A stretch of DNA of 64,000 nucleotides from Acidobacteriota bacterium (GCA_023265315.1 JAHFUA010000004.1:2487-66486); one strand, 5' to 3'; shown: positions 1-64,000, counted from the stretch's first letter. Numbers and translations are program-made. Notes: generated by a model not told the origin, from the letters alone.

Positions 1-1152
1 CTAGACAACAACGCCACCACGCCGGTGCTGCCGGAAGTGCTGGAGGCCATGCGTCCCTACTTCGCCGAGAGCTTCGGCAACGCATCCTCGATCCACCATT
101 TCGGACAGCAGGCGCGGGCGGCGGTGGAGCGCGCGCGGCAGTCGGTGGCGGAGCTGGTCAACGCGCGGCCGGCGGAGATCGTCTTCACCAGCGGCGGCAC
201 CGAGGGCGACAACCTGGCCATCTTCGGAATGGTGCACCCCGGCGACCATGTGATCACCTCCACCATCGAGCACCACGCGGTGCTGAACTCCGCAAAGCGA
301 TTGGCCGAGCGCGGCTGCGACGTTACCTCCGTGCCGGTGGATGCGCACGGGGTGGTCGATCCGGAAGACGTGCGCCGGGCGCTGCGGCCCACTACCCGGC
401 TTATCACCATCATGATGGCCAACAATGAGACCGGCGTGCTGCAGCCGGTGGAGGAGATTGGGCGCATCGCCGCCGAGGCCGACGTCTACTTCCACAGCGA
501 CGCGGTGCAGGCCGCGGGCAAGGTGACAATCGACGTCAAGAAGATCGGCTGCGACTTGCTCTCCATCTCCGGACACAAAATGCACGCGCCGCAGGGCACG
601 GGCGCACTCTACGTGCGCCGCGGCACGCTGCTCGAGCCGCTCTTTGTCGGCGGCAGCCACGAGCGCTCGCGGCGCGCCGGCACGGAAAATCTGCCGGGAA
701 TCGTTGGACTGGGAAAGGCTGCCGAGATCGCGCGTGAATCGCTGGCGCATGGCAATGACGCCAGGTTCGCCGCGCTGCGTGATCGTTTGGAAGCGACGAT
801 CTTGGGAAACATCGATGCTGTTGGAATCAACGGCGCGGGCGCGCCGCGCGCGCCGACTACGACCAATCTGCATTTCGATTTCATCGAGGGCGAGGCGCTG
901 GTGATCGCACTCGACCTGAAGGGACTGGCGGTCTCGACCGGCGCGGCCTGCTCATCGGGCGCGCTCGAGCCTTCCCATGTGCTCACCGCCATGGGCTTGC
1001 CTCAGGAGCGGGCGCGCGCCAGCCTGCGCTTCAGCCTGGGGAAGCAGAATACCGCCGACGACGTGGACTACGCGCTCTCCATCCTGCCGGAGACGGTGGC
1101 GAGGTTGCGCGAGCTGTCGCCCGTGTATCAGAAAAACGCCGTTGGCTCTTAG
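1..1152 (+). CDS. cysteine desulfurase, NifS/IscS (class V aminotransferase) family; 5' end cut by window edge
   Basis: ORF 25..1152 stays open in frame back to nt 1 (LDNNATTPV...). Motifs FTSGGTEGDNLAI, SGHKMHAP (PLP Lys) and the GAACSSG active-site Cys loop. Sits next to mnmA. Confidence 0.9.
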   Translation, partial: LDNNATTPVLPEVLEAMRPYFAESFGNASSIHHFGQQARAAVERARQSVAELVNARPAEIVFTSGGTEGDNLAIFGMVHPGDHVITSTIEHHAVLNSAKRLAERGCDVTSVPVDAHGVVDPEDVRRALRPTTRLITIMMANNETGVLQPVEEIGRIAAEADVYFHSDAVQAAGKVTIDVKKIGCDLLSISGHKMHAPQGTGALYVRRGTLLEPLFVGGSHERSRRAGTENLPGIVGLGKAAEIARESLAHGNDARFAALRDRLEATILGNIDAVGINGAGAPRAPTTTNLHFDFIEGEALVIALDLKGLAVSTGAACSSGALEPSHVLTAMGLPQERARASLRFSLGKQNTADDVDYALSILPETVARLRELSPVYQKNAVGS

Positions 1153-1185
1153 CTCTTGGCTTTTGACTCTTAGCTTTTGGCTTGT
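1144..1185. repeat. heptamer tandem array, 6 units (GGCTCTT AGCTCTT GGCTTTT GACTCTT AGCTTTT GGCTTGT)
   Basis: Period-7 repeat read directly. It spans the TAG stop of the desulfurase (1150-1152) and is the reverse complement of array 1277-1318. Confidence 0.85.
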
Positions 1186-1236
1186 TGTCGGGCTACCAGC
1201 ATTCCTCCTGACGCGACGATATAATTCAATTAGCGT

Positions 1237-1264
1237 GTAGAGACGCAGCATGCTGCGTCTCTAC
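1237..1264. repeat. perfect 28-nt palindrome GTAGAGACGCAGCATGCTGCGTCTCTAC (palindrome family P, copy 1)
   Basis: Self-complementary over all 28 nt. Related copies at 13346, 40643, 47601 and 45363. Confidence 0.9.
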
Positions 1265-1276
1265 TTTCAACGAGCT

Positions 1277-1318
1277 AAAAGCCAAGAGCCAAGAGCCAAG
1301 AGCTATTAGCCAATGGCC
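1277..1318. repeat. heptamer tandem array, 6 units (AAAAGCC AAGAGCC AAGAGCC AAGAGCT ATTAGCC AATGGCC)
   Basis: Period-7 repeat, inverted copy of 1144-1185. The last unit contains the mnmA ATG (1313). Confidence 0.85.
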
Positions 1319-2419
1319 GTTTCTCCCATTGCCGTCGCCATGTCGGGCGGTGTGGATTCGTCCACCGTCGCGGCAATGTTGTGTGCCCAGGGACACCAGG
1401 TGGTCGGCCTGACCATGCAGCTCTGGAACCAGCGCCGGCTGGCTGGGCGTCCGGGCATGCCCGAGGTAGCGCACGGGCGCTGCTGCTCGCTCGACGACGT
1501 TTACGACGCGCGCCGCGTGGCCGAGCGCCTCGGTATCCCCTACTACGTCGTCAACTACGAGCAGCGCTTCGAGCAGGAGGTGGTGCGGCCGTTCGTCTCC
1601 GACTATCTCTCCGGACGCACGCCCATCCCTTGCAGCCTGTGCAACAACGCGATCAAGTTTGACCAGTTCCTGGTCACGGCGCGCCAGATCGGGGCCGAGC
1701 GCCTGGCCACCGGGCATTATGCGCGCGTCGAGTTTGATCAGGCGCGCGGACGCTGGCTGCTCAAGCGTCCCGCCGACCTCCGCAAGGACCAGACATATTT
1801 TCTCTTCGGGCTCACCCAGGAGCAGCTCAGCCGCACCCTGTTCCCCCTGGGCGAGCTGCACAAGTCCGAAGTGCGCGAGCTGGCGCGGCAGCACGGCCTG
1901 GAGTTGGCCGAAAAGCCCGACTCGCAGGAGATCTGCTTCGTCCCCTCCGGCGACTACAAGGCCTTCCTCGACGCCTACACCGCGGAGCAGGGCGAGCGAG
2001 TGCCGGACACCGCCGGCGAGCTGGTGACCGCCGAGGGTGAGGTCATCGGCACGCACGCCGGCATCCACAACTTCACCGTCGGACAGCGCAAGGGATTGGG
2101 TGTGGCCACCGGGTCGCCGCTTTATGTGCTCGAGATCCGTGGCGATTCGCGCCAGGTGGTGGTGGGCAGCCAGGACGAACTCTACTCGCGCACCTTGCGC
2201 GCTCGCGACGTCAACTGGATTGCCGTGGACGAACTCCAGCCCATGCGCGTCGCCATCAAAATCCGCAACCGCCACGAGCCCGCGCCGGCCACCATCGAGA
2301 TGGAACGCGACGGCGAGGTGGTCGCCACCTTCGATGAGCCACAGCGCGCCATCACGCCCGGGCAGGCAGCAGTGTTCTACGACGGTGAGGTCGTGGTGGG
2401 CGGAGGATGGATCGTGTAG
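1313..2419 (+). CDS. mnmA: tRNA 2-thiouridine(34) synthase MnmA
   Basis: 368 aa with PP-loop [11 protein letters not shown], conserved Cys (PCSLCNN, EICF) and the typical MnmA length and C-terminal barrel region. Confidence 0.92.
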
Positions 2420-2589
2420 GAATGCGTCTGTCGCGCTTCCTCGCGCTGGCGCGCTTAGAGCAAATCCATGGATGGTGTACCCAGGAACTCAGCGGGCTGG
2501 AGGGTTCTGTTCGGCTCGAAACGGCCCGGGCTGCTCACTTCAGCGCTGAGGGATTGTCGGCTTTAGCGGAAAAAGCCTTCTTCGCCACG

Positions 2590-2713
2590 TGTCATCCTTC
2601 GCGAGGCGAAGCCGAGCGGAGGATCTGACGAGATCGTTTCTGCAACCGACATCGGCAGTGTGAGCCGCTACGCCAGATTCTCCCGCTTCGCTTCGCTCCG
2701 CGGAAGAATGACA
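2590..2713. repeat. inverted-repeat element, family A subfamily 1 (TGTCATCCTTCGCGAG...GGAAGAATGACA), 124 bp
   Basis: The termini are complementary over about 40 nt. A twin copy of the same length lies at 45231-45354. It accounts for spurious ORFs 2540..2806 and 2592..2846. Confidence 0.85.
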
Positions 2714-2912
2714 TCTTAGCCAAATTGACGCCAGACCTCGTCGGCGAAGCCCGGGGCCATACGTCATGTTCCGTTTCAGCACCGCGCCCGAAACGAAGAT
2801 TGCCATCGCAGCTTTTCCTCTCCAGCACCATTCCCACTGCTCGCATCGCGCACTACCCTACGTATACAGGTGGAGCCTCTAGGCAAGGGGTGGGGGTGGA
2901 TAAGGTGTCACG

Positions 2913-5900
2913 GTGAAGGTCCCTTTGGGCACATCCTCACAGCCTCCGGCCAGCAACCAAAGCTCCATCCGTGCCAGCGAAGCTGGAGCGCGGGCCGCAA
3001 GCACACTCCGCAGCCGGATCCCGGCCGGGCTGGCATATTTGCTGGCGGTCGCGCTGACGGCGGCGACCGTGCTTCTGCGCCTGGCCCTAAGCTCCAGGTT
3101 CGGCGACGATCCGGCGCTGGAGCTGTTTCTCATTCCCATTATTCTGAGCGCCTTTGCCGGCGGACCGGGTCCTGGGTTGGTCTCCACCGCGCTGGCCGCC
3201 ATTGGAGCAGAGTACTTCCTTCTGCCGCCAAAACACTCCTTCGCCATTGAAAGCGGTCTGCACAGCCTGGAGTGGCTGGTGCTGATTCTGGCCGGCACGC
3301 TGATAAGTGTTTTGCTGCGTAAGTCCTCCCGTGGCTCCCCTGGCGCTGCCGCAGGTTCCCTCGGCAATGAGAGACCTGGAATGAGCCCTGGTTCGGAAGC
3401 TGGCATCTCGCATACGCTTCTGGTCTCCGGCGGCAGCATTTGCGTAGTTCTCGGCGCGCTGACGTTGGTCGGCTGGTTCTTCTATATCCCCGCCCTGACG
3501 CGCGTCGGTCCCTCCTTCAACCCCATGGTTGCCAACACCGCAGTGGGATTATTTTTGGATGGGCTGGGCCTGTTGTTCCTGGCTGCGGGGCGACCGAAAG
3601 CAGCGCTGGGGGGCGCTGTTTGGAGTTTGCTGGCCGGCATCCTGACGCTGGCGGAATTTGGTTTTTCAATCGACCTCCACATCGACGAGCTTCTGGTGCG
3701 CGACTATCTCCGGGCTCTGCCGGCCGCTCCGGGACGGATCGCGCCCAATGCAGCCGTGTGTTTAGTGTTTTGCGGCGCGGCATTGTTGTGGGCGTCGATG
3801 CCCCGCTGGCGCGAAAAGGCCGCCGTCATCGGCGTGCTGGGTGCGTTGGTATTTGCGCTGGGGGCTGCCGCCGTGTCCGGTTATCTGATCGGCCTTCCCA
3901 TGTACGCCTGGGGAACCTGGAAGCCCATGGCGGCGAACGCCGGACTCGGATTTGTGGCGATGGGTTTGGGTGTCATGGCTCTGGCCGTGCACCGCTCGCA
4001 GCCCACTCCGGCACCGGAAGAAAGGATCTTGCAGTGGGTGGAGTGGAAAGTCCGTGTCGGTTTCGCTTTGGCGCTGGCTGTTTTGATCGTAGTCGGGGGC
4101 ATGTCGTATTTCAGCCTCGTCCGCCTGCACGAAGACAGAGTATGGGTCGATCATACCTATCAAGTGATCGCCTCGCTGCGGCGGGTCCTCTCGACCGTTA
4201 CCGACGCCGAGGCCAGCGCCCGGGGATACATCATCAGCGGCAAAGAAGAATTCCTTGAGCCTTACCAAGAGGCGGTGAGGGAGGCCAACGCCGAACTGGG
4301 AACTTTGCGGAGTCTTACTGCCAGCAACGCCGCACAGCACGGCCGGTTGGATGTGCTGGCGTCGCTCGTGACCGAACGCTTCGCGGTCCTGGAACAGGCT
4401 GTCGAAGTGCGCCGTGGGGAAGGCTTCGCTGCGGTACAGCAGAAGGTCCCGAGCGGCAGGGAAAAGCAACTCCGAGATCGCATTCGCGAAATCCTGGCCG
4501 AGATGGAAGCCAGCGAGCAAAGCCTATTGCAAGAGCGGATAGCCCGCTCCCATCACGCCGGCACGGTGGCAAGAGTGGCGATCATCGCCGGCATCACCCT
4601 GGCTTTTGCCTTGGTGGCCGTGGCGCTGTTTGTGATCAGCGGGGATTTCGCCGGCAGCCGCCGGGCACGGGCGGCGCTTCAGGAGGCACGAGACCAGCTT
4701 GAGACCCGGGTGCGGGAGCGCACGGCCGAACTGGCGAAAGCCAAGGAGGCCGCCCTTGGCAGTGAGGCACGCCTGGCCGGCGTCATCAACTCGGCCATGG
4801 ACGCCATCATCACCGTGGACGAGCAGCAGCGCATCCTGTTGTTCAATCCTGCGGCGGAGAAGATGTTCGGCTGCCGCGCCGGTGATGCCATCGGGCAATC
4901 GTTGGATCCGTTCATTCCGGAACGTTTTCGCTCGGCCCACGCGCAACACTATCGTGCTTTCAGCGAGGCCGGCATCACTCAGCGGGAGATGGGACGGCTG
5001 GGCTCGATCTGCGGACGGCGCGCTAGCGGCGAGGAATTTCCCCTCGAAGCGGCCATCTCCCGGGTCGAGGTGGGAGGACGAAAACTGTCCACCGCCATCC
5101 TGCGCGACATCACCGAGCGCGTGGCCGCGGAGGAGGTCCTGCGTTCCAGCGAAGCCAGGTTCCGGAGTCTTATCGAGAACAGCGCAGATGTGGTCGTGGT
5201 GCTGGACGCAGACGCAAAGGCTCTCTACGTAAGTCCTTCCGTGGCGCACATGCTGGGCTATCGTCCGGAAGAAATCGCAGGCCACAATGCACTCGACTTG
5301 GTTCATCCGAATGAACACGAGCCGTACATGGCTCTAATGCAATCCCTGCCGAAGGATGCACGGCCGGTGCGCTCCCGCTTTCGCATGAGACACAAGGACG
5401 GCTCCTGGCGAATCGTCGAGTCGGCACGCTCCAACCAACTGAACAACCCTGATGTGCGTGGCGTGGTGGTTAATGCGCGCGACATCACGGAATTTGTGTC
5501 GGCCGAAGAGACTCTTCGCCGGCAGGCTGCATTGTTCAATCAGACCTACGATGCCGTAATGGTGTGGAACTGGCGCGGGCCGATCACCTTCTGGAACCGC
5601 GGGGCGGAGCGGCTCTACGGCTACAGCCTGGGCGAAGTCATTGGAAAAAACCCTCACCAATTATTGCGGACAGAGACACCGGGTGGAGTGGAAGGATTTC
5701 TCAGCGTCCTGGAGCAGAAAAATACCTGGGAAGGCGAGTTGCAGCACGTCACACGTGACGGGAGAAAGATCATTGTCGAGAGCCGCATGACCCTGGTGCA
5801 GGACAAGGATCAGGTTTGCGCCCTGGAAGCCAATCGTGACATCACTGAGCGCAAGCGGGTGCAGGAGAAGCTGGTCGAAGCCCACCGCACCACCACCACC

Positions 5901-6965
5901 ATCCTGGAAAGCATATCCGACGGTTTCAACACCTTTGACCGTGAGTGGTGCTATACCTACGCCAATGCGGCGGCCGCGAAAATGCTGGGCAAGCCACGCG
6001 AGGAACTGCTGGGCAAGAATGTCTGGGAGATGTGGCCGCATGCGGCAGACTCGCCCTTCGGCGTTGCCTACCGCCGAGCGGTGGCGGAAAACGTCCCCCT
6101 CCAGGTCGAGGCCTTTTACCCCGAGCCTCTCAACGCGTGGTTTGAAGTCCGCTGCTATCCCTCGCCCGAGGGGCTGGCGCTGTTCTTTACCGACACTACC
6201 CAGCGCAAGCGCGCGGAGGAGGAAATCCGGCTTTTGAACCGCGATCTGGAGCGGCGCGTCGCCGAGCGCACCGCGGAGCTGCAAGCCGCCAACAAGGAAC
6301 TGGAATCCTTCAGTTACTCGGTTTCCCACGATCTGCGTGCCCCCTTGCGCACCCTGGACGGTTTTTCCGATGCCTTGCTGGAGGACTATGGCCCGCAACT
6401 GCCCGCGGAAGCCAGAAATCAGCTAGCCACCATTCGCCGCGGGGCTCAGCGGATGGGAGTATTGATCGACGATCTGCTGGCCTTCGCGCGGCTGGGCAGA
6501 CAACCCGTTACCAGGCAGCCCGTCAATATGGAGGCGCTGGTTCGTAGCGCCCTGGAGGAGCTGGGCCCGGAGTGCAATGGGAACAGAATCCAGTTCGTGA
6601 ATGGAGATCTGCCACGGGCGCAAGGCGACCCTGCGCTGCTCAAGCAGGTGTGGATCAACCTGCTTTCCAACGCCATCAAGTATTCGCGCCACGCGGAGCG
6701 GGCCAGGATCGAGATCGGCTCTCTGGCGGGGTCGCCGCCGAGGGTGTATTTCGTCCGCGATAACGGCGCCGGCTTCGACATGAAATACGCCAGCAAGCTC
6801 TTCGGCGTCTTCCAGCGGCTGCACCGTGCCGACGAATTTGAGGGTACCGGCATCGGCTTGGCGATTGTGCAGCGGGTGGTACAACGCCACGGGGGCCGGG
6901 TGTGGGCGGAAGCCGAGCTCAATCAGGGCGCCACTTTTTACTTCACGCTGGAAGGAGAAGACTAA
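2913..6965 (+). CDS. multi-domain sensor histidine kinase (DUF4118-like membrane block, extra TM bundle, CHASE3-like domain, about 4 PAS, HisKA, HATPase)
   Basis: 1350-aa ORF. Motifs LFLIPIILSAFAGGPGPGLVST, a CHASE3-like segment between TMs (VWVDHTYQVIASL...ARGYIISG), H-box SHDLRAPLR, and ATPase boxes DNGAGF and GTGIGLAIV. The GTG start is uncertain. Confidence 0.85.
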   Translation: MKVPLGTSSQPPASNQSSIRASEAGARAASTLRSRIPAGLAYLLAVALTAATVLLRLALSSRFGDDPALELFLIPIILSAFAGGPGPGLVSTALAAIGAEYFLLPPKHSFAIESGLHSLEWLVLILAGTLISVLLRKSSRGSPGAAAGSLGNERPGMSPGSEAGISHTLLVSGGSICVVLGALTLVGWFFYIPALTRVGPSFNPMVANTAVGLFLDGLGLLFLAAGRPKAALGGAVWSLLAGILTLAEFGFSIDLHIDELLVRDYLRALPAAPGRIAPNAAVCLVFCGAALLWASMPRWREKAAVIGVLGALVFALGAAAVSGYLIGLPMYAWGTWKPMAANAGLGFVAMGLGVMALAVHRSQPTPAPEERILQWVEWKVRVGFALALAVLIVVGGMSYFSLVRLHEDRVWVDHTYQVIASLRRVLSTVTDAEASARGYIISGKEEFLEPYQEAVREANAELGTLRSLTASNAAQHGRLDVLASLVTERFAVLEQAVEVRRGEGFAAVQQKVPSGREKQLRDRIREILAEMEASEQSLLQERIARSHHAGTVARVAIIAGITLAFALVAVALFVISGDFAGSRRARAALQEARDQLETRVRERTAELAKAKEAALGSEARLAGVINSAMDAIITVDEQQRILLFNPAAEKMFGCRAGDAIGQSLDPFIPERFRSAHAQHYRAFSEAGITQREMGRLGSICGRRASGEEFPLEAAISRVEVGGRKLSTAILRDITERVAAEEVLRSSEARFRSLIENSADVVVVLDADAKALYVSPSVAHMLGYRPEEIAGHNALDLVHPNEHEPYMALMQSLPKDARPVRSRFRMRHKDGSWRIVESARSNQLNNPDVRGVVVNARDITEFVSAEETLRRQAALFNQTYDAVMVWNWRGPITFWNRGAERLYGYSLGEVIGKNPHQLLRTETPGGVEGFLSVLEQKNTWEGELQHVTRDGRKIIVESRMTLVQDKDQVCALEANRDITERKRVQEKLVEAHRTTTTILESISDGFNTFDREWCYTYANAAAAKMLGKPREELLGKNVWEMWPHAADSPFGVAYRRAVAENVPLQVEAFYPEPLNAWFEVRCYPSPEGLALFFTDTTQRKRAEEEIRLLNRDLERRVAERTAELQAANKELESFSYSVSHDLRAPLRTLDGFSDALLEDYGPQLPAEARNQLATIRRGAQRMGVLIDDLLAFARLGRQPVTRQPVNMEALVRSALEELGPECNGNRIQFVNGDLPRAQGDPALLKQVWINLLSNAIKYSRHAERARIEIGSLAGSPPRVYFVRDNGAGFDMKYASKLFGVFQRLHRADEFEGTGIGLAIVQRVVQRHGGRVWAEAELNQGATFYFTLEGED

Positions 6966-6967
6966 CC

Positions 6968-7414
6968 ATGGACGAATTGCGTGGCGTCGAGGTGTTGATG
7001 GTCGACGACAGCGAAGAGGATCTCCAACTGGCGTTGCGTGCCTTCAAAAAAGCCAATCTCCTGAACCGTATCCACGTAGCGCGGGATGGCGCGGAAGCGC
7101 TGGATTACATCTTCTGCCAAGGCCCGCATGAAAAGCGCCGCATCGAAGATACTCCCCGGGTAATCCTGCTCGACCTGAAGCTGCCGAAGGTAGATGGCTT
7201 GGAAGTATTGCAGCGAATCAAGAGTGATCCACGCACCAAGATAACCCCCGTGGTGGTCCTGACTTCATCCAAAGAACATCGCGATGTCCTCGCCAGTTAC
7301 GAGCTGGGAGCCAACAGCTACATCGTTAAACCCGTAGCCTTCGATGGGTTCGCCAAAGCCATGCAAGAGCTGGGAATGTACTGGCTGCTGCTGAACAATC
7401 CCCCGAAAACCTAG
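6968..7414 (+). CDS. stand-alone response regulator receiver (CheY-like, no output domain)
   Basis: ATG lies 3 nt after the kinase stop. Receiver motifs VDDSEED, LLDLKLPKVDG, VVVLTSS, IVKP. Confidence 0.88.
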   Translation: MDELRGVEVLMVDDSEEDLQLALRAFKKANLLNRIHVARDGAEALDYIFCQGPHEKRRIEDTPRVILLDLKLPKVDGLEVLQRIKSDPRTKITPVVVLTSSKEHRDVLASYELGANSYIVKPVAFDGFAKAMQELGMYWLLLNNPPKT

Positions 7415-7507
7415 GAATCACGCAGCGGCGGCGTGCGCGATCCCTTTGGGAACGTGTGGTGGATGGCGACGCACATCCGGGATGTGAATTGGGGCGCTAG
7501 GCGATGA
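7415..7507 (+). pseudogene. remnant of a VOC/glyoxalase-family gene (about 30 C-terminal-region codons only)
   Basis: Reads ESRSGGVRDPFGNVWWMATHIRDVNWGARR* immediately after, and in frame with, the receiver TAG. DPFGNxWWxATH is a motif I associate with VOC-family proteins. There is no start codon and no N-terminal part. Confidence 0.45.
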
Positions 7508-7554
7508 CAATTCTCAATGATATGTGACGGCGCAGCTCAAGCTGCGCCCCTCCG
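7503..7554. repeat. truncated family-A composite: terminal GATGACA + AT-rich spacer + GGCGCAGC-TCAA-GCTGCGCC hairpin
   Basis: The reverse complement matches the layout at 47648-47700 (hairpin, about 18-nt spacer, TGTCATC), but the inverted-repeat body is missing. Confidence 0.6.
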
Positions 7555-7587
7555 CAAGAAAAAAGCAGCGCATCAACGCTGCCCGCC

Positions 7588-7620
7588 TGAGTACCCAGTA
7601 CCGAGTGAGTGCCGAGTACT
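7588..7620. repeat. degenerate heptamer array (TGAGTAC CCAGTAC CGAGTGA ...GAGTAC)
   Basis: Period-7 AGTAC units abutting the stop of the DUF948-like gene (7619-7621). Related to the GGTAC units at 11171 and 49056. Confidence 0.55.
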
Positions 7621-8134
7621 AAATAAACAATTCCTCATCCTGGGTGACGCGCGGGTTGGCGCGCCGGCGGCGGCGGCGGTTCTGCCCGAAGAAGGCCGAG
7701 ATGCCCACGCTCAGCCCCTGCATGATGCCGGAGATCTGCCGCACCGGCGAGACCACGGTGTGCTCGACCAGCTCGCTGGTCTCCTCGACCCGGTCGAGGG
7801 TGCGGGTGACGATGTCGTCGGCGCGAATCACCTGCAGGCGGGTGCGGTCCACGATGTCGTTCACCGTGGCGTCCAGCCGGTCCATCTGCGTCTTCAGTGT
7901 GCCGGTGGTGGCCACCAGGTTGGCCATGACGATACCGATCTTGCCGCGGGAGTCGTTGAGGATGCTCTCCGCCGAGCTGAGGATGGGCAGAATGCGGCCG
8001 TGGACTTCGCGGGCCAGCACTTCCACCTTGGCGCTGGTCTTGTGCAGGCTGATCGTTAAACTCAGCAGGATGAACATCTGCAGGATGACCGCCCCCGCGG
8101 TGGCGTAAATGAAGATCTTCAACACCGGATCCAT
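7619..8134 (-). CDS. DUF948-like membrane-anchored stress protein
   Basis: ATG 8134 has GGAG upstream. One N-terminal TM, then a long helical region and a basic tail (RRRRRR). Family assignment is from memory. Confidence 0.6.
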   Translation of the reverse strand: MDPVLKIFIYATAGAVILQMFILLSLTISLHKTSAKVEVLAREVHGRILPILSSAESILNDSRGKIGIVMANLVATTGTLKTQMDRLDATVNDIVDRTRLQVIRADDIVTRTLDRVEETSELVEHTVVSPVRQISGIMQGLSVGISAFFGQNRRRRRRANPRVTQDEELFI

Positions 8135-8218
8135 GGTTGAGACTCCGCCCACTCCAGTCGCGCCGCCGCACAGCGGCGAGCCCCAGGCGGCAGCGGACGC
8201 GCCGGTAGTGGGGTCGAG

Positions 8219-8521
8219 CTACGGGTTCTTGACGCCGCTTTCGGTGGCCTCGTGATAGGCCTGACGCCCGGCCTCGACCGCCGCCGTGAACTGGTCTTTC
8301 TGCTTGTGCAGTACGTCACGGCCGCGGTCCACCCACTGGTCGGCCTGCACCCGTGCCTGGCGGGCGCGGTTGATCACATACTCGCGGCCTTCCTCGGCCC
8401 CACGCAGGATGTCCTCGCGCGTCTCCCGCCCCGACTTGGGCGCGTACAACACGCCGATCAATGCTCCCAGGCCCAGCCCCGCCAGGAACCACCCGAAGCT
8501 GCCGCCACTGTCTTCTGACAT
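8219..8521 (-). CDS. YtxH domain-containing protein
   Basis: 100 aa with GWFLAGLGLGALIGVLYAPKSG N-terminal motif and a helical remainder, typical of YtxH. Confidence 0.75.
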   Translation of the reverse strand: MSEDSGGSFGWFLAGLGLGALIGVLYAPKSGRETREDILRGAEEGREYVINRARQARVQADQWVDRGRDVLHKQKDQFTAAVEAGRQAYHEATESGVKNP

Positions 8522-8589
8522 AGAAACCTCCTCACATCATTCCGTTCGGATGATGACCCAAGCCCGCGATACTACCACAAACGACCCCT

Positions 8590-8658
8590 GGAAGCAGGAC
8601 GCAGGAGGCAGGCGGGATGAAGTTTGCTTTTCCTGCTTCCTGCCTCCTGCTCCCTTCT
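8590..8658. repeat. inverted pair of heptamer arrays (GGAAGCA GGACGCA GGAGGCA GGCGGGA / TCCTGCT TCCTGCC TCCTGCT CCCTTCT)
   Basis: Two period-7 arrays in opposite orientation separated by 13 nt. The right array runs into the SDR stop (8657-8659). Confidence 0.8.
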
Positions 8659-9382
8659 AGGGTTTCTGCGTGGGCCGCAGCAGAATCTCGCTGACAAAGG
8701 ACTGTGGCGCCTGGGTAACGATCATGGCCACGGCGTGGGCCACATCGTCGGGCAGCAGCATCTTTTTGGAATCCTTGCTGGCGGTGTGTCCCCACTCGCT
8801 CAGGGTCGAGCCCGGGCAGATGACCGACACGCGGATATTCTGGCCGCGCAGCTCCTCGGCCACGGAATAGCTCAAGCCGTTCAAGCCCCACTTGGAGGCC
8901 GCGTAGCAAGCGCCGTTGGGCAGCGCATTCTTACCGGCCAGGGACGAGATGTTGACGATGTGTCCGCCGCCCGAGCGCAGCATCAGCGGCACCAGCGAGC
9001 GGATGGTGTAGTACACCCCGCGCAGGTTCGTGCTCATGACTTCGTCCCAAACCTCGGGAGGAAACTGGTGCAGGGGGACGCGCACGCCGGCCACGCCGGC
9101 GTTGTTCACCAGCACGTCGAGGCGGCCGAAACTCGACTCCACATGCTGGGCCAGGGCCTCGACGCTTGGCAAGCGGCTGACGTCGCACTCGGCGGCATCG
9201 CACCGGCCTCCGGCTTGGCGGATGGCGCGGGCCGTGGCCTCCAGTGGTCCGGGGGTGCGTCCGCAGAGCACCACCGTGGCCCCCAGTGCGGCCAGCCGCT
9301 GGGAGATGGCCGCCCCAATGCCGCGACCGCCTCCGGTTACCACCGCAACCTGTCCTTCCAGTCCCTGAGCTGCAGTTGCCAT
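8657..9382 (-). CDS. SDR family oxidoreductase
   Basis: TGGGRGIG dinucleotide motif and YAASK catalytic motif. ATG 9382 is preceded by GGAGGTGG; the longer ORF-track start (9526) lacks support. Confidence 0.85.
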   Translation of the reverse strand: MATAAQGLEGQVAVVTGGGRGIGAAISQRLAALGATVVLCGRTPGPLEATARAIRQAGGRCDAAECDVSRLPSVEALAQHVESSFGRLDVLVNNAGVAGVRVPLHQFPPEVWDEVMSTNLRGVYYTIRSLVPLMLRSGGGHIVNISSLAGKNALPNGACYAASKWGLNGLSYSVAEELRGQNIRVSVICPGSTLSEWGHTASKDSKKMLLPDDVAHAVAMIVTQAPQSFVSEILLRPTQKP

Positions 9383-9553
9383 TTTGGAACCACCTCCGGT
9401 GGCCGCCTTGGGGCGGGTTTGGCGCCGGTTCATGGCTTCGCGACCCCGCTGGGAAGGCAGTTTTTCGCGCATTCGCTGCGCGGGGAAACATCCAGCCGCG
9501 CCGTTCCCGGCATCCAATTCCAGCAAGGGAAGGTTACCACTGCGGAACGCAAC

Positions 9554-9582
9554 TTGCCTTAGGCCAGCCGCATTCTTATAAT
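9554..9582 (+). promoter_or_regulatory. sigma70-like promoter candidate TTGCCT-17 nt-TATAAT
   Basis: Hexamers read directly, about 180 nt upstream of the 9762 ATG. Promoter rules for this phylum are not well established. Confidence 0.4.
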
Positions 9583-9611
9583 CCGGCCCTCGCCGTTTAG
9601 AGCTGAAAGTG

Positions 9612-9643
9612 TGTCATCCGGAGGGAGAGGCGGCGTGCCGGAT
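9612..9643. repeat. partial family-A-like end (TGTCATCCGGAG...) forming a short ATCCGG/CCGGAT hairpin
   Basis: Shares the TGTCATCCGGAG terminus with the reverse complement of 44119-44130. Confidence 0.45.
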
Positions 9644-9761
9644 CGGCCCCTTTGCCTTGCCGATGTCCTGAGAACGGACGCGGGCGCAGCCTGCCGTGCG
9701 TCGGAGACAGTTCCACCCGTAGTATTAAAGTGATTGCTGGCAATCTTCCAAGGAGCCTCGC

Positions 9762-11075
9762 ATGAAGAAGTCGCTCGTCACGCTGGTGTTGGCGTTGGCC
9801 GCTCTGGCGGCGGCACAACCACCCACCGCTCCATCCACGACGCCCGGGCAGGCGGCGCAGCCAGGGCAGGCCGCCCCACCGCAGCCACAGAAGAAGGAGA
9901 TCAAGGACCCGGCCGAGTACAACTCGTACATCGCCGCGCTGCGCGAGGCCAATCCCCAGCTCCAGGCCCAGGCCTTCGAGAACTTCCTGCAGCAGTATCC
10001 CAACAGCGTGGTCAAGGAAGACGCGCTCGAACAATTGATGGCCGCCTACGAGAAGCTGGGCAACGCCGCCAGGACTACGGAGACCGCCGGCCGCGTCCTG
10101 CAGGTCGATCCCAACAATGTGCGCGCTCTGGCGCTTTTGGCCTACACCAAGCGCGCCGGCGCCGAGGCCGGCCAGGCGCCGCAGCAGAATGCCGCCGAAG
10201 CCATGCAGTACGGCCAGCGCGGGTTGCAAGCCGTCGCTGCCACGGCCAAGCCCGAAGGCATGTCGGACGCCGACTTCGAGAAGTTCAAGACCCAGGTGGC
10301 CATCATCTTCAACGGCTCAGCCGGTTTCGGCGCTCTACAGAACAAGGATTACGCCAACGCGCAGAAATATCTGCAGGCGGCGGTGAACTTGCGCGCCAAG
10401 GAGAACGCCAACGATCCCACCGCGCTGCGCGACATCTATCCGCTGGCGCTGGCTTATTTGGAAGCCACGCCCATTAATCCCACGGGCCTGTGGTGGATCG
10501 CGCGCGCGGCCGCCTTGAGCAACAACAACCCGCAGATCGTCAAGTACGGCCAGTTCAAATACACCAGGTTTCACGGCTCGCCTGAGGGCTGGGAGCAGTT
10601 ACTGGCCCAGGCCAAGAGCAGCGCCGCGCCGCCGGCGAATTTCGCCGTCGCCCCCGCGCCCAGCCCGGCGGAGCAGGCCAAGATGCTGGCCGACTCCAAG
10701 GATGCCAAGAGCATGGACTTTGGCGAGTGGGAGCTGATCCTGTCGCAGGGATCGCCCGACGTTCAGCAAAAGGTGTGGTCGCAGATCAAGGGACTGCAAG
10801 TGCCGTTCGCCGCCAAGGTCATCAGCGCCACCCGCACCAAGCTGGAACTCGCGGCCACCGCCGACGCTATCGAAAAGAATGTTGCCGACGTGACCGTGAC
10901 CATGATCGCGCCGCTGCCCCTGGCCAGCGTGCCCAAGGCGGGCCAGGAGATCCAGGTCCAAGCCAAGCCCGACAGCTACACCGCGAATCCCTTCATGCTC
11001 CAGATGATCGACGGGCAGTTGATCGCCAAGCCCTCCGCCAAGCCGCCGGCCAAGAAACCGCCCGCGCGACGGTAG
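9762..11075 (+). CDS. secreted TPR-like repeat protein (hypothetical)
   Basis: Signal-peptide-like MKKSLVTLVLALAALAAAQ, Pro/Gln-rich linker, TPR-like helices, basic tail KPPAKKPPARR. RBS AAGGAG. Confidence 0.6.
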   Translation: MKKSLVTLVLALAALAAAQPPTAPSTTPGQAAQPGQAAPPQPQKKEIKDPAEYNSYIAALREANPQLQAQAFENFLQQYPNSVVKEDALEQLMAAYEKLGNAARTTETAGRVLQVDPNNVRALALLAYTKRAGAEAGQAPQQNAAEAMQYGQRGLQAVAATAKPEGMSDADFEKFKTQVAIIFNGSAGFGALQNKDYANAQKYLQAAVNLRAKENANDPTALRDIYPLALAYLEATPINPTGLWWIARAAALSNNNPQIVKYGQFKYTRFHGSPEGWEQLLAQAKSSAAPPANFAVAPAPSPAEQAKMLADSKDAKSMDFGEWELILSQGSPDVQQKVWSQIKGLQVPFAAKVISATRTKLELAATADAIEKNVADVTVTMIAPLPLASVPKAGQEIQVQAKPDSYTANPFMLQMIDGQLIAKPSAKPPAKKPPARR

Positions 11076-11084
11076 GAAAAACGC

Positions 11085-11161
11085 CACGGATTCACGCGGA
11101 TGTTCACGGATTTTGATCAGCAGGACCATTCAGATCCGTTGTGATCCGTGCTAATCCGTGA
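11085..11161. repeat. CACGGAT-type inverted repeat hairpin (arms 11085-11112 and 11133-11161)
   Basis: The left arm cacggattcacgcggatgttcacggatt pairs with the right arm gatccgttgtgatccgtgctaatccgtga. The same CGCGGAT motif occurs at 49029-49055. Confidence 0.75.
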
Positions 11162-11170
11162 CTGGTTCCA

Positions 11171-11205
11171 CTCGGTACACGGTACCTGGTACTCGCTACT
11201 CGCTA
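11171..11205. repeat. heptamer array CTCGGTA CACGGTA CCTGGTA CTCGCTA CTCGCTA
   Basis: Period 7. The last unit contains the stop of the Fis-like gene (11203-11205). The same unit family occurs at 49056-49083. Confidence 0.85.
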
Positions 11206-11481
11206 CCGCGCCGCCCTCTTCTCCAGAACCACGGGACGAGCGCTGCGCGGGGGACGGCGGGCGTTGTCGCGCACCGCGCGCATATCCAGCTTGAGCTCGC
11301 TGATGGTGCGGCTGAGGGTGTTGCGGTGCATACCCAACTCGCGCGCCGCCCTGCACTGGTTGCCGTGATTCTCCTGCAGCACCGCCAGGATGAAGCGCTT
11401 CTTGAACTCGCGCACCGCCTCCGAATACAGGATGCCGCTCTTGTACATCTGGCTCACCAGGGCCTCGAGCTGATCCTTCAC
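11203..11481 (-). CDS. Fis-family helix-turn-helix DNA-binding protein
   Basis: 92 aa with a Fis-type HTH: GNQCRAARELGMHRNTLSRTI. Confidence 0.75.
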   Translation of the reverse strand: MKDQLEALVSQMYKSGILYSEAVREFKKRFILAVLQENHGNQCRAARELGMHRNTLSRTISELKLDMRAVRDNARRPPRSARPVVLEKRAAR

Positions 11482-11549
11482 GACCGCCTCCTCCGCGCTA
11501 TGACACGCACCTGGCTATGAAAACCGCCTATCTTACCAGCGATGCCGCT

Positions 11550-12089
11550 TCACTGCTGGGCCGCTTGCGGGCCCGCGGCCGCGCGCATCGCCGCCACTCC
11601 CTGGCCTAACTTCTGCCGCAAGGTGGCCGGCGCCAGCCAACTCATGCCGCGCGCCGCCACCAGAAAATAGCCTCCCAGGCTCGATCGCCCCAGCATCTGC
11701 GACCCCGGCGCGAACGCCGCCAGTGCCAGCACCAACACCGCTACCACCGCGCTTCCGCGCACCAGACCGAAGACCGCGCCCAGCACACGGTCGGCCCACC
11801 CCAGGCCGGCCTCGCGCGCCAGCCAGCGCGCCAGCCGGCCGATGATCCCTGCGGCGATCACCACCGCGAAGAAGATCGCCAGGAAAGCCACGCTCTCCGC
11901 CACCGCGTCCGACTTGGCGTAGGGCGCGAGCCAGGGCGCGACCCGCCAGTACTCCCAAGCCGCCAGCAGGTATCCCACCACCACGCCCGCCAGCGTAATC
12001 ACCTCGTGCAGGAAACCCTGCGCCGCCGCCAACAGCACCGACAGCACCAGAATGGCGACGATGGCCCAATCCAGGCCGTTCATGTTCAC
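11550..12089 (-). CDS. cvpA: CvpA family membrane protein
   Basis: 179 aa, about 4 TM, N-terminus LDWAIVAILVLSVLLAAAQGF typical of CvpA. Overlaps purC by 4 nt. Confidence 0.75.
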   Translation of the reverse strand: MNMNGLDWAIVAILVLSVLLAAAQGFLHEVITLAGVVVGYLLAAWEYWRVAPWLAPYAKSDAVAESVAFLAIFFAVVIAAGIIGRLARWLAREAGLGWADRVLGAVFGLVRGSAVVAVLVLALAAFAPGSQMLGRSSLGGYFLVAARGMSWLAPATLRQKLGQGVAAMRAAAGPQAAQQ

Positions 12090-13102
12090 ACCGGCAGTTC
12101 GCGGCCGGTGAGCCTGCGGTAGGCTTCCACGTACTTCTCGCTGGTCTCCTGCACCACGCCGGCAGGAAGCGCCGGCGCCGGCGGCCGCTTGTTCCAGCGG
12201 ATCTGCTCCAGATAGTCGCGGACGAACTGCTTGTCGAACGACTCCTGCGTGCGTCCCGGCTGATAGCGGTCGGCGGGCCAGAAGCGCGAGGAATCCGGCG
12301 TGAGCACCTCGTCGGCCAGCACCACTCCGCGCGCCGTGCGGCCGAATTCGAACTTGGTGTCGGCGATGAGGATGCCGCGCGCCGCCGCGTGCTCTGCCGC
12401 CTTTTTGTAGATGCGCAGGCTCAGCTCGCGGAGCTGCTCGCTCAGCCTGGGGCCGGCGCGCTCCGCCATCTGCTCGAAGCTGATGTTCTCATCGTGGCCG
12501 CTGGTGGCCTTCACCGCCGGGGTGAAGATCGGCTCCGGCAGCCGGTCCGACTCGCGCAACCCGCGCGGCAGCTCGATGCCGCAGACTTTCCCGCTCTGCT
12601 GATACTCCTTCCACCCCGAGCCCGAGAGATATCCCCGCACCACGCACTCGATGGCGATCATATCGGCGCGCACCACCAGCATGGAGCGCCCCTGCAACTG
12701 CTCGGCGTGCGGGCGCAGGTGCGCCGGGTAGCGGGCCACGTCGGCGGTCAGCAGGTGGTTGGGCACGATGTCCGTGAGGAAATTGAACCAGAACAGTGAT
12801 AATTGCGTCAGCACCCGGCCCTTGTTGGGGATGCCGCTCCCCAGCACGTAGTCGAAGGCCGAGATGCGGTCGGTGGCGACCAACAGCAGACGCTCGTTGT
12901 CCACGCGATAAAGGTCGCGGACCTTGCCGCTGGCGTACAGCTCCAGGTCGGCAAAATCGGTTTCCAGCAGGACTGCTTCCAGCGCTTGGTTCGTCACGAG
13001 GGATTCGGTCCTAGGGGTCTTCGCTTGCTGAGGAACAGTCGCGTATTCTAACCGGCGGAGGTTTTTTGTCAACGCCGACCTTCGCCGCGTGACCTGAGTC
13101 AC
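12086..13102 (-). CDS. purC: phosphoribosylaminoimidazole-succinocarboxamide synthase
   Basis: Motifs LYASGKVRDLY and ILIADTKFEFG. The GTG at 13102 is the longest start; the true start may be up to about 35 codons downstream. Confidence 0.88.
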   Translation of the reverse strand: MTQVTRRRSALTKNLRRLEYATVPQQAKTPRTESLVTNQALEAVLLETDFADLELYASGKVRDLYRVDNERLLLVATDRISAFDYVLGSGIPNKGRVLTQLSLFWFNFLTDIVPNHLLTADVARYPAHLRPHAEQLQGRSMLVVRADMIAIECVVRGYLSGSGWKEYQQSGKVCGIELPRGLRESDRLPEPIFTPAVKATSGHDENISFEQMAERAGPRLSEQLRELSLRIYKKAAEHAAARGILIADTKFEFGRTARGVVLADEVLTPDSSRFWPADRYQPGRTQESFDKQFVRDYLEQIRWNKRPPAPALPAGVVQETSEKYVEAYRRLTGRELPV

Positions 13103-13345
13103 AGAAGAAATCTGCTGAAAAACTGTTGACAGGACCGCATTCCTGCGAAATGCGCGTCCCGAGCCGGTTTCGGGCGGCTGCTCGCGGTGAAGCTGAAGCG
13201 CGATGGTTTCCGGAAGGAAGAAAATCTCGATGCCTGCGATCGGCCGGATTTATAGCGGGAGACGATAGACTCGTCCGGGGGCCATTGTGCCCATGGGCGT
13301 GTACGGCGGCTGAAAACCGCGCACCTCCGAAAGCAACAAATATGT

Positions 13346-13368
13346 GGAGACGCAGCCTGCTGCTTAGG
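13346..13368. repeat. degenerate palindrome-family-P copy (GGAGACGCAGCCTGCTGCTTAGG)
   Basis: The left arm matches 1239-1249; the right arm is decayed. It overlaps the MOSC gene stop (13364-13366). Confidence 0.5.
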
Positions 13369-14008
13369 AAGCCGCTTGCAGTTGCTGCAAGAAGTGCTCG
13401 CGCCAGTTCGCCGGCAAGGCCTCTAGTCCCACCGCCCGCCGCAGAAGCTCGGGATCGGGATTGCCCGCGACGCGCAGGCGAACGATGTCGGCCACCGAGA
13501 CCCTGTTTTCCTCCCGCGCCAGCAGCTCCACGGCATCCCCGGCGCGAACTTCACCCTCCTCCACAACGCCAAAATAAAAGCCAGTGCTCCGGCTGGCCAG
13601 AAAGCGTTTGATAATGTCATTGCGTCCGAACTTGATGCCCAGCTTGTAGCACGGCATGCGGGGCTGCGTGACCGCCACTACGGCCGTTCCCACGCGAAAG
13701 CGGTCTCCGATACAGGCACTGTCTTCGAGCAGACCTTCGGTTGTGAAGTTCTCGCCAAATGCGCCCCAGGGCAGTTCCGCTCCCGGCAGCTCCCGGCGCC
13801 AAAACGCATAATGCTCGGAAGGATAGGCATACACGGCCTTCTGCGGGCCGCCGTGGACTTGCAGGTCGGCCTGCTGGTCTCCCTCCAGATTGAGCCGGCG
13901 CAACTGAACCGCGCCCTCCACCGGCTCCTTGAAGATGGCCGTAGCCACGGTCTTGCCCACCCATGGCACCCCGCGGGGCTGGCCGACGTTCACTGAAATG
14001 AGCTTCAT
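13364..14008 (-). CDS. MOSC domain-containing protein (YiiM-like)
   Basis: ATG 14008 follows AGGAG. Motifs QADLQVHGG and PRMPCYKLG. Confidence 0.8.
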   Translation of the reverse strand: MKLISVNVGQPRGVPWVGKTVATAIFKEPVEGAVQLRRLNLEGDQQADLQVHGGPQKAVYAYPSEHYAFWRRELPGAELPWGAFGENFTTEGLLEDSACIGDRFRVGTAVVAVTQPRMPCYKLGIKFGRNDIIKRFLASRSTGFYFGVVEEGEVRAGDAVELLAREENRVSVADIVRLRVAGNPDPELLRRAVGLEALPANWREHFLQQLQAAS

Positions 14009-14111
14009 GTCGCTCCTTGGACTTGATCGCCGCAAACCACGCGTGGCGGGTTGCTGGCAGCCCTCGATGGTTGGATATTGAATCAGGAAAAAGGTAACAC
14101 CAAGCGAGAGA

Positions 14112-15389
14112 CTACTTTCTCTCCCCCCGCATCATGTCGGCCGCCGTTTCTCTGCGCCGGATGAGGCGGGCCTTCGCGCCCTCGACCATCACCTCCGCGG
14201 GGCGGCCGCGGGTATTGTAGTTCGAGGCCAGCGACATGCCATAGGCGCCCGCGTCCAGCACCGCCAGCAACTCTCCCTCGCTCAGCATCGGCATCTGCCG
14301 GTCGCGGGCCAGGAAGTCGCCGGTCTCGCACACCGGGCCGACGATATCGACCTCAGCGCGGCGGACGCCGTCGCGGTGCGCAACCGGCACGATCTCGTGG
14401 TAGGCGGCATAGAGCACCGGCCGGACAAGGTCGTTCATACCTGCGTCCACCACCACGAAGCGTTTGTGGTCGTTGCTCTTGATGTAGAGCACGCGCGTCA
14501 GGAGCGCGCCCGCCGGCCCCACCAGCGCGCGCCCGGGTTCGAGCAGCAGATGGATCTTCAGTCCGCGCAGCGGCGCGAGCACCGCCTGCGCGTACGCCTG
14601 GGCGCGTGCGGGAAAATCGTCTTCTCCGGTGTAGGAAATTCCCAGGCCGCCGCCGGCATCGATGTAGCGGATGCGGTGGCCGTCGGCGGCGAGCTGCCGC
14701 ACCAGCTCCGCCACCCGCAGCATCGCCTGCCGGAAGGGCTCCATGTCGGTGATCTGCGACCCGATGTGCACGCTGATCCCGGCGGGATCGAGGTAGTTCT
14801 CCTCCCGGATGCGGGCGTAGAGGGTGCGCGCCTGCTCAATGGCCACGCCGAACTTGTGCTCGCGCAGCCCGGTCGAGATGTAAGGATGGGTCTCGGTCTC
14901 GATGTGCGGGTTGACGCGCAGCGCCACCCGGGCTTTCTTCCGGGCGCGCGCGGCGCACCGAGCCAGCACCGCCAGCTCGCTCTCGCTTTCCACGTTGAAC
15001 ATCAGGATGCCGGCGCGTAGCCCGGCGGCGATTTCGTCTGCGGTCTTGCCCACACCGGAGAAGACCACGTCCTCAGCGGCGCGGCGGTCCACCTTGAGCA
15101 TGCGTGCCAGCTCACCCCCGGAAACCACGTCGAAGCCCGCGCCCAGACGCTGCAGCAGCCTGAGCACCGCCAGGTTCGAGTTCGCCTTGACGGAATAGCA
15201 GATGGTGTGGCGCGCGCGACCGAAGGCGCGGCGGAAAGCGCGGAAGCGCTCGCGGATGGTCGTCGCTGAATAGACGTAGAGCGGCGTTCCGAACTGCGCC
15301 GCCAATTCATGGAGCGGCACGCGTTCGCAGTGCAGTTCCTGGTCGCGGTAGAGGAACCCAGGCGCGCGGAGCACGGGATGATTATTCAC
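14112..15389 (-). CDS. lysA: diaminopimelate decarboxylase
   Basis: PLP-Lys motif YSVKAN, plus GGGLGI, EPGRALVG and CETGD. GTG start. Confidence 0.92.
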   Translation of the reverse strand: MNNHPVLRAPGFLYRDQELHCERVPLHELAAQFGTPLYVYSATTIRERFRAFRRAFGRARHTICYSVKANSNLAVLRLLQRLGAGFDVVSGGELARMLKVDRRAAEDVVFSGVGKTADEIAAGLRAGILMFNVESESELAVLARCAARARKKARVALRVNPHIETETHPYISTGLREHKFGVAIEQARTLYARIREENYLDPAGISVHIGSQITDMEPFRQAMLRVAELVRQLAADGHRIRYIDAGGGLGISYTGEDDFPARAQAYAQAVLAPLRGLKIHLLLEPGRALVGPAGALLTRVLYIKSNDHKRFVVVDAGMNDLVRPVLYAAYHEIVPVAHRDGVRRAEVDIVGPVCETGDFLARDRQMPMLSEGELLAVLDAGAYGMSLASNYNTRGRPAEVMVEGAKARLIRRRETAADMMRGERK

Positions 15390-15408
15390 TAAAATCGCCT
15401 TGCCAGAG

Positions 15409-15564
15409 TGTCATCCTGAGTGAAGCCGCGTCGAGCTTCGCGAAGACGCGGCCAGCGAAGGATCTATGCATTTGGTTCGCAAGCCGCACGCGCTTCGAAA
15501 AACATAGATCCCTCGCTTGCGCTCGCCTCGCGGGGCTCGGCTCGCGCCGCACTCGGGGATGACA
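15409..15564. repeat. inverted-repeat element, family A, full copy (TGTCATCCTGAGTG...CACTCGGGGATGACA), 156 bp
   Basis: Long complementary arms around a central loop. It fills the lysA-GH57 spacer and explains spurious ORFs 15382..15606 and 15411..15602. Confidence 0.85.
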
Positions 15565-15638
15565 ACTTTGAGAGATGGTGGTGCAGGGACAGGAACCCGC
15601 ACCCATTCCCTGCTCCCACTCCCTACTCCATGGTGTTA

Positions 15639-17831
15639 TCAGTACGTGGCCGCGCGCAGCTCTTCATCGGACAGGAGCTGGAGCTCGATCCAGCCTTCGA
15701 CCGGCAGCGCGTCGATGGGCAGGCGGTCGCGCCACAGGCTGAAGCGCAGACGCACGCGGTCGCCCTGCGCGGCGTCGAGGGCGTAGAGCGGCAGCCGGAA
15801 TTCGAAGACCTTCAGCAGCCGCACTTGAGCCAGATCTTGCAGCGCAACGCCTTCCTCGCCGGAGGTCAGCTTGGAGACGGTGATGGCGCGGTCGGCGATG
15901 GTGACATCGAGGCGCAGCTCGCGTCCTTTTTCCTTCGCGGCGCGCGGCTGCCGCTCCAGATTCACCACCAGCTCGAAGTTGCCCTCCGGGACTTCGCCGA
16001 TGAAGTCCAGCCGCCCGTAGACGAACTTCTCGTCCACGCCGGCATGGACCGAGTCGAGCAGGAACTGCTTGCCATGCATGGCCGAGGAGCGCCGGTCGGC
16101 GGTGTACATGGCGGCGCCGATCCAGTCGAAGTAGCGCACCGCGGCACCCTCGATGCGCGGATGGATGTAGGCCGTCTGCGGCGTGAAGTAGGGCCGCGCC
16201 TCGGCGCCGGCGATGGGCTGCGCCAGGTAATCGGGCGGCGAGGCGCCCAGCGCCTGGTAGATATTGGAGAGGTGCTTGCGGTAGAGCTCGTCAAAATCGC
16301 GGTCGTTGGCGGAGTGATGCTCGGGGCCATACCACCAGTTCCAGTCGCTGCCCTCGGCGATCAGCACCTCTTCAAAGGCCAGCCGCCGCGCCGGTTCGCT
16401 CGCCCCCGCAGCCGTGCGCGCGTAGAAGTCGCGGGCAGAACTTAGATAATCCCAGGCGCGGTTGTCCTCGGGGGCGCCGATCCACACGTTGAAGTTGGCG
16501 TTGATCCAGGAGCCGGGGACGAGTGAATCGAGGCGCGGAAACTGGCTCTGCCGCGTGATGGCCTCGCTCACCGTTACCGCCTCCATCTCGCGGTCGCGCT
16601 GGATGGCGTCGTAAACGCGGCGCAGGAATTCCCGTCCGGATTGCGGGTAGTACTCCCAGGCGTTTTCGCCGTCGAGGATGATTGGCACCATGACATCACG
16701 ACGTTTGCTGCCAATCGCTTGCGCACAATCCTTGATGCGATGGATTAAGTGATTGGCGGCCGCGGCGGCGGGCATGCCCGCATAGACGAAGCCGATCAGG
16801 TCGGAGAGTGTGTGGTCGCGAAACAGCATGTGCATCACGGCCTCGGCCTTCTGATAGCGGTAGAGGGTGTAGAGCTTGTCGGCGCCGTCGGCCAAAAGGC
16901 GCCCCTCGCCGTCGCGATGGAAAAAGTAGCCGATGGAGCGCCCCAGCACGCCTTCGTCGGTGGCCATCCATTGGACGCCGAGCTTGTGGGCGATGGCGAT
17001 CACTTCCTCGGAGACGCTGCCCTCCGACGGCCACACCCCCTGCGGGCGCACGCCGAACACCCGCTGGTGCAGGTCGAGTCCGCGGCGAAGCTGTTCTTCC
17101 GCGTCCTCGGGATGGCGGAAGCGTTGCTGCGGCAGCGCCAGCCCGGGCGAGGAGACGCGGCCCTGGTCGGTGTCACACACCAGCGGCAGAATGGGATGGT
17201 AGAAGGGCGAAGTCGAAATCTCGATTCCTCCGCGCTTCGCGGCGGCCGCATACGCGGGCAGCACCTGGGCAAGGAATTCTTTCTGCTTGGCAAGCGCCAG
17301 CACCTGATCGTCGCGTGAATACCCGCGCTCCTTGCGTATCAGCGCCGCCACGTCCTTGTCTTCCAGAAAAAATTCGTCGAACCAGGCGATTTGCGAGAGC
17401 ACCTGCAGGTCGACGAGGTCCTGCGGGCGGAAGTAGCTCAGGGCGCGATCCAGGCTCTCGCCCGTGCTGCGGAACTGCTGGAACAGCTCGCGGTAGCGCG
17501 GATAGCGCCCGATCATGAGCGTGTGGTTGGCCTGGAAGAGATACTGCAAGGCGAAGCGGCGCTCGGCGGGCGAGAGCTCGGCGGCCGGCTTCGACGCCAC
17601 CTCCAGAAATGGGTCGTGTGCCGAACCCGCCACGTAGTCTTCGATCTGCGCGATCAGCGACGGCACCAGGTTGAAGGTTTGGTGGACGTTGGGAAATTCT
17701 TCCAGCAGCTTCACCATGCCGTAGTAGTCCTTCAAGGCGTGCAGGCGGGTCCAGGGCAGGCGGTACTCACCCGTCACCAGGTCCTTGTAGTAGGGCTGGT
17801 GCATGTGCCAGAGAAAGACGACGCGAATCAT
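15639..17831 (-). CDS. glycoside hydrolase family 57 protein (alpha-amylase/4-alpha-glucanotransferase-like)
   Basis: 730 aa with the N-terminal WHMHQPYY signature and the conserved GH57 catalytic region. Confidence 0.85.
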   Translation of the reverse strand: MIRVVFLWHMHQPYYKDLVTGEYRLPWTRLHALKDYYGMVKLLEEFPNVHQTFNLVPSLIAQIEDYVAGSAHDPFLEVASKPAAELSPAERRFALQYLFQANHTLMIGRYPRYRELFQQFRSTGESLDRALSYFRPQDLVDLQVLSQIAWFDEFFLEDKDVAALIRKERGYSRDDQVLALAKQKEFLAQVLPAYAAAAKRGGIEISTSPFYHPILPLVCDTDQGRVSSPGLALPQQRFRHPEDAEEQLRRGLDLHQRVFGVRPQGVWPSEGSVSEEVIAIAHKLGVQWMATDEGVLGRSIGYFFHRDGEGRLLADGADKLYTLYRYQKAEAVMHMLFRDHTLSDLIGFVYAGMPAAAAANHLIHRIKDCAQAIGSKRRDVMVPIILDGENAWEYYPQSGREFLRRVYDAIQRDREMEAVTVSEAITRQSQFPRLDSLVPGSWINANFNVWIGAPEDNRAWDYLSSARDFYARTAAGASEPARRLAFEEVLIAEGSDWNWWYGPEHHSANDRDFDELYRKHLSNIYQALGASPPDYLAQPIAGAEARPYFTPQTAYIHPRIEGAAVRYFDWIGAAMYTADRRSSAMHGKQFLLDSVHAGVDEKFVYGRLDFIGEVPEGNFELVVNLERQPRAAKEKGRELRLDVTIADRAITVSKLTSGEEGVALQDLAQVRLLKVFEFRLPLYALDAAQGDRVRLRFSLWRDRLPIDALPVEGWIELQLLSDEELRAATY

Positions 17832-17837
17832 TCAGAA

Positions 17838-17872
17838 CCAGTTGTCAGTAGTCAGTTGCCAGGTGTCAGTTG
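17838..17872. repeat. heptamer array CCAGTTG TCAGTAG TCAGTTG CCAGGTG TCAGTTG
   Basis: Period 7, starting 7 nt upstream of the GH57 start codon. No inverted partner seen. Confidence 0.85.
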
Positions 17873-18001
17873 TAGCGGCGTGCGCGGGAAGATGCAAGTG
17901 GGCAGTGGATTGCCGTCGAGACAGAGAGCGCGAAATGGAATAGGAAGAGGTAGCGCCGGCGTCGCGTCTCGCCCGCGCCTTCTGCTAAATTAGTCACTCC
18001 C

Positions 18002-18904
18002 ATGTCCACTGGCGAAAAATTCGAGCGGGCGGTTTCCATCATGGCACGGCTGCGCGCCCCCGGGGGCTGTCCCTGGGACCGCGAGCAGACCTTCGACTCC
18101 ATCAAGCCCTACACTCTGGAGGAGGCCTACGAAGTTCTGGAGGCCATCGACAACCGCGACTGGGACGAGCTGAAAGGCGAACTCGGCGACCTGCTGCTGC
18201 AGGTTCTGTTCTACGCCGAGATGGCGCAGGAGGACGGCCGCTTCTCTATCGACGACGTGCTGGAGCGGCTCTCCGCCAAGCTGGTCGACCGGCATCCCCA
18301 CGTGTTCGCTGACGTGAAGGCGGAAACCTCCGCCGACGTGCTGCGCAATTGGGAAGCCCTGAAGGCGGAAGAAAAGAAGAGGCGCCTTGAAGCGGGCGGC
18401 GGCAAGACCGCGAAGGAAGAGACCAAGCCCGAGTCGGTGCTGGCGGGCGTTTCGTCGGCGATCCCGGCGCTGCTCGAAACCTACAAGCTCAGTTCACGCG
18501 CGGCGCACGTCGGCTTCGACTGGCCTAACGTCGAAGGACTGTTCGACAAGCTCTCCGAAGAGACCGCCGAACTCAAGTACGAGCTGGAGCACTTCCCTGC
18601 CCCGGGACCGCGTCCGGCGCAGCGTGGCATCGCGGGCGCGCGCACCGGGGCGGTGGTGCCGCCGGAAGAGCTGAAGGCGCGTCTGGAAGACGAGATCGGC
18701 GACATGCTGTTCGTGCTGGTCAACATCGCGCGCTACCTCTCGCTCGATCCCGAATCGGCGCTCAAGAAGACCAACCGCAAGTTCAAGCGCCGCTTCCAGT
18801 GGCTGGAGCAGGAGATCCGCCGCTCCGGCCGGCGCCTGGAAGACGCAACCCTCGACGAAATGGAGGCGCTTTGGCAGCGATCGAAGGCGCAGGACAACAG
18901 GTAA
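18002..18904 (+). CDS. mazG: nucleoside triphosphate pyrophosphohydrolase MazG
   Basis: Tandem MazG domains; motifs CPWDREQT and LEEAYEVLEAID. Confidence 0.88.
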   Translation: MSTGEKFERAVSIMARLRAPGGCPWDREQTFDSIKPYTLEEAYEVLEAIDNRDWDELKGELGDLLLQVLFYAEMAQEDGRFSIDDVLERLSAKLVDRHPHVFADVKAETSADVLRNWEALKAEEKKRRLEAGGGKTAKEETKPESVLAGVSSAIPALLETYKLSSRAAHVGFDWPNVEGLFDKLSEETAELKYELEHFPAPGPRPAQRGIAGARTGAVVPPEELKARLEDEIGDMLFVLVNIARYLSLDPESALKKTNRKFKRRFQWLEQEIRRSGRRLEDATLDEMEALWQRSKAQDNR

Positions 18905-19662
18905 GGGCGGAAGTCGAAGTCCGGCTGTGCCAAGGTCTCGACGAATTGAACGCCTGCGTCGCCGTACAAAAGGAGGTCTGGGATTTTTCCGACTACGACC
19001 TCATCCCGCTGCGGCTGTTCGTGGTGGCGGAGAAGATCGGCGGTCAGGTGATCGGCGCCTTCGACGCCGGCGAACTGGTCGGCTTTGCCATGTCCATTCC
19101 CGGAGCGCGCGACGGCAGGGCGTATCTGCACTCGCACATGCTGGCCGTGCGCGAGAGCTATCGCAACGCCGGCATCGGGCGGCGTCTGAAGCTCTTCCAG
19201 CGCGAAGACGCCCTCGCCCGCAGGTTCGAGCTGATCGAGTGGACCTTCGATCCGCTGGAGATCAAGAACGCCTGGCTCAACATCGAGCGGCTCGGCGCCA
19301 TCGCCCGCCGCTACAACCTCAATCAGTACGGCATCTCTTCCTCGCCGCTGCAAGGCGGCCTGCCCACCGACCGGCTGGTGGCGGAGTGGTGGCTGCGCTC
19401 CGAGCGCGTAGAATCCCTGCTGAAGACCGGCAAGCGTCCGCCGGTAAGAGCGGAGATGAGCATCGCCGTCCCGGCGGAGATTTACACCTGGAAGGCAGTG
19501 CCGCAGCATCGCCCCAAGGCCGAGCAGGTGCAAGCGCGCAACCGCGAGCAGTTTCTAGACGCCTTCTCGCGTGGGCTGGCGGTTTTCGGGTACGAGCGCG
19601 ACGCGATTGGCAATGGGACGTTCTTGCTGGGGAAGTGGGAGGAGGGAGGAGTGAGCCCGTGA
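18799..19662 (+). CDS. GNAT family N-acyltransferase
   Basis: Acyl-CoA-binding-like RNAGIGRRLK. Start uncertain: ATG 18799 overlaps mazG by 106 nt, the conserved-looking core begins near 18910, and there is no canonical start there. Confidence 0.65.
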   Translation: MAGAGDPPLRPAPGRRNPRRNGGALAAIEGAGQQVRAEVEVRLCQGLDELNACVAVQKEVWDFSDYDLIPLRLFVVAEKIGGQVIGAFDAGELVGFAMSIPGARDGRAYLHSHMLAVRESYRNAGIGRRLKLFQREDALARRFELIEWTFDPLEIKNAWLNIERLGAIARRYNLNQYGISSSPLQGGLPTDRLVAEWWLRSERVESLLKTGKRPPVRAEMSIAVPAEIYTWKAVPQHRPKAEQVQARNREQFLDAFSRGLAVFGYERDAIGNGTFLLGKWEEGGVSP

Positions 19663-19670
19663 ACTGGCTT

Positions 19671-19719
19671 GTCCCTCGACTCGCGGCGCAAAAGCGGCGC
19701 CGCTCGCTCGGGATGACAC
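19671..19719. repeat. short family-A hairpin, subfamily 2 (TGTCCCTCGACTCGCG...CGCTCGGGATGACA)
   Basis: 49-bp hairpin between the GNAT and racemase genes. A near-twin lies at 48414-48470. Confidence 0.8.
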
Positions 19720-19734
19720 CCTGGTGATGTCGAT

Positions 19735-20832
19735 ATGAAGGTCGAGGCCATCACCCTCCGCGAAATCCGCATGCCGCTGGTGCACTTCTTCGAGACCAGC
19801 TTTGGGCGCACCACCGAGCGGCGCATCCTGCTGGTCACCGCACACTGCGAAGGCGTCAACGGCTGGGGAGAGTGCACCGCGGGCGAGCATCCTTTCTACA
19901 ACGAAGAATCGGTCGAGACGGCGTGGTACGTGCTCTCGAAGTATCTGGCGCCGGCAGTGCTCGGCCGCTCGCTCGAGAGCGCTCGCGACGCGGCGCCGCT
20001 CATGGCGCAGGTGCGCGAGCACCACATGGCCAAAGCCGCGCTCGAAAACGCGCTCTGGGATGCCGAAGCACGCCAGAAGAATCTCCCCTTGTGCAAGCTG
20101 CTCGGGGGCACGCGTGTCCAGATTCCCTGCGGCGTTTCCATCGGCATCCAGGAAACCGTCGACGCGCTCCTGGAGAAGATCGCCGTCGAGCTTGCGGCCG
20201 GCTATCGCCGCATCAAGATTAAGGTCAAGCCGGGATGGGACCTCGAAGTGCTGGAACGCATCCGCAGCCGCTGGCCTGAAATCATCCTGAGCTGCGACGC
20301 CAACTCCGCCTACACCCTCGACCAGGTGGAGCACCTGCGCAAGTTCGACCAGTTCCGGCTGCTGATGATCGAGCAGCCGCTGTGGTCCGACGACCTATAC
20401 TTCCACGCGCGGCTGCAGAAGCAACTGGCGACCGCGCTTTGTCTCGATGAATCCATCCGCACGGCGCGCGATGCCGACGTGGCGCTCGACCTGGGCGCCT
20501 GCCGCATCATCAACATCAAGCTGGGACGTGTGGGCGGCTTCAGCGAGGCGCGGCGCGTGCACGATGTGTGCCAGGCGCGCAGCATCCCCGTGTGGTGCGG
20601 AGGCATGCTGGAATCGGGCGTGGGCCGCGCCCACAACATTGCTCTATCGACGCTTGCGAACTTCAGCCTGCCGGGCGACGTCTCCGCTTCAAAGCGCTAC
20701 TGGAAGGAAGACATCATCGAGCCGGAAGTGGAGGTCAGCCACGAGGGATTCATTGACGCCGAAGTCCAGTATCGCGTGCGGGAGGATTTGGTGAAGAGGG
20801 TGACGGTGAGGAAGGTGGCTATCGCGGCGTAA
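19735..20832 (+). CDS. enolase-superfamily o-succinylbenzoate synthase / N-acylamino acid racemase
   Basis: 365 aa with KxK (RIKIKVKPG), metal ligands (CDANSAY, MIEQP, CLDES) and a second catalytic Lys (INIKLGRVGG). Confidence 0.85.
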   Translation: MKVEAITLREIRMPLVHFFETSFGRTTERRILLVTAHCEGVNGWGECTAGEHPFYNEESVETAWYVLSKYLAPAVLGRSLESARDAAPLMAQVREHHMAKAALENALWDAEARQKNLPLCKLLGGTRVQIPCGVSIGIQETVDALLEKIAVELAAGYRRIKIKVKPGWDLEVLERIRSRWPEIILSCDANSAYTLDQVEHLRKFDQFRLLMIEQPLWSDDLYFHARLQKQLATALCLDESIRTARDADVALDLGACRIINIKLGRVGGFSEARRVHDVCQARSIPVWCGGMLESGVGRAHNIALSTLANFSLPGDVSASKRYWKEDIIEPEVEVSHEGFIDAEVQYRVREDLVKRVTVRKVAIAA

Positions 20833-20840
20833 TCGGTCGG

Positions 20841-21065
20841 CTAAATCAGCCTAAGCAGATCCTCGACTGACAGTTCGACATCACGAAGGATAGACCGCAG
20901 AAGCCCAGGCCCGATCACTTCGCCCGCGTGTACCGGCACCGTCGTGAATCGGCCATCTGAGTGCTTCATGGAAATGTGACTTCCTCGGGTGCGGACCACG
21001 CGGAAGCCAGTCTTCTCAAGGAGGCGTACGACTTCCTTGCCCTTGAGGCGCGGCAGACGAGTCAT
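20841..21065 (-). CDS. hicA: type II toxin-antitoxin system HicA-family toxin
   Basis: 74 aa, YcfA/HicA-like (LLEKTGFRVVRTRGSHISMKH). ATGA overlap with the upstream hicB. Confidence 0.85.
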   Translation of the reverse strand: MTRLPRLKGKEVVRLLEKTGFRVVRTRGSHISMKHSDGRFTTVPVHAGEVIGPGLLRSILRDVELSVEDLLRLI

Positions 21066-21277
21066 ACCGAGACTTGCTGGATGCCTATCAACTCAAGAGG
21101 TTCGACTTCATACGAACCATTTTCCAGACAAAGCTCGATGACTTCGCGAGTGCGCTTCACGAGCGTGTCAAGACTCCTGGCTTGAGTGTGACAACCGCGT
21201 AAGGCCGGAACCGTGGCGACATAAGTGCCGTCTTCGTCGCGCTCGATCAAAACTGTGAACTTGCGGGGGCGTTTCAC
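21062..21277 (-). CDS. hicB: type II toxin-antitoxin system HicB-family antitoxin
   Basis: 71 aa, HicB/UPF0150-like (FTVLIERDEDGTYVATVPALRGCHTQ). Lacks a long DNA-binding extension. Confidence 0.8.
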   Translation of the reverse strand: MKRPRKFTVLIERDEDGTYVATVPALRGCHTQARSLDTLVKRTREVIELCLENGSYEVEPLELIGIQQVSV

Positions 21278-21296
21278 GAGAGGATTCTAGCACGGC

Positions 21297-22874
21297 CTAG
21301 TGCATGGCCGCAGGCCCGCCCTGGTGCCCGGGACGGCGCATGAGCAGCAGCAGCGGCAGCATGGCGAGAAACACCGCGCCCAGAATCCAGAAGGCGTCGA
21401 TAAACGACAGCATGGCGGCCTGGCGCTCGACCATGCCAAACAGGGCGGCGTAGGCCTGCTGGCCGGCGGTGACGGCGTCGGAGCCGCGGGCGATGAACGC
21501 CTGGCGCATGGCTTCGAACATCTGCCGGCTCTTCAGGTCATAGATGTTCACGTGCCGGCCGAGCACGTTGAAGTGGGTCTGCGACTGCCGCGCCACGATG
21601 GTAGTGACGGAGGCAATGCCGAAGCTGGCCCCGATGTTGCGCATCAGGTTGAAGATGCTGGTGGCGTTGCCCATGCGCGCCTTCTCGATGGGATCGAAGG
21701 TGACTGTGGTCAGGGGCACGAACAGCAGGCCCATGGCGATGCCCTGGATGAACAAAGGCATAAAAACGTCCCAATAGCCGGCGTTCAGGTTGAGGGAAGC
21801 CAGCATGAACAGGCTGATGGAGGAACTGACAATGCCTGCGGCCAGCAGCTTGCGCGGCTCGATCTTCGCCGTCAAGATGCCGACCACAGGCAGGAAGAGG
21901 AACGATCCCAGCCCGCGCGGCAGCATGGCCCAGCCCGCCTCCAGGGCGGGATAACCCATCAGCGTCTGCAGCCAGATGGGAACCAGTACGGTGCTGCCGT
22001 AGAGCACGAATCCCAGCACCGTCATCATGAAGACGCCGATAGCGTAGGTGCGCGCTTTGAAGACGCGCAGGTCCACGATGGGATGTCGCACCAACAGTTC
22101 GCGCACCACGAAGGCCGCCAGGCCGACGAGCGCGACCACTGCCAGCACGCGGATGAAGTCGGAGCTGAACCAGTCATCTTCCTGGCCCTTGTCGAGCATG
22201 ATCTGCAAGGCGCCGATGCCGACGGCGAGGAAACCGATCCCCCACCAGTCCACATAGGATGACTGCCGCCGGATGTAAGGCGGATCGAAGATGAACAGCT
22301 TCGCCATCACCGTGGCGGCGATCCCGACCGGCAAATTGATGTAGAAGACCCAGCGCCAACTGTAGCTGTCGGTGATCCAGCCGCCCAGCACCGGGCCCAG
22401 CATGGGCGCCACCACGATTCCCAGCGCCCAGAACGCCATGGCCTTGCCGCGTCCTTCGGGAGGAAATGCCTCCAGCAGGATGGCCTGGGAGAGCGGCTGC
22501 AGCCCGCCTCCGGTGGCGCCCTGGATGATACGGAAGATGATCAGCGATGCCAGGTTTGGCGCCATCCCGCACAGCACCGACGACAGCGTGAAGCCGGCCA
22601 CCGAGATCATCAGCACGCGCTTGCGTCCGAACTGGTTCGACAGCCAGCCGGTCATGGGCAGGATGATGGCGTTGGCCACCAAGTACGAGGTCAGCACCCA
22701 GGTGGCTTCGTCCACCGTGGAGGACAGGCTGCCGGCGATGTGCGGCAGCGAGACGTTCACCACCGTGGTGTCCAGCACTTCCATGAACGTCCCCAGCATC
22801 ACGGAAATGGCGACGATCCAGGGGCTGATCTCCGGCGCTTCTTCCCCGGCGACGGGATAGCTAGTGGCGGCCAT
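21297..22874 (-). CDS. DHA2-family MFS efflux permease (EmrB/QacA-like)
   Basis: 525 aa, about 14 TM, MFS motif GWLSNQFGRKR. Confidence 0.88.
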   Translation of the reverse strand: MAATSYPVAGEEAPEISPWIVAISVMLGTFMEVLDTTVVNVSLPHIAGSLSSTVDEATWVLTSYLVANAIILPMTGWLSNQFGRKRVLMISVAGFTLSSVLCGMAPNLASLIIFRIIQGATGGGLQPLSQAILLEAFPPEGRGKAMAFWALGIVVAPMLGPVLGGWITDSYSWRWVFYINLPVGIAATVMAKLFIFDPPYIRRQSSYVDWWGIGFLAVGIGALQIMLDKGQEDDWFSSDFIRVLAVVALVGLAAFVVRELLVRHPIVDLRVFKARTYAIGVFMMTVLGFVLYGSTVLVPIWLQTLMGYPALEAGWAMLPRGLGSFLFLPVVGILTAKIEPRKLLAAGIVSSSISLFMLASLNLNAGYWDVFMPLFIQGIAMGLLFVPLTTVTFDPIEKARMGNATSIFNLMRNIGASFGIASVTTIVARQSQTHFNVLGRHVNIYDLKSRQMFEAMRQAFIARGSDAVTAGQQAYAALFGMVERQAAMLSFIDAFWILGAVFLAMLPLLLLMRRPGHQGGPAAMH

Positions 22875-22880
22875 GGTGCG

Positions 22881-24128
22881 TTACTTGGTCAGGACGGTAG
22901 GCACCACGGACATGCCGGGCCGCAGCAGGTGCTGCGGATCCTGTCTTTTGTCGAAGACGATCTTCACCGGCACGCGCTGCACGACTTTGACGTAATTGCC
23001 GGTGGCATTTTCCGGCGGCAGCAGGCTGAAGCGCGCGCCGGTGGCGCCGCCGATGGAGTCCACGTGGCCCCAGTAAGTGTGGCCGTAGGCATCGACTTTA
23101 ACGCTAGCCGGCTGTCCGGGGCGCATGTTCTTCAACTGCGTCTCTTTGAAATTGGCGGTGACCCAGATGTTGTCGAGATCGACGATGCCGAACAGCGGCT
23201 GGCCCGGCTGAATCACCTGTCCGACCTCCACGTTGCGCTGGCTGACCACGCCCGCCACGGGAGCGCGGATGGTGGTGTATTGCAAATTGAGTCGGGCTTG
23301 CTCGACCGCGGCCTTGGCGCGCTGGGCAGCAGCTTCGGCAGCGCCAGCGCGGGAGCGCATCACCGCTACCTGCTGCGGCGCGGTCTGGGCGCTGCGCACG
23401 CCGGCCTCGGCCTGAGCGACGCGGCTCTGGGCGGCGGCCAGGTTGGCGCGCGCGGCCTCCACCGTAGCTTGGGCCGCCTGCTCAGCCGCGACCGCAGCGT
23501 CGTACTGCTGCTGCGAGACCTCGTCCTTCGCGATCAACTGCTGCATGCGGCGCAGGTCGGAAGCCGCCTTCTTGTACCACGCCTCGACATCGGCCACACG
23601 CGCTCGCGCCGCCTGCTCTTCCTTCTGCGCGGTGGCAAGAGCCGCTTGCGCCATGCTCAACTGGCTGCTGGTGCCGGTATGGGTGATGGGAACCGAGGTG
23701 CGCGCGGCCTGGGCGGTCGCCTCCGCGTCGGCAAGATCGGCATGGGCGCGCTCGAACGCCACCTGGTAGTCGGTGGGATCGAGCTCCACCAGCACCGCGC
23801 CTTTCTCCACGTACATGTTATTGTCGAACCGGACTTGGGTGACAGTTCCGGAGACACGCGCGCTTACCGGGTAGATGTAGCCGTCGATCTGGGCGTCGTC
23901 GGTGCTCTCGCGGACCGCGTAGTAGCGCCAGACCCAAACGCCGGCAACGATGACGGCGATCGCCAGCAGCGCCAGCACCCAGCGGGCGCGCGGGTGCTGC
24001 TGAAAGTAGGAGCGGGCGCGCTGCCGTCGCGAGGGCAGCTCTTGGTCGCGCCACTCCTCGCCATGATGCGCGGGCTCTTCTCTCAGCAACGGCTGCTTCT
24101 GAGGCTCGGTCTTGACGGAATCGGCCAC
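22881..24128 (-). CDS. HlyD-family membrane fusion protein (EmrA-like)
   Basis: Single N-terminal TM, long Ala/Gln-rich coiled coil, and a C-terminal barrel typical of HlyD/EmrA. Confidence 0.85.
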   Translation of the reverse strand: MADSVKTEPQKQPLLREEPAHHGEEWRDQELPSRRQRARSYFQQHPRARWVLALLAIAVIVAGVWVWRYYAVRESTDDAQIDGYIYPVSARVSGTVTQVRFDNNMYVEKGAVLVELDPTDYQVAFERAHADLADAEATAQAARTSVPITHTGTSSQLSMAQAALATAQKEEQAARARVADVEAWYKKAASDLRRMQQLIAKDEVSQQQYDAAVAAEQAAQATVEAARANLAAAQSRVAQAEAGVRSAQTAPQQVAVMRSRAGAAEAAAQRAKAAVEQARLNLQYTTIRAPVAGVVSQRNVEVGQVIQPGQPLFGIVDLDNIWVTANFKETQLKNMRPGQPASVKVDAYGHTYWGHVDSIGGATGARFSLLPPENATGNYVKVVQRVPVKIVFDKRQDPQHLLRPGMSVVPTVLTK

Positions 24129-25663
24129 TACTTAGCTCCTCCCAGGTAGCGCTGGGTCGCGGTTTCGGCTACGCCCAGCGCCCGCGCCAGCGACAGCTTG
24201 GCAAGATTAAAGCTATTGAGGCTGGAAATGTAATTCTCGTTGGCCGTGGCCAGGGATTCCTGCGCCTGGACCACGTCGATGTTGTTGGCCACGCCGGCGG
24301 CGAAGCGGTCTTGCGCCTGCCGGAGCTGCTCCTGGGCCAGGCCTATGGTGCTCTGCGCGACCTCGACCAGGTCGGCCGCGGCCTTGAGGTCGAGGAAGGC
24401 GGTGCGCACCTCGAACTCGATGCGGCTGCGCAAGTCTTCCAGCTCGGAGCGGCGCTGCTTCACCAGGGCGTCCGCCTGGAGCACATCGCCGCGTACCTTG
24501 CCCCCCTGAAAAACGGGTATGCGCAACCCGGCGGTGGCGGTGAAGGTCCCATGCGAGCTGCCCGGGGTGATGCCAATGTCGCCGTAATCTGCGTTGATCC
24601 CCAACGCCGGCAAGCGCTCGGCTTCCGCCGCCCGCTTTCCCGCTTCGGCGGCATGCTCGAGGCTGAGCGCCGCCTGGTAGTCGGCGCGGTTCTTGTATGC
24701 CGTCTCCATCGCCTGATCGAAGGTGATCTCGGGCGCGGGCTGGAAGGGCACGGTGTCGGTCAGCTCGAATTGCTGCGCCACCGGCAGCCCGATGACACGC
24801 GCCAGTTGCAGCTTCCACTTATCGAGATCGTTGCTCACGGCGACCAGGCGCTGCTGCTGCGCCTGCATCTCCACCTGCGCCCGCAGCACGTCGATGCCGG
24901 CGATCATGCCGGCGCGCTTCATATCCACGGCCTGGTCATAGAGCGTCTTGGCGGTAGAAAACTGCGCCTGGGCGGCATCGCGGCGGGCCGCGGCGGCCAG
25001 CACCTGCAAGTAGCTGCCGCCGGCCACCAGCACCACCAGCTCCCGCGCGTTGCGGTAATTCCAGGTGGCGGCATCCAGGTTGTGCGATTCCTGGCGAGTG
25101 CGCTCCAGAGCGTGGAAGTCGAGTAGCGGCGCGGTGAGAAAGGCGCGCACATCGAAGACGCTGAATGGACCGACGATGGGGTTGAGGCCGGGGAAGGTGC
25201 TGGGCTTGAGCCCAAGCGCAGCCAGGTTGATCTGCTGCGCGCTTTCCGAGGTGCGGGTGGTGAGGTTGGGCAGCAGTTCGCTGAGCGCCTTCCAGCGAGC
25301 GCCACGCGCGGCTTCCGCCTGGTCAAGGGAGAGCAGCAGTCCGAGGTTGTAGCGCAAGCCGCGCTGGATGGCGTCCAGCAGCGACAGCTTCAGCACGCCG
25401 GGCGTGGGCGCTCCCGAGGGCACGCCTCCCAAAAACGGGTTCTGCTGGCCGGTCGCGGAAGACAATGGCGGCGCGCTGGTGCCCGTCTGCACTTGCGGGA
25501 GGGGAGCGGTGAATCCTGTGCCTTGCGCTAGGGCGCAGGCGGAGAGCAGTAGGCTGGCGACGAAGAGCAAGCATCTCCACGTCGCCGATCGCACCCAGGG
25601 TTGACTTGCGAACACAGGGTTTGGAAGCGTGCGAGTTGAAAGATGGCACACAGGTTTGCTCAA
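24128..25663 (-). CDS. TolC-family outer membrane efflux protein
   Basis: 511 aa with a duplicated OEP repeat architecture. Overlaps the next gene by 1 nt. The exact start is uncertain. Confidence 0.85.
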   Translation of the reverse strand: MSKPVCHLSTRTLPNPVFASQPWVRSATWRCLLFVASLLLSACALAQGTGFTAPLPQVQTGTSAPPLSSATGQQNPFLGGVPSGAPTPGVLKLSLLDAIQRGLRYNLGLLLSLDQAEAARGARWKALSELLPNLTTRTSESAQQINLAALGLKPSTFPGLNPIVGPFSVFDVRAFLTAPLLDFHALERTRQESHNLDAATWNYRNARELVVLVAGGSYLQVLAAAARRDAAQAQFSTAKTLYDQAVDMKRAGMIAGIDVLRAQVEMQAQQQRLVAVSNDLDKWKLQLARVIGLPVAQQFELTDTVPFQPAPEITFDQAMETAYKNRADYQAALSLEHAAEAGKRAAEAERLPALGINADYGDIGITPGSSHGTFTATAGLRIPVFQGGKVRGDVLQADALVKQRRSELEDLRSRIEFEVRTAFLDLKAAADLVEVAQSTIGLAQEQLRQAQDRFAAGVANNIDVVQAQESLATANENYISSLNSFNLAKLSLARALGVAETATQRYLGGAK

Positions 25664-25664
25664 G

Positions 25665-26036
25665 CTACGCCAACTTCTGCTGGCGCAGGTAGGCGTCCTG
25701 CTTCTGCTCCCAGTCGCGGCGCGGAGGCGTAAAGACGTCGATCACCAGCGTATCTTCCAGGGCTTCCGCGCTGTGCGGCAGGTGGGGCGGAATAGAGACT
25801 GTCTCCCCCGGGCGCACGATCACGTCGTGCCCGCTGAAACTCAACTTCAACGCACCCTGGAACACCGACGTCACCTGCTCGTTGTAGTGATGGTGCTCGG
25901 GGATGAAGCATCCCTTCTTGAGCTCGAAGCGGCCGATGGTGAGCTGGGGTGTGGAGAAGAATTGCCGCTGGAGCAAGGGCGTGAGCTGCTCGCGTTCGAT
26001 GTGATCCCAGGGTACGGACTTCGGCGCTGCTGCCAC
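25665..26036 (-). CDS. cupin domain-containing protein
   Basis: 123 aa with cupin motif 1 (GCFIPEHHHYNEQVTSVFQG) and motif 2 (GETVSIPPHLPH). First gene of the efflux operon. Confidence 0.75.
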   Translation of the reverse strand: MAAAPKSVPWDHIEREQLTPLLQRQFFSTPQLTIGRFELKKGCFIPEHHHYNEQVTSVFQGALKLSFSGHDVIVRPGETVSIPPHLPHSAEALEDTLVIDVFTPPRRDWEQKQDAYLRQQKLA

Positions 26037-26173
26037 AGAACACCTCCGGCTACGCGTGACAGTTTACCGCTTTCCTGGCGCGCATCGCATCCAGGGGAAG
26101 ACGAGCGAGCGTGGTTGTCTACGCCAATATTTCGGTGCGTACCCACATCTACCCGCCTGATGCAGCTTTAGCC

Positions 26174-26201
26174 TTGCAAAACCGCTCAGGCGCACTACAA
26201 T
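26174..26201 (+). promoter_or_regulatory. sigma70-like promoter candidate TTGCAA-16 nt-TACAAT
   Basis: Hexamers read directly, about 70 nt upstream of ATG 26271. Confidence 0.4.
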
Positions 26202-26270
26202 TTGCGCGATTCAGAGCAGCAGAAGGAGATTCCTGTGGATACTTCGTCGCGCCTGAAGGAGGGGCGAAGT

Positions 26271-26921
26271 ATGAATGAGGATTCTAAGTTCGTCGGCGGC
26301 CGTGCAATGCGGGAACCGAATCTGCTCATGCATCTGCCGGCGATTGCACTGTGCGTGTTATTGATCGCGGGTTGCAGCCGCAAGGAGCCCGCTGGAACGG
26401 AAAAGACGGATCAGGCGCCGGCGGCTGCCGCGCCAGCCCCGCCGCCGGTGCCACCGAGCACGTCGCTCGGAGTGCTGGCCAGCACGCGGCGAGCTGAAAC
26501 CGCCGAGCTGCAATTCGTCTGCATGGGAAACAGCAAGGACTCCGCCTCAACCTTCCGGCTCAGCCCGGGGGTGAAGCCCGACCGCACATCGGTGGAATTC
26601 ATGAAAATGCTCTACCGCTACAATGGTATTTGCCTGTCAAAAGAAAAACCCAAGAAGGGAAACGTCTACGCGGTTCTGTCGTTTGAGGGCGAAGGGACGC
26701 GGAAACTGTCGACCAACAATTATGCCGCCACCCCCTCGAGGTATATCGGAATCACCGACGAGGCGTCCTGGCTGACCGACGCACAGGGCAAGATCTACAA
26801 GCCAGGGTTCCTGGCAGGACCGCCGTCGAAAAAGGCCAGACAACTTGCCTTTGAAATACCTGCCGATGCCAGCGGACTGACGTGGCATGACAAGGACACG
26901 GCATTTCCGTTGAAGCCCTAG
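26271..26921 (+). CDS. lipoprotein, function unknown
   Basis: ATG 26271 lies 8 nt after AAGGAGG. Lipobox LLIAGC and a Pro/Ala-rich linker. ATG 26307 or 26328 are alternative starts. Confidence 0.6.
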   Translation: MNEDSKFVGGRAMREPNLLMHLPAIALCVLLIAGCSRKEPAGTEKTDQAPAAAAPAPPPVPPSTSLGVLASTRRAETAELQFVCMGNSKDSASTFRLSPGVKPDRTSVEFMKMLYRYNGICLSKEKPKKGNVYAVLSFEGEGTRKLSTNNYAATPSRYIGITDEASWLTDAQGKIYKPGFLAGPPSKKARQLAFEIPADASGLTWHDKDTAFPLKP

Positions 26922-26942
26922 GTAGCTGCGTCCCACCGATTG

Positions 26943-27770
26943 CTACTCCGCAAACGCCAGTTCTTTTGCGCGCTGCGTGGCTTTGACCACCGCCTTGATC
27001 AGCGTCACCCGCAGCTTGCCCTCTTCCAGCTCCAGGATGCCATCGATGGTGCAGCCGGCGGGGGTGGTGACGGCGTCTTTGAGCAGCGCGGGATGGTGTC
27101 CGGTCTCGAGCACCACTTTGGCCGCGCCCAGCGCGGTCTGCGCCGCCAGCAGCGTGGCGGTCTCGCGCGGTAGTCCCACCTTAACTCCGGCCTCGGCCAG
27201 CGATTCCAGGATGATGTAGAGGAACGCCGGCCCGCTGGCGGAGAGGCCGGTGACGGCGTCCATGTGCTTCTCGTCCACCACCACAGTCTTGCCCACGCTC
27301 TGGAACAGCGCGCAGGCGGTCTCGATGTGCTTGGGGCCGGCATAGCGGCCCTTGGCCAGCGCGGTCATGCCTTCGCCCACCATGCTGGGGGTGTTGGGCA
27401 TGGCGCGCACCACCGGGACATCCGCATCGAAGGCCTTCTCGATGCTGCTGGTGGGGACGGAGGCGGCCACCGAGATGATCAGTTTGTGAGGATTGACCAC
27501 CGGCCGGATCTGCGCCGCGACCTCGGCTACCACCGGCGGCTTCACCGCGATGAGGATGACGTCGGCTTGGCGTGCGGCGGCCACGTTGTCGGTGGTGACG
27601 GCGAGCTTCCACTCGCGACTGAGGGTGCGGGCGCGCTCGGCGTGCTGCACCGTCGCCGCCACCCGCTCGCGCGAGATCAGGTGATGATTGATGAAGCCTT
27701 GCAGCAGGATGCCACCGATCTTGCCTGCTCCCAACACCGCCACCTGCATTTTGGAAAGAGTCTGCGCCAT
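26943..27770 (-). CDS. proC: pyrroline-5-carboxylate reductase
   Basis: NADP motif VAVLGAGKIGG and a conserved P5CR C-terminal dimerisation domain. ATG 27770 follows GGGAGG. Confidence 0.9.
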   Translation of the reverse strand: MAQTLSKMQVAVLGAGKIGGILLQGFINHHLISRERVAATVQHAERARTLSREWKLAVTTDNVAAARQADVILIAVKPPVVAEVAAQIRPVVNPHKLIISVAASVPTSSIEKAFDADVPVVRAMPNTPSMVGEGMTALAKGRYAGPKHIETACALFQSVGKTVVVDEKHMDAVTGLSASGPAFLYIILESLAEAGVKVGLPRETATLLAAQTALGAAKVVLETGHHPALLKDAVTTPAGCTIDGILELEEGKLRVTLIKAVVKATQRAKELAFAE

Positions 27771-28077
27771 CTGGCCTCCCATTTCCGATTCCTGCACGCC
27801 GGTAAGGAGCGTGATTACTTGTGGGCACGATAGAGAATGCGGCCGGGTTTTTCCAGCCTAATCGCCAAGCACCCCCAAGCCCAGGCAGCCGGCGGCGCCA
27901 AGGGACAACAACCTTTGCTCCTGGTTGTGAAATGCGTTGCACATGGAGAGCTTCGCCTCAGGCGCTAAGTTGCTTTGGCTCAGTGGATTAGAAATGGGAC
28001 AAATTGGCCCAGTAGCTGCTCAATCGAGAGTGTCAGGCAAGCAGCCTGAGCTGGAGCACCTCTCCCGGGTGGGTCCC

Positions 28078-28488
28078 ATGACACAGAGCGTAACGCGGTG
28101 GATGGCTTCAGACACAATCGATGACGGCCGCACCGAGTACGGGCCGTTCGGCAGTTCCCTGGAAGCTGAGATCGTCGCTCGCCGGGCGGGCTTCCCTTTC
28201 CTGCTTAAGTACGACGTGCAGCTTGGGGAGCATGACGAGGTGCAGGATGCGCGCCTGGTGATCATCGAACTGCCGGGCGTGGCGCGGCGCACCGACCTGC
28301 TCTACACCCGTTGTGCCACCTGCGGGGAATCGGCCAGCCACTCCAAGGTCCGCCAGGCGGAGCTGTGGTCCGACATCCACGAGTTCGAGCATCTGCGGCA
28401 CCGCGTGCGCTTCTTCGTGCGCACCGAGCGCGAAGGATTGGTGGAGATCGCCACCTGGCGGAGCGCGCTGCCCTCGCCCAAGGAGTAG
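28078..28488 (+). CDS. hypothetical protein (CxxC plus His-rich segment)
   Basis: 136 aa with no family recognised. Contains CATCGESASH...HEFEHLRH. Start uncertain. The stop is 4 nt before the next ATG. Confidence 0.45.
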   Translation: MTQSVTRWMASDTIDDGRTEYGPFGSSLEAEIVARRAGFPFLLKYDVQLGEHDEVQDARLVIIELPGVARRTDLLYTRCATCGESASHSKVRQAELWSDIHEFEHLRHRVRFFVRTEREGLVEIATWRSALPSPKE

Positions 28489-28492
28489 GGCC

Positions 28493-28756
28493 ATGCGGAG
28501 GCGACTCGCACTGCTGCTGGTGTTGCTCAGCGCCACGGCGTGTGCGAAGAGCATTGTTCCGCCGCAGCCTCCCAGGCAACGGTTACGCGTGGTCAACCCG
28601 GAACCGTTGAAGCGCGGGCGCTGGCACATGGCCGAGGATGGACATGCCGTCTTCTGCTATGGGCCGGTGGTAACCATCAACGCCCTGTTCGGCGATCCCA
28701 AACGCGTGGCCACCGAGTGCCGCGGCCGCTCGTCCAACGTGCCGCTGCACGACTAA
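28493..28756 (+). CDS. small lipoprotein, function unknown
   Basis: 87 aa with signal and lipobox (LLSATAC). Tightly coupled to the upstream ORF. Confidence 0.5.
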   Translation: MRRRLALLLVLLSATACAKSIVPPQPPRQRLRVVNPEPLKRGRWHMAEDGHAVFCYGPVVTINALFGDPKRVATECRGRSSNVPLHD

Positions 28757-28953
28757 TCGCCTCCGAAATCGCCAGCTCCCGGGTCCCCGATTTTGGGACA
28801 AAAAAGTTACAATCCCGGCCAACCACCCCACTCTACAATCGCGTCTGATAGCTGTTGACAACTCCGGCCAAGCGGCGGAGACTTGCGCTATTACTGCTGG
28901 CTTCTCCGAGCCTCCAGCTTTGCCCTGAAACTTCGTTCCCAGGAGGCAGGGTC

Positions 28954-30174
28954 ATGAGCATTTATCGCACGCTCAGGTTATTGGCCATCGTGGTCCTGAC
29001 GACCGGGCTGCCTTCCGCCGCCATGGGACAGTCCGGGGGAACGGGTTCATCCAAGTCTACCGGGAACAAAGGTTCCTCGATCCCTCAGCCGCCCATCCAG
29101 GCGCCCGACCGGCTGATCCGCCCCATCATGCTGACGGGAAATGTGATCACCGAGGACGGCTCGCCCCTGCCGGAACCGGTGTCCATCGAACGCGTGTGCA
29201 ACGGCAGCGTCACGCGGGAGGGCCGGACCGACTTCCAAGGCTATTTCACGATTAGTATCGGACAGGGTTTTCCGGGCCTCGGCAACTCCGAGGGCACAGC
29301 CGAAACCAGCGGTATGAGCGGCTCGCAGGCGTTTGGCTCGCTCCCGGGAAGAATGCCGCAGAACCCGCTAACGTTGCAGAGCGCGCTGATGGGTTGCGAA
29401 CTGCGAGGCTCCCTGGCAGGATTCCGTTCCAGCCTGCTTCGTATCCCACTGGGCGAAGCGGGCGGCGTCGGGCCTGTGAAGGTCGGTACCATCGTGCTGG
29501 AGAGAATGGACAAGGCGCAGGGCGCCACCGTGAGCGCCACCAGCCTGAACGCTCCCAAGGATGCCCGGAAGGCATACGACAAAGGCCATCACGCGGTCCA
29601 GAACAACAAGCTGCCGGCAGCGCAGCAGGAACTGGAGAAGGCAGTGCAACTCTATCCGCAGTATGCCGCCGCCTGGGCGGACCTGGGATGGGTGTATGCG
29701 CAGCAGAACCAGCTCGACAAGGCGCGCAACGCCTTCACCCGGGCGCGGGCTGCAGATGGCATGTTCGTGCCGGCGTACGTGGGGCTGTCGTCGCTAGCGC
29801 TGCGCGAGTCCCAGTGGGCGGAAGCGGCGGACTTCAGCGCCCGCGCCACGCAGTTGGATGGCGTAGATTTCCCCGCGGCTTTCTACTACAACTCCCTGGC
29901 CAATTACCGCCTGGGCAACATGGAGCAGGCGGAGAAGAGCGCGCGCAAAGCCGAGACGCTGGGCGTGCAGCGCGCCTTCCCGCAGGTGAACCTGCTGCTG
30001 GGAGTGATGCTGGCGAACCGGCAGGATTACGCCAATGCGGCCGAGCAGTTGCGCTCCTATCTGAAGGCGGCGCCCACCGCCCCCAACGCCGACAAAGTCC
30101 GGGAACAGCTCGCGGAGGTGGAGAAGTTGGGCGCGGCGGAGTCCAAAGCCGAGGCCGCGCCCGCAGCCAAGTGA
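28954..30174 (+). CDS. secreted carboxypeptidase-regulatory-like domain plus TPR repeat protein
   Basis: ATG 28954 follows AGGAGG. Signal peptide, a CarboxypepD_reg-like beta segment, then TPR helices (AWADLGWVYAQQNQLDKA...). Confidence 0.65.
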   Translation: MSIYRTLRLLAIVVLTTGLPSAAMGQSGGTGSSKSTGNKGSSIPQPPIQAPDRLIRPIMLTGNVITEDGSPLPEPVSIERVCNGSVTREGRTDFQGYFTISIGQGFPGLGNSEGTAETSGMSGSQAFGSLPGRMPQNPLTLQSALMGCELRGSLAGFRSSLLRIPLGEAGGVGPVKVGTIVLERMDKAQGATVSATSLNAPKDARKAYDKGHHAVQNNKLPAAQQELEKAVQLYPQYAAAWADLGWVYAQQNQLDKARNAFTRARAADGMFVPAYVGLSSLALRESQWAEAADFSARATQLDGVDFPAAFYYNSLANYRLGNMEQAEKSARKAETLGVQRAFPQVNLLLGVMLANRQDYANAAEQLRSYLKAAPTAPNADKVREQLAEVEKLGAAESKAEAAPAAK

Positions 30175-30234
30175 TCCAGAGCAGGCCTCCAAGCGCGCTA
30201 AGTCTGCCGCCGCGATCCCAGGCGGCTTCATGGA

Positions 30235-31071
30235 TTGCTTCAACCCGGCGTCCTCGGCGGTGAATCCTTTGCCGACCGTGATAGATTTGCCAGTTTGCAC
30301 CTCAAGCAGGCCATCATTCTGTTCTTCGCCGGCGTGATCGCGGGCACGCTCAATGCGGTAGCGGGCGGGGGCAGCTTCGTCTCCTTCCCACTCATGCTGT
30401 TCACCGGGGTGCCGCCGGTCGAAGCCAACGCCAGCAATACCGTCGCCCTGTGGCCGGGGCTGGCCTCGAGCGTGGCCTCCTACTGGCGCCACCTAAAAGT
30501 GCCGCAGCGCTTGCTGCTCCCGCTAGTCGCCACCAGCATGCTGGGAGGACTCGCCGGCGCGCTGCTGCTGGTGAAGACGCCGCAGCGCACCTTCCTCCAT
30601 CTCATCCCCTGGTTGCTGCTGGGAGCGACCCTGCTTTTCATATTCGGTAATCGCCTGCGCGCCCTGGCGGGAAAAACCGAGGGCGTCAGCGCGGTGGAGG
30701 ACACCTCCTGGCAGGCGATCGCCCTGGCCTGCCTGCTGCAACTGGCGGTGGGAACTTACGGCGGATACTTCGGCGCCGGCATCGGCTTCGTGATGCTGGG
30801 CATGATGACGCTGGTGGGCATGCGCGAGATCCACGCCATGAACGCGCTGCGCATCCTGCTGGCGGCGGTGATCAACGCGGTGGCGGTGGTGACCTTTATC
30901 GTGAGCGGCGCGGTCTTCTGGGGGCAGTGCCTGGTGATGATGGCGGGGGCGCTGAGCGGCGGCTGGTTCGGGGCGCAGTACGCGCAAAAGGCCGATCCCA
31001 GGAAGGTGCGCTGGTTCATCATCGCGCTGGGGCTGGGGCTGAGCGCGTATTTCTTCGTCAAGGCCCGCTAG
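30235..31071 (+). CDS. TauE/SafE family sulfite/anion exporter
   Basis: Multi-TM protein with motif GTLNAVAGGGSF. Start uncertain (TTG 30235 or TTG 30295). Confidence 0.75.
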   Translation: MLQPGVLGGESFADRDRFASLHLKQAIILFFAGVIAGTLNAVAGGGSFVSFPLMLFTGVPPVEANASNTVALWPGLASSVASYWRHLKVPQRLLLPLVATSMLGGLAGALLLVKTPQRTFLHLIPWLLLGATLLFIFGNRLRALAGKTEGVSAVEDTSWQAIALACLLQLAVGTYGGYFGAGIGFVMLGMMTLVGMREIHAMNALRILLAAVINAVAVVTFIVSGAVFWGQCLVMMAGALSGGWFGAQYAQKADPRKVRWFIIALGLGLSAYFFVKAR

Positions 31072-31079
31072 TCGGAATC

Positions 31080-31706
31080 TCAGGGCCCGGTCTGGCGTCC
31101 GAACCTGTAGGTTAGGGTGAGGCTGGCATAAGACGGTATGCGAACGCCGACAATTTCCGCCACCTCAGACGAAAACAAATTCTCCGTGGTCTGGCCGGTG
31201 TAACCCCCCGCGATAAGGAAATTCACGCCGGCAGTCATGCGGCTCTTGGGCGCCCCGGGACGACCAGGGTTGGCATCGAGCAGGTCCTGACGGACAAACA
31301 CCCGCTCCGCAGGATCAGGCGTGAGCACGTCCGTCTCGTTAACGTCCGCTGTGACGGTGATGTTCTCGATCCGGGATGCGACTTGGCCCAGGCTGATTTG
31401 GATCTCGGAATTGCGGCTCGCACGAACCGTGACCGGATGGGTGACCGGGCGAAATCCGGGAGTGTCAACTCGAACGACGAACCGCCCGGCTGAATCCACT
31501 TTCAGCCGGAACCCTCCATCGGGCCCGGACGTGGCTTGGGCTACAACCTGGTCGCGACGCTGAAGCTGGACCGAGGCTTCTGGCAAAGCATTCCCTTGGG
31601 GGTCGGAGACGCGCCCCTTTAACACAATCTCCTGGGCAACCAGGGGAAGAGACGCCAGAAGAAGCACAGAGACGAACAGAATTAGGAACCGGCGAGAGAG
31701 TCCCAC
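31080..31706 (-). CDS. CarboxypepD_reg-type outer-membrane protein, apparently internally deleted (intact ORF of 208 aa)
   Basis: Signal peptide plus CarboxypepD_reg domain plus ITVTA...LLDANPGRPGAP. It then jumps to a terminal beta-strand ending YRF...; relatives I recall are several-fold longer. Confidence 0.5.
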   Translation of the reverse strand: MGLSRRFLILFVSVLLLASLPLVAQEIVLKGRVSDPQGNALPEASVQLQRRDQVVAQATSGPDGGFRLKVDSAGRFVVRVDTPGFRPVTHPVTVRASRNSEIQISLGQVASRIENITVTADVNETDVLTPDPAERVFVRQDLLDANPGRPGAPKSRMTAGVNFLIAGGYTGQTTENLFSSEVAEIVGVRIPSYASLTLTYRFGRQTGP

Positions 31707-31777
31707 AAAAAGTGTCCAATGAGCTGGGCGATACTATCACTTTCTCGCGACTCAACCCTCCTTAGCCACGGGCGTCA

Positions 31778-33118
31778 TCACGCCGCTCTTTCCGGCTGCT
31801 CCATCTGCCTCTCCGGCAACTCAACCCGGGGTGGGAACTTCCGCCCCACCCACTTGGCCAGCAGGCGAGCGGCGCCAAAGGCCAGCAACAGCGCTGCCGC
31901 CCATCGCGCCAGAGTCACCAGGCCGGCGGCGTCCAGGCGCGGCCATTCCGCCTGCCGCAACACTTGCCAGCGCTCCGTCATCCAGTGCCAGCCGGTGTGG
32001 GCGACGATGGCCGACAAGATGATCACGCCCATCCGCTCCGGAACCAGGCGCCGGAACAGGGCAAGGGCGGGAAGAGCCAAAGCCAGCACGAAGAGTTGGC
32101 CGATCTCGATGCCCACGTTAAACGAGAACAGCGACACCAGCAGGTGCGAGCCGGCAAACTGCAATGACTGACCCAAGGCGTAGGAGAAGCCGAAGCCGTG
32201 CACCAGTCCGAACACGCCGGTGATCAGCCAGCGGCGGCGCAGGTCCGGGCCCACGATGTTCTCCAGCGCCATATACACGATGGAGGCGGCGATGGCCGTC
32301 TCCACGAACGGCGGGAACCAGGGTCCAATCGGGGCGAGATGGTAGGCCGAACCGATCAGGGTGATCGAATGCGCGATAGTGAAGGCAGTGATCACGGGGA
32401 TGAGTCCGCGCAGGCGCCGGAACGGAATGATCAGGCAGAACAAAAACAGCAGATGGTCGATGCCGCTCAAGATGTGCTCGATGCCCAGCACCACGAACCC
32501 GCCGGCGGCGTGGTACCACGCCGGGTTCAGGGCCACTGGCCCCGACGCGCCGGTGATCATCATCGCCCGGCTTTTCTCGCCCAGCGGCAGGTAGCGGACC
32601 GTCAGCTTGACATGCTCCCTCAGGTCCGCCGCTACCAGCGTCTGGATCTTGAATACAGACTTCGCCGACGAAATGGGATAGATGAAATGAGCATCAAGGG
32701 AACCTAGCCTATAGGCGATGCCCATGGTCAAGTCCTGGGGCCGGGCAATATGCGCGACCGCGGCATCGTAGTCTTCAAAGGAGCGGTTCGAGGGCGGCGA
32801 TAAGCGGCCGCTGGACTCTGACGGCGTAAGCCGCACACCGTTTTCCAGGATGACGAGGCCCTCCGCCAAGTCACGCAGCGCCTCCTGCGTTGCGGGCCCT
32901 GACGCGGCCAGATCGTATTGGTCGCCTCTGAGCGGGAACGACACCCCGCGCAGCAAGTCCAGGGGCACGCGAACCACCAGGTGGGCCTGGTGCGGCTCGA
33001 TCTTCACGAAGGCGTTCATGATGGTGTTCGTGGGCAGGTCATGAGCCGCCACCAGCGAGGAGGTGAGCGCCAGCGCGAGAGACAACGTGGCCGTGAATCT
33101 GAACCGAGTCCGGAGCAT
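31778..33118 (-). CDS. HupE/UreJ family membrane protein with about 190-aa N-terminal periplasmic extension
   Basis: Signal peptide and the GIEHILSGIDHLLFLF signature, with about 6 C-terminal TM. Confidence 0.75.
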   Translation of the reverse strand: MLRTRFRFTATLSLALALTSSLVAAHDLPTNTIMNAFVKIEPHQAHLVVRVPLDLLRGVSFPLRGDQYDLAASGPATQEALRDLAEGLVILENGVRLTPSESSGRLSPPSNRSFEDYDAAVAHIARPQDLTMGIAYRLGSLDAHFIYPISSAKSVFKIQTLVAADLREHVKLTVRYLPLGEKSRAMMITGASGPVALNPAWYHAAGGFVVLGIEHILSGIDHLLFLFCLIIPFRRLRGLIPVITAFTIAHSITLIGSAYHLAPIGPWFPPFVETAIAASIVYMALENIVGPDLRRRWLITGVFGLVHGFGFSYALGQSLQFAGSHLLVSLFSFNVGIEIGQLFVLALALPALALFRRLVPERMGVIILSAIVAHTGWHWMTERWQVLRQAEWPRLDAAGLVTLARWAAALLLAFGAARLLAKWVGRKFPPRVELPERQMEQPERAA

Positions 33119-33197
33119 GATGAAACCCCTTGGCCGTCAGCCGCGGCGGCCAGGAGGGCTTACGCTCCCGGCCGCCGCTGCAACGGGCTGAATGTGG

Positions 33198-34625
33198 TTA
33201 GTGGTGGTCGCGGTCGTCGTCATCCACTCTTACGAATTTCTGGATGCGCCGACCGGTAATGGTTTCCGAAATGTACACGTCGCCCTTGGAATCTACGTTG
33301 GTCATGTGCCCGTAGGCAAATTCAGCAGCATTGTGCCCGGGACACGGGGCGAATCCGCACCGCCCGAAGGCGAAAAGCGCCTCGCCGGTTCCCTTGTCCA
33401 ACAGGTAGGTGTTGTCGCTCTGGAGATCGACGTTCACGATGTACTTCTGGTGCGTCGGACTGTTGCCAGCCAGATAGTCAACGTTGGGGTAGAAATCCAT
33501 GTCGCAAGCCCGGTTGGCAGCGTACAGAATGGCTGCCGCTTTGGCCGGAGTTGCGCTGGGGAAATTGTTGATGCGAATGGTCCTTACGAATGTGCCCGTC
33601 TTGGTGAAGACCTCGATGCGGCTGTTGGGGCGATCACAGGCGTACACGAGGCCGTCATTGCCCAGTACGACGCAGTGGGGATGGCCGCCCCCGCTAGTCC
33701 CGAAAGTCCCGTCGGGACAAGGATTGCTGACGGTGGGGGTACCGTTGGGAGTCTCGTTGTGTCCGCAATTGGAGCCGAATTGGCGGTTATAGGTGTAGTT
33801 GACCCCGTCGGTGGTGGTGAAGACGACGACGCGGTGGTTGCCGTAGCCGTCGGCGATGTACAAGCTGCCGTGAGTACCGGTCACCGGATCCGCCTGGGGA
33901 TCCACTGCCATATCCGGCGGCTCGTTCAGCTTGGTGGTGCTGGTGTTCGTGGCGCCGGCCTCACCGCAAATGCCGGTTGTGGTGTCGCAGTTATCTTTCA
34001 CCCCGATCTGCGTTATGAAGGTTGCGCTTACGCCCGCGGCGGCGGCCGCAGCGGGATTATATTTTTGAACTACACCGTCCCCGTTACCGCCGAGCCAGAC
34101 GTACCCCTGGTAATCCACATAGCATCCGTGCGGGCCATGCGGCATGTACGCGGCGCGCCCAGGGGCCCCAGTGACACTATATGCGCCGTGAGACCCGCTG
34201 TTCTCGGCCCAGAGTGAGGGATTGCCCCAGCCGGCAATCGTTCTTCCCTCCCGGTTGAACGCGACCACCGGAGGAGAAGGTATCGCTTTCGCCGGGGTAG
34301 CATCGTTCGAGACGATGGCCCCCGATCCATTGTTCTGAAGGACGCCGCCTACGGTCACACCTACTTGCCAGCCACGATTCAAGGTGTAAACGTTGTCGTA
34401 TTGGTCGGTACAGCTTCCCGCCACCTCACCCATTACCCATCTGTGGGCGACGCCATCGGCGCCGACAGGAGCAGGCAGCGGCTTGGGCCAGTTAGGATCG
34501 ACCCTGAACTTGGGTGTGCGATTCCGATCATGGTCCGCTTTCACGTGCATGGGGTTCCAGAGCCCGAGGCCCACGACGAGCGCGACCAAGACCGCGCCCG
34601 CGTATAAACATCGTCCGCTTTTCAT
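33198..34625 (-). CDS. secreted NHL-repeat beta-propeller protein (peptidyl-hydroxyglycine lyase-like)
   Basis: N-terminal TM/signal. Repeated NHL-like motifs YIADGYGNHRVVVF, VYACDRPNSRIEVF, VYISETITGRRIQKF. Confidence 0.65.
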   Translation of the reverse strand: MKSGRCLYAGAVLVALVVGLGLWNPMHVKADHDRNRTPKFRVDPNWPKPLPAPVGADGVAHRWVMGEVAGSCTDQYDNVYTLNRGWQVGVTVGGVLQNNGSGAIVSNDATPAKAIPSPPVVAFNREGRTIAGWGNPSLWAENSGSHGAYSVTGAPGRAAYMPHGPHGCYVDYQGYVWLGGNGDGVVQKYNPAAAAAAGVSATFITQIGVKDNCDTTTGICGEAGATNTSTTKLNEPPDMAVDPQADPVTGTHGSLYIADGYGNHRVVVFTTTDGVNYTYNRQFGSNCGHNETPNGTPTVSNPCPDGTFGTSGGGHPHCVVLGNDGLVYACDRPNSRIEVFTKTGTFVRTIRINNFPSATPAKAAAILYAANRACDMDFYPNVDYLAGNSPTHQKYIVNVDLQSDNTYLLDKGTGEALFAFGRCGFAPCPGHNAAEFAYGHMTNVDSKGDVYISETITGRRIQKFVRVDDDDRDHH

Positions 34626-34775
34626 GATGCTCTCCTTTCAACTCTACAGTTCTCGCTGGAGCAAGGAGCGAAAACGGATGGGGATGCGTTCCTGTTAATG
34701 AGTGTGCTGTCCGGAGGCGCGGCAGAACACACAACACCACGCTTCCGAAGCACCAGAGCTCTGAATCGGGGGAGT

Positions 34776-34813
34776 TTCCTAGGTTCCTAGGGTGAAATGC
34801 AAAGGGTGAAATG
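34776..34813. repeat. two adjacent tandem duplications: TTCCTAGG x2 and AGGGTGAAATG x2 (14-nt spacing)
   Basis: Read directly in the divergent NHL/ggt intergenic region. Confidence 0.7.
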
Positions 34814-35088
34814 AAAGAGGGGGTAATGCGACCAGTCGAATCCTCCAGGGCGGCTGGGCAGTCCCCGGGACCCGCGGGAAGGCTACGCTCAGCTACTCAC
34901 GCTGTCAATGCGTGACAATGTCTCCAGCGTGTAAAGTTTTGTAATCGGCGAAAACCCGCTGCCGCCGCTTCCAGCGTCCCATCAGGGTTTTGCGGAGCGA
35001 CTTCGCTCACGGCAGGCTCTCGCCTGTCCGGGCGCGACACCGTTGCGCCTGAGCTTGGCGCTACAATGTATCTCCCACAGGGTCCAGC

Positions 35089-36750
35089 ATGTCCGCCTAC
35101 GCACGCTCGCACGCTCGCTCCATGGTCATCACCCGCTACGGCATCGTGGCCAGCGCTCACGTGCTGGCCTCGCAGGCCGGCGCCGAGGTGCTGGCGCGCG
35201 GCGGCGCCGCCGCCGACGCCGCCATCGCCGCCAACGCCCTGCTGGGCGTCACCGAGCCCATGATGAACGGCATGGGGGGCGACCTGTTCGTCCTCTACTG
35301 GCAGGCGAAGAAGCGCAAGCTCTACGGACTGAACGCCAGCGGATGGGCGCCCGCGGCGCTCACCATCCCGCACCTCAGGCGCAAGAGATACGCCGTCATG
35401 CCCCCCGACGGCATCGATTCCGTCACCGTGCCCGGGGTGGTGGACGGCTGGAGCAAGCTGCACCACCGTTTCGGCCAGCGTCGCTGGAAAGAAATCTTCC
35501 AGCCGGCCATCTTCTACGCCGACCACGGCTATCCAGTGCCGGAGGTGATCCAGGGTTATTGGCAAGTCGGTCCCGAGGCCCTGGCGCACGACAAGGAGAG
35601 CCGCCGCATCTATCTTCCTGACGGCAAGGTTCCCGCCGTGGGCGCGATCTTCCGCAATCCCGACCTGGCGCGGAGCCTGCGCATGGTCGCCGACGACGGC
35701 GCCAAGGCCTTCTATCGCGGCAAGATCGCGCGCGCCATCGTCAGCACCTCCGAAGCGCACGGCGGCACCATGGCGGCCGCCGACCTCGCTGAGTTCTCCG
35801 CCGAGTGGGCCGACCCGATCTCGACCACCTATCGCGGCTGGACCATCTACGAGCTGCCGCCCAACGGACAAGGCATGGCCGCGCTCGAAATGCTCAACAT
35901 CATGGAAACCATGCCGGCATCGCCCGACGGGCCGCTCAGCGTCTGCGAGCTGCACAAGAAGATTGAGGCCATGAAGCTGGCCTACGCCGATCTCGAGCGC
36001 TACAACGCCGATCCCCGCTTCGCCAAAGTGCCGGTGAAGGGCCTGGTGTCGAAGAAGTATGCCAAGCAGCGGGCAAAGCTCATCGCCCGCGACCACGCCG
36101 GCGCCTTCGCATTCGGCGTACCAGCCGGGGTCCCCAGCAAACCCGGTTCTGGTTTGCTGGGGTGGCTGGGGAGCGACACGACATATCTGGCCGTGGTGGA
36201 TCGCGAGGGCAACATCGCCTCTCTGATCCAGAGCAACTACATCGGTTTCGGATCGGGCGTGACCGTCCGCAGCATGGGATTCCTGCTGCAAAGCCGCGGG
36301 GCGCTGTTCTCGCTCGACCCCTCGCACCCCAACGCGCTGGCGCCGCGCAAACGGCCCTTCCACACCATCATCCCGGCGTTCATGGAGCGCGGCGATCAGC
36401 ACATCGGCTTCGGCATTATGGGCGGCGCCAACCAGCCGCTGGCGCACGCCCAGTTCGTCTCCAACGTGGCCGATTACGGCATGAACGTCCAGGCGGCGTT
36501 GGAGCACGCGCGCTTCACCGTCGGCGAAAGGGTGGGGCGCAGCATCCTGCTGGAAGCTCGCGTGAGGCTGGAAGTGGCGCAGCGGCTCGCGGCCATGGGA
36601 CACCGGCTGGAATGCGTGGGAGAGTATTCCACCGCCATGGGGCGCGGCCAGGCGGTGCTACACGACTCTAAGGCGAAGTTGAACTATGGGGCGTCGGACG
36701 CGCGCGCGGACGGCGTGGCCGCGCCTGAGCCTCCGCCGGTGAAGTGGTAG
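35089..36750 (+). CDS. ggt: gamma-glutamyltransferase
   Basis: 553 aa with N-terminal LARGGAAADAAIAA...MNGMGGD and the autoprocessing Thr context GSDTTYLAVVD. Confidence 0.9.
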   Translation: MSAYARSHARSMVITRYGIVASAHVLASQAGAEVLARGGAAADAAIAANALLGVTEPMMNGMGGDLFVLYWQAKKRKLYGLNASGWAPAALTIPHLRRKRYAVMPPDGIDSVTVPGVVDGWSKLHHRFGQRRWKEIFQPAIFYADHGYPVPEVIQGYWQVGPEALAHDKESRRIYLPDGKVPAVGAIFRNPDLARSLRMVADDGAKAFYRGKIARAIVSTSEAHGGTMAAADLAEFSAEWADPISTTYRGWTIYELPPNGQGMAALEMLNIMETMPASPDGPLSVCELHKKIEAMKLAYADLERYNADPRFAKVPVKGLVSKKYAKQRAKLIARDHAGAFAFGVPAGVPSKPGSGLLGWLGSDTTYLAVVDREGNIASLIQSNYIGFGSGVTVRSMGFLLQSRGALFSLDPSHPNALAPRKRPFHTIIPAFMERGDQHIGFGIMGGANQPLAHAQFVSNVADYGMNVQAALEHARFTVGERVGRSILLEARVRLEVAQRLAAMGHRLECVGEYSTAMGRGQAVLHDSKAKLNYGASDARADGVAAPEPPPVKW

Positions 36751-36755
36751 CAAAT

Positions 36756-36776
36756 GGTTAAAGTTTTACTTTAACC
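36756..36776. terminator. AT-rich hairpin GGTTAAAG-TTTTA-CTTTAACC between convergent ggt and kinase genes
   Basis: 8-bp perfect stem overlapping the kinase stop codon. No flanking U-run, so the terminator function is speculative. Confidence 0.3.
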
Positions 36777-39450
36777 CTTCCACCAGGTAGAGGTCGGAGA
36801 GTAGCCGCCGGTAGCCATACACATACGCCTTGCCGTCGGGCGTGGGCAGGATGGGTCCCACGTATTCGACGCCGGCGGGATCGGGCGGCATCAGTTCGTG
36901 CCACAGCTTCCTTTGTCCCGTGGTCAGGTCCAGGCGATAGACCTTGGCCGGCAATTCCCCCGGGCGATAGACGAACAACGTATTGCCGTCCGCACCCCAC
37001 ACAATCGGCACTTCTCCCGCAGCCATGCCGGGGATGGGCCGCGGCGAGCCGCCTCCGATCGGATACAGATAGGACTTCTCGTCGGCCGCAGCCGCCGCCA
37101 CCGTCTTGCCATCGCGCGAGAGCGCGAAGTAAAGAACGTTGATACCTTCAGGAGTGACGGGCTGCGGCTTCCCGCCTTGCACATCCTGCACATAGAGACG
37201 GGCTCCCTTCCCCGGCTCCGCGCCCGAGAAGAGGAACTTGCCGCCGTCAGGGAACCAAACGGCAGCACTGTGATTCACGGTGCCTTGCGACAGAAGTTTG
37301 GCTTCACCCGGCCCCGTAGGCACCAGAAAGAGGTCTGTCGGCCGATCGCCGCGGGTGGAGAGCGCCCACTTGCCATCGGGAGACAGCGCCAGAGAAGAGC
37401 CATCGCCCAGCCGCACGGCTGCCGATCCATCCGTATTGCGAATATAAACGGCGTAGGTCGAGCCGCCGGCTTCGCCTTCCTCGCGAAACAACAGGGACTT
37501 GCCATCGGCCGAGAGCGAAGCCGGATACGACCAGTCCAGCCAGGTCAGATCGTGCTCTGTGTCTTGCCCAGGAGCCTTGGCGATGATGCCGCGGCGCCAG
37601 TTGTCGCGGCCCAGCAGGACGGTGCCGTCGCGCCAGGTGTCTTGTACCGTCAAATCCGCCGGCACGCGCGCCACTAGGCGCTGCCGCCCGGAGGGCGTGA
37701 CCGCGTACAGGGCGCGGTCAATGCCCACCGTAGCTGCGGTGTACCAGATCTCGTCGCCCGACGGCGACCAGGCCAGCCCCATGGCCCCGCCGGGAGCTTC
37801 CTTGGTCAGGTTTTTCTTGACTCCGGAAGTGTCCACCAGGGCGATGGAGCCAATGGTGTCGCCCTGCACCGGGTGATCGATGAACGCCACCTGGTCGCCT
37901 CGGCGCGAGATGCGCGGATGGCTGATCCAGCCGCTGGTCTCATATAGGGTTTTGCCGATGGGAAATTCCAGACGGTCCTTGCCCCCGAGGTTGCGCACCA
38001 CCGCCAGCGAGCTGCCGTCGGGCGACCAATCCGCCCAGTTCACGTTCTCCAGCACCTGGCGCGGGGCGCCGCCCACCAGCGGCATGCGGGCCAGCGTGCC
38101 GTTGAAGACCATGTTCTTGATCTGCCGGCTGTCGAGCGAAAGCGCCAGCTCGCCGGTAGAAGAGATGGCCAGGATCTCCGACCCGGCAACGCCCAGCGAG
38201 CGCGACTCCGGGCTGCCCACGCGGGTGGTAAAGACGTCCGTGGGTTTGCCTTCCCAGGCCGCGCCGTACACGATGGTCTGCCCATCGGGCGCGAAGCGCG
38301 CCATGCGGATGGTGCCGCGACGGTAGGTGAGCAGATGATAGAGCGGAGGAGGCGTCTCACCCATGCGGCGTCCCACCACGAACGCTGCCCCTACCAGCAC
38401 TAGCGCGATTAGAGCACCTGCAATCAGCGCCCAGCGACCGGCTGCCGCTTTGGGCCGCGCAACCGGCGCGGCCGCGGCCACGGCCGTGCCGGATTCCGTC
38501 GCCACCGCCGCCGCCGTGCGCGAGGAATCGCTGTCGCGCTTCAGCCGCTTCAGGTCGGCACGCAGCTCGGCGGCCGTCTGGTAGCGCATCTCCAAATCTT
38601 TGTCGAGCAGCTTGCCGACAATCTCTTCCAGCTTGGGCGGCAGGTTGGGATTGAGCGCGCGCACCGCCGGCGGCATCTTTTCCAAGATGGCATGAAAGAT
38701 CACCGCCGAGGTGGTGCCGGAGAACGCCTGCTTGCCGGTGGCCATCTCGTAGAGCACGACCCCGAAGGAGAACAGGTCGCTGCGCGCGTCCAGCTCTTCT
38801 CCGCGCGCCTGCTCCGGAGACATGTAGGCGACCGTGCCCACGGCCGAGCCGGGGCTGGTGAGATGCGTGCCCACCGTGGGCGCGGCCGAGACTCCCACCG
38901 CCGCGTGCCTGGGCTCGGCAACCAGCTTGGCCAGCCCGAAGTCCAGCACCTTGGCCTGGCCGCGCGGGCCCACGAAGATGTTGGCGGGCTTGATGTCGCG
39001 ATGCACGATGCCCTTGGAGTGCGCGGCATCGAGCGCGTCGGCGATCTGTATGCCGAGATCGAGGATCTGGTCGAGCTTGAGCGGCTTGCCCTCGATGCGA
39101 TGCTTCAGCGTCTCACCTTCCAGAAACTCCATGGCGATGAAGTTCTCGCCCTGGTCCTCGCCGACCTCATAGATGGTGCAGATGTGAGGATGGTTGAGCG
39201 CCGAGGCGGCGCGCGCCTCGCGCTGAAAGCGCAACAGCGCCTGCTGGTCGCGGGAGACTTCTTCCGGCAGGAACTTGAGCGCGACCATGCGGCCGAGCTT
39301 GGTGTCCTCCGCCTTGTACACCACGCCCATGCCCCCGCCCCCCAGCTTGCTGAGGACGCGATAGTGGGAAATTGTGCGGCCGATCAAGGAATAGCCCCCG
39401 CGGGTGTGGCGGCCATAGTAGGGCCGAGGACGAGCCGGAGTCAACGCCAA
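36766..39450 (-). CDS. Ser/Thr protein kinase with TM segment and C-terminal TolB-like (PD40/WD40-like) beta-propeller
   Basis: [31 protein letters not shown]. One TM ([20 protein letters not shown]). About 540-aa propeller-like region. TTG start. Confidence 0.88.
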
Positions 39451-39512
39451 CCGCGGATGAAAACAGAAGCACCGAGGACGCTAAGGCCCGTAGGGCCGCT
39501 CATGGTGACGTT

Positions 39513-39547
39513 GCTAAGTGCTGATTGGCAAGTGCTGACGGCCGCTC
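39513..39547. repeat. heptamer array GCTAAGT GCTGATT GGCAAGT GCTGACG GCCGCTC
   Basis: Period 7, including the 14-nt-spaced direct repeat AAGTGCTGA. It ends 2 nt before the stop codon at 39550. Confidence 0.65.
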
Positions 39548-39549
39548 CG

Positions 39550-40044
39550 CTAGTACTGCAGGTTGTTGATGGCCCCGCCGAGGTGCACGCTGCTCGCGCC
39601 CAGGAGCGGCATCTTCCACAGCTTGTCGTGGCCGCTGCGCTTCAGGCGATAGGCCAGATAGGCCAGGGCGGCGTCGGTGACGCCCACGGTAGCATAGAAA
39701 CGGGCGCGATCCGGATGCGAGCCCAGCAGCGGATTCAGTTCCCGCCGTCCCGGAGTCTGGAGACCGCGGATGGTGGTCTCTCCATCCAGCACCGCGCTGC
39801 CCGCGGTGAAAGCGACCATTGTCCAGAACTGGCGATCGGCGAAGCGTTGTTCGCCGGCAGCCGGCGGCACCATGCGGATGGCGCTGCGGCTCGAGCTCAC
39901 CCGCGGCTCCGGCGCAGAAATCATCGGCTCGGCCGCGGAAACGGACGCGCTCAAACCCGGCGTCTGCTGCGCCCGCGCCACACCCGACGCCATCCCCAGC
40001 GCCAGCCCCAGAACCACTGCCCAGTTACTCCGGTAATGCACCAT
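39550..40044 (-). CDS. secreted hypothetical protein
   Basis: ATG 40044 follows GGAGGCAGC. Signal peptide WAVVLGLALGMASGVARAQ. No family recognised. Confidence 0.5.
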   Translation of the reverse strand: MVHYRSNWAVVLGLALGMASGVARAQQTPGLSASVSAAEPMISAPEPRVSSSRSAIRMVPPAAGEQRFADRQFWTMVAFTAGSAVLDGETTIRGLQTPGRRELNPLLGSHPDRARFYATVGVTDAALAYLAYRLKRSGHDKLWKMPLLGASSVHLGGAINNLQY

Positions 40045-40169
40045 GCTGCCTCCTGGAAATCCGGTTGCGCTGGGGGGACTGGGGGGACAGCAGCGGTGAA
40101 AGCGCAATCCTCCGACCATGCTAAGCGGCCGGGTTTCTATGGAGTTGCAAAAGAACTCACTAGTACCTA

Positions 40170-40183
40170 TGCAAAACTTTGCA
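40170..40183. promoter_or_regulatory. 14-nt perfect palindrome TGCAAAACTTTGCA (candidate operator)
   Basis: Read directly in a lower-GC divergent intergenic region, about 190 nt upstream of the ferredoxin gene. Confidence 0.25.
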
Positions 40184-40375
40184 GCTTGCACCTTAGGACA
40201 TTCCCTATCCGCACTGTGGTTATCGGCACCCGAGCCCGTTTCCTTTGCTGGCTGGTTACTTTGGTGCGCGGCAACAATGTGATCCGCGCACAATGCGGCG
40301 TGACGTAAATCACAGCCGGCCGGAAGCCGCTCTCCGTACTCTCACCTTGCGCACATTTTTTTTGAGGAGATCCTC

Positions 40376-40627
40376 ATGGCCTACGTCATTACCGATTCCT
40401 GCATCAAGGACGCGCTCTGCGTGGACGTCTGTCCGGTGGACTGCATCCATCCCAAGAAGGACGAGCCGCAGTTCGAGGCTGCCACCCAGATGTACGTCAG
40501 CCCGGCGGAGTGCATCGATTGCGGGGCTTGCGTGCCGGTATGCACCTCCGACTCCATCCATCCCGCCGACGACGTTCCGGAGGACAAGAAGGAATTCATC
40601 GAGAAGAACGCGGCGTACTTCAACTGA
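40376..40627 (+). CDS. ferredoxin (7Fe-type, [3Fe-4S][4Fe-4S]-like)
   Basis: 83 aa with Cys patterns CIKDALCVDVCP and CIDCGACVPVC. RBS GAGGAG. Confidence 0.85.
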   Translation: MAYVITDSCIKDALCVDVCPVDCIHPKKDEPQFEAATQMYVSPAECIDCGACVPVCTSDSIHPADDVPEDKKEFIEKNAAYFN

Positions 40628-40642
40628 GAGATCCGCTTGCAT

Positions 40643-40670
40643 GCAGAGAGGCAGCATGCTGCGTCTCTGC
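40643..40670. repeat. palindrome family P copy (GCAGAGAGGCAGCATGCTGCGTCTCTGC), 1 mismatch
   Basis: 28-nt palindrome starting 16 nt after the ferredoxin stop. Confidence 0.85.
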
Positions 40671-40725
40671 GAAAGCTCTTTCGCAGGGCGCCCGCCCTGA
40701 ACTTGGGCTAGTAAACTGTCTGGCC

Positions 40726-41337
40726 ATGCGGCGCGTTCTCATCGCCACCTCGAACCCTGGCAAGCTGCGCGACTTCGCGGGCGCGGCTGCGGCGCACGGG
40801 ATCACGGTGGCTTCCCTGCCCGACTTCGATTCCTTGCCCGGCGTGCGTGAGGACGGCGCCACCTTCGAAGCCAACGCCCGCAAGAAGGCCGAGCACTACA
40901 GCCGCTTCGCGCCCGGCGAGATCGTGCTGGCCGACGATTCCGGCCTGGAAGTGGACGCCCTGGGAGGCGCGCCCGGCGTGCACTCGGCGCGCTACGCCGC
41001 GACCTCGCCCCAAGGCAATGCCGATGACCGCGCCAACAACGCCCGCCTGCTGCGCGAACTCTCCCACGTCGCCGACCACACCGCGCGTTTCGTTTGCGTA
41101 ATCGCCGCCGCGCGCGACGGGCGCACGCTCTCCACCTTCCGCGGCGAAGCCCGGGGCCGCATCCTCGACGCACCCCGCGGCTGGGGCGGCTTCGGCTACG
41201 ATCCTCTGTTCTTGTTCCCCGCCCTCGGCAAGACCTTCGCCGAACTCACCCCGCAAGAAAAAGCCGGCGTCAGCCATCGCGGCGCCGCCTTCGGCAAATT
41301 CCTCGAGTGGTACGAACGCCAACAGCCGCTGCGGTAA
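40726..41337 (+). CDS. rdgB: RdgB/HAM1 non-canonical purine NTP pyrophosphatase
   Basis: Motifs ATSNPGKLRDF, DDSGLEVDALGGAPGV, GYDPLF and SHRG. Confidence 0.88.
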   Translation: MRRVLIATSNPGKLRDFAGAAAAHGITVASLPDFDSLPGVREDGATFEANARKKAEHYSRFAPGEIVLADDSGLEVDALGGAPGVHSARYAATSPQGNADDRANNARLLRELSHVADHTARFVCVIAAARDGRTLSTFRGEARGRILDAPRGWGGFGYDPLFLFPALGKTFAELTPQEKAGVSHRGAAFGKFLEWYERQQPLR

Positions 41338-41358
41338 ATCTCGTTCGCGTCCAATGGC

Positions 41359-41376
41359 ATGTGACGGGCATCACAT
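41359..41376. promoter_or_regulatory. CRP/FNR-type palindrome ATGTGA-CGGGCA-TCACAT
   Basis: Perfect TGTGA-N6-TCACA core, about 27 nt upstream of the -35 element of the sdh promoter candidate. Confidence 0.4.
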
Positions 41377-41394
41377 AGAGGGGTGCGGTATTTC

Positions 41395-41424
41395 TTGACT
41401 CGCCGCTCGGCGGAAACCCATAAT
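41395..41424 (+). promoter_or_regulatory. sigma70-like promoter candidate TTGACT-18 nt-CATAAT upstream of sdhC
   Basis: Hexamers read directly, about 50 nt upstream of sdhC ATG (RBS AAGGAG at 41460). Confidence 0.45.
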
Positions 41425-41476
41425 TCAGGGTTCTTCCCGTTTTGGCGCGGTCCTTATATAAGGAGTCGGTTTCGTT

Positions 41477-42259
41477 ATGGCATCCTACAACCCTCCTCTC
41501 ACCACCACTTCGCAGAAGATCGAGGATGGCGTTGCGGCCTTGCGCGTCGGCCAGGGCCAGCAGTTCTTCTGGCGCCGCCTGCATTCCCTCACCGGCATCA
41601 TCCCCGTGGGCGTCTTTCTCCTGGAACACATCCTTTTTTCCAACGCCACCGCGCTGAATGGTCCGGAGGCGTACGCCAACCAGGTGAAGCTGCTGGGGTC
41701 GCTGCCGCTGGTGACGGCGATCGAGGCCGTGTTCATCTGGCTGCCCATCGCCTTCCATGGCCTCTACGGCTTTTACATCTGGTACCGCGGCGATTCGAAT
41801 GTGGGCGCTGCTTATCCCTGGACCGGCAACTGGATGTACACCCTGCAGCGCTGGACCGGCGCCATCGCTTTCTTCTACATCGGCTGGCACGTCTGGCATC
41901 TGCGCTTCGCCGGCATCGACCTGCACGCGCATCCGGGCGCTTCCTTCGGCAAGGTCCAGAGCGAGCTGATGATCGGCTGGCAACTGGCGTTCTACATCGT
42001 CGGTCTGGTCTCAGCCTCCTGGCATTTTTCTTACGGCCTGTGGTTGTTCTGCGCCAAGTGGGGGATCACGGTGGGCGAGCGTGCCCGGCGCCGTTTCCTA
42101 GCGGTGTGCCTGGCGCTGTTTCTGCTCATCACCGGCGTCGGCCTGGCCAGCCTGCGTAGTTTCCTGATCACTCCCCGGCAGCCGGTGGAGGTGAACGCCG
42201 GGCAGTTGCAAACGGCTCCCGCTCCTGGTTCAGCGGCCGCGGCGGTCGGCAAGCATTGA
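41477..42259 (+). CDS. sdhC: succinate dehydrogenase/fumarate reductase cytochrome b subunit, b558 family
   Basis: 260 aa, 5 predicted TM with conserved His residues. First gene of sdhCAB. Confidence 0.85.
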   Translation: MASYNPPLTTTSQKIEDGVAALRVGQGQQFFWRRLHSLTGIIPVGVFLLEHILFSNATALNGPEAYANQVKLLGSLPLVTAIEAVFIWLPIAFHGLYGFYIWYRGDSNVGAAYPWTGNWMYTLQRWTGAIAFFYIGWHVWHLRFAGIDLHAHPGASFGKVQSELMIGWQLAFYIVGLVSASWHFSYGLWLFCAKWGITVGERARRRFLAVCLALFLLITGVGLASLRSFLITPRQPVEVNAGQLQTAPAPGSAAAAVGKH

Positions 42260-42274
42260 GAAGGTCATTTATAT

Positions 42275-44056
42275 ATGGCAACTAATCCTAAGATCATCGT
42301 AGTGGGAGGCGGCCTGGCGGGGCTCTCCGCGGTCATCAAGATCGCCGAAATGGGCGGGCAGGTGGAGCTTTTTTCCATCGTGCCCGTCAAGCGCTCGCAC
42401 TCGGTCTGCGCCCAGGGCGGCATCAACGCCGCCAAAAACCTGAAGGGCGAAGGCGACTCCACCTGGATACACTTCGACGACACCATCTACGGTGGCGACT
42501 TCCTCGCCAACCAGCCTCCGGTGAAAGACATGTGCGAGGCCGCGCCCGGCATCATCGACCTGCTGGACCGCATGGGCGTTCCCTTCAACCGCACCCCGGA
42601 AGGCGTGCTCGACTTCCGCCGCTTCGGCGGCACGCTCTTCAACCGCACCGCCTTCGCCGGCGCCACTACCGGCCAGCAACTGCTCTACGCGCTTGACGAG
42701 CAGGTGCGCCGCTATGAAGCCGAAGGCAAGGTGACCAAGTACGAGCAGTGGGAGTTCCTCTCCGCCGTACTCGACGGCAGCGGCATCTGCCGCGGCATCT
42801 GCGCCCAGGACCTGCGCTCGATGGAGGTGCACACCTTCCCCGCCGACGCCGTCATCATCTGCACCGGCGGCATCGGGGCGATCTTCGGCAAGTCCACCAA
42901 CTCCGTAGTCTGCACCGGATCGGCGCAGTCGGCGCTCTATCAGCAAGGCGCGTACTACGCCAACGGCGAGTTCATCCAGGTGCACCCCACCTCGATCCCC
43001 GGGGAGGACAAGCTGCGGCTGATGTCGGAATCGGCGCGCGGTGAGGGTGGACGCGTGTGGGTGCCGAAGCAGGCGGGCGACAAGCGCGACCCGCGCAGCA
43101 TCCCGGAGAAAGAGCGCTGGTACTTCTTGGAAGAGTGGTATCCGAAATACGGAAATTTGGTGCCGCGCGACGTGGCCACGCGGGCCATCCACAAGGTGGT
43201 TTATGAGAACGGGCTGGGCATCGACGGCCAGCCCATGGTCTATCTCGACCTCACCCACATCGACCGCAAGATTCTGGACAAGAAGCTGGAAGGCATCCTG
43301 GAGATCTACGAAAAGTTCGTGGGTGACGACCCGCGCGACGTGCCCATGAAGATCTTCCCCGGCATGCACTACACCATGGGCGGGCTGTGGATCGACTTCC
43401 AGCAGGCTACCAATATCTCCGGGCTGTACTCGGCGGGCGAGTGCGAGTACCAGTACCACGGCGCCAACCGCCTGGGCGCGAACTCGCTGGTCTCCTGCAT
43501 CTGGGGCGGCTTCGTGGCCGGGCCGGCGGCGGTGAACTACGCCAAGAACGTGGAGGGGCTCTCCTCCAACGGCTGCTTCGATTCCGAGAAAAAGCGGCAG
43601 GAGGAGATCAACTCAGAGCTGATGAAGTCCGACGGCACGGAGAATCCCTTCCGCCTGTGGCGCGAGCTGGGCGACGTGATGACCAAGAATTGCACCGTCA
43701 TCCGCTACAACAAGCAGCTCCAAGAAACCGACGCCAAACTTTGCGAACTGCTGGAACGCTTCCGGCACGTGAACGTGAACGATAAGAACCTATGGGCGAA
43801 CACCACGGTGGTGTTCACGCGCCAGCTCTACAACATGCTGCAACTGGCGCGGGTGATCACCCAGGGAGCGGCGCTGCGCAACGAATCGCGCGGCGCCCAC
43901 TACAAGCCGGAGTTCCCCGAGCGCGATGACAAGAACTTTTTGAAGACCACCAAGGCGTCGTTCGCGCCCGATGCCGACGAGCCCAGGTTCGAGTTCGAGC
44001 CGGTGGACACGTCGCTGATCCCGCCGCGTCCGCGCAGATACGACGTGGCGGCGTAG
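42275..44056 (+). CDS. sdhA: succinate dehydrogenase/fumarate reductase flavoprotein subunit
   Basis: FAD motif VVGGGLAGL, covalent-FAD His context RSHSVCAQGGI, plus HYTMGG and NRLGANSL. Confidence 0.93.
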   Translation: MATNPKIIVVGGGLAGLSAVIKIAEMGGQVELFSIVPVKRSHSVCAQGGINAAKNLKGEGDSTWIHFDDTIYGGDFLANQPPVKDMCEAAPGIIDLLDRMGVPFNRTPEGVLDFRRFGGTLFNRTAFAGATTGQQLLYALDEQVRRYEAEGKVTKYEQWEFLSAVLDGSGICRGICAQDLRSMEVHTFPADAVIICTGGIGAIFGKSTNSVVCTGSAQSALYQQGAYYANGEFIQVHPTSIPGEDKLRLMSESARGEGGRVWVPKQAGDKRDPRSIPEKERWYFLEEWYPKYGNLVPRDVATRAIHKVVYENGLGIDGQPMVYLDLTHIDRKILDKKLEGILEIYEKFVGDDPRDVPMKIFPGMHYTMGGLWIDFQQATNISGLYSAGECEYQYHGANRLGANSLVSCIWGGFVAGPAAVNYAKNVEGLSSNGCFDSEKKRQEEINSELMKSDGTENPFRLWRELGDVMTKNCTVIRYNKQLQETDAKLCELLERFRHVNVNDKNLWANTTVVFTRQLYNMLQLARVITQGAALRNESRGAHYKPEFPERDDKNFLKTTKASFAPDADEPRFEFEPVDTSLIPPRPRRYDVAA

Positions 44057-44057
44057 C

Positions 44058-44130
44058 GGGATGACAGAAAGATAAGGTAACGCGGGTATGGCACAGTTAA
44101 AGCTGTGCCCTCCCGGCGCTCCGGATGACA
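44058..44130. repeat. family-A-related composite (GGGATGACA ... GGCACAG-TTAAAG-CTGTGCC hairpin ... GGATGACA)
   Basis: Begins 2 nt after the sdhA stop. The reverse complement matches the hairpin + AT-rich spacer + TGTCATCC layout seen at 47648-47700. Confidence 0.7.
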
Positions 44131-44149
44131 GGTCATGAGGAGGACGTGA

Positions 44150-44302
44150 TTGCAACGGGCCATATCCATACTGAAATCCTGGCGTCTGTTCCTGATGGTG
44201 ACGGGCGTGATTTTACTGCTGGCCGGCTTCTATTCTCATAATCAGGCCCTGCAGGTAGCAGGTTTCTTAATCGCGATCTTTGGCGCTTTCGGCGGAGGCT
44301 GA
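44150..44302 (+). CDS. candidate small two-TM protein (50 aa) in the sdhA-sdhB spacer
   Basis: TTG lies 5 nt after GAGGAGGA. Translation MQRAISILKSWRLFLMVTGVILLLAGFYSHNQALQVAGFLIAIFGAFGGG. It is below the ORF-track cutoff, and its AT-rich codons (TTA, ATA) are atypical for this genome. Confidence 0.3.
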   Translation: MQRAISILKSWRLFLMVTGVILLLAGFYSHNQALQVAGFLIAIFGAFGGG

Positions 44303-44360
44303 AGGGGCGCCTGCGAGGTGTCAGGGACTGACGCCACGAATAAAACGGAACACGATCATC

Positions 44361-45113
44361 ATGGCTAATACCAAGACCGTACTTTTAAAGATCAAACGTC
44401 AAGCCGCTCCCGGTTCCAAGCCGTACTGGGAAGAATTTGCCCTGCCGTGGAGGCGGGGGATGAACGTGATCTCCTGCTTCATGGACATCGCCGCCAACCC
44501 GGTGACCCGCGAGGGCAAGCCCACCACCGCTATCTTCTACGAGTCGAACTGCTTGGAAGAAGTGTGCGGCTCCTGCGCCATGCTCATCAATGGGCGTACC
44601 CGCATGGCCTGCTCGGCGCTGGTTGACAATCTCGATCAGCCTATCCGCATTGAGCCCTTCACCAAGTTCCCGGTGGTGCGCGACCTGGCGGTAGACCGCC
44701 AGGTGTTGTTCGAGAACCTGAAGCGGGTGAAAGCCTGGGTGCCGGTGGACGGGACGTATGCCCTTGGCTCCGGCCCGCGCATGTCGCCCGAGGAGCAGGA
44801 GTACGCCTATCCGCTCTCGCGCTGCATCTCCTGCTGCTGTTGCATGGAGGCCTGCCCGCAGTTCAACGAGCAGACCGGCTTCGTGGGGGCAGCCGCCATT
44901 TCGCAGGTCCGCCTGTTCAACACCCATCCTACCGGTAAGGCGCTCAAGAGCGAGCGCCTGCACGCGCTGATGGGCGATGGCGGCATCCACGAGTGCGGCT
45001 ACGCGCAGAACTGCGTGGAGGTCTGCCCCAAGGACATCCCGCTGACCCGCTCCATCGCCGAAGTCGGCGGCGCGGTGATGAAGCAGGCGCTGTTCGATTT
45101 GTTCAAGCGCTAG
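44361..45113 (+). CDS. sdhB: succinate dehydrogenase/fumarate reductase iron-sulfur subunit
   Basis: Cys clusters CGSCAM, CISCCCCMEACP and CGYAQNCVEVCP. Confidence 0.92.
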   Translation: MANTKTVLLKIKRQAAPGSKPYWEEFALPWRRGMNVISCFMDIAANPVTREGKPTTAIFYESNCLEEVCGSCAMLINGRTRMACSALVDNLDQPIRIEPFTKFPVVRDLAVDRQVLFENLKRVKAWVPVDGTYALGSGPRMSPEEQEYAYPLSRCISCCCCMEACPQFNEQTGFVGAAAISQVRLFNTHPTGKALKSERLHALMGDGGIHECGYAQNCVEVCPKDIPLTRSIAEVGGAVMKQALFDLFKR

Positions 45114-45123
45114 GGGGAAAACC

Positions 45124-45151
45124 GTCGGCGGTCGTCGGTCGATGGTCGTTG
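45124..45151. repeat. heptamer array GTCGGCG GTCGTCG GTCGATG GTCGTTG
   Basis: Period 7, starting 11 nt after the sdhB stop. Confidence 0.8.
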
Positions 45152-45230
45152 GCAGAAGTCGACTAGCGAGCATCTAGTCTGGCCAACCGCAGAGGCCCGG
45201 AGACACGGAGGAAGCAAACTGGGTTGAAGC

Positions 45231-45354
45231 TGTCATCCTTCGCGAGCCGAAGGCGAGCGGAGGATCTGGCGAGAAGGCCTTCACCGCCAGACCCGGTTGC
45301 GCCGACGACCTCGCCAGATTCTCCCGCCTCCCTTTGGTCGGCGGAAGAATGACA
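45231..45354. repeat. inverted-repeat element, family A subfamily 1, 124 bp (twin of 2590-2713)
   Basis: Same termini (TGTCATCCTTCGCGAG...CGCCAGATTCTCCCGC...GGAAGAATGACA) and identical length. Explains spurious ORFs 45163..45513 and 45174..45491. Confidence 0.85.
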
Positions 45355-45362
45355 TTCGATTG

Positions 45363-45387
45363 GAGACGCGCTCCTTCGAAGCGTCTC
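45363..45387. repeat. hairpin GAGACGC-(GCTCCTTCGAA)-GCGTCTC, variant of palindrome family P
   Basis: Same GAGACGC stem as family P with a different loop, directly adjacent to the family-A copy. Confidence 0.6.
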
Positions 45388-45534
45388 AGACCTGGGATAC
45401 AGCCACAGCCATTGCGACACTGCGCTAAATCCTTGCCTCTCAACGAACCACTCCCTGCCGTACATGTCCTCTTGCTTCGCTTGGGTACCAAAGAGCCCCT
45501 TTCCAGTTACCACTGCCCCGCTACAATCCGAACA

Positions 45535-46281
45535 GTGACAGCGAAGTTCAGTGTAGTGAGGGCTCCGGTCGTGTATTTACGTAAACTGCGCACCTTCGTT
45601 CTGGTTCTGATCTCGCTGGCGGTGGCGTGCGTACAGGCTTTCGGCGCGCACGCGGCAATCGCGCATACCACGCGCAAGAGCCGCCGCGCCACTCGCCCCC
45701 GGCGCGTGCTCTGGAACCCGGTCTTGCGCGGCTCCTACGAGTCCATGCTGCGGCAGAACGAGGAGATCGACCGGCTGGAGCTTCCGCGCATCGCCGACGA
45801 GGTCGAGCTGGCGGAACTGGAAGCGCGGCATGATCTGGTGCCCATCGAAGAGACCGACGGGGTGCACGTCGCCATCCGCGAGGCCTCGCATCGCTACTGC
45901 CGTCCGTGGACGCTCACGTTCCTCCAGGACCTGGGCGAGGCCTACTACAAGGAGTTCGGCCAGCCCATCCAGGTGAACTCCGCCGTGCGCACCATGGAGT
46001 ACCAGCGCAAGCTGCGCCGCCACAACCGCAATGCCGCCCCCGAGGCGGGCGAGATCGCTTCCTCCCACCTGGGCGGCCTAACCGTGGACATCAACAAGCG
46101 CGGCCTCACCCGCAAGCAGCACAAGTTCATCGAAGACTACCTTTTCAATCTGCGTGAAGAAGGCATCATCGAGGTTGCCGAAGAGCGCCGCCAGCCGGTC
46201 TTCCACATTATGATCTCCGACCGGTATACTGAGTGGCGCGAGACCAACCGGCTCGTGAGTGAGCAATCCGGCAGTCAATAG
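45535..46281 (+). CDS. peptidase M15-like / DUF5715-like protein (LAS-type Zn hydrolase fold suspected)
   Basis: N-terminal TM/signal (LRTFVLVLISLAVACVQAFG) and SSHLGGLTVDI resembling the SxHxxGxAxD motif. The GTG 45535 start is uncertain. Confidence 0.45.
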   Translation: MTAKFSVVRAPVVYLRKLRTFVLVLISLAVACVQAFGAHAAIAHTTRKSRRATRPRRVLWNPVLRGSYESMLRQNEEIDRLELPRIADEVELAELEARHDLVPIEETDGVHVAIREASHRYCRPWTLTFLQDLGEAYYKEFGQPIQVNSAVRTMEYQRKLRRHNRNAAPEAGEIASSHLGGLTVDINKRGLTRKQHKFIEDYLFNLREEGIIEVAEERRQPVFHIMISDRYTEWRETNRLVSEQSGSQ

Positions 46282-46299
46282 TCTTCTCTCGCTATCCTG

Positions 46300-47580
46300 A
46301 TGTGTTTGCGAAACGTGGTCTTCTGCACGCTCGTCTTGTGCCTTGCAGCCTGCGCCCAGCATCCACCTAAGAAGCCCGCGCCGGACTGGCGCGCCATTCA
46401 CCAGTCGGCCATCATCATCGACGGCCATGCCGACACGCCCCAGCGCTTCGTCGGTGAAGGCTTCGATATGGGCTCCGACGCCGGCGAGGGCCACATGGAC
46501 CTGGCCAAAGTCCGCGCCGGCAATCTGGGCGCGCAGTTCTTCTCCATCTGGCCGGACCTGGAGCGCTATCGCGGGCACTATCCGCGGCGCACCCTGGAGC
46601 TGATCGACTCGGTGTACCAGCAGGTGGCACGGCATCCCGACCGCATGATGATGGCCTTCACCGCCGACGACATCGTGCGCGCGCATGCACAACACAAGCT
46701 GGCGACGCTCATGGGCATCGAGGGCGGACACGCCATCGACGACAGCCTCGGCCTGCTGCGCGACTACTATCGCCTGGGCGTCCGCTACATGACGCTGACG
46801 CACTACGAGACCATCGACTGGGCCGATTCCTCCGGCGACATCGACGATCCCAACGTCAAGCACCACAACGGCCTCACCGATTTCGGTGTGGAGGTGGTGC
46901 GGGAGATGAACCGCCTGGGGATGCTGGTGGATATCTCGCACGTTAGCGACCGCACCTTTTACCGCACGCTGGTGATTTCGCGCGCCCCGGTGATCGCCTC
47001 GCATTCGTCCTCACGCGCGCTCACCGCCGCGCCACGGAACATGACCGACGACATGCTGCGCGCGCTCGCCCGCAACGGCGGCGTCGCCATGGTCAACTTC
47101 AACGCCGCCTTCGTGGACGAAAACTACCGCCGCGCCTGGGAGGCGCAGAAGCCCGAATTCGACAAGGCCATCGAAGCCGCGCGCGAAAACGACAAGGCCG
47201 CCGGCAAGCCCTTCACCTTCGAGGAAGAAGTGAAGCTGGAAAAGGAATGGGCGGGGAAGATCCCGCGCCCGCCATTTAGGTCGCTGATTGACCATATCGA
47301 CCACATGGCCAAAGTAGCGGGCGTCGATCACGTGGGCCTGGGCTCGGATTTCGATGGCGTCGCGGCCCTGCCGGAAGGCATGGATTCCGTGGCCGACTTG
47401 CCCAAGATCACCCAGGCACTGGTGGAGCGCGGCTACACCGCCGAGGAGATCCACAAGATCCTGGGTGGCAACCTGCTGCGCGTCCTGCGCTGGTGCGAGC
47501 AGGTGGCGCGCGAACTGCAGAGGGAGAAGCCGCTCGGAGCCCAGCCGCTTTCCGGGCCCGAGGTGGTCAGGCCCAGGTAG
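46300..47580 (+). CDS. membrane dipeptidase (peptidase family M19), lipoprotein signal
   Basis: Lipobox LCLAAC plus IIDGHADTP, HYETIDWADS, DISHVSD and GLGSDFDG. Confidence 0.88.
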   Translation: MCLRNVVFCTLVLCLAACAQHPPKKPAPDWRAIHQSAIIIDGHADTPQRFVGEGFDMGSDAGEGHMDLAKVRAGNLGAQFFSIWPDLERYRGHYPRRTLELIDSVYQQVARHPDRMMMAFTADDIVRAHAQHKLATLMGIEGGHAIDDSLGLLRDYYRLGVRYMTLTHYETIDWADSSGDIDDPNVKHHNGLTDFGVEVVREMNRLGMLVDISHVSDRTFYRTLVISRAPVIASHSSSRALTAAPRNMTDDMLRALARNGGVAMVNFNAAFVDENYRRAWEAQKPEFDKAIEAARENDKAAGKPFTFEEEVKLEKEWAGKIPRPPFRSLIDHIDHMAKVAGVDHVGLGSDFDGVAALPEGMDSVADLPKITQALVERGYTAEEIHKILGGNLLRVLRWCEQVARELQREKPLGAQPLSGPEVVRPR

Positions 47581-47600
47581 AATGCTGGACGGTCCCTCGT

Positions 47601-47644
47601 ACAGACGCAGCATGCTGTGTCTCTCATGCTGTGTCTCTCATGTG
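47601..47644. repeat. palindrome family P copy with 14-bp tandem duplication of its right arm (CATGCTGTGTCTCT x2 + CATGTG)
   Basis: ACAGACGCAGCATGCTGTGTCTCT starts 21 nt after the dipeptidase stop. The duplication at 47611-47624 and 47625-47638 was read directly. Confidence 0.85.
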
Positions 47645-47647
47645 TTT

Positions 47648-47757
47648 CGGAGGGGCGCAGCTTTAGCTGCGCCGAGAAGAAAAATAAGAATTGTCATCCT
47701 GAGCGCCGCCCGAACGAGCGTAGCGAGCGAGGGCCCGCGAAGGACCTGCTTTTGAAA
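47648..47757. repeat. family-A composite, single-arm copy: GGCGCAGC-TTTA-GCTGCGCC hairpin + spacer + one arm (TGTCATCCTGAGCG...GGACCTGCTTTTGAAAA)
   Basis: The arm 47692-47757 matches the reverse complement of 52225-52290 at about 61 of 66 positions by manual alignment. Confidence 0.8.
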
Positions 47758-47782
47758 ACCAGAATGTAAGGAGTCATTTCGA

Positions 47783-48406
47783 ATGCGCAATATCCTGTTT
47801 GCGTTGCTGTTCGCCACCCTGACGCTTCCCGTCCTGGCTGAGGAAAGACCCGGCGGCCCGGCCGCAGCCGAGCCCACCGCCGTCTTCGACACCAGCATGG
47901 GCACGCTCCGCTGCAAGCTGTTCCCCAAGGAAGCGCCCAAGACGGTGGCCAACTTCATCGGCCTCGCCGACGGCACCAAGGACTGGAAGGACCCGGCCAC
48001 CGGGCAGACCAAGCACGGCGTGCCGCTCTACAGCGGGACCATCTTCCACCGGGTGATCCCCGAGTTCATGATCCAGGGCGGCGACCCGCTGGGTACCGGC
48101 ACCGGCGATCCCGGGTACAAATTCGCCGATGAGATCCTGCCCTCGCTGACCTTCGACCGTCCCGGGCGGCTGGCCATGGCCAATGCCGGACCCGGAACCA
48201 ACGGATCCCAGTTCTTCATCACCGAGAAGCCTGCGCCCTGGCTGAACGGACGCCACACCATCTTCGGGCAGTGCGACGACGCAAGCGTCGAACTGGTGAA
48301 GAAGATCGCGCGCGTGCCGAAAGGCCCCGGGGACAGGCCCACAACGCCGGTGCGCATCAACAAGATCGTGATCGAGCGCGGAGCCGCGAAAGCTACAAAG
48401 CAGTGA
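47783..48406 (+). CDS. peptidylprolyl isomerase (cyclophilin type), secreted
   Basis: Signal peptide plus FHRVIPEFMIQGGDP and NGSQFFIT. RBS AAGGAG. Confidence 0.9.
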   Translation: MRNILFALLFATLTLPVLAEERPGGPAAAEPTAVFDTSMGTLRCKLFPKEAPKTVANFIGLADGTKDWKDPATGQTKHGVPLYSGTIFHRVIPEFMIQGGDPLGTGTGDPGYKFADEILPSLTFDRPGRLAMANAGPGTNGSQFFITEKPAPWLNGRHTIFGQCDDASVELVKKIARVPKGPGDRPTTPVRINKIVIERGAAKATKQ

Positions 48407-48413
48407 AGAACGT

Positions 48414-48470
48414 TGTCCCTCGACTCGCGCTCGGCTCGCGGGCTCGCCTCGCGCTTCGCTCGGGATGACA
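48414..48470. repeat. short family-A hairpin, subfamily 2 (TGTCCCTCGACTCGCG...CGCTCGGGATGACA)
   Basis: 57-bp hairpin between the two cyclophilin genes; a near-twin of 19671-19719. Confidence 0.8.
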
Positions 48471-48487
48471 CGTATTAGGAGGGTTTG

Positions 48488-49015
48488 ATGCCACGCCAGC
48501 CTGGAACCTACGCCACGTTTGATACCAGCGAAGGCACCATCGTCTGCCGCCTGTTCGAGGAGGAAGCGCCCAAGACGGTCGCCAATTTCGTCGACCTCGC
48601 CGAAGGCAAGCGCGAGTGGACGCATCCGGTCTCGCGCAAGAAGTCCACAGACCGTCTCTACGACGGCACCATCTTCCACCGCGTCATCCCCAACTTCATG
48701 ATCCAGGGCGGCGACCCGGCCGGCACCGGCATGGGCGGCCCCGGCTATCGCTTCGAGGACGAGACCAAGGGCTCGCCGCACAAGTTCGACAAGGCGGGCA
48801 AGCTGGCCATGGCCAACGCCGGTCCTAACACCAACGGCAGCCAGTTTTTCATCACCGTGGCGCCCACGGCCTGGCTCACCGGCAACCACACCATTTTCGG
48901 CGAGGTGGTGGAAGGACAGAACGTCGCCGACAAGATCGCCAACCTCCCGCGCGGCGCACAGGACCGTCCGGTGAAGGAAGTGAAGCTGAAGTCGGTGACT
49001 ATCGAACGGGCGTAG
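48488..49015 (+). CDS. peptidylprolyl isomerase (cyclophilin type), cytoplasmic
   Basis: FHRVIPNFMIQGGDP and NGSQFFIT, with no signal peptide. ATG 48488 follows AGGAGGG. Confidence 0.9.
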   Translation: MPRQPGTYATFDTSEGTIVCRLFEEEAPKTVANFVDLAEGKREWTHPVSRKKSTDRLYDGTIFHRVIPNFMIQGGDPAGTGMGGPGYRFEDETKGSPHKFDKAGKLAMANAGPNTNGSQFFITVAPTAWLTGNHTIFGEVVEGQNVADKIANLPRGAQDRPVKEVKLKSVTIERA

Positions 49016-49028
49016 CCCAGAAACCTAC

Positions 49029-49083
49029 CGCGGATTAACGCGGATGGCCGCGGATCTCGGTACTCGGTACTTGGTACACGGTA
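49029..49083. repeat. composite repeat: CGCGGAT x3 (10-nt spacing) followed by heptamers CTCGGTA CTCGGTA CTTGGTA CACGGTA
   Basis: Same two motif families, in the same order, as 11085-11205. It ends at the nadK stop (49084-49086) and lies between convergent genes. Confidence 0.85.
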
Positions 49084-49947
49084 CTATCTTTCCCCCCACT
49101 TCAATTTCATCCGCAGCACATCGAAGAAAGTTCGATCGGCGTGGCGCAGCAGGTGCACCTCGCGCGCGGATTTCTTGCAGGTGATGTGGTCGCCTTCGAC
49201 CACGGGGATGCCCACCTGGCCGTCCACGGTGAGGAAAGCTTCTTCCGGAGTGGCGTTCACCAGGATCGTCACGATGCGGCTGTCCTTCACCACCACCGGC
49301 CGATGAGTGAGCATGTGTGGAGAAATGGGAGTGATAATGAACGCGTTCACCTCGGGGGAAACCACGGGTCCGCCGGCGGCCAGGGAGTAGGCGGTGGAAC
49401 CGGTGGGCGTGGCCACGATGAGCCCGTCGGCGCGGTAGCTGGCGACGAAGCGGTCGTCCACCCGGATCTCGAATTCCAGGATGCGCGCCATGGCGCTCTT
49501 GTGGATGACGGCGTCGTTGAGCGCATCGAAGTGCGCCACGCGCTCGCCTTGCCGCATGAGATGGCAGTGCAGCATGCTGCGCACTTCCACCGCGCAGCGG
49601 TTCTCGACCACCGCCTCCAGCGTGGGATAGAGCTCGGAGAGCGAGACCTCAGTCAGAAAGCCGAGCGTGCCCAGGTTGACGCCGAGCACCGGAATCTTGG
49701 CCTCGGCCAGAGCGCGCGCCGCGGCCAGCATGGTGCCGTCGCCGCCCAGTACCAGCACGAACTCAGGCTTCTTGGCGGCCAGCTCGTCGCGCGGCAAGGC
49801 GGGATGCGAAGGTAGATACGAGCCGGTCTCCTGATCGATCAAGACCTCGTAGCCGTGGCGCCTTAACCAGTCCGCCACCTCGGGAGCCACGCGCTCCAGC
49901 GCCGGCTGCGACGGCTTCGACATGATGGCGACAGTCTTCACGGGCAT
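49084..49947 (-). CDS. nadK: NAD kinase
   Basis: Motifs GGDGTML, NLGTLGFL and ATPTGSTAYSLAAGG. Confidence 0.92.
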   Translation of the reverse strand: MPVKTVAIMSKPSQPALERVAPEVADWLRRHGYEVLIDQETGSYLPSHPALPRDELAAKKPEFVLVLGGDGTMLAAARALAEAKIPVLGVNLGTLGFLTEVSLSELYPTLEAVVENRCAVEVRSMLHCHLMRQGERVAHFDALNDAVIHKSAMARILEFEIRVDDRFVASYRADGLIVATPTGSTAYSLAAGGPVVSPEVNAFIITPISPHMLTHRPVVVKDSRIVTILVNATPEEAFLTVDGQVGIPVVEGDHITCKKSAREVHLLRHADRTFFDVLRMKLKWGER

Positions 49948-49950
49948 TTC

Positions 49951-50006
49951 TGATTGGTGATTTGTGATTGGTGATTTGCCGTCGCTAAATCACAAATCAC
50001 AAATCC
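49951..50006. repeat. inverted pair of heptamer arrays (TGATTGG TGATTTG TGATTGG TGATTTG / AAATCAC AAATCAC AAATCC)
   Basis: It fills essentially the whole 59-nt tlyA-nadK spacer. The arms are complementary around the 8-nt loop CCGTCGCT. Confidence 0.88.
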
Positions 50007-50753
50007 TTAAAAGACGCCATATAGCAGGAACTCCCGGTTGCCCTCCGCTCCCAGGATTGGGGAATCGATCGCGTCGGTCTGGGCAGCGCCGAGTTCGAGA
50101 ACGGCGCGGCGAACTTTCTCGACCGCTTCCATCTGCGCCCGCGCATCGCGCACGATCCCGCCCTTGCCCACTGCTTCCCTTCCCGCCTCGAACTGCGGCT
50201 TCACCAGCACTACCAGCTCGAGCCGGCGGCGGGCTCCGCCGCGTGCCGCGCGGATGACGGCCGGCAGCACGAGTGTAGCAGAGATGAACGACACGTCCAT
50301 GGCGACCAGGTCCACCGGCTCGCCCACGTCTTGCGGCTTGAGGTAACGGGCGTTGGTGCGCTCGCGCAGGCGCACGCGCGGGTCCTGGCGCAAACGATGC
50401 GCCATCTGGCCGTAGCCGGTGTCGATGGCGATGACCCGTGCCGCGCCGTGCTGCAACAGGCAGTCGGTGAAGCCGCCGGTCGAAGCTCCGACGTCCATGC
50501 ACGCTCGCCCGCGCACCTCGATGTGCCAATGCGCGAGCGCCTTCTCCAGCTTCACTCCGCCGCGGCTGACGTATTTGAGATCCTCGCCCAGGATGCGGAC
50601 GTCTGCGCCCGCATCGACGGCGGCGCCCGCCTTCTCCACCTTCTGCTCGTTCACCAGCACCTTGCCGGCCAGCACCAGCGCCTGAGCGCGCTCGCGCGAG
50701 GCGGCCAGACCGCGCTCGACCAGCAGCTTGTCGAGACGAACCTTTGGGGACAT
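50007..50753 (-). CDS. tlyA: TlyA-family rRNA (cytidine-2'-O)-methyltransferase
   Basis: N-terminal S4-like RLDKLLVERGL and the methyltransferase motif DVGASTGGFTD. Confidence 0.88.
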   Translation of the reverse strand: MSPKVRLDKLLVERGLAASRERAQALVLAGKVLVNEQKVEKAGAAVDAGADVRILGEDLKYVSRGGVKLEKALAHWHIEVRGRACMDVGASTGGFTDCLLQHGAARVIAIDTGYGQMAHRLRQDPRVRLRERTNARYLKPQDVGEPVDLVAMDVSFISATLVLPAVIRAARGGARRRLELVVLVKPQFEAGREAVGKGGIVRDARAQMEAVEKVRRAVLELGAAQTDAIDSPILGAEGNREFLLYGVF

Positions 50754-50928
50754 AACTGTCGTGTGCGGGCAGGAACAGCATAAACAGGAACGGCATAAAA
50801 TGGAGGCGCCAGGATCAAGAATAGGGCGGCTGCGGCCTTAGCATTTCAACCGCCGTGATCCGCCCTCGCCATTGTGCAAACAGATGAATCGGCAGCAGTT
50901 ACGGGAGGTTAGAGCCTTCTAATCCTGG

Positions 50929-50949
50929 TTATCCACAAAATTTTCCACA
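50929..50949. promoter_or_regulatory. two DnaA-box-like 9-mers: TTATCCACA (perfect) and TTTTCCACA, 3 nt apart
   Basis: Read directly in an AT-richer patch of the SDR-tlyA spacer. Confidence 0.35.
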
Positions 50950-51004
50950 GCTGTGTTGAAAAATCTCGACCGGACTATCGAGGTGCCAGCCACCCCCCTC
51001 ATTG

Positions 51005-51739
51005 TTATGACTCCAAGGCCAATCCGCCATCCACCCCGAGCACCTGGCCGGTGATGAAGTGAGGGCCGGTGGCAAAGAACATGACGGCGGCGGCGACTTC
51101 CGCGGGAGTGCCGGCGCGCTTCATCGGGGTTTTCCGCGCGACGTGGCGAAGGAACGCGGTGGGCTGCGAGCTGCCGGTGGAGATCATGCCCGGCGAAACG
51201 CAGTTGACGGAGACCTCCGGCGCGAGCGCCTTGGCCGTGACCTGAGTCAGCATGATGAGGGCAGCCTTGGAGCCGCAGTAGTGAGCGTGGCTGGCCCAGG
51301 GACGCAGCCCGCCCAGCGATGCGATGTTGATGATGCGTCCCTTGCGTGCGCGCAGCAGGGGAGCCGCCAGGCGCGACATCAGGAACGGCCCGCGGGTGTT
51401 GGTGGCGAACATGTCGTCCCATTGGCGGGTGGTGATCTTTTCGAAATCCATGGTGTCGTAGGCGCCGGCGTTGTTGACCAGAACGTCCAGTCCGCCGAAC
51501 TTCACCTTGAGCTGGCGGAGTGCGGCAGCAACGCTCTTCTCGTCGCGCACGTCGCAACGCAGCGCCAGCGCGCGAACGCCGCGCGCCTTCAGGTCGGCGA
51601 GCGTCCGGCGGGCGTCCTCGGCGGAGGAGAGGTAGGTGAAGGCCACGTCAGCGCCGGCTGCGGCCATGGCCATGGCGATGGCGCGTCCGATGCGGCGCGC
51701 GCCTCCGGTGACCAAAATGGACTTGTTCCTCATCGGCAT
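51005..51739 (-). CDS. SDR family oxidoreductase
   Basis: TGGARRIG and YCGSK motifs. ATG 51739 or 51733. Confidence 0.85.
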   Translation of the reverse strand: MPMRNKSILVTGGARRIGRAIAMAMAAAGADVAFTYLSSAEDARRTLADLKARGVRALALRCDVRDEKSVAAALRQLKVKFGGLDVLVNNAGAYDTMDFEKITTRQWDDMFATNTRGPFLMSRLAAPLLRARKGRIINIASLGGLRPWASHAHYCGSKAALIMLTQVTAKALAPEVSVNCVSPGMISTGSSQPTAFLRHVARKTPMKRAGTPAEVAAAVMFFATGPHFITGQVLGVDGGLALES

Positions 51740-51806
51740 CGTCGGGGATTGTAACAGTCGCCAGTCGCGGGTCGTGAGCACGCTCGGATTTTGTTACACT
51801 CACGCC

Positions 51807-52052
51807 ATGAGCGCGGCGCACCAGGTGATCGTCTACTCGCGCAAAGGGTGTCACTTGTGCGAGATCGTGAAAGAATCGCTTTCGAAACTGGAGCGGCGGG
51901 GCGGTTTCACCTGGCGCGAAGTGGACGTGGACTCCGACGATGCTTTGCGGCGGCAGTTCACCGATGAGGTGCCGGTGGTCTTCATCAACGGCAAAAAGGC
52001 CTTCAAGTACCGCATGGCGGAAAGGGATTTTCTGAGGAAGCTGGAAGCGTAA
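51807..52052 (+). CDS. glutaredoxin-like thioredoxin-fold protein
   Basis: 81 aa with VIVYSRKGCHLCE (CxxC) and VPVVFINGK. Confidence 0.8.
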   Translation: MSAAHQVIVYSRKGCHLCEIVKESLSKLERRGGFTWREVDVDSDDALRRQFTDEVPVVFINGKKAFKYRMAERDFLRKLEA

Positions 52053-52093
52053 GGGTTGTTTTCCGCTGCCGCGGCGAATTCTATTACATTCGT

Positions 52094-52330
52094 CTTCCGG
52101 AGGGGCGCGGCTTTTAGCCGCGCCGGAAGATGAGATAAGAATTGTCACCCTGAGCGCTGCCCGACCTGAGCTTGCGAAGGGAGGGCGAGCGAAGGACCTG
52201 CTTCTCGGCGTTGTCGCTGCAACCTTTCAAAAGCAGGTCCTTCGCTGGCGCTCGCTCGCTGCGCTCGTTCGGGCACCGCTCAGGATGACAACACGGTAGG
52301 CTATTTAGCGGCACGGCTGAAGGCCGTGCC
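52094..52330. repeat. complete family-A composite: hairpin (52094-52128) + inverted-repeat element (52143-52290, TGTCACCCTGAGCG...CGCTCAGGATGACA) + hairpin (52310-52330)
   Basis: 148-bp element with arms complementary over about 65 nt, flanked by the GC hairpins CTTCCGGAGGGGCGCGGC-TTTTA-GCCGCGCCGGAAG and GGCACGGC-TGAAG-GCCGTGCC. Confidence 0.88.
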
Positions 52331-52384
52331 CTGACACGATCCAGACGCAACAGATTGCGGCTCCTGAACGAAACGGGGGCGGTC

Positions 52385-54163
52385 ATGAAATGGGCTTTGC
52401 CAGGTGTCCTTTCGGTCATGCTTGCGACGACGATAACCGGCTCTGCTGCTGACCCCGGCGTGGACGCGCGCCGGAAACAACTGAACGCCGTGCTGGAAGG
52501 CGAATGGGAATACGCGCTGCGCACCCATCCCGAGTTCGCCACCTATGTGGGCGACAGCCGCTACAACGACAAGCTCAGCGATCATTCTCCCCAGGAGGTT
52601 GAACGCGACCTGAAGCACGCGCAAGAGGCGCTGAAGCGCATCGAGGCCATCGACACCGTCGGGTTCCCGGAGCAGGAGAAGCTGAACAAGGCACTGGCGG
52701 TGCGCGGGCTGCGCGAGCAGATCGAAGCTGTGCCCCTCAAGGAATGGGAGATGCCGGTCAACCAGATGGGCGGCATTCACTTGGAGTACGCCGCCATGCC
52801 GTCGCAACTGCCGTTCCGCACGGTGAAGGACTACGAAGACTACCTGGCGCGCCTGCGCCAGATGCCGCGCGCTTTCGAGCAGACCGTCACCGTGATGCGG
52901 CTGGGCCTGAAGGACCGCATGGTGCCGCCGCGCTATGTGCTGGAGAAAGTGGCCAGGCAGGCCGAGGACATCGCCGACAAGCCGCCGGAAGCGAGTCCGT
53001 TCGCGAAACCCGTGCTGAAGTTCCCCTCCGGCATTTCGGAGGCCGATCAGAAGCGGCTGCACGATGCCGTGCTGGCGGCGGTGAAGAACGAGGTTGGGCC
53101 CGCGTACTCGAAGTTCGCCAAGTTCGTGCACGCCAAATATGCACCCCACGGCCGCACCGACTACGGGGTGTGGGCGCTGCCCAACGGGGACGCCATTTAT
53201 CGCTTCGACGTGCGGCAGATGACCACCACCGACCTGGGGCCGGAGGAGATCCACCGCCTGGGCCTCAAGCAGGTGGAGCAGATCGAAGCCGAGATGCTGA
53301 AGATCGCCCGGCAGCAGGGCTTCAGCGATCTGAAGAGCTTCAACCAGCACATCCGCACCGACCGCAAGCTCTACGCCACCTCGGGCCAGCAGTTGCTCGA
53401 TCTCTATCAGCACTACACCGACCAGATGTACGCCAAGCTGCCGCAACTATTCGGGCACCTGCCGCAGAACAAGCTGGAGGTGGTGCCGATGGAGGCCTAT
53501 CGCGCGCCCGACGCGGTGCCTGCAGATTACTCGCCGGGAGCGCCCAAGTCGGGGCGGCCGGGGCGGATCAACGTCAACGAATACGCTCCCGAGAAGCGGT
53601 TGCTGCTGAACGCGGAGGCGATCGCGTATCACGAGGGCATCCCCGGGCACCATCTGCAATTCACCATCGCCGCGGAGCTGCCGGAACTGCCGCCGTTCCG
53701 CAAGTATGCTGAGTTCACCGGCTATTCCGAAGGCTGGGCCTTTTACTCGGAACGGCTGGCCAAAGAAGTCGGCTTCTACCAGGATCCCTACAGCGAGTAC
53801 GGCCGGCTGGGGAACGAGATGTGGCGGGCGGTGCGGCTGGTGGTGGATACCGGCGTGCATTCCAAACACTGGTCGCGCGACCAGATGCTGGACTTCTTCC
53901 GCCAGCACACCGCGATGGACGAGCAGAATATCGTGACCGAGGTAGACCGCTACATCGTCTGGCCGGGACAGTCGCTGGCCTACAAGCTGGGGCAGATGAA
54001 GATCATCGAATTGCGCGAGCGGGCGCGCCGACGGCTCGGCGAGAGGTTCGATATCCGCACCTTCCACGACGCGGTGCTGGACGAGGGGCCGGTCCCGCTG
54101 GATGTGCTGGAACAGCGCATGGACCAGTGGATCGCCTCGCAGAAAACCAGCGCCGGGCAGTAA
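52385..54163 (+). CDS. DUF885 domain-containing protein (secreted metallopeptidase-like)
   Basis: Signal peptide and the HEGIPGHH motif typical of DUF885. ATG 52385. Confidence 0.8.
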   Translation: MKWALPGVLSVMLATTITGSAADPGVDARRKQLNAVLEGEWEYALRTHPEFATYVGDSRYNDKLSDHSPQEVERDLKHAQEALKRIEAIDTVGFPEQEKLNKALAVRGLREQIEAVPLKEWEMPVNQMGGIHLEYAAMPSQLPFRTVKDYEDYLARLRQMPRAFEQTVTVMRLGLKDRMVPPRYVLEKVARQAEDIADKPPEASPFAKPVLKFPSGISEADQKRLHDAVLAAVKNEVGPAYSKFAKFVHAKYAPHGRTDYGVWALPNGDAIYRFDVRQMTTTDLGPEEIHRLGLKQVEQIEAEMLKIARQQGFSDLKSFNQHIRTDRKLYATSGQQLLDLYQHYTDQMYAKLPQLFGHLPQNKLEVVPMEAYRAPDAVPADYSPGAPKSGRPGRINVNEYAPEKRLLLNAEAIAYHEGIPGHHLQFTIAAELPELPPFRKYAEFTGYSEGWAFYSERLAKEVGFYQDPYSEYGRLGNEMWRAVRLVVDTGVHSKHWSRDQMLDFFRQHTAMDEQNIVTEVDRYIVWPGQSLAYKLGQMKIIELRERARRRLGERFDIRTFHDAVLDEGPVPLDVLEQRMDQWIASQKTSAGQ

Positions 54164-54175
54164 TGCCGCCGCCGT

Positions 54176-55474
54176 TCAGTGCGCGATGGCGAGGCCGAAG
54201 GGGTTGGCGCCTCCCGTGTTCGCCGCCGAGCCGCTCTGGGTGGGTGTGCCGGCTATGGGTGTGCAGGGCGGGGTCGTGCAGGCGGTAGTGCTGGTGACGG
54301 TGAACACCACGATGGTGCCGTGGTCGTAGTCGGTGACGTAGAGGAAGTGGCCGGGGGCGATCGCGGAAGTTGTGGAAGTAGCGGGAATAGAGGTGGGATC
54401 CGGCAGGATCACACCCACGGTACCGCCCACGCTGGTGTTGCTCTGAAAGACGAGAGGGACCAGCGGGTTGCCATTGGCATCAGTTGAGCATCCCGTGGGC
54501 ACCGGAGTCTGCATGCAGTTCAGGAAGAAGGAAATCGTGCGGATACCGGCATTGCCGGTATAGACAGAGTTGCCGCCGTCGACGCTCACCGCGATCGAGA
54601 CCGGAATGCTGCCGGCCACCGGCAGCGGCACGGCGGCCACGTCGGCGAGTGTGCCATTGGTGATGCTTGCGACGTATACCTTGTCGTCTAGGCTGGCGAC
54701 AAAGAGGAACTGGTTGTCGGGCGAAACTGCCAGCGCGACAGGCTGGGCGCCGCCGCCGCCGAGGAGAAACGGCGAACCGACCTGCGTCAGCACCCCGCTG
54801 CCGGTGTCAATCGAGAAAACCGAAACCGAGCCCTGGTTGTCGGGATTGGTACGACAGTGGCAGTTGGCCACGAACACGAACTTCCCCTGGGGATCGACGA
54901 CGACATTGAACGGGTCCGGCCCCACCGGCACGCCGGGCGGCGGACCCTGGGGCCCGATGGCGGTCAGTGTTCCTTTGCTGCTGTCGATGGAAAACGCCGC
55001 CAGATGATTGGTCGTCAGGTCGGCAGCATAGAGGAAGTTGCCGCTGGGCGTAACGGCGATGGGATCGTAATCGCCGCCACTGGCGAACATCTGCGGCACG
55101 TCCAGCGTGTGGTCGGTCTTGATGGGCATCAGCATGATGCCTCCGGTGACGGACCCGCTCAGTGTGCGACCGAGCACGCGCGTGATTACCCCGCCATTTT
55201 GCGTCGCCGGGATCCCCGCATACAGGAACTTGGTGGAAACCGCCGCTACCGTATAGGGCGCGTTCCCGGTGGTGACGAACGGTGAACCGCTGAAGTGGCC
55301 GAGCGTTCCCGTGGTGACGGTGAAGGCGGACATCGATCCCGGCCGGAAGGAGTTAGCGGCGTAGAGAAACCCGTTGGGCGCGGTCGTTGTGGTGGATGAC
55401 GAGCCGCACCCGGAAAGCAAAAACAGCAGCAGGCAACTGAGGCACAGAAGGACAGCCTTGTTCAATTGAGTCAT
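54176..55474 (-). CDS. lipoprotein, 7-bladed beta-propeller lactonase-like family
   Basis: Lipobox LLSGCG and repeated FLYAAN/FLYVT propeller-like motifs. The start codon lies inside an octamer array. Confidence 0.6.
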   Translation of the reverse strand: MTQLNKAVLLCLSCLLLFLLSGCGSSSTTTTAPNGFLYAANSFRPGSMSAFTVTTGTLGHFSGSPFVTTGNAPYTVAAVSTKFLYAGIPATQNGGVITRVLGRTLSGSVTGGIMLMPIKTDHTLDVPQMFASGGDYDPIAVTPSGNFLYAADLTTNHLAAFSIDSSKGTLTAIGPQGPPPGVPVGPDPFNVVVDPQGKFVFVANCHCRTNPDNQGSVSVFSIDTGSGVLTQVGSPFLLGGGGAQPVALAVSPDNQFLFVASLDDKVYVASITNGTLADVAAVPLPVAGSIPVSIAVSVDGGNSVYTGNAGIRTISFFLNCMQTPVPTGCSTDANGNPLVPLVFQSNTSVGGTVGVILPDPTSIPATSTTSAIAPGHFLYVTDYDHGTIVVFTVTSTTACTTPPCTPIAGTPTQSGSAANTGGANPFGLAIAH

Positions 55475-55528
55475 TGAGCCATTGAGTCATTGAGCCATTA
55501 AGCCGCAGCGCTTTTCAAATGACTCAAT
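55465..55528. repeat. octamer array ATTGAGTC ATTGAGCC ATTGAGTC ATTGAGCC ATTAAGCC plus an inverted unit ATGACTCAAT at 55519-55528
   Basis: Period 8. The first unit carries the lactonase ATG (55474). The same family occurs at 62328 and 63018. Confidence 0.88.
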
Positions 55529-55594
55529 CGCCAGGTTTTCAACAGTCCTTCGCTGGTTGAGGAGCTTAGGGTACCACAGACTCCGCCTCCCCAC

Positions 55595-58297
55595 TCAGGC
55601 GCGGGAGGGGTCAATCTTCTCGGTATCCACGCCCAGATCCTGCAAGGCCTTCTGCGCCTTGCGGGCGTCGAACTTGCCGCCGCGGGCCAGGCGGGAAAGC
55701 GCCGCAGCCACAATCGACTCTGCGTTCACCTCGAAGTGACGCCGCAGGTGCTGGCGGTTGTCGCTGCGTCCGAAGCCATCGGTGCCTAGCGTGACCAAGC
55801 GTCCGGTGAGCCAGGGCGCGAGCTGGTCGGGCACGATCTTCATGTAATCGGTGGCGGCAACGATGGGCCCTTCGGCGCCCTCCAGAGCCGCGAGGATGTA
55901 CGGCCGCTTTTCCTTTTCCGCCGGGTGCAGCCGGTTCCAACGCTCGGTGGCCAGCGCTTCGCGGCGGAGCTGGTTGTAGCTGGTCACGCTCCAGACATCG
56001 GCCTGGAGCTTGTACTTCTCCGCCAGGATCTGCTGCGCGCGCAAGGCTTCGTTGAGGATGGGTCCGCTGCCGAACAGTTGCAGCGCCGGCTTGCCGCCGG
56101 GAGCGGGCTTGAACTTGTAAATCCCGCGCAGGATGCCCTCGCGCGAGCCCTCGGGCATCTCCGGCATGGGGTAATCCTCGTTATAGACGGTGATGTAGTA
56201 GAAGTGGTCTTCGCCTTCCTGGTACATGCGGTGGATGCCGTCCTGCACGATGACGGCGATCTCGTACACGTAGGCGCAATCGTAGGTGGCGCAGGTAGGC
56301 ACCACGCTGGCCAGAACGTGGCTGTGCCCGTCGAGGTGCTGCAAGCCCTCGCCGGCGAGCGTAGTCCGCCCGGCCGTGCCGCCGAAGAGGAAGCCGCGGC
56401 CGCGCGCATCGGCGAACGCCCAGATCAGGTCGCCGACGCGCTGGAACCCAAACATCGAGTAGAAAGTAAAGAACGGGACCATGGGAATGCGGTAGTTGGC
56501 GTACGCGGTCCCCGCCGCAGTGAACGAGCCCATCGAGCCCGCTTCGGTGATGCCCTCTTCCAGGATCTGTCCGTCCTTGGCTTCGCGGTAGTAAAGCAGC
56601 ATGTCCTGATCGTGAGGCTCGTAGAGCTGGCCCTGGCTGGCGTAGATGCCGACCTGGCGGATGATCGACTCCATGCCGAAAGTCCGGGCCTCGTCGGGGA
56701 CGATGGGAACGACCAGCTTGCCGATCTCGGGATGCTTCAGCAGATGCCGCAGCATGCTGACGTAGCCCATGGTGGTCGAGACGGCGCGGCCCTTGGAACC
56801 GGCTAGAAATTCCTCAAAGTAATCCAGCTCCGGAGCCGGGAAGTCGAATTTGGGTACCTCGCGCTGCAGGACGTATCCGCCGAGTTCCTTGCGGCGCTGC
56901 TTCAGGTACAGGATCTCGGGGCTCTCCTCCGGCGGGCGATAGGGCGCGCCGTCGTGGGCTGCCTCTTGCGGAATGGGGATCTCGAAACGCGCGCGGAAGG
57001 CGGCCAGGTCCTTGTCGCTGAGCTTCTTTTCCTGATGGGTGGCGTTCCGGGCTTCAGCCGAGCCCAGGCCGTAGCCCTTGATGGTCTTGGCCAGGATCAC
57101 GGTGGGCGCGCCGCGATGCTCGACCGCGTATTTGTATGCGTTATAAACCTTCTGCGGATCGAGTCCGCCCAGGCGCAGGCGGCCAATCTCTTCGTCGCTC
57201 CTGTGCCCTACCAGCTCCAGCAGTTGCGGGTACTTGCCGAAAAACTTCTCGCGGATGTAAGCGCCACCCTTTACCTTGAAGCTCTGATAGTCGCCGTCCA
57301 CGCACTCTTCCATACGCTTGAGCAGCAGGCCGGTAGAGTCGCGCGCCAGCAGTTCGTCCCAGTCGCAGCCCCAGATCACCTTGATCACGTTCCAGCCGGC
57401 GCCGCGGAAGGCGGCTTCCAGTTCCTGGATGATCTTGCCGTTGCCGCGCACCGGACCGTCCAGCCGCTGCAGATTGCAGTTGACGACGAAGATCAGGTTG
57501 TCCAGCTTCTCGCGCGAGGCCAGGGTGAGCGAGCCCATGGATTCAGGCTCGTCCATCTCGCCATCGCCGACGAACGCCCAGATCTTGCGATCCGTCTTGG
57601 GAATGATGCCGCGGTTCTCCAAATATCGCATGAAGCGGGCCTGGTAGATGGCGTTGATCGGGCTTAGGCCCATTGAGACCGTGGGGAAACGCCAGAAATG
57701 CGGCATCAGCCAGGGATGTGGATAAGACGACAGACCGGGCTTGCCCCGGAGCTCGTGACGAAAATTCTCGATCTGTTCCTCTGTGAGCAGGCCGGCAAGG
57801 AAGGCGCGCGCATAGACTCCGGGCGAGGCGTGCCCCTGGAGATAGAGGAAGTCGCCGGGTTCGTCGCCGTAGCGGGCGCGGAAGAAGTGGTTAAAGCCCA
57901 CCTCCAGCAGGGTGGCCAAAGAGGAGTAGGTGGAAATATGTCCGCCAATGCCCGGGTCCTTCTTGTTCTGGCGATGGACCATCGCCATAGCATTCCAGCG
58001 GACCAGACTCTTCAGGCGGCGCTCGATGAGGCGATCGCCCGGGTAGGGCTCCTCTTCCTCTACGTGGATGGTGTTGACGTAGGGAGTGTTCAACTGAATG
58101 GGTAGATCGACACCGGCCTGGCGGGCGCGGCGGGTGAGAGCACCGAGCAAGTGCGCACCTGCCATAGGGCCCTCTTCAACCACCACCTGATCGAAGGCTT
58201 CGATCCACTCGGATGTTTCGTCCACCACGTCGGGCTGTGCTGTATAAGGCTCGGTTGCCTCGAGGTCGGCGGGAGGGGCAATTTTCGTCGTCGTCAT
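55595..58297 (-). CDS. aceE: pyruvate dehydrogenase E1 component, homodimeric type
   Basis: 900 aa with an AceE-type N-terminus, the TPP motif GDGEMDEPES, and full-length similarity to AceE as I recall it. Confidence 0.92.
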   Translation of the reverse strand: MTTTKIAPPADLEATEPYTAQPDVVDETSEWIEAFDQVVVEEGPMAGAHLLGALTRRARQAGVDLPIQLNTPYVNTIHVEEEEPYPGDRLIERRLKSLVRWNAMAMVHRQNKKDPGIGGHISTYSSLATLLEVGFNHFFRARYGDEPGDFLYLQGHASPGVYARAFLAGLLTEEQIENFRHELRGKPGLSSYPHPWLMPHFWRFPTVSMGLSPINAIYQARFMRYLENRGIIPKTDRKIWAFVGDGEMDEPESMGSLTLASREKLDNLIFVVNCNLQRLDGPVRGNGKIIQELEAAFRGAGWNVIKVIWGCDWDELLARDSTGLLLKRMEECVDGDYQSFKVKGGAYIREKFFGKYPQLLELVGHRSDEEIGRLRLGGLDPQKVYNAYKYAVEHRGAPTVILAKTIKGYGLGSAEARNATHQEKKLSDKDLAAFRARFEIPIPQEAAHDGAPYRPPEESPEILYLKQRRKELGGYVLQREVPKFDFPAPELDYFEEFLAGSKGRAVSTTMGYVSMLRHLLKHPEIGKLVVPIVPDEARTFGMESIIRQVGIYASQGQLYEPHDQDMLLYYREAKDGQILEEGITEAGSMGSFTAAGTAYANYRIPMVPFFTFYSMFGFQRVGDLIWAFADARGRGFLFGGTAGRTTLAGEGLQHLDGHSHVLASVVPTCATYDCAYVYEIAVIVQDGIHRMYQEGEDHFYYITVYNEDYPMPEMPEGSREGILRGIYKFKPAPGGKPALQLFGSGPILNEALRAQQILAEKYKLQADVWSVTSYNQLRREALATERWNRLHPAEKEKRPYILAALEGAEGPIVAATDYMKIVPDQLAPWLTGRLVTLGTDGFGRSDNRQHLRRHFEVNAESIVAAALSRLARGGKFDARKAQKALQDLGVDTEKIDPSRA

Positions 58298-58494
58298 AGG
58301 TCGTCTCTTCCGTTACAGGAGCCCCCGGGCACGGAGTTCATCAGTTCGCGGACGGCGCACCGAGCGGGAGTCCGTAGGAAGGCATATATCTTTTGATTCC
58401 CGATCATCCACGGGCGTTACTAAGAGTTTAGTGTCTTGGTGGGGACAGCCGCAAGAGAAGGAGATGGTTCCCGCACCCCATCAGGCATGGTGCC

Positions 58495-58745
58495 TCACCT
58501 TCGCGAAGCCAGGGTGGGGAGATTGAGTCGAAATGGACGGCCAGCAGATGAGATAGTGCAAGCAAGCACAGGACCGATTACGACCTGCACGACAACTTCG
58601 TGTGCGCCTGAAGCAAACCGCAGGAGCGCGTGGTTACTCACCCTGCTAGCTTTCTCTTCATGAACCGCGGCAGAAAGGGCTCCAGCTTCAACTGTTGCTG
58701 CCGGGTCAAATACTTGAATCCTTTGATTTCGCCGTCGCATGAGGC
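58495..58745 (-). mobile_element. decayed fragment resembling the N-terminus of an IS5-group (DUF4096-type) transposase
   Basis: Two adjacent frames read GFKYLTRQQQLKLEPFLPRF and VSNHALLRFASGAHEVVVQVVIGPV. By eye these align to LTDxQWxxLxPLLP ... VxNxxLxxxRTGAxW...YGPW. The alignment needs a frameshift, and there is no catalytic domain or IRs. Confidence 0.3.
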
Positions 58746-58749
58746 AGAG

Positions 58750-58931
58750 CTCATGGGTCAGCCACTTGCGCTCTTCCACCAGATCACGCTGCATGTAGGC
58801 GGCATGTAGGCGGCAAGCGCGATCGGCCCGCCGAAGCCGACCGTTCCCAGCCAGAGGAAGTACCCGACCATGCGCCACAACGAGTACTGGGGCGCCGCTG
58901 GTGCGATGGGCCTGGCCATGGGGCTCTGCAT
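58750..58931 (-). pseudogene. chrA: chromate transporter (ChrA) N-terminal fragment, frameshifted by an 11-bp tandem duplication and truncated
   Basis: Reads ...YFLWLGTVGFGGPIALAAYM, then after the duplication GCATGTAGGCG x2 (58791-58812) QRDLVEERKWLTHE in another frame. This matches the ChrA motif LG..FGGP.A......R..V..R.WL. Only about 57 codons remain. Confidence 0.65.
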
Positions 58932-58954
58932 AGATGACCGATCGACACGCTGAG

Positions 58955-59890
58955 TTATTTCGCGGCGTGTTCGCTTGCTGCCGACTGGGTCTGGTCGAGC
59001 GCCGCACGCAGGCCGCGCGCCAGCTTGATGGCGTCGTCGTTCGCCCAGAAGTGCATAAAGAACAGGTGTGGTTGATCGTTGAGCATGTGGCTGTGCAGGG
59101 CCGTGACTTGAATCCCGTGGTTCCGCAGCTCGCGAATCACCGGATTGACCTCGTTGGGGAGCAGAACGAAATCCCCGGTGATGGCGGCGTGTCCCTTGCC
59201 CGTAGGTTGGAAATTGAGGCTGGTGGCCGTACCCATCGAGGGAGTGACTTCCATACCTTCATCCATGATCTTCTCGGTGCGCGGCACGCTGACCTGGAAA
59301 ATGCCGCCGTTCACCTTGCCTTTGTGTCCCAGGATGGAGTCGATCTGCGCCGTATCGATCGCAAGGCTCTGTTCCGCAGGCGTTGCTGACCCACTCTCGG
59401 CCGCCGGTGTGCCGGTCAGGGCCAGCGCGTCGTGAATCGCCTTCGCCGTCTTGACGGCATCGCCGTGTCCGGCGATGTGCATGTACATGACGCGCGGACT
59501 CTCATGCAGCAAATGGTTGTGAACGGCAGTCTGCTGAATCCCTTGCTGCTGCAGCTTCAGCATCACCGGCCCGACTTCATCCTCGGTGAGGACAAGATCG
59601 CCCATCGCCATGGCGTGTGCCGGCGTTCCTCCGAATGCGACCCACGTGCCCAGCGCGAAGCCAGCTTGGATGGGCGTCCCCTTGACCGTGACCTTCAGGT
59701 CTTTGCGGGGCATGCTGAACTTGAAGGCGCCGTCGGGCTGCAGCTTTCCGGGACGCCCCATCGCGTCTTCGACCGGCTTCCACTCCCTGTCGTCCTGGGG
59801 CTTTCCGGTTTGCGCCCATGCGCATACGAGCCACACCAGCATGAGTATCGCTGGCGCCAGAATTTTCTTCGTGACCTTCGCAACCTGCAT
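58955..59890 (-). CDS. DUF1259 (LppY/LpqO-like) secreted protein
   Basis: Signal peptide and a duplicated domain with HNHLLHESPRVMYMH / HSHMLNDQPHLFFMH motifs. RBS GGAGGAAAAG. Confidence 0.75.
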   Translation of the reverse strand: MQVAKVTKKILAPAILMLVWLVCAWAQTGKPQDDREWKPVEDAMGRPGKLQPDGAFKFSMPRKDLKVTVKGTPIQAGFALGTWVAFGGTPAHAMAMGDLVLTEDEVGPVMLKLQQQGIQQTAVHNHLLHESPRVMYMHIAGHGDAVKTAKAIHDALALTGTPAAESGSATPAEQSLAIDTAQIDSILGHKGKVNGGIFQVSVPRTEKIMDEGMEVTPSMGTATSLNFQPTGKGHAAITGDFVLLPNEVNPVIRELRNHGIQVTALHSHMLNDQPHLFFMHFWANDDAIKLARGLRAALDQTQSAASEHAAK

Positions 59891-60209
59891 TGTCTTTTCC
59901 TCCCAAGCTTCGTGGGTGCGGGCAATTCACAACGACCGGTACAGCCCCTCGATGAGTTCCATGCAGCGCCGCAACAGTTCGTCGTCGGAGACACCTTGCT
60001 GCGCTCAACCGATCAGCACACGGTCCAGCCCCTTCCGCGCGGCCAAACTTCAAATATTGTTTCACATGTCAAGCGGCGGAATTGGGGTTAGCCGGCCCTG
60101 GTATCAGGGAAGAGAGCAGGAGCGCTGGCTGCGATTTGTTGAAATCACCGACGACAGCTTGGGGAACTTCGGCGGGCGACTCGCACAACGCAACATCGAC
60201 GCTGTGGAC

Positions 60210-62237
60210 TCAGCACGACAACTGGGGAACCTCGATCTGGCCGGCCACGAGCAGCTCTTCGAAGGCGCGCGCATCCACCGGCTTGCTGAAGAAGTAGCCT
60301 TGCGCGAAGTCGCAGCCCAGCTCCTTGAGGTATTTCACCTGCTCGGCCGTCTCCGTGCCCTCGGCCACCACCTTCATGCCGAGCTGCTGTCCCAGCATGA
60401 CGATGATGCGCACGATCTCGCGCTTGTCGGGGTCATCGTGCATGTCGGAGATGAAGCTGCGGTCGATCTTCAGAGTATCCAAGGGAAGCCCTTGCAGGCG
60501 GCTGAGCGAGGAGTAGCCGGTACCGAAATCGTCGATGCTCAGGCGGACGCCGAGACCCTTGAGTTGCGAAAGCACCTGGGCAGCGTTTTCGGCATCGGCC
60601 ATGGCCACGGTCTCGCGGATCTCCAGTTGCAAGTGGCGGGGATTCATGGCGGTTTGTTGCAGCGTCAGGCGGATGCTGCTCAGCAGGTCCTCCTGCAGCA
60701 GTTCCTTGGAGGTGATGTTGGCGGTGACAGCGAGGGGAGGATCCGAAGGATAGCGCGCGTGCCAGACGCGAGCCTGCTGGCAAATCTCACGCAGCAGCCA
60801 GCGGTTCATGGGAACGATCAGTCCCGTCTGCTCGGCAACCTCGATAAACTCGCCGGGCATGACCAGGCCGCGCTCGGGATGCTGCCAGCGTGCCAGCGCC
60901 TCGAAGCCGGTGATGCGGCCGTTCTCGAGTTGCACGATGGGCTGGTAGTGGACCAGGAACTCTCCACGGGCGACAGCCGCGCGCAGGTCCCGCTCCAGCC
61001 GCAGGCGGTCGACTGCCTGCGAGTGCATTTCCGAGTCGAAAACCTCGCAGCGGGCCTTGCCCGCGGTCTTGGCGCGGCACATGGCGATATCGGCGTCGCG
61101 CAGCAAGTCCTCCGCCCGGTCGCGGCCAGACGAACTCAGAACGATGCCGATGCTGGCGGAGGAGAATACCTCCTGGTTGTTGAAGGTGAAGGGGGCCGCT
61201 ACCGCGTCCTGGATGCGGGAGGCCACGCGAATGGCGTCACTGGGATCCTTGATGTCGTCCAGCAGAACGGCGAATTCGTCGCCCCCCAGCCGCGCCAGGG
61301 TATCGTCGCCATGGGGCATCAGGGCCAGGCGAGCCACCGCCTGGTGCTTGCGGAGAGACGACGCCAGCCGAACTGCGAGCTCCACGATCGCCTCGTCGCC
61401 GGCGGCATATCCGAAGCTGTCGTTGAACTTTTTGAAATCGTCCACGTCGATGAACAGGACGGCAAATTTGTATTCCGGGTGGCGCCGCGAGTAGATAAAG
61501 GCACGCTGCACGCGATCCAGGAACAGGGAGCGGTTGGGCAGGCCGGTGAGCGCGTCGTGGAGGCTCTGATGGACCAGCTTTTCCTCGGCATGCTTGCGGG
61601 CGGTGATGTCGCGGTTCACGATGACCATCTTTTCCGCCTTGCCGGTCTCATCGAGGATGGGGCTGGCGGAGGATTCCAGCACGCGCCAGCTCCCGTCCTT
61701 GTGCCGTATGCGGTATTCCAGAGTGCGGCCGACGCCGGTGCGGCGCGCGTGCTCCGCGGCTTCCAGCACGCGATGGCGGTCGTCGGGATGGATCTGCTCA
61801 AAAGACGAGGTGGCGCTCAGTTCCGCGGCGGAGTAGCCCAGCACTTTCTGGTACGCCGGGCTGTTGTAGAGGCGGTTGCCTCCCATATCCACCAGCGCGA
61901 TCATGTCGCCGGCGTTCTCGCTGACCAGGCGGAACAGCTCGTCGCGCTCGCTCAGCCGGCGCCGTATGCGGGAGATCTGCAACTGCAGGTAAAGCGTGTA
62001 AATGTCGAACAGCAGCACGGCGCCCACCAGCCCGCGCGTCGCCAGCTTCAGGTTGAAGGCATAAAAAGGATCGACCTGGGTATACAGCAGGGGCAGCAGG
62101 AAGGACGTGATGCCCGCCGTCAACAACAGCGTCACCAGGACGGCCAGCGACCACAACCACCACTCGCGCCGCTCCGCCTGGCGCAGACGAGTGCGCACCG
62201 GCTCGCCCGCTCTGGTGGCGCTTCTGGGCATGCCCAC
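60210..62237 (-). CDS. membrane-anchored PAS-GGDEF-EAL signalling protein
   Basis: 2 N-terminal TM, a PAS block, RLGGDEFAVLL (GGDEF), and GFEALARW, DDFGTGYSS and QGYFFSKP (EAL). Start GTG 62237 or ATG 62231. Confidence 0.9.
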   Translation of the reverse strand: MGMPRSATRAGEPVRTRLRQAERREWWLWSLAVLVTLLLTAGITSFLLPLLYTQVDPFYAFNLKLATRGLVGAVLLFDIYTLYLQLQISRIRRRLSERDELFRLVSENAGDMIALVDMGGNRLYNSPAYQKVLGYSAAELSATSSFEQIHPDDRHRVLEAAEHARRTGVGRTLEYRIRHKDGSWRVLESSASPILDETGKAEKMVIVNRDITARKHAEEKLVHQSLHDALTGLPNRSLFLDRVQRAFIYSRRHPEYKFAVLFIDVDDFKKFNDSFGYAAGDEAIVELAVRLASSLRKHQAVARLALMPHGDDTLARLGGDEFAVLLDDIKDPSDAIRVASRIQDAVAAPFTFNNQEVFSSASIGIVLSSSGRDRAEDLLRDADIAMCRAKTAGKARCEVFDSEMHSQAVDRLRLERDLRAAVARGEFLVHYQPIVQLENGRITGFEALARWQHPERGLVMPGEFIEVAEQTGLIVPMNRWLLREICQQARVWHARYPSDPPLAVTANITSKELLQEDLLSSIRLTLQQTAMNPRHLQLEIRETVAMADAENAAQVLSQLKGLGVRLSIDDFGTGYSSLSRLQGLPLDTLKIDRSFISDMHDDPDKREIVRIIVMLGQQLGMKVVAEGTETAEQVKYLKELGCDFAQGYFFSKPVDARAFEELLVAGQIEVPQLSC

Positions 62238-62326
62238 CTAGCCTAAGCCCAAAGGTAATCATCCCCAACTAACGGAAGTACAGGGGTGGACTGCGCTGGT
62301 AGGCGGTGACCCGGCGGATGCCGGGC

Positions 62327-63028
62327 TCAATGACCCAATGACTCAATCTCCTTATCCACGGGCCCGGCCTGGCGCATCCAGCGCCACATGAGCGCGGCTG
62401 CCGCCACCATCGCGATGATAAGGACCGCCACTAGAACCAACCAGCCCAAGTAACGTTCGGGATGGCGGACCAGGAGGACGAAGTGGCGTCCGTAGCGGGC
62501 CGCCGCCCACGCCAGCAGACCGTAGCGGAGGGCGCGCCCCACCGCCACGGCGCTGAGATATCGCCGGGCGGGATAGTTCAAAATGCCAGCCGCGGCGAGG
62601 ACCACCGTCGCCGGGAACGGTGGAGGAAGAAGCGTGGCGCCGATCAGAGTGCCTCCTCCCCACTGGCGGACGAAGTCGAGCAGGCGGTGCGCCCTGCTCT
62701 CGCCGAATTTGCGGGTGAGGTAGGCCTCACCGGCCTTGCGGGCAAGCGAATAGGTGATGAAAGAACCGATCACCGCCCCGGCAGTGGCGACCAGCGCGTA
62801 GGAGTACCAGGGCTGGCGGTGCCGCGCGGCCAGGACGACGATTACCAGATCGAGACCCCCGAAGGTGGGCACGGGCGAGCTATCTAGGATGGCCAGCGCC
62901 AGCAGGCCAAGAACCCCCAACGAACGCAGGGCGGCTTGCCAACTGGTGTGACGGGGAGTGCGCCGGGCAGCCCGCCACAGCAAGCTAGCCAGCGGTCGCC
63001 AGAACGGAGGAATCTGCCATTGAGTCAT
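62327..63028 (-). CDS. DedA/YqaA-like (VTT domain) membrane protein
   Basis: 233 aa, multi-TM, motif GSFITYSLARKAGEAYL...LLPPPFP. Both ends are embedded in octamer arrays. Confidence 0.65.
   Translation of the reverse strand: MTQWQIPPFWRPLASLLWRAARRTPRHTSWQAALRSLGVLGLLALAILDSSPVPTFGGLDLVIVVLAARHRQPWYSYALVATAGAVIGSFITYSLARKAGEAYLTRKFGESRAHRLLDFVRQWGGGTLIGATLLPPPFPATVVLAAAGILNYPARRYLSAVAVGRALRYGLLAWAAARYGRHFVLLVRHPERYLGWLVLVAVLIIAMVAAAALMWRWMRQAGPVDKEIESLGH
62328..62351. repeat. octamer array CAATGACC CAATGACT CAATCTCC
   Basis: Period 8, the reverse-complement family of ATTGAGTC. It overlaps the stop codon (62327-62329). Confidence 0.8.
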
Positions 63029-63066
63029 CGAGTCATTGGGACAATTGTCTCATCGAGCCATTCATT
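63018..63066. repeat. octamer array CATTGAGT CATCGAGT CATTGGGA CAATTGTCT CATCGAGC CATTCATT
   Basis: Period 8 (one 9-nt unit). It contains the ATG at 63028 and three upstream ATGs. Confidence 0.8.
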
Positions 63067-63149
63067 CCACGGACTCATGGAATCGCTTCCTGGGCCCGAA
63101 GTGGGCGCGCCAGGAAGTAACCCCGGCCTGCCGGGCGCCTTTGGACGCG

Positions 63150-63170
63150 AAAAAAAACACCGCGGTGTCC
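63150..63170 (-). terminator. possible intrinsic terminator: GGACACCGCGGTG hairpin followed by T8 (minus strand)
   Basis: Short GC palindrome ACACCGCGGTGT followed by TTTTTTTT, about 60 nt downstream of the stop at 63232. The stem is short. Confidence 0.35.
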
Positions 63171-63231
63171 GCTCCCACGGTCACCGGGTGTCTCCCGCTA
63201 GCTTCTCACTAACAAGCCGAGAACGCAGAAC

Positions 63232-64000
63232 TTAGTGCCCGGCAGGTTTCTCTGATTTCTTGGGCGCGGCGGCCGGTGCTTTGGCCGGCTTAGGCTTCCA
63301 GAAATCCGGGTCCGCTTTCACCCACTCATCCGAGACGTAGCTCATGCGCGGATTAAACTGGAACAGGTTCGATTGGCTTGACTCTATGGTCGCAGCCTCC
63401 AGCTCCCTCAGCTTTTTCATGCCTTCTTCGCCCATATTGGCCATGAACTGCTTGCCCTGGGCGAAGCCGCGGTCGATTTCTGCCGCGGACTTCATCGGCG
63501 TGAAAACGACGTAGGTGCCACCGGCGGAGCCATAAGCAGCGTGGTATGTGGCCCAGTGAACGTCGGGTATCTTTTCGTAAGCCGCGGTCACCAGCTTGAC
63601 CAACTCGTCCCAGTCCTTGTGGTGCCCGGGACGAACGTGAAAGACGGAGATCTCGAAATAGCGCATGTGGGCAATGTGGACCGACGAGGCGCGCAGGCTG
63701 TATTCCTCGCTGTACACAAACTCGCCCGCGTCGGTCTCGCTCAGCAGTTCACCATCGACCAGCCCGGCGTGGTCCAGCTCAGCGGCAAGCTTGGCATTCT
63801 TCTGGGTCGCCAGGTTGTCCTTCTCCCAGGCTTCGAAAGAATCGTAGCCGGTGAGAAACAGGGAGCGTGATTTGCCGGAAAGGGAATCGGCCGCCAGGTA
63901 GTGCGTCGGCCATTTCGCGTTCCTGAATGCCTGCACAAACGCGCTTTCGGTTTTCTCGTGCGTCATGCCGCTTTTGCCTGGTTTCACAAACTCGCGGAAG
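63232..64000 (-). CDS. hypothetical protein, 5' end probably beyond window edge
   Basis: The ORF stays open to nt 64000 (FREFVKPGKSGMTHE...). Lys/Pro/Ala-rich C-terminal tail. No family recognised. Confidence 0.5.
   Translation of the reverse strand, partial: FREFVKPGKSGMTHEKTESAFVQAFRNAKWPTHYLAADSLSGKSRSLFLTGYDSFEAWEKDNLATQKNAKLAAELDHAGLVDGELLSETDAGEFVYSEEYSLRASSVHIAHMRYFEISVFHVRPGHHKDWDELVKLVTAAYEKIPDVHWATYHAAYGSAGGTYVVFTPMKSAAEIDRGFAQGKQFMANMGEEGMKKLRELEAATIESSQSNLFQFNPRMSYVSDEWVKADPDFWKPKPAKAPAAAPKKSEKPAGH

Follow-up and report, generated by a model that had tools for sequence, protein, structure and literature searches.

Tandem arrays of 7-nt, and in places 8-nt, units lie at gene junctions of a soil Acidobacterium (Acidobacteriota, order Terriglobales), and the property that these arrays share is their period, not their sequence. 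On balance, we read them as heptanucleotide microsatellites, born by slippage, that grow from Terriglobales gene junctions, with arms that are kept complementary at the DNA level and are transcribed as stem-loops, either in 3'-UTRs or between genes. More than half of the arrays form arms of long inverted repeats, and copy number shifts in 7-nt steps between relatives. At two junctions, iscS–mnmA and tlyA–ppnK, an architecture of arms running from stop to start recurs across many relatives.

The window, by which we mean the whole 64,000-nt stretch of DNA analyzed, does not come from a cyanobacterium. The best MnmA matches (92-73% identity) were Terriglobales/Acidobacteriota genomes, and the cyanobacterial HIP1 octamer occurred just 5 times within the window. 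Intergenic bases make up 11% of it, the genes flanking the arrays are unrelated housekeeping genes, and genuinely dispersed repeats are abundant. The closest genome found had approximately 87% nucleotide identity to the window; the wider survey rests on relatives (1.71 Mb, 17% of bases intergenic), not on the source genome. The features of the window are listed in Table 1.

Table 1. Arrays, hairpin arms and associated repeats of the window
Position	Strand	Feature	Details
1133-1187	+	5' arm of junction hairpin	Heptamers GGCTCTT/AGCTCTT/GGCTTTT...; holds iscS stop TAG 1150-1152; TRF period 7/14/21
1237-1264		Perfect 28-nt palindrome GTAGAGACGCAGCATGCTGCGTCTCTAC in hairpin loop	Dispersed-repeat copy, outside the heptamer arrays
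1268-1322	+	3' arm of junction hairpin	Heptamers AAGAGCC...; holds mnmA start ATG 1313-1315
7588-7620	-	Degenerate GTAC-type heptamers	Begin at TAG stop 7621-7619 of gene 7619-8152(-); lag-7 identity only 0.54
8590-8658	-	Hairpin of two heptamer arrays, (CAGGARG)n + (UGCNUCC)n, sense strand	Starts at stop of short-chain dehydrogenase gene 8657-9526(-)
11085-11160	-	Hairpin of ~10-nt units CACGGATNNN / ATCCGYGNNN between two convergent genes	GCGTTTTT follows on minus strand
11171-11205	-	Unpaired array CGAGTAG CGAGTAC CAGGTAC CGTGTAC (sense)	First unit holds TAG stop of Fis-like gene 11203-11481(-)
17838-17872	-	Unpaired array CAACTGA CACCTGG CAACTGA CTACTGA CAACTGG (sense)	Ends 6 nt upstream of GH57 ATG, gene 15639-17831(-)
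39513-39547	-	Weak array GCTAAGT GCTGATT GGCAAGT GCTGACG (+ strand)	2 nt from stop of gene 39550-40293(-); lag-7 identity 0.46, below detector threshold
45115-45151	+	Array GTCGGCG GTCGTCG GTCGATG GTCGTTG	Starts 10 nt past stop of sdhB-like gene 44280-45113; TRF and detector
45302-45325	+	Partial complementary arm to 45115-45138 (71%)	Just upstream of called start 45334
49027-49055	-	Three decamers ATCCGCGNNN (sense strand)	Directly after heptamer array 49056-49083; TRF period 10
49056-49083	-	Array TACCGTG TACCAAG TACCGAG TACCGAG	Directly after TAG stop of NAD kinase gene 49084-49947(-); TRF and detector
49948-50006	-	Hairpin filling the whole 59-nt tlyA–ppnK spacer	TRF; 95% complementary; -24.4 kcal/mol, z -6.2
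55465-55504	-	Octamer array GGCUCAAU/GACUCAAU (sense)	Holds ATG of gene 54176-55474(-) and further out-of-frame AUGs; period 8 at 87%
62328-62351	-	Three octamers, family of 55465-55504	Within last codons of DedA/VTT gene 62327-63028(-)
63018-63066	-	Degenerate octamers	Overlap ATG 63028-63026 of DedA/VTT gene; lag-8 identity 0.56

Excess and placement of the arrays

Arrays were called with a fixed detector (at least 80% identity at the lag across 2.5 units) and compared with 20 dinucleotide shuffles. The window held 8 arrays of period 7 compared to 0.25 in the shuffles, and 1 of period 8 compared to 0.05; periods 5 and 9-16 were not enriched in the window, and enrichment of period 6 was confined to genes. 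The boundary arrays claimed by an earlier, sequence-only reading of this DNA are thus real, with an excess over shuffles at both periods. TRF reported period 7 (or 14/21) at 1142-1183, 1272-1313, 8590-8612, 8630-8655, 11190-11206, 17839-17873, 45124-45149, 49056-49085, 49946-49978, and 49987-50005, and period 8/16 at 55465-55504, 62328-62347, and 63018-63036. Among the 15 segments listed by the sequence-only reading, 12 had a lag-7/8 identity of 0.71-0.92, and 7588-7620 (0.54), 39513-39547 (0.46), and 63018-63066 (0.56) were weak; the 4-5 fixed and 1-3 wobble positions per unit described there hold for the strong arrays. A higher-order period, which fits slippage of whole blocks, was present at 49946-49978 (94% matches at period 14 vs 80% at period 7) and at 55465 (100% at period 16 vs 87% at period 8).

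Seven of the 8 period-7 arrays of the window were intergenic, far above the share of intergenic bases. Likewise, 104 of 143 period-7 arrays in the relatives were intergenic, and a mostly intergenic location was limited there to periods 7 and 8. The arrays are noncoding in period, which supports the claim that the period is not codon-derived. That they lie outside long ORFs held for those 7 arrays but failed for 62328-62351, which sits inside a coding sequence; arrays also run a few bases into coding sequence at 1144-1152, 1313-1318, 55465-55474, and 63018-63028. Excess repeats, a mostly noncoding location, and unit-number variation between relatives place the arrays among heptanucleotide SSR/LSSR.

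A chance pattern or an assembly artefact has next to no probability; the three weak segments speak for it, and nothing else does. It was refuted by the shuffle controls and by conservation at orthologous sites, and assembly error is excluded because dozens of independent assemblies, built from short or from long reads, have the same arrays at the orthologous positions.

Anchoring at gene ends was confirmed when distances were tabulated. All stop and start coordinates given by the sequence-only reading proved correct, and 12 of its 15 segments lay within 3 nt of a called gene end, compared to 2.4 expected under uniform placement inside their own spacers, a level reached in none of 200,000 simulations. 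In the relatives, 62% of 42 independent arrays lay within 5 nt of a gene boundary (20% expected). Starts embedded in arrays had no Shine-Dalgarno-like motif in 5 of 5 cases; such a motif was present at 11 of 46 background starts, which is not a significant difference.

Placement at stop codons raises the possibility of a three-frame stop barrier, in which stop-bearing heptamers, with a stop in every frame within three units, would insulate gene ends. Fifteen of 26 boundary-adjacent arrays in the relatives close all sense frames, compared to about 22% expected for a random repeated heptamer, and two relatives (L091 and L094) have lost the tlyA stop, so that the protein ends at a TGA within the array. 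MacGregor noted the same three-frame property for TAACTGA repeats (PMC4679880). However, none of the 12 heptamer arrays of the window closes all three frames, many units (TACCGAG, GTCGNNG, GGANGCA) contain no stop triplet, and the enrichment is simply explained if arrays are seeded from the stop codon itself. We consider this barrier very unlikely indeed.

Unit sequences

Most loci have a unit of their own, as the sequence-only reading had claimed; 41 consensus units were counted among 54 arrays. A strict period of 7 with variable sequence would be expected if the arrays were a binding platform and the bound protein kept to a register of 7 nt or 7 bp, and MacGregor has proposed an RNA-binding protein for TAACTGA repeats (PMC4679880). 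The same diversity counts against this idea, in that the 41 units hold no common recognition motif; in addition, a unit family can lie either way round with respect to the gene, and no candidate protein is linked to the arrays. Candidates would be cold-shock-domain, S1, or CsrA-type proteins on RNA and, on DNA, ribbon-helix-helix repressors like omega. The targets of omega from pSM19035 are arrays of 7-bp heptads, arranged directly or inverted. One unit of the window, AATCACA at 49987-50006, happens to fit the omega heptad WATCACW, but the resemblance is confined to that locus. A binding platform, whichever of these proteins is considered, is very unlikely.

Intergenic hairpins at gene 3' ends also recall miniature mobile elements of the REP/REPIN/MITE type, put there by a transposase. 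Two unit families recur at several loci, a composite of (TACCGAG)n and (ATCCGYGNNN)3 occurs at both 11085-11205 and 49027-49083, and the window abounds in dispersed repeats. Most arrays are nevertheless unique to their locus, orthologous arrays shift gradually in place (unit number, point changes) and do not alternate between presence and absence, and neither target-site duplications nor common ends were seen. These data make mobile elements extremely unlikely.

Paired arrays

A nearby partner array in reverse complement (a match of at least 17/21 nt, no more than 350 nt away) was found for 30 of the 54 arrays, compared to none in shuffles. Three complementary arm pairs in the window (1133-1187/1268-1322, 8593-8621/8630-8658, and 49959-49977/49987-50005) bear out the earlier claim that several loci form hairpins, and the z-scores of the paired folds range from -5 to -13.

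At the iscS–mnmA junction, the inverted repeat is 55 nt long and 82% complementary, and the fold of 1135-1325 has -104.5 kcal/mol (z -13.2). The mnmA ATG is paired with the last iscS codons in the predicted hairpin. The palindrome in the loop has kin at about 13349 and 47604. Sixty iscS–mnmA junctions of Terriglobales were compared; 25 have a left array, 27 a right array, and 21 both, while 7 are no more than 4 nt long. At least 8 base pairs join the stop and start regions in 25 of 46 folded junctions. One tight junction (L048) reads TAGCTCA TAGCATG (stop + C + ATG) and looks like the seed of a TAGCNNN unit. Near-loopless palindromes occur in three lineages (L030, L039, and L045), and in other lineages the loops span 80-500 nt and are filled with other repeats. 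The hairpin persists across lineages with only about 75% MnmA identity, which is long for a neutral microsatellite and suggests either selection or continual re-seeding.

In the tlyA–ppnK spacer, the 5' arm (GGAUUUG UGAUUUG UGAUUUA) begins directly 3' of the tlyA stop, and the 3' arm (CAAAUCA CCAAUCA x2) ends 3 nt upstream of the ppnK AUG. Across orthologues, GAT units pair with ATC and TAAT with ATTA, with 0 of 12 loci discordant. The recurring junction hairpins show, between relatives, copy-number steps of 7 nt and unit changes mirrored on both arms. After the ppnK stop, TACCRAG units number 2-7 among orthologues whose ppnK genes are 86-97% identical in nucleotides, and the composite of heptamers and decamers also occurs there in L085 and L087. 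For ATTAGC-type arrays, copy numbers of 4, 5, and 6 were found among genomes with flanks 94-95% identical. Unit-number polymorphism at orthologous spacers, a check named by the sequence-only reading, was therefore found.

The other loci are more varied. The 8590-8658 hairpin folds with -45.9 kcal/mol (z -5.1), and the gene downstream starts 68 nt further on with its own Shine-Dalgarno. The decamer hairpin at 11085-11160 (-33 to -50 kcal/mol, z -3.2 to -3.9; terminator-like site 11099-11084) is a probable terminator just after a heptamer array, and array 7588-7620 is followed by a canonical terminator-like hairpin with a T-run at 7584-7563. The RNA of 17838-17872 is predicted to be unstructured (z +0.7) and has no Shine-Dalgarno. 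The arm match of 45302-45325 is weak and no better than shuffles; a dispersed GTCATCC... repeat lies in the loop between it and 45115-45138. The octamers at 55465-55504 have a single complementary unit at about 55517-55529 (fold z -3.4), and those at 62328-62351 form an inverted repeat with 63019-63040.

These hairpins could instead be selected cis-regulatory RNAs, with the 7-nt periodicity as a by-product of stem growth. The stop-start stem recurs at one junction in many lineages despite changed sequence, units that change on one arm change to match on the other, and the stability of the stems greatly exceeds that of shuffles. Across relatives, the tlyA–ppnK spacer holds three different families of hairpin, one of them terminator-like with a GC-rich stem and T-run. 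Array density was lower in divergent (promoter) spacers (0.09/kb) than in co-directional (0.22/kb) or convergent ones (0.33/kb). Relatives with approximately 70% nucleotide identity have a canonical terminator at the site of array 11171-11205, and the periodic-unit hairpin at 11085-11160 stands in for it. Tentatively, such RNAs could act as stems for translational coupling or start-hiding, RNase III sites, attenuators or terminators, or 3' exonuclease barriers; REP elements act as barriers of the last kind in malE-malF.

Several results speak against selected RNAs. In 27 sense-oriented hairpins, G·U mismatches did not exceed A·C mismatches (31 vs 34), as they usually do in a selected RNA helix; the equality gives no sign of RNA-strand selection and fits maintenance at the DNA level. 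No T-run follows the stem in the heptamer hairpins 1133-1322, 8590-8658, and 49948-50006, and terminators of the U-tract type occur only at the decamer hairpin and at the plain hairpin 7584-7563. About half of the arrays are unpaired, the 8590-8658 hairpin and array 11171 are absent from relatives at approximately 70% nucleotide identity, and members of one unit family face opposite ways with respect to their genes (7588 vs 11171). Rfam 15 gave no match at gathering score; at E up to 1, the sole array match was a sub-threshold hairpin of a miRNA precursor model at 1155-1300. Taken together, these data make selected RNA hairpins rather unlikely.

Proposed origin

The slippage model that we favor would have microsatellites of 7-nt, occasionally 8- or 10-nt, units arise and turn over in place at junctions. 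Replication slippage would duplicate a 7-nt block at or beside a stop codon or a tight stop/start junction, and more slippage would add or remove units, or blocks of two or three units, and homogenize the array. A fold-back or template-switch event could yield an inverted copy, and a quasipalindrome-correcting process may likewise keep both arms complementary, which would explain the simultaneous unit changes on both arms. Paired arrays transcribed between same-strand genes would form stems of 20-55 bp, with the upstream stop and the downstream start brought together at the base. A large insertion into a junction originally coupled over 1-4 nt would be tolerated, we propose, because the ribosome, as it terminates, would open the base of the stem and so uncover the next AUG; RNase III may cut the long duplex. 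Unpaired arrays would be short 3'-UTR spacers between stop codon and terminator or, alternatively, unstructured leaders lacking a Shine-Dalgarno.

We infer slippage, template switching, and all consequences at the RNA level from sequence comparison, and the caution that the sequence-only reading attached to any function stands. The equality of G·U and A·C, with 65 mismatches only, weakens the RNA-coupling part of the explanation, and the preference for 7 over 5 or 8-11 is left unexplained by slippage alone. It is also conceivable, although improbable, that Terriglobales junctions carry an actively maintained, sequence-independent device, in which stems of 7-nt modules tie stop to start and are written or read by a dedicated machine. 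If so, the stems would be programmable translational couplers or insulators, or RNase III sites that yield leaderless mRNAs. The machine would be an enzyme stepping in 7-nt increments or a protein sensing periodicity, and the recurrence of heptamers at gene boundaries in at least five bacterial phyla would be explained.

To our knowledge, boundary heptamers have a decades-long record in cyanobacteria, Xanthomonas, Beggiatoaceae, Bacteroidetes, and Geobacter, and no explanation of them is generally accepted. Each of the earlier cases had one dominant unit, a pattern that suggested a protein binding to that specific sequence. In the acidobacterial lineage the period is conserved and the sequence is not, an indication of some process or structure that measures out 7 nt and not of a motif. 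The paired arrays are natural experiments, in which one junction carries different units, copy numbers, and loop insertions by lineage. They could test whether long insertions into coupled junctions are tolerated by folding away, and whether template switching at the DNA level or selection at the RNA level keeps inverted repeats complementary. A practical consequence is that gene-start calling, operon prediction, and short-read assembly in the abundant soil Acidobacteria will be confused by such arrays.

Comparison with known repeat systems

REPs are intergenic hairpins at gene 3' ends that can stabilize upstream mRNA, and consist of one dispersed palindrome per genome, mobilized by RAYT. MIRUs are tandem repeats inserted into operon junctions; their ends overlap the stop and start codons on either side, which keeps translation coupled, and their units are 40-100 nt long and carry small ORFs. 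Unlike the arrays described here, REP/BIME/REPIN elements and MIRUs have no 7-nt substructure or locus-specific sequence. Here, in place of a dispersed palindrome of the REP/REPIN kind, units are specific to the locus and orthologous arrays evolve in place.

The sequence-only reading had compared the arrays with the STRR of heterocystous cyanobacteria, which Mazel et al. are said to have described in 1990 and which reportedly have dispersed, high-copy units CCCCAGT, TTGGTCA, and CAACAGT. Both are tandem heptanucleotides in noncoding DNA, and to that extent the comparison holds. It is a loose analogy only, because the host is an Acidobacterium, of a different phylum, and no STRR unit or complement is among the 41 consensus units.

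Mrazek et al. (2007, as summarized in PMC4679880 and PMC4692102) found heptanucleotide repeats over-represented in many prokaryotic genomes, and polymerase slippage has been proposed as the origin of the published heptanucleotide repeats (PMC4679880, PMC4692102). As summarized there, these LSSRs resemble our arrays in that tandem 7-nt units are over-represented relative to other periods, lie mostly in intergenic DNA, and change length in unit steps. The survey is statistical, its summaries are silent on locus-specific units, stop/start anchoring, and paired arms, and the ten genomes that they name as richest in 5-11-nt repeats include no Acidobacteria.

Closer likenesses exist. Xanthomonas has approximately 185 intergenic (GGGANTN)n arrays near ORF ends, at a mean distance of 28 nt (Rehm et al. 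2015, PMC4692102). Most are transcribed, 70-75 form inverted pairs capable of a stem-loop, and species share the position and type (single or pair) of the arrays but differ in their length (PMC4692102). Our arrays share the frequent inverted pairs near ORF ends and their conservation between species. In contrast, Xanthomonas and Nostoc use one G-rich, G-quadruplex-capable unit genome-wide (GGGANTN/GGGGAYT), whereas units here are locus-specific, no intergenic array has a GGG tract in every unit, and stems begin and end on stop and start codons.

TAACTGA arrays of Beggiatoaceae, cyanobacteria, and Bacteroidetes abut starts lacking a Shine-Dalgarno, overlap upstream stops, and differ by 7-nt indels (MacGregor 2015, PMC4679880). 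Arrays here likewise abut such starts or overlap upstream stops, and array 17838-17872, placed just upstream of an ATG, comes close in sequence with its sense units CAACTGA/CTACTGA. One-mismatch kin of TAACTGA were limited to that array and one in L051; other units are unrelated. The TAACTGA system has a single unit, nearly always in direct repeats (one inverted among 170 sets; PMC4679880), whereas our arrays use many units and over half of them are paired.

A full-text literature search for heptamer intergenic repeats in Acidobacteria found no paper. The sequence-only reading knew of no description of boundary-anchored, locus-specific heptamer hairpins; the novelty so implied finds no support in that form, since boundary-anchored and inverted heptamer arrays are already published (PMC4679880, PMC4692102). 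What apparently is described here for the first time are units that differ by locus, stems that run from stop to start, changes mirrored on both arms, and the occurrence of such arrays in Acidobacteriota.

Array detection and placement

A single fixed detector was run at periods 4-16 on the window and on 20 dinucleotide-preserving shuffles. Eight period-7 arrays were found in the window compared to 0.25 expected, and 1 period-8 array compared to 0.05 expected. There was no enrichment over the shuffles at periods 5 and 9-16, and the period-6 enrichment in the window was within genes only. Seven of the 8 period-7 arrays were intergenic, with 89% of the window called as genes by a crude GC3-based caller. 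Three stretches left in spacers by this caller appear to be coding: in order of listing, 40376-40509 (a ferredoxin-like N-terminus, as an upstream extension of gene 40510-41337), 51817-52052 (a glutaredoxin/thioredoxin-like small ORF with a CxxC motif), and 28493-28756 (a small ORF with a signal-peptide-like start). Because the intergenic fraction is thereby slightly overestimated, the enrichment estimates are conservative.

The sequence-only reading had named 15 array segments. Tandem Repeats Finder assigned period 7 (or 14/21) to ten of these sites and period 8/16 to three. Lag identity was 0.71-0.92 in 12 of the 15 segments and weak in 7588-7620, 39513-39547, and 63018-63066; strong arrays had 3-6 invariant phases per unit. 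The array at 49946-49978 matched better at period 14 than at period 7 (94% vs 80%), as did the array at 55465 at period 16 compared to period 8 (100% vs 87%), indicating that two-unit blocks were duplicated. Twelve of the 15 segments lay within 3 nt of a gene end, compared to 2.4 expected for random placement inside their own spacers, and this count was reached in none of 200,000 simulations. The arrays and their anchoring at gene boundaries are therefore real and statistically robust, and every stop and start coordinate in the reading was correct. Its statement that the arrays lie outside ORFs needs two corrections: segment 62328-62351 lies within the last codons of gene 62327-63028 (minus strand), and several arrays extend a few bases into coding sequence.

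This gene, of the DedA/VTT type, is flanked by inverted octamer arrays of one family, 62326-62351 and 63019-63040, one within its last codons and the other across its start codon. The two match at 19 of 22 positions (counted by eye), as expected when both ends bear the same unit family. The RNAduplex energy for 5'-3' pairing around the gene was not clearly better than that of shuffles.

Host and flanking genes

The window has a G+C content of 64%. Its MnmA shares 92-73% identity with proteins encoded in Terriglobales (Acidobacteriota) genomes, and the closest genomes in a collection of representatives are approximately 87% identical in nucleotides. A cyanobacterial origin and an assignment to the heptanucleotide STRR repeats were rejected: the host belongs to Terriglobales, the HIP1 octamer is rare, and no STRR unit is present. 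Assembly error is excluded, because dozens of independent assemblies, from short as well as long reads, have the same arrays at orthologous sites. The genes beside the arrays are unrelated housekeeping genes, encoding a cysteine desulfurase (called iscS here), MnmA, a short-chain dehydrogenase, a GH57 glycosidase, a Ser/Thr kinase, SdhB, TlyA, NAD kinase (ppnK), pyruvate dehydrogenase E1, and a DedA-family protein.

Paired and unpaired arrays

Thirty of 54 arrays had a partner within 350 nt that matched at least 17 of 21 nt as its reverse complement; shuffled controls had none. Three paired sets in the window gave very stable predicted stems. In the iscS-mnmA hairpin, the iscS stop codon lies in the 5' arm and the mnmA ATG in the 3' arm, where the ATG is predicted to pair with the last iscS codons. 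The tlyA-ppnK hairpin comprises the whole 59-nt spacer, from stop to start. Unpaired arrays took two forms: in one, the array begins on a TAG stop and a terminator-like hairpin with a T-run comes next; in the other, the array lies upstream of a start codon. A known RNA family was rejected, as Rfam gave no match either at the gathering score or with E values of up to 1.

Coordinates of hairpins, unpaired arrays, and neighboring repeats in the window
Feature	Position	Strand	Remarks
iscS-mnmA hairpin	1135-1325		-104.5 kcal/mol, z -13 (predicted fold)
Hairpin after dehydrogenase stop	8585-8662	minus	-45.9 kcal/mol, z -5.1 (predicted fold)
tlyA-ppnK spacer hairpin	49945-50012	minus	-24.4 kcal/mol, z -6.2 (predicted fold)
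Unpaired arrays, first form	7588 then 7584-7563; 11171 then 11085-11160		array, then hairpin
Unpaired array, second form	17838-17872		6 nt upstream of ATG; RNA predicted unstructured
Dispersed intergenic repeat GTCATCCTGAGCG...GAAGGATCT / ...GGGATGACA	2591-2645, 15410-15564, 45232-45275, 47693-47760, 52144-52289		
Related inverse forms	19670-19718, 48414-48470		
Palindrome GAGACGCAGCATGCTGCGTCTC	1237-1264, 13349-13363, 47604-47642		three loci
GC-rich hairpin GCGCAGCTTTAGCTGCGC / GCGCGGCTTTTAGCCGCGC	47655-47672, 52105-52123		two copies
Arrays of ~10-nt units, CACGGATNNN / ATCCGYGNNN	11085-11160, 49027-49055		beside GTAC-type heptamers, two unrelated loci
TTCCTAGG x2, then 14-mer AGGGTGAAATGCAA x2.8	34776-34829		tandem repeat of other period

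Several other repeats accompany the arrays. The dispersed intergenic repeat makes palindromes that are long but imperfect, and it resembles a miniature inverted-repeat element. It is present in heptamer-hairpin loops (45232) and, in many relatives (including fetched loci L086, L091, and L094), directly 3' of heptamer arrays. Mobile elements as the explanation of the heptamer arrays themselves seem very improbable to us. One copy of the palindrome sits in the loop of the iscS-mnmA hairpin, and half of it is tandemly duplicated at 47611-47642 (14-mer x2.3, 100% match). Each GC-rich hairpin lies approximately 20-40 nt upstream of a GTCAYCCTGAGCG element, an arrangement that suggests a composite repeat. 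The decamer array at 11085-11160 forms a hairpin followed by a T-run, and the same composite of heptamers and decamers is kept after ppnK in relatives L085 and L087. The repeat of other period sits in a long divergent spacer, 34626-35088.

Arrays in relatives

The window was pooled with 119 loci fetched from relatives, for a total of 1.71 Mb. At period 7 there were 143 arrays, of which 104 fell in the bases called as intergenic (17% of the total); at period 8, 13 of 17 arrays were intergenic. Arrays of periods 5, 6, and 9-11 showed no such concentration between genes in this set. After the spacers used for fetching loci were left out, 42 independent intergenic arrays remained in the relatives, and 62% of these lay no more than 5 nt from a called gene end compared to 20% expected; the majority of the gene-end arrays sit at stop codons. 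Array density in the longer loci ranged from 0 to approximately 4 per 10 kb across lineages. Divergent spacers had 0.09 arrays per kb compared to 0.22 for co-directional and 0.33 for convergent spacers. This difference fits a link to gene 3' ends, but the numbers are low (4, 21, and 10 arrays).

The units are locus-specific, as had been proposed: 54 arrays gave 41 different consensus units, and the few recurring families were TTAGCNN, GTACNNN, CAACTGA, GTCGTCA, CCTGAAG, and GATTTGT. One unit family occurs in both orientations relative to the gene (7588 vs 11171), a finding at odds with a single-stranded sequence motif. We also considered a protein with a 7-nt reading register. The unit AATCACA at 49987-50006 matches WATCACW, the heptad bound by the omega repressor of plasmid pSM19035. 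Since the other arrays use other units, this match is probably coincidental. We regard such a protein as a very unlikely explanation.

Junctions across Terriglobales

We compared 60 iscS-mnmA junctions of Terriglobales genomes. The spacer was 4 nt or shorter in 7 junctions. A left array, with at least 3 YDGC motifs at 7-nt spacing, was present in 25, a right array in 27, and both in 21 of the 60, and such patterns occurred in 0.6-0.7% of random intergenic segments. Among 46 folded spacers, 21 had z < -3, and 25 had at least 8 base pairs linking the stop and start regions. Units differed by lineage (TTAGCTC, TTAGCAC, and TTAGCAA), and in L004, L005, and L007 GTCKTCA pairs with TGAMGAC. Loops were almost nil in L030, L039, and L045 and at the other extreme exceeded 400 nt, with other repeats filling them. 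In L048, the sequence of the tight junction is TAGCTCA TAGCATG (stop, C, and ATG), which looks like a two-unit seed of a TAGCNNN array.

After the ppnK stop, 2-7 copies of TACCRAG were found in metagenomic relatives at 88-94% protein identity. A TTGGTAA hairpin replaces them in some lineages, and in L104 the array has a complementary arm. The tlyA-ppnK spacer is a hairpin in which (GATTTGT)n pairs with (ACAAATC)n; other lineages have (TAATTKG)n with (CMAATTA)n or else an unrelated stem, GC-rich and with a T-run. The two arms changed type in concert at 12 of 12 loci scored. The GC-rich hairpin, AAAACCGCGGAGGACGC...GCGTCCTCTGCGGTTTTGG, lies upstream of ppnK in L082, L089, L092, L095, L097, L104, and L106, between a preceding A-run and a following T-run, and looks like a bidirectional intrinsic terminator. 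The junction thus holds some hairpin in nearly all relatives examined. In L091 (~9905-9925) and L094 (~9911-9931), the tlyA stop has been lost by a change of the TGA in TTTGAGG to TTTGTGG, and the frame now closes at a TGA within the first heptamer units, so the array supplies the stop codon of tlyA.

Unit number varied at orthologous spacers, with one or two units' difference between genomes whose flanks are 94-95% identical. L085 and L087, with ppnK 99.8% identical and identical downstream arrays, have upstream hairpins of different unit type (TAATTGG vs TGATTTG) and with different loops. Hypermutation was set aside for this pair, which looks like recombination or an assembly mosaic at the hairpin and was excluded as evidence. 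The arrays at 8590 and 11171 were missing from relatives at ~70% nucleotide identity, which have plain spacers or canonical terminators there; not every array is old. Synteny is broken at 7588 and 39513 in the closest relatives.

Origin and upkeep of the arrays

We lean, with slightly more confidence than doubt, toward a combined reading in which heptanucleotide microsatellites arise from gene junctions, gain paired arms, and have consequences in the RNA. Birth would occur at stop codons or tight stop/start junctions, and slippage would enlarge and homogenize the array. The array would often gain an inverted copy, possibly by template switch, after which both arms would evolve in concert. The RNA stem may hold the stop and the next start together, such that an insertion in a coupled junction is tolerated, and the terminating ribosome could unwind the base of the stem, where the AUG would be hidden. 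The long duplexes may be cut by RNase III, and unpaired arrays may serve as 3'-UTR or leader spacers. Absence of a Shine-Dalgarno sequence was dropped as evidence of coupling, being uninformative: an SD-like motif preceded 0 of 5 array-embedded starts and only 11 of 46 other crudely called starts.

Alternatively, and as the main rival, the hairpins could be positively selected regulators, which we consider possible but rather unlikely. Helices selected as RNA normally have many more G·U than A·C mismatches. We read 27 hairpins of co-directional spacers on the sense strand, a test unbiased between the two transition mismatches, and counted 660 Watson-Crick pairs, 31 G·U, and 34 A·C. RNA-strand-specific selection thus had no positive support, and the symmetry, in a small sample, fits maintenance at the DNA level. 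Such maintenance could come from template-switch correction of quasipalindromes, a process known in E. coli.

The arrays could also act as stop-codon barriers. Stop triplets occur in the units at about 2 times expectation (43% vs 22% per strand), and 15 of 26 boundary arrays of relatives close all three frames. However, 0 of 12 arrays in the window do so. A three-frame barrier was therefore rejected as a general function, its probability being slight, and was kept as a side tendency only, one that probably stems from the seeding of microsatellites at stop codons.

Comparison with known repeats

A full-text literature search on intergenic heptamer repeats in Acidobacteria gave no hits. The sequence-only reading knew of no description of boundary-anchored, locus-specific heptamer hairpins like these, but boundary-anchored heptamers and inverted heptamer pairs have been published. 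An excess of heptanucleotide repeats was described in 2007 by Mrazek et al., who suggested that 7 nt reflects polymerase contact, according to the summaries in PMC4679880 and PMC4692102. Xanthomonas has approximately 185 (GGGANTN)n arrays, ~90% of them intergenic and on average 28 nt from the neighboring ORF, with 70-75 of them occurring as inverted pairs; the arrays are kept between species with length variation, and the majority are transcribed (PMC4692102). TAACTGA arrays adjoin start codons that lack a Shine-Dalgarno sequence and overlap stop codons upstream; they place stops in every reading frame, and their length varies by 7-nt indels (PMC4679880). In Geobacter metallireducens, tandem heptanucleotides occur in families of four or five (PMC2700814). 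The class of heptamer repeats is known but unexplained. In contrast to these known heptamers, the units described here vary from locus to locus, the host phylum (Acidobacteriota) is new, and the stems reach from the stop codon to the next start and are retained at the same junctions throughout the order even as their sequence turns over.
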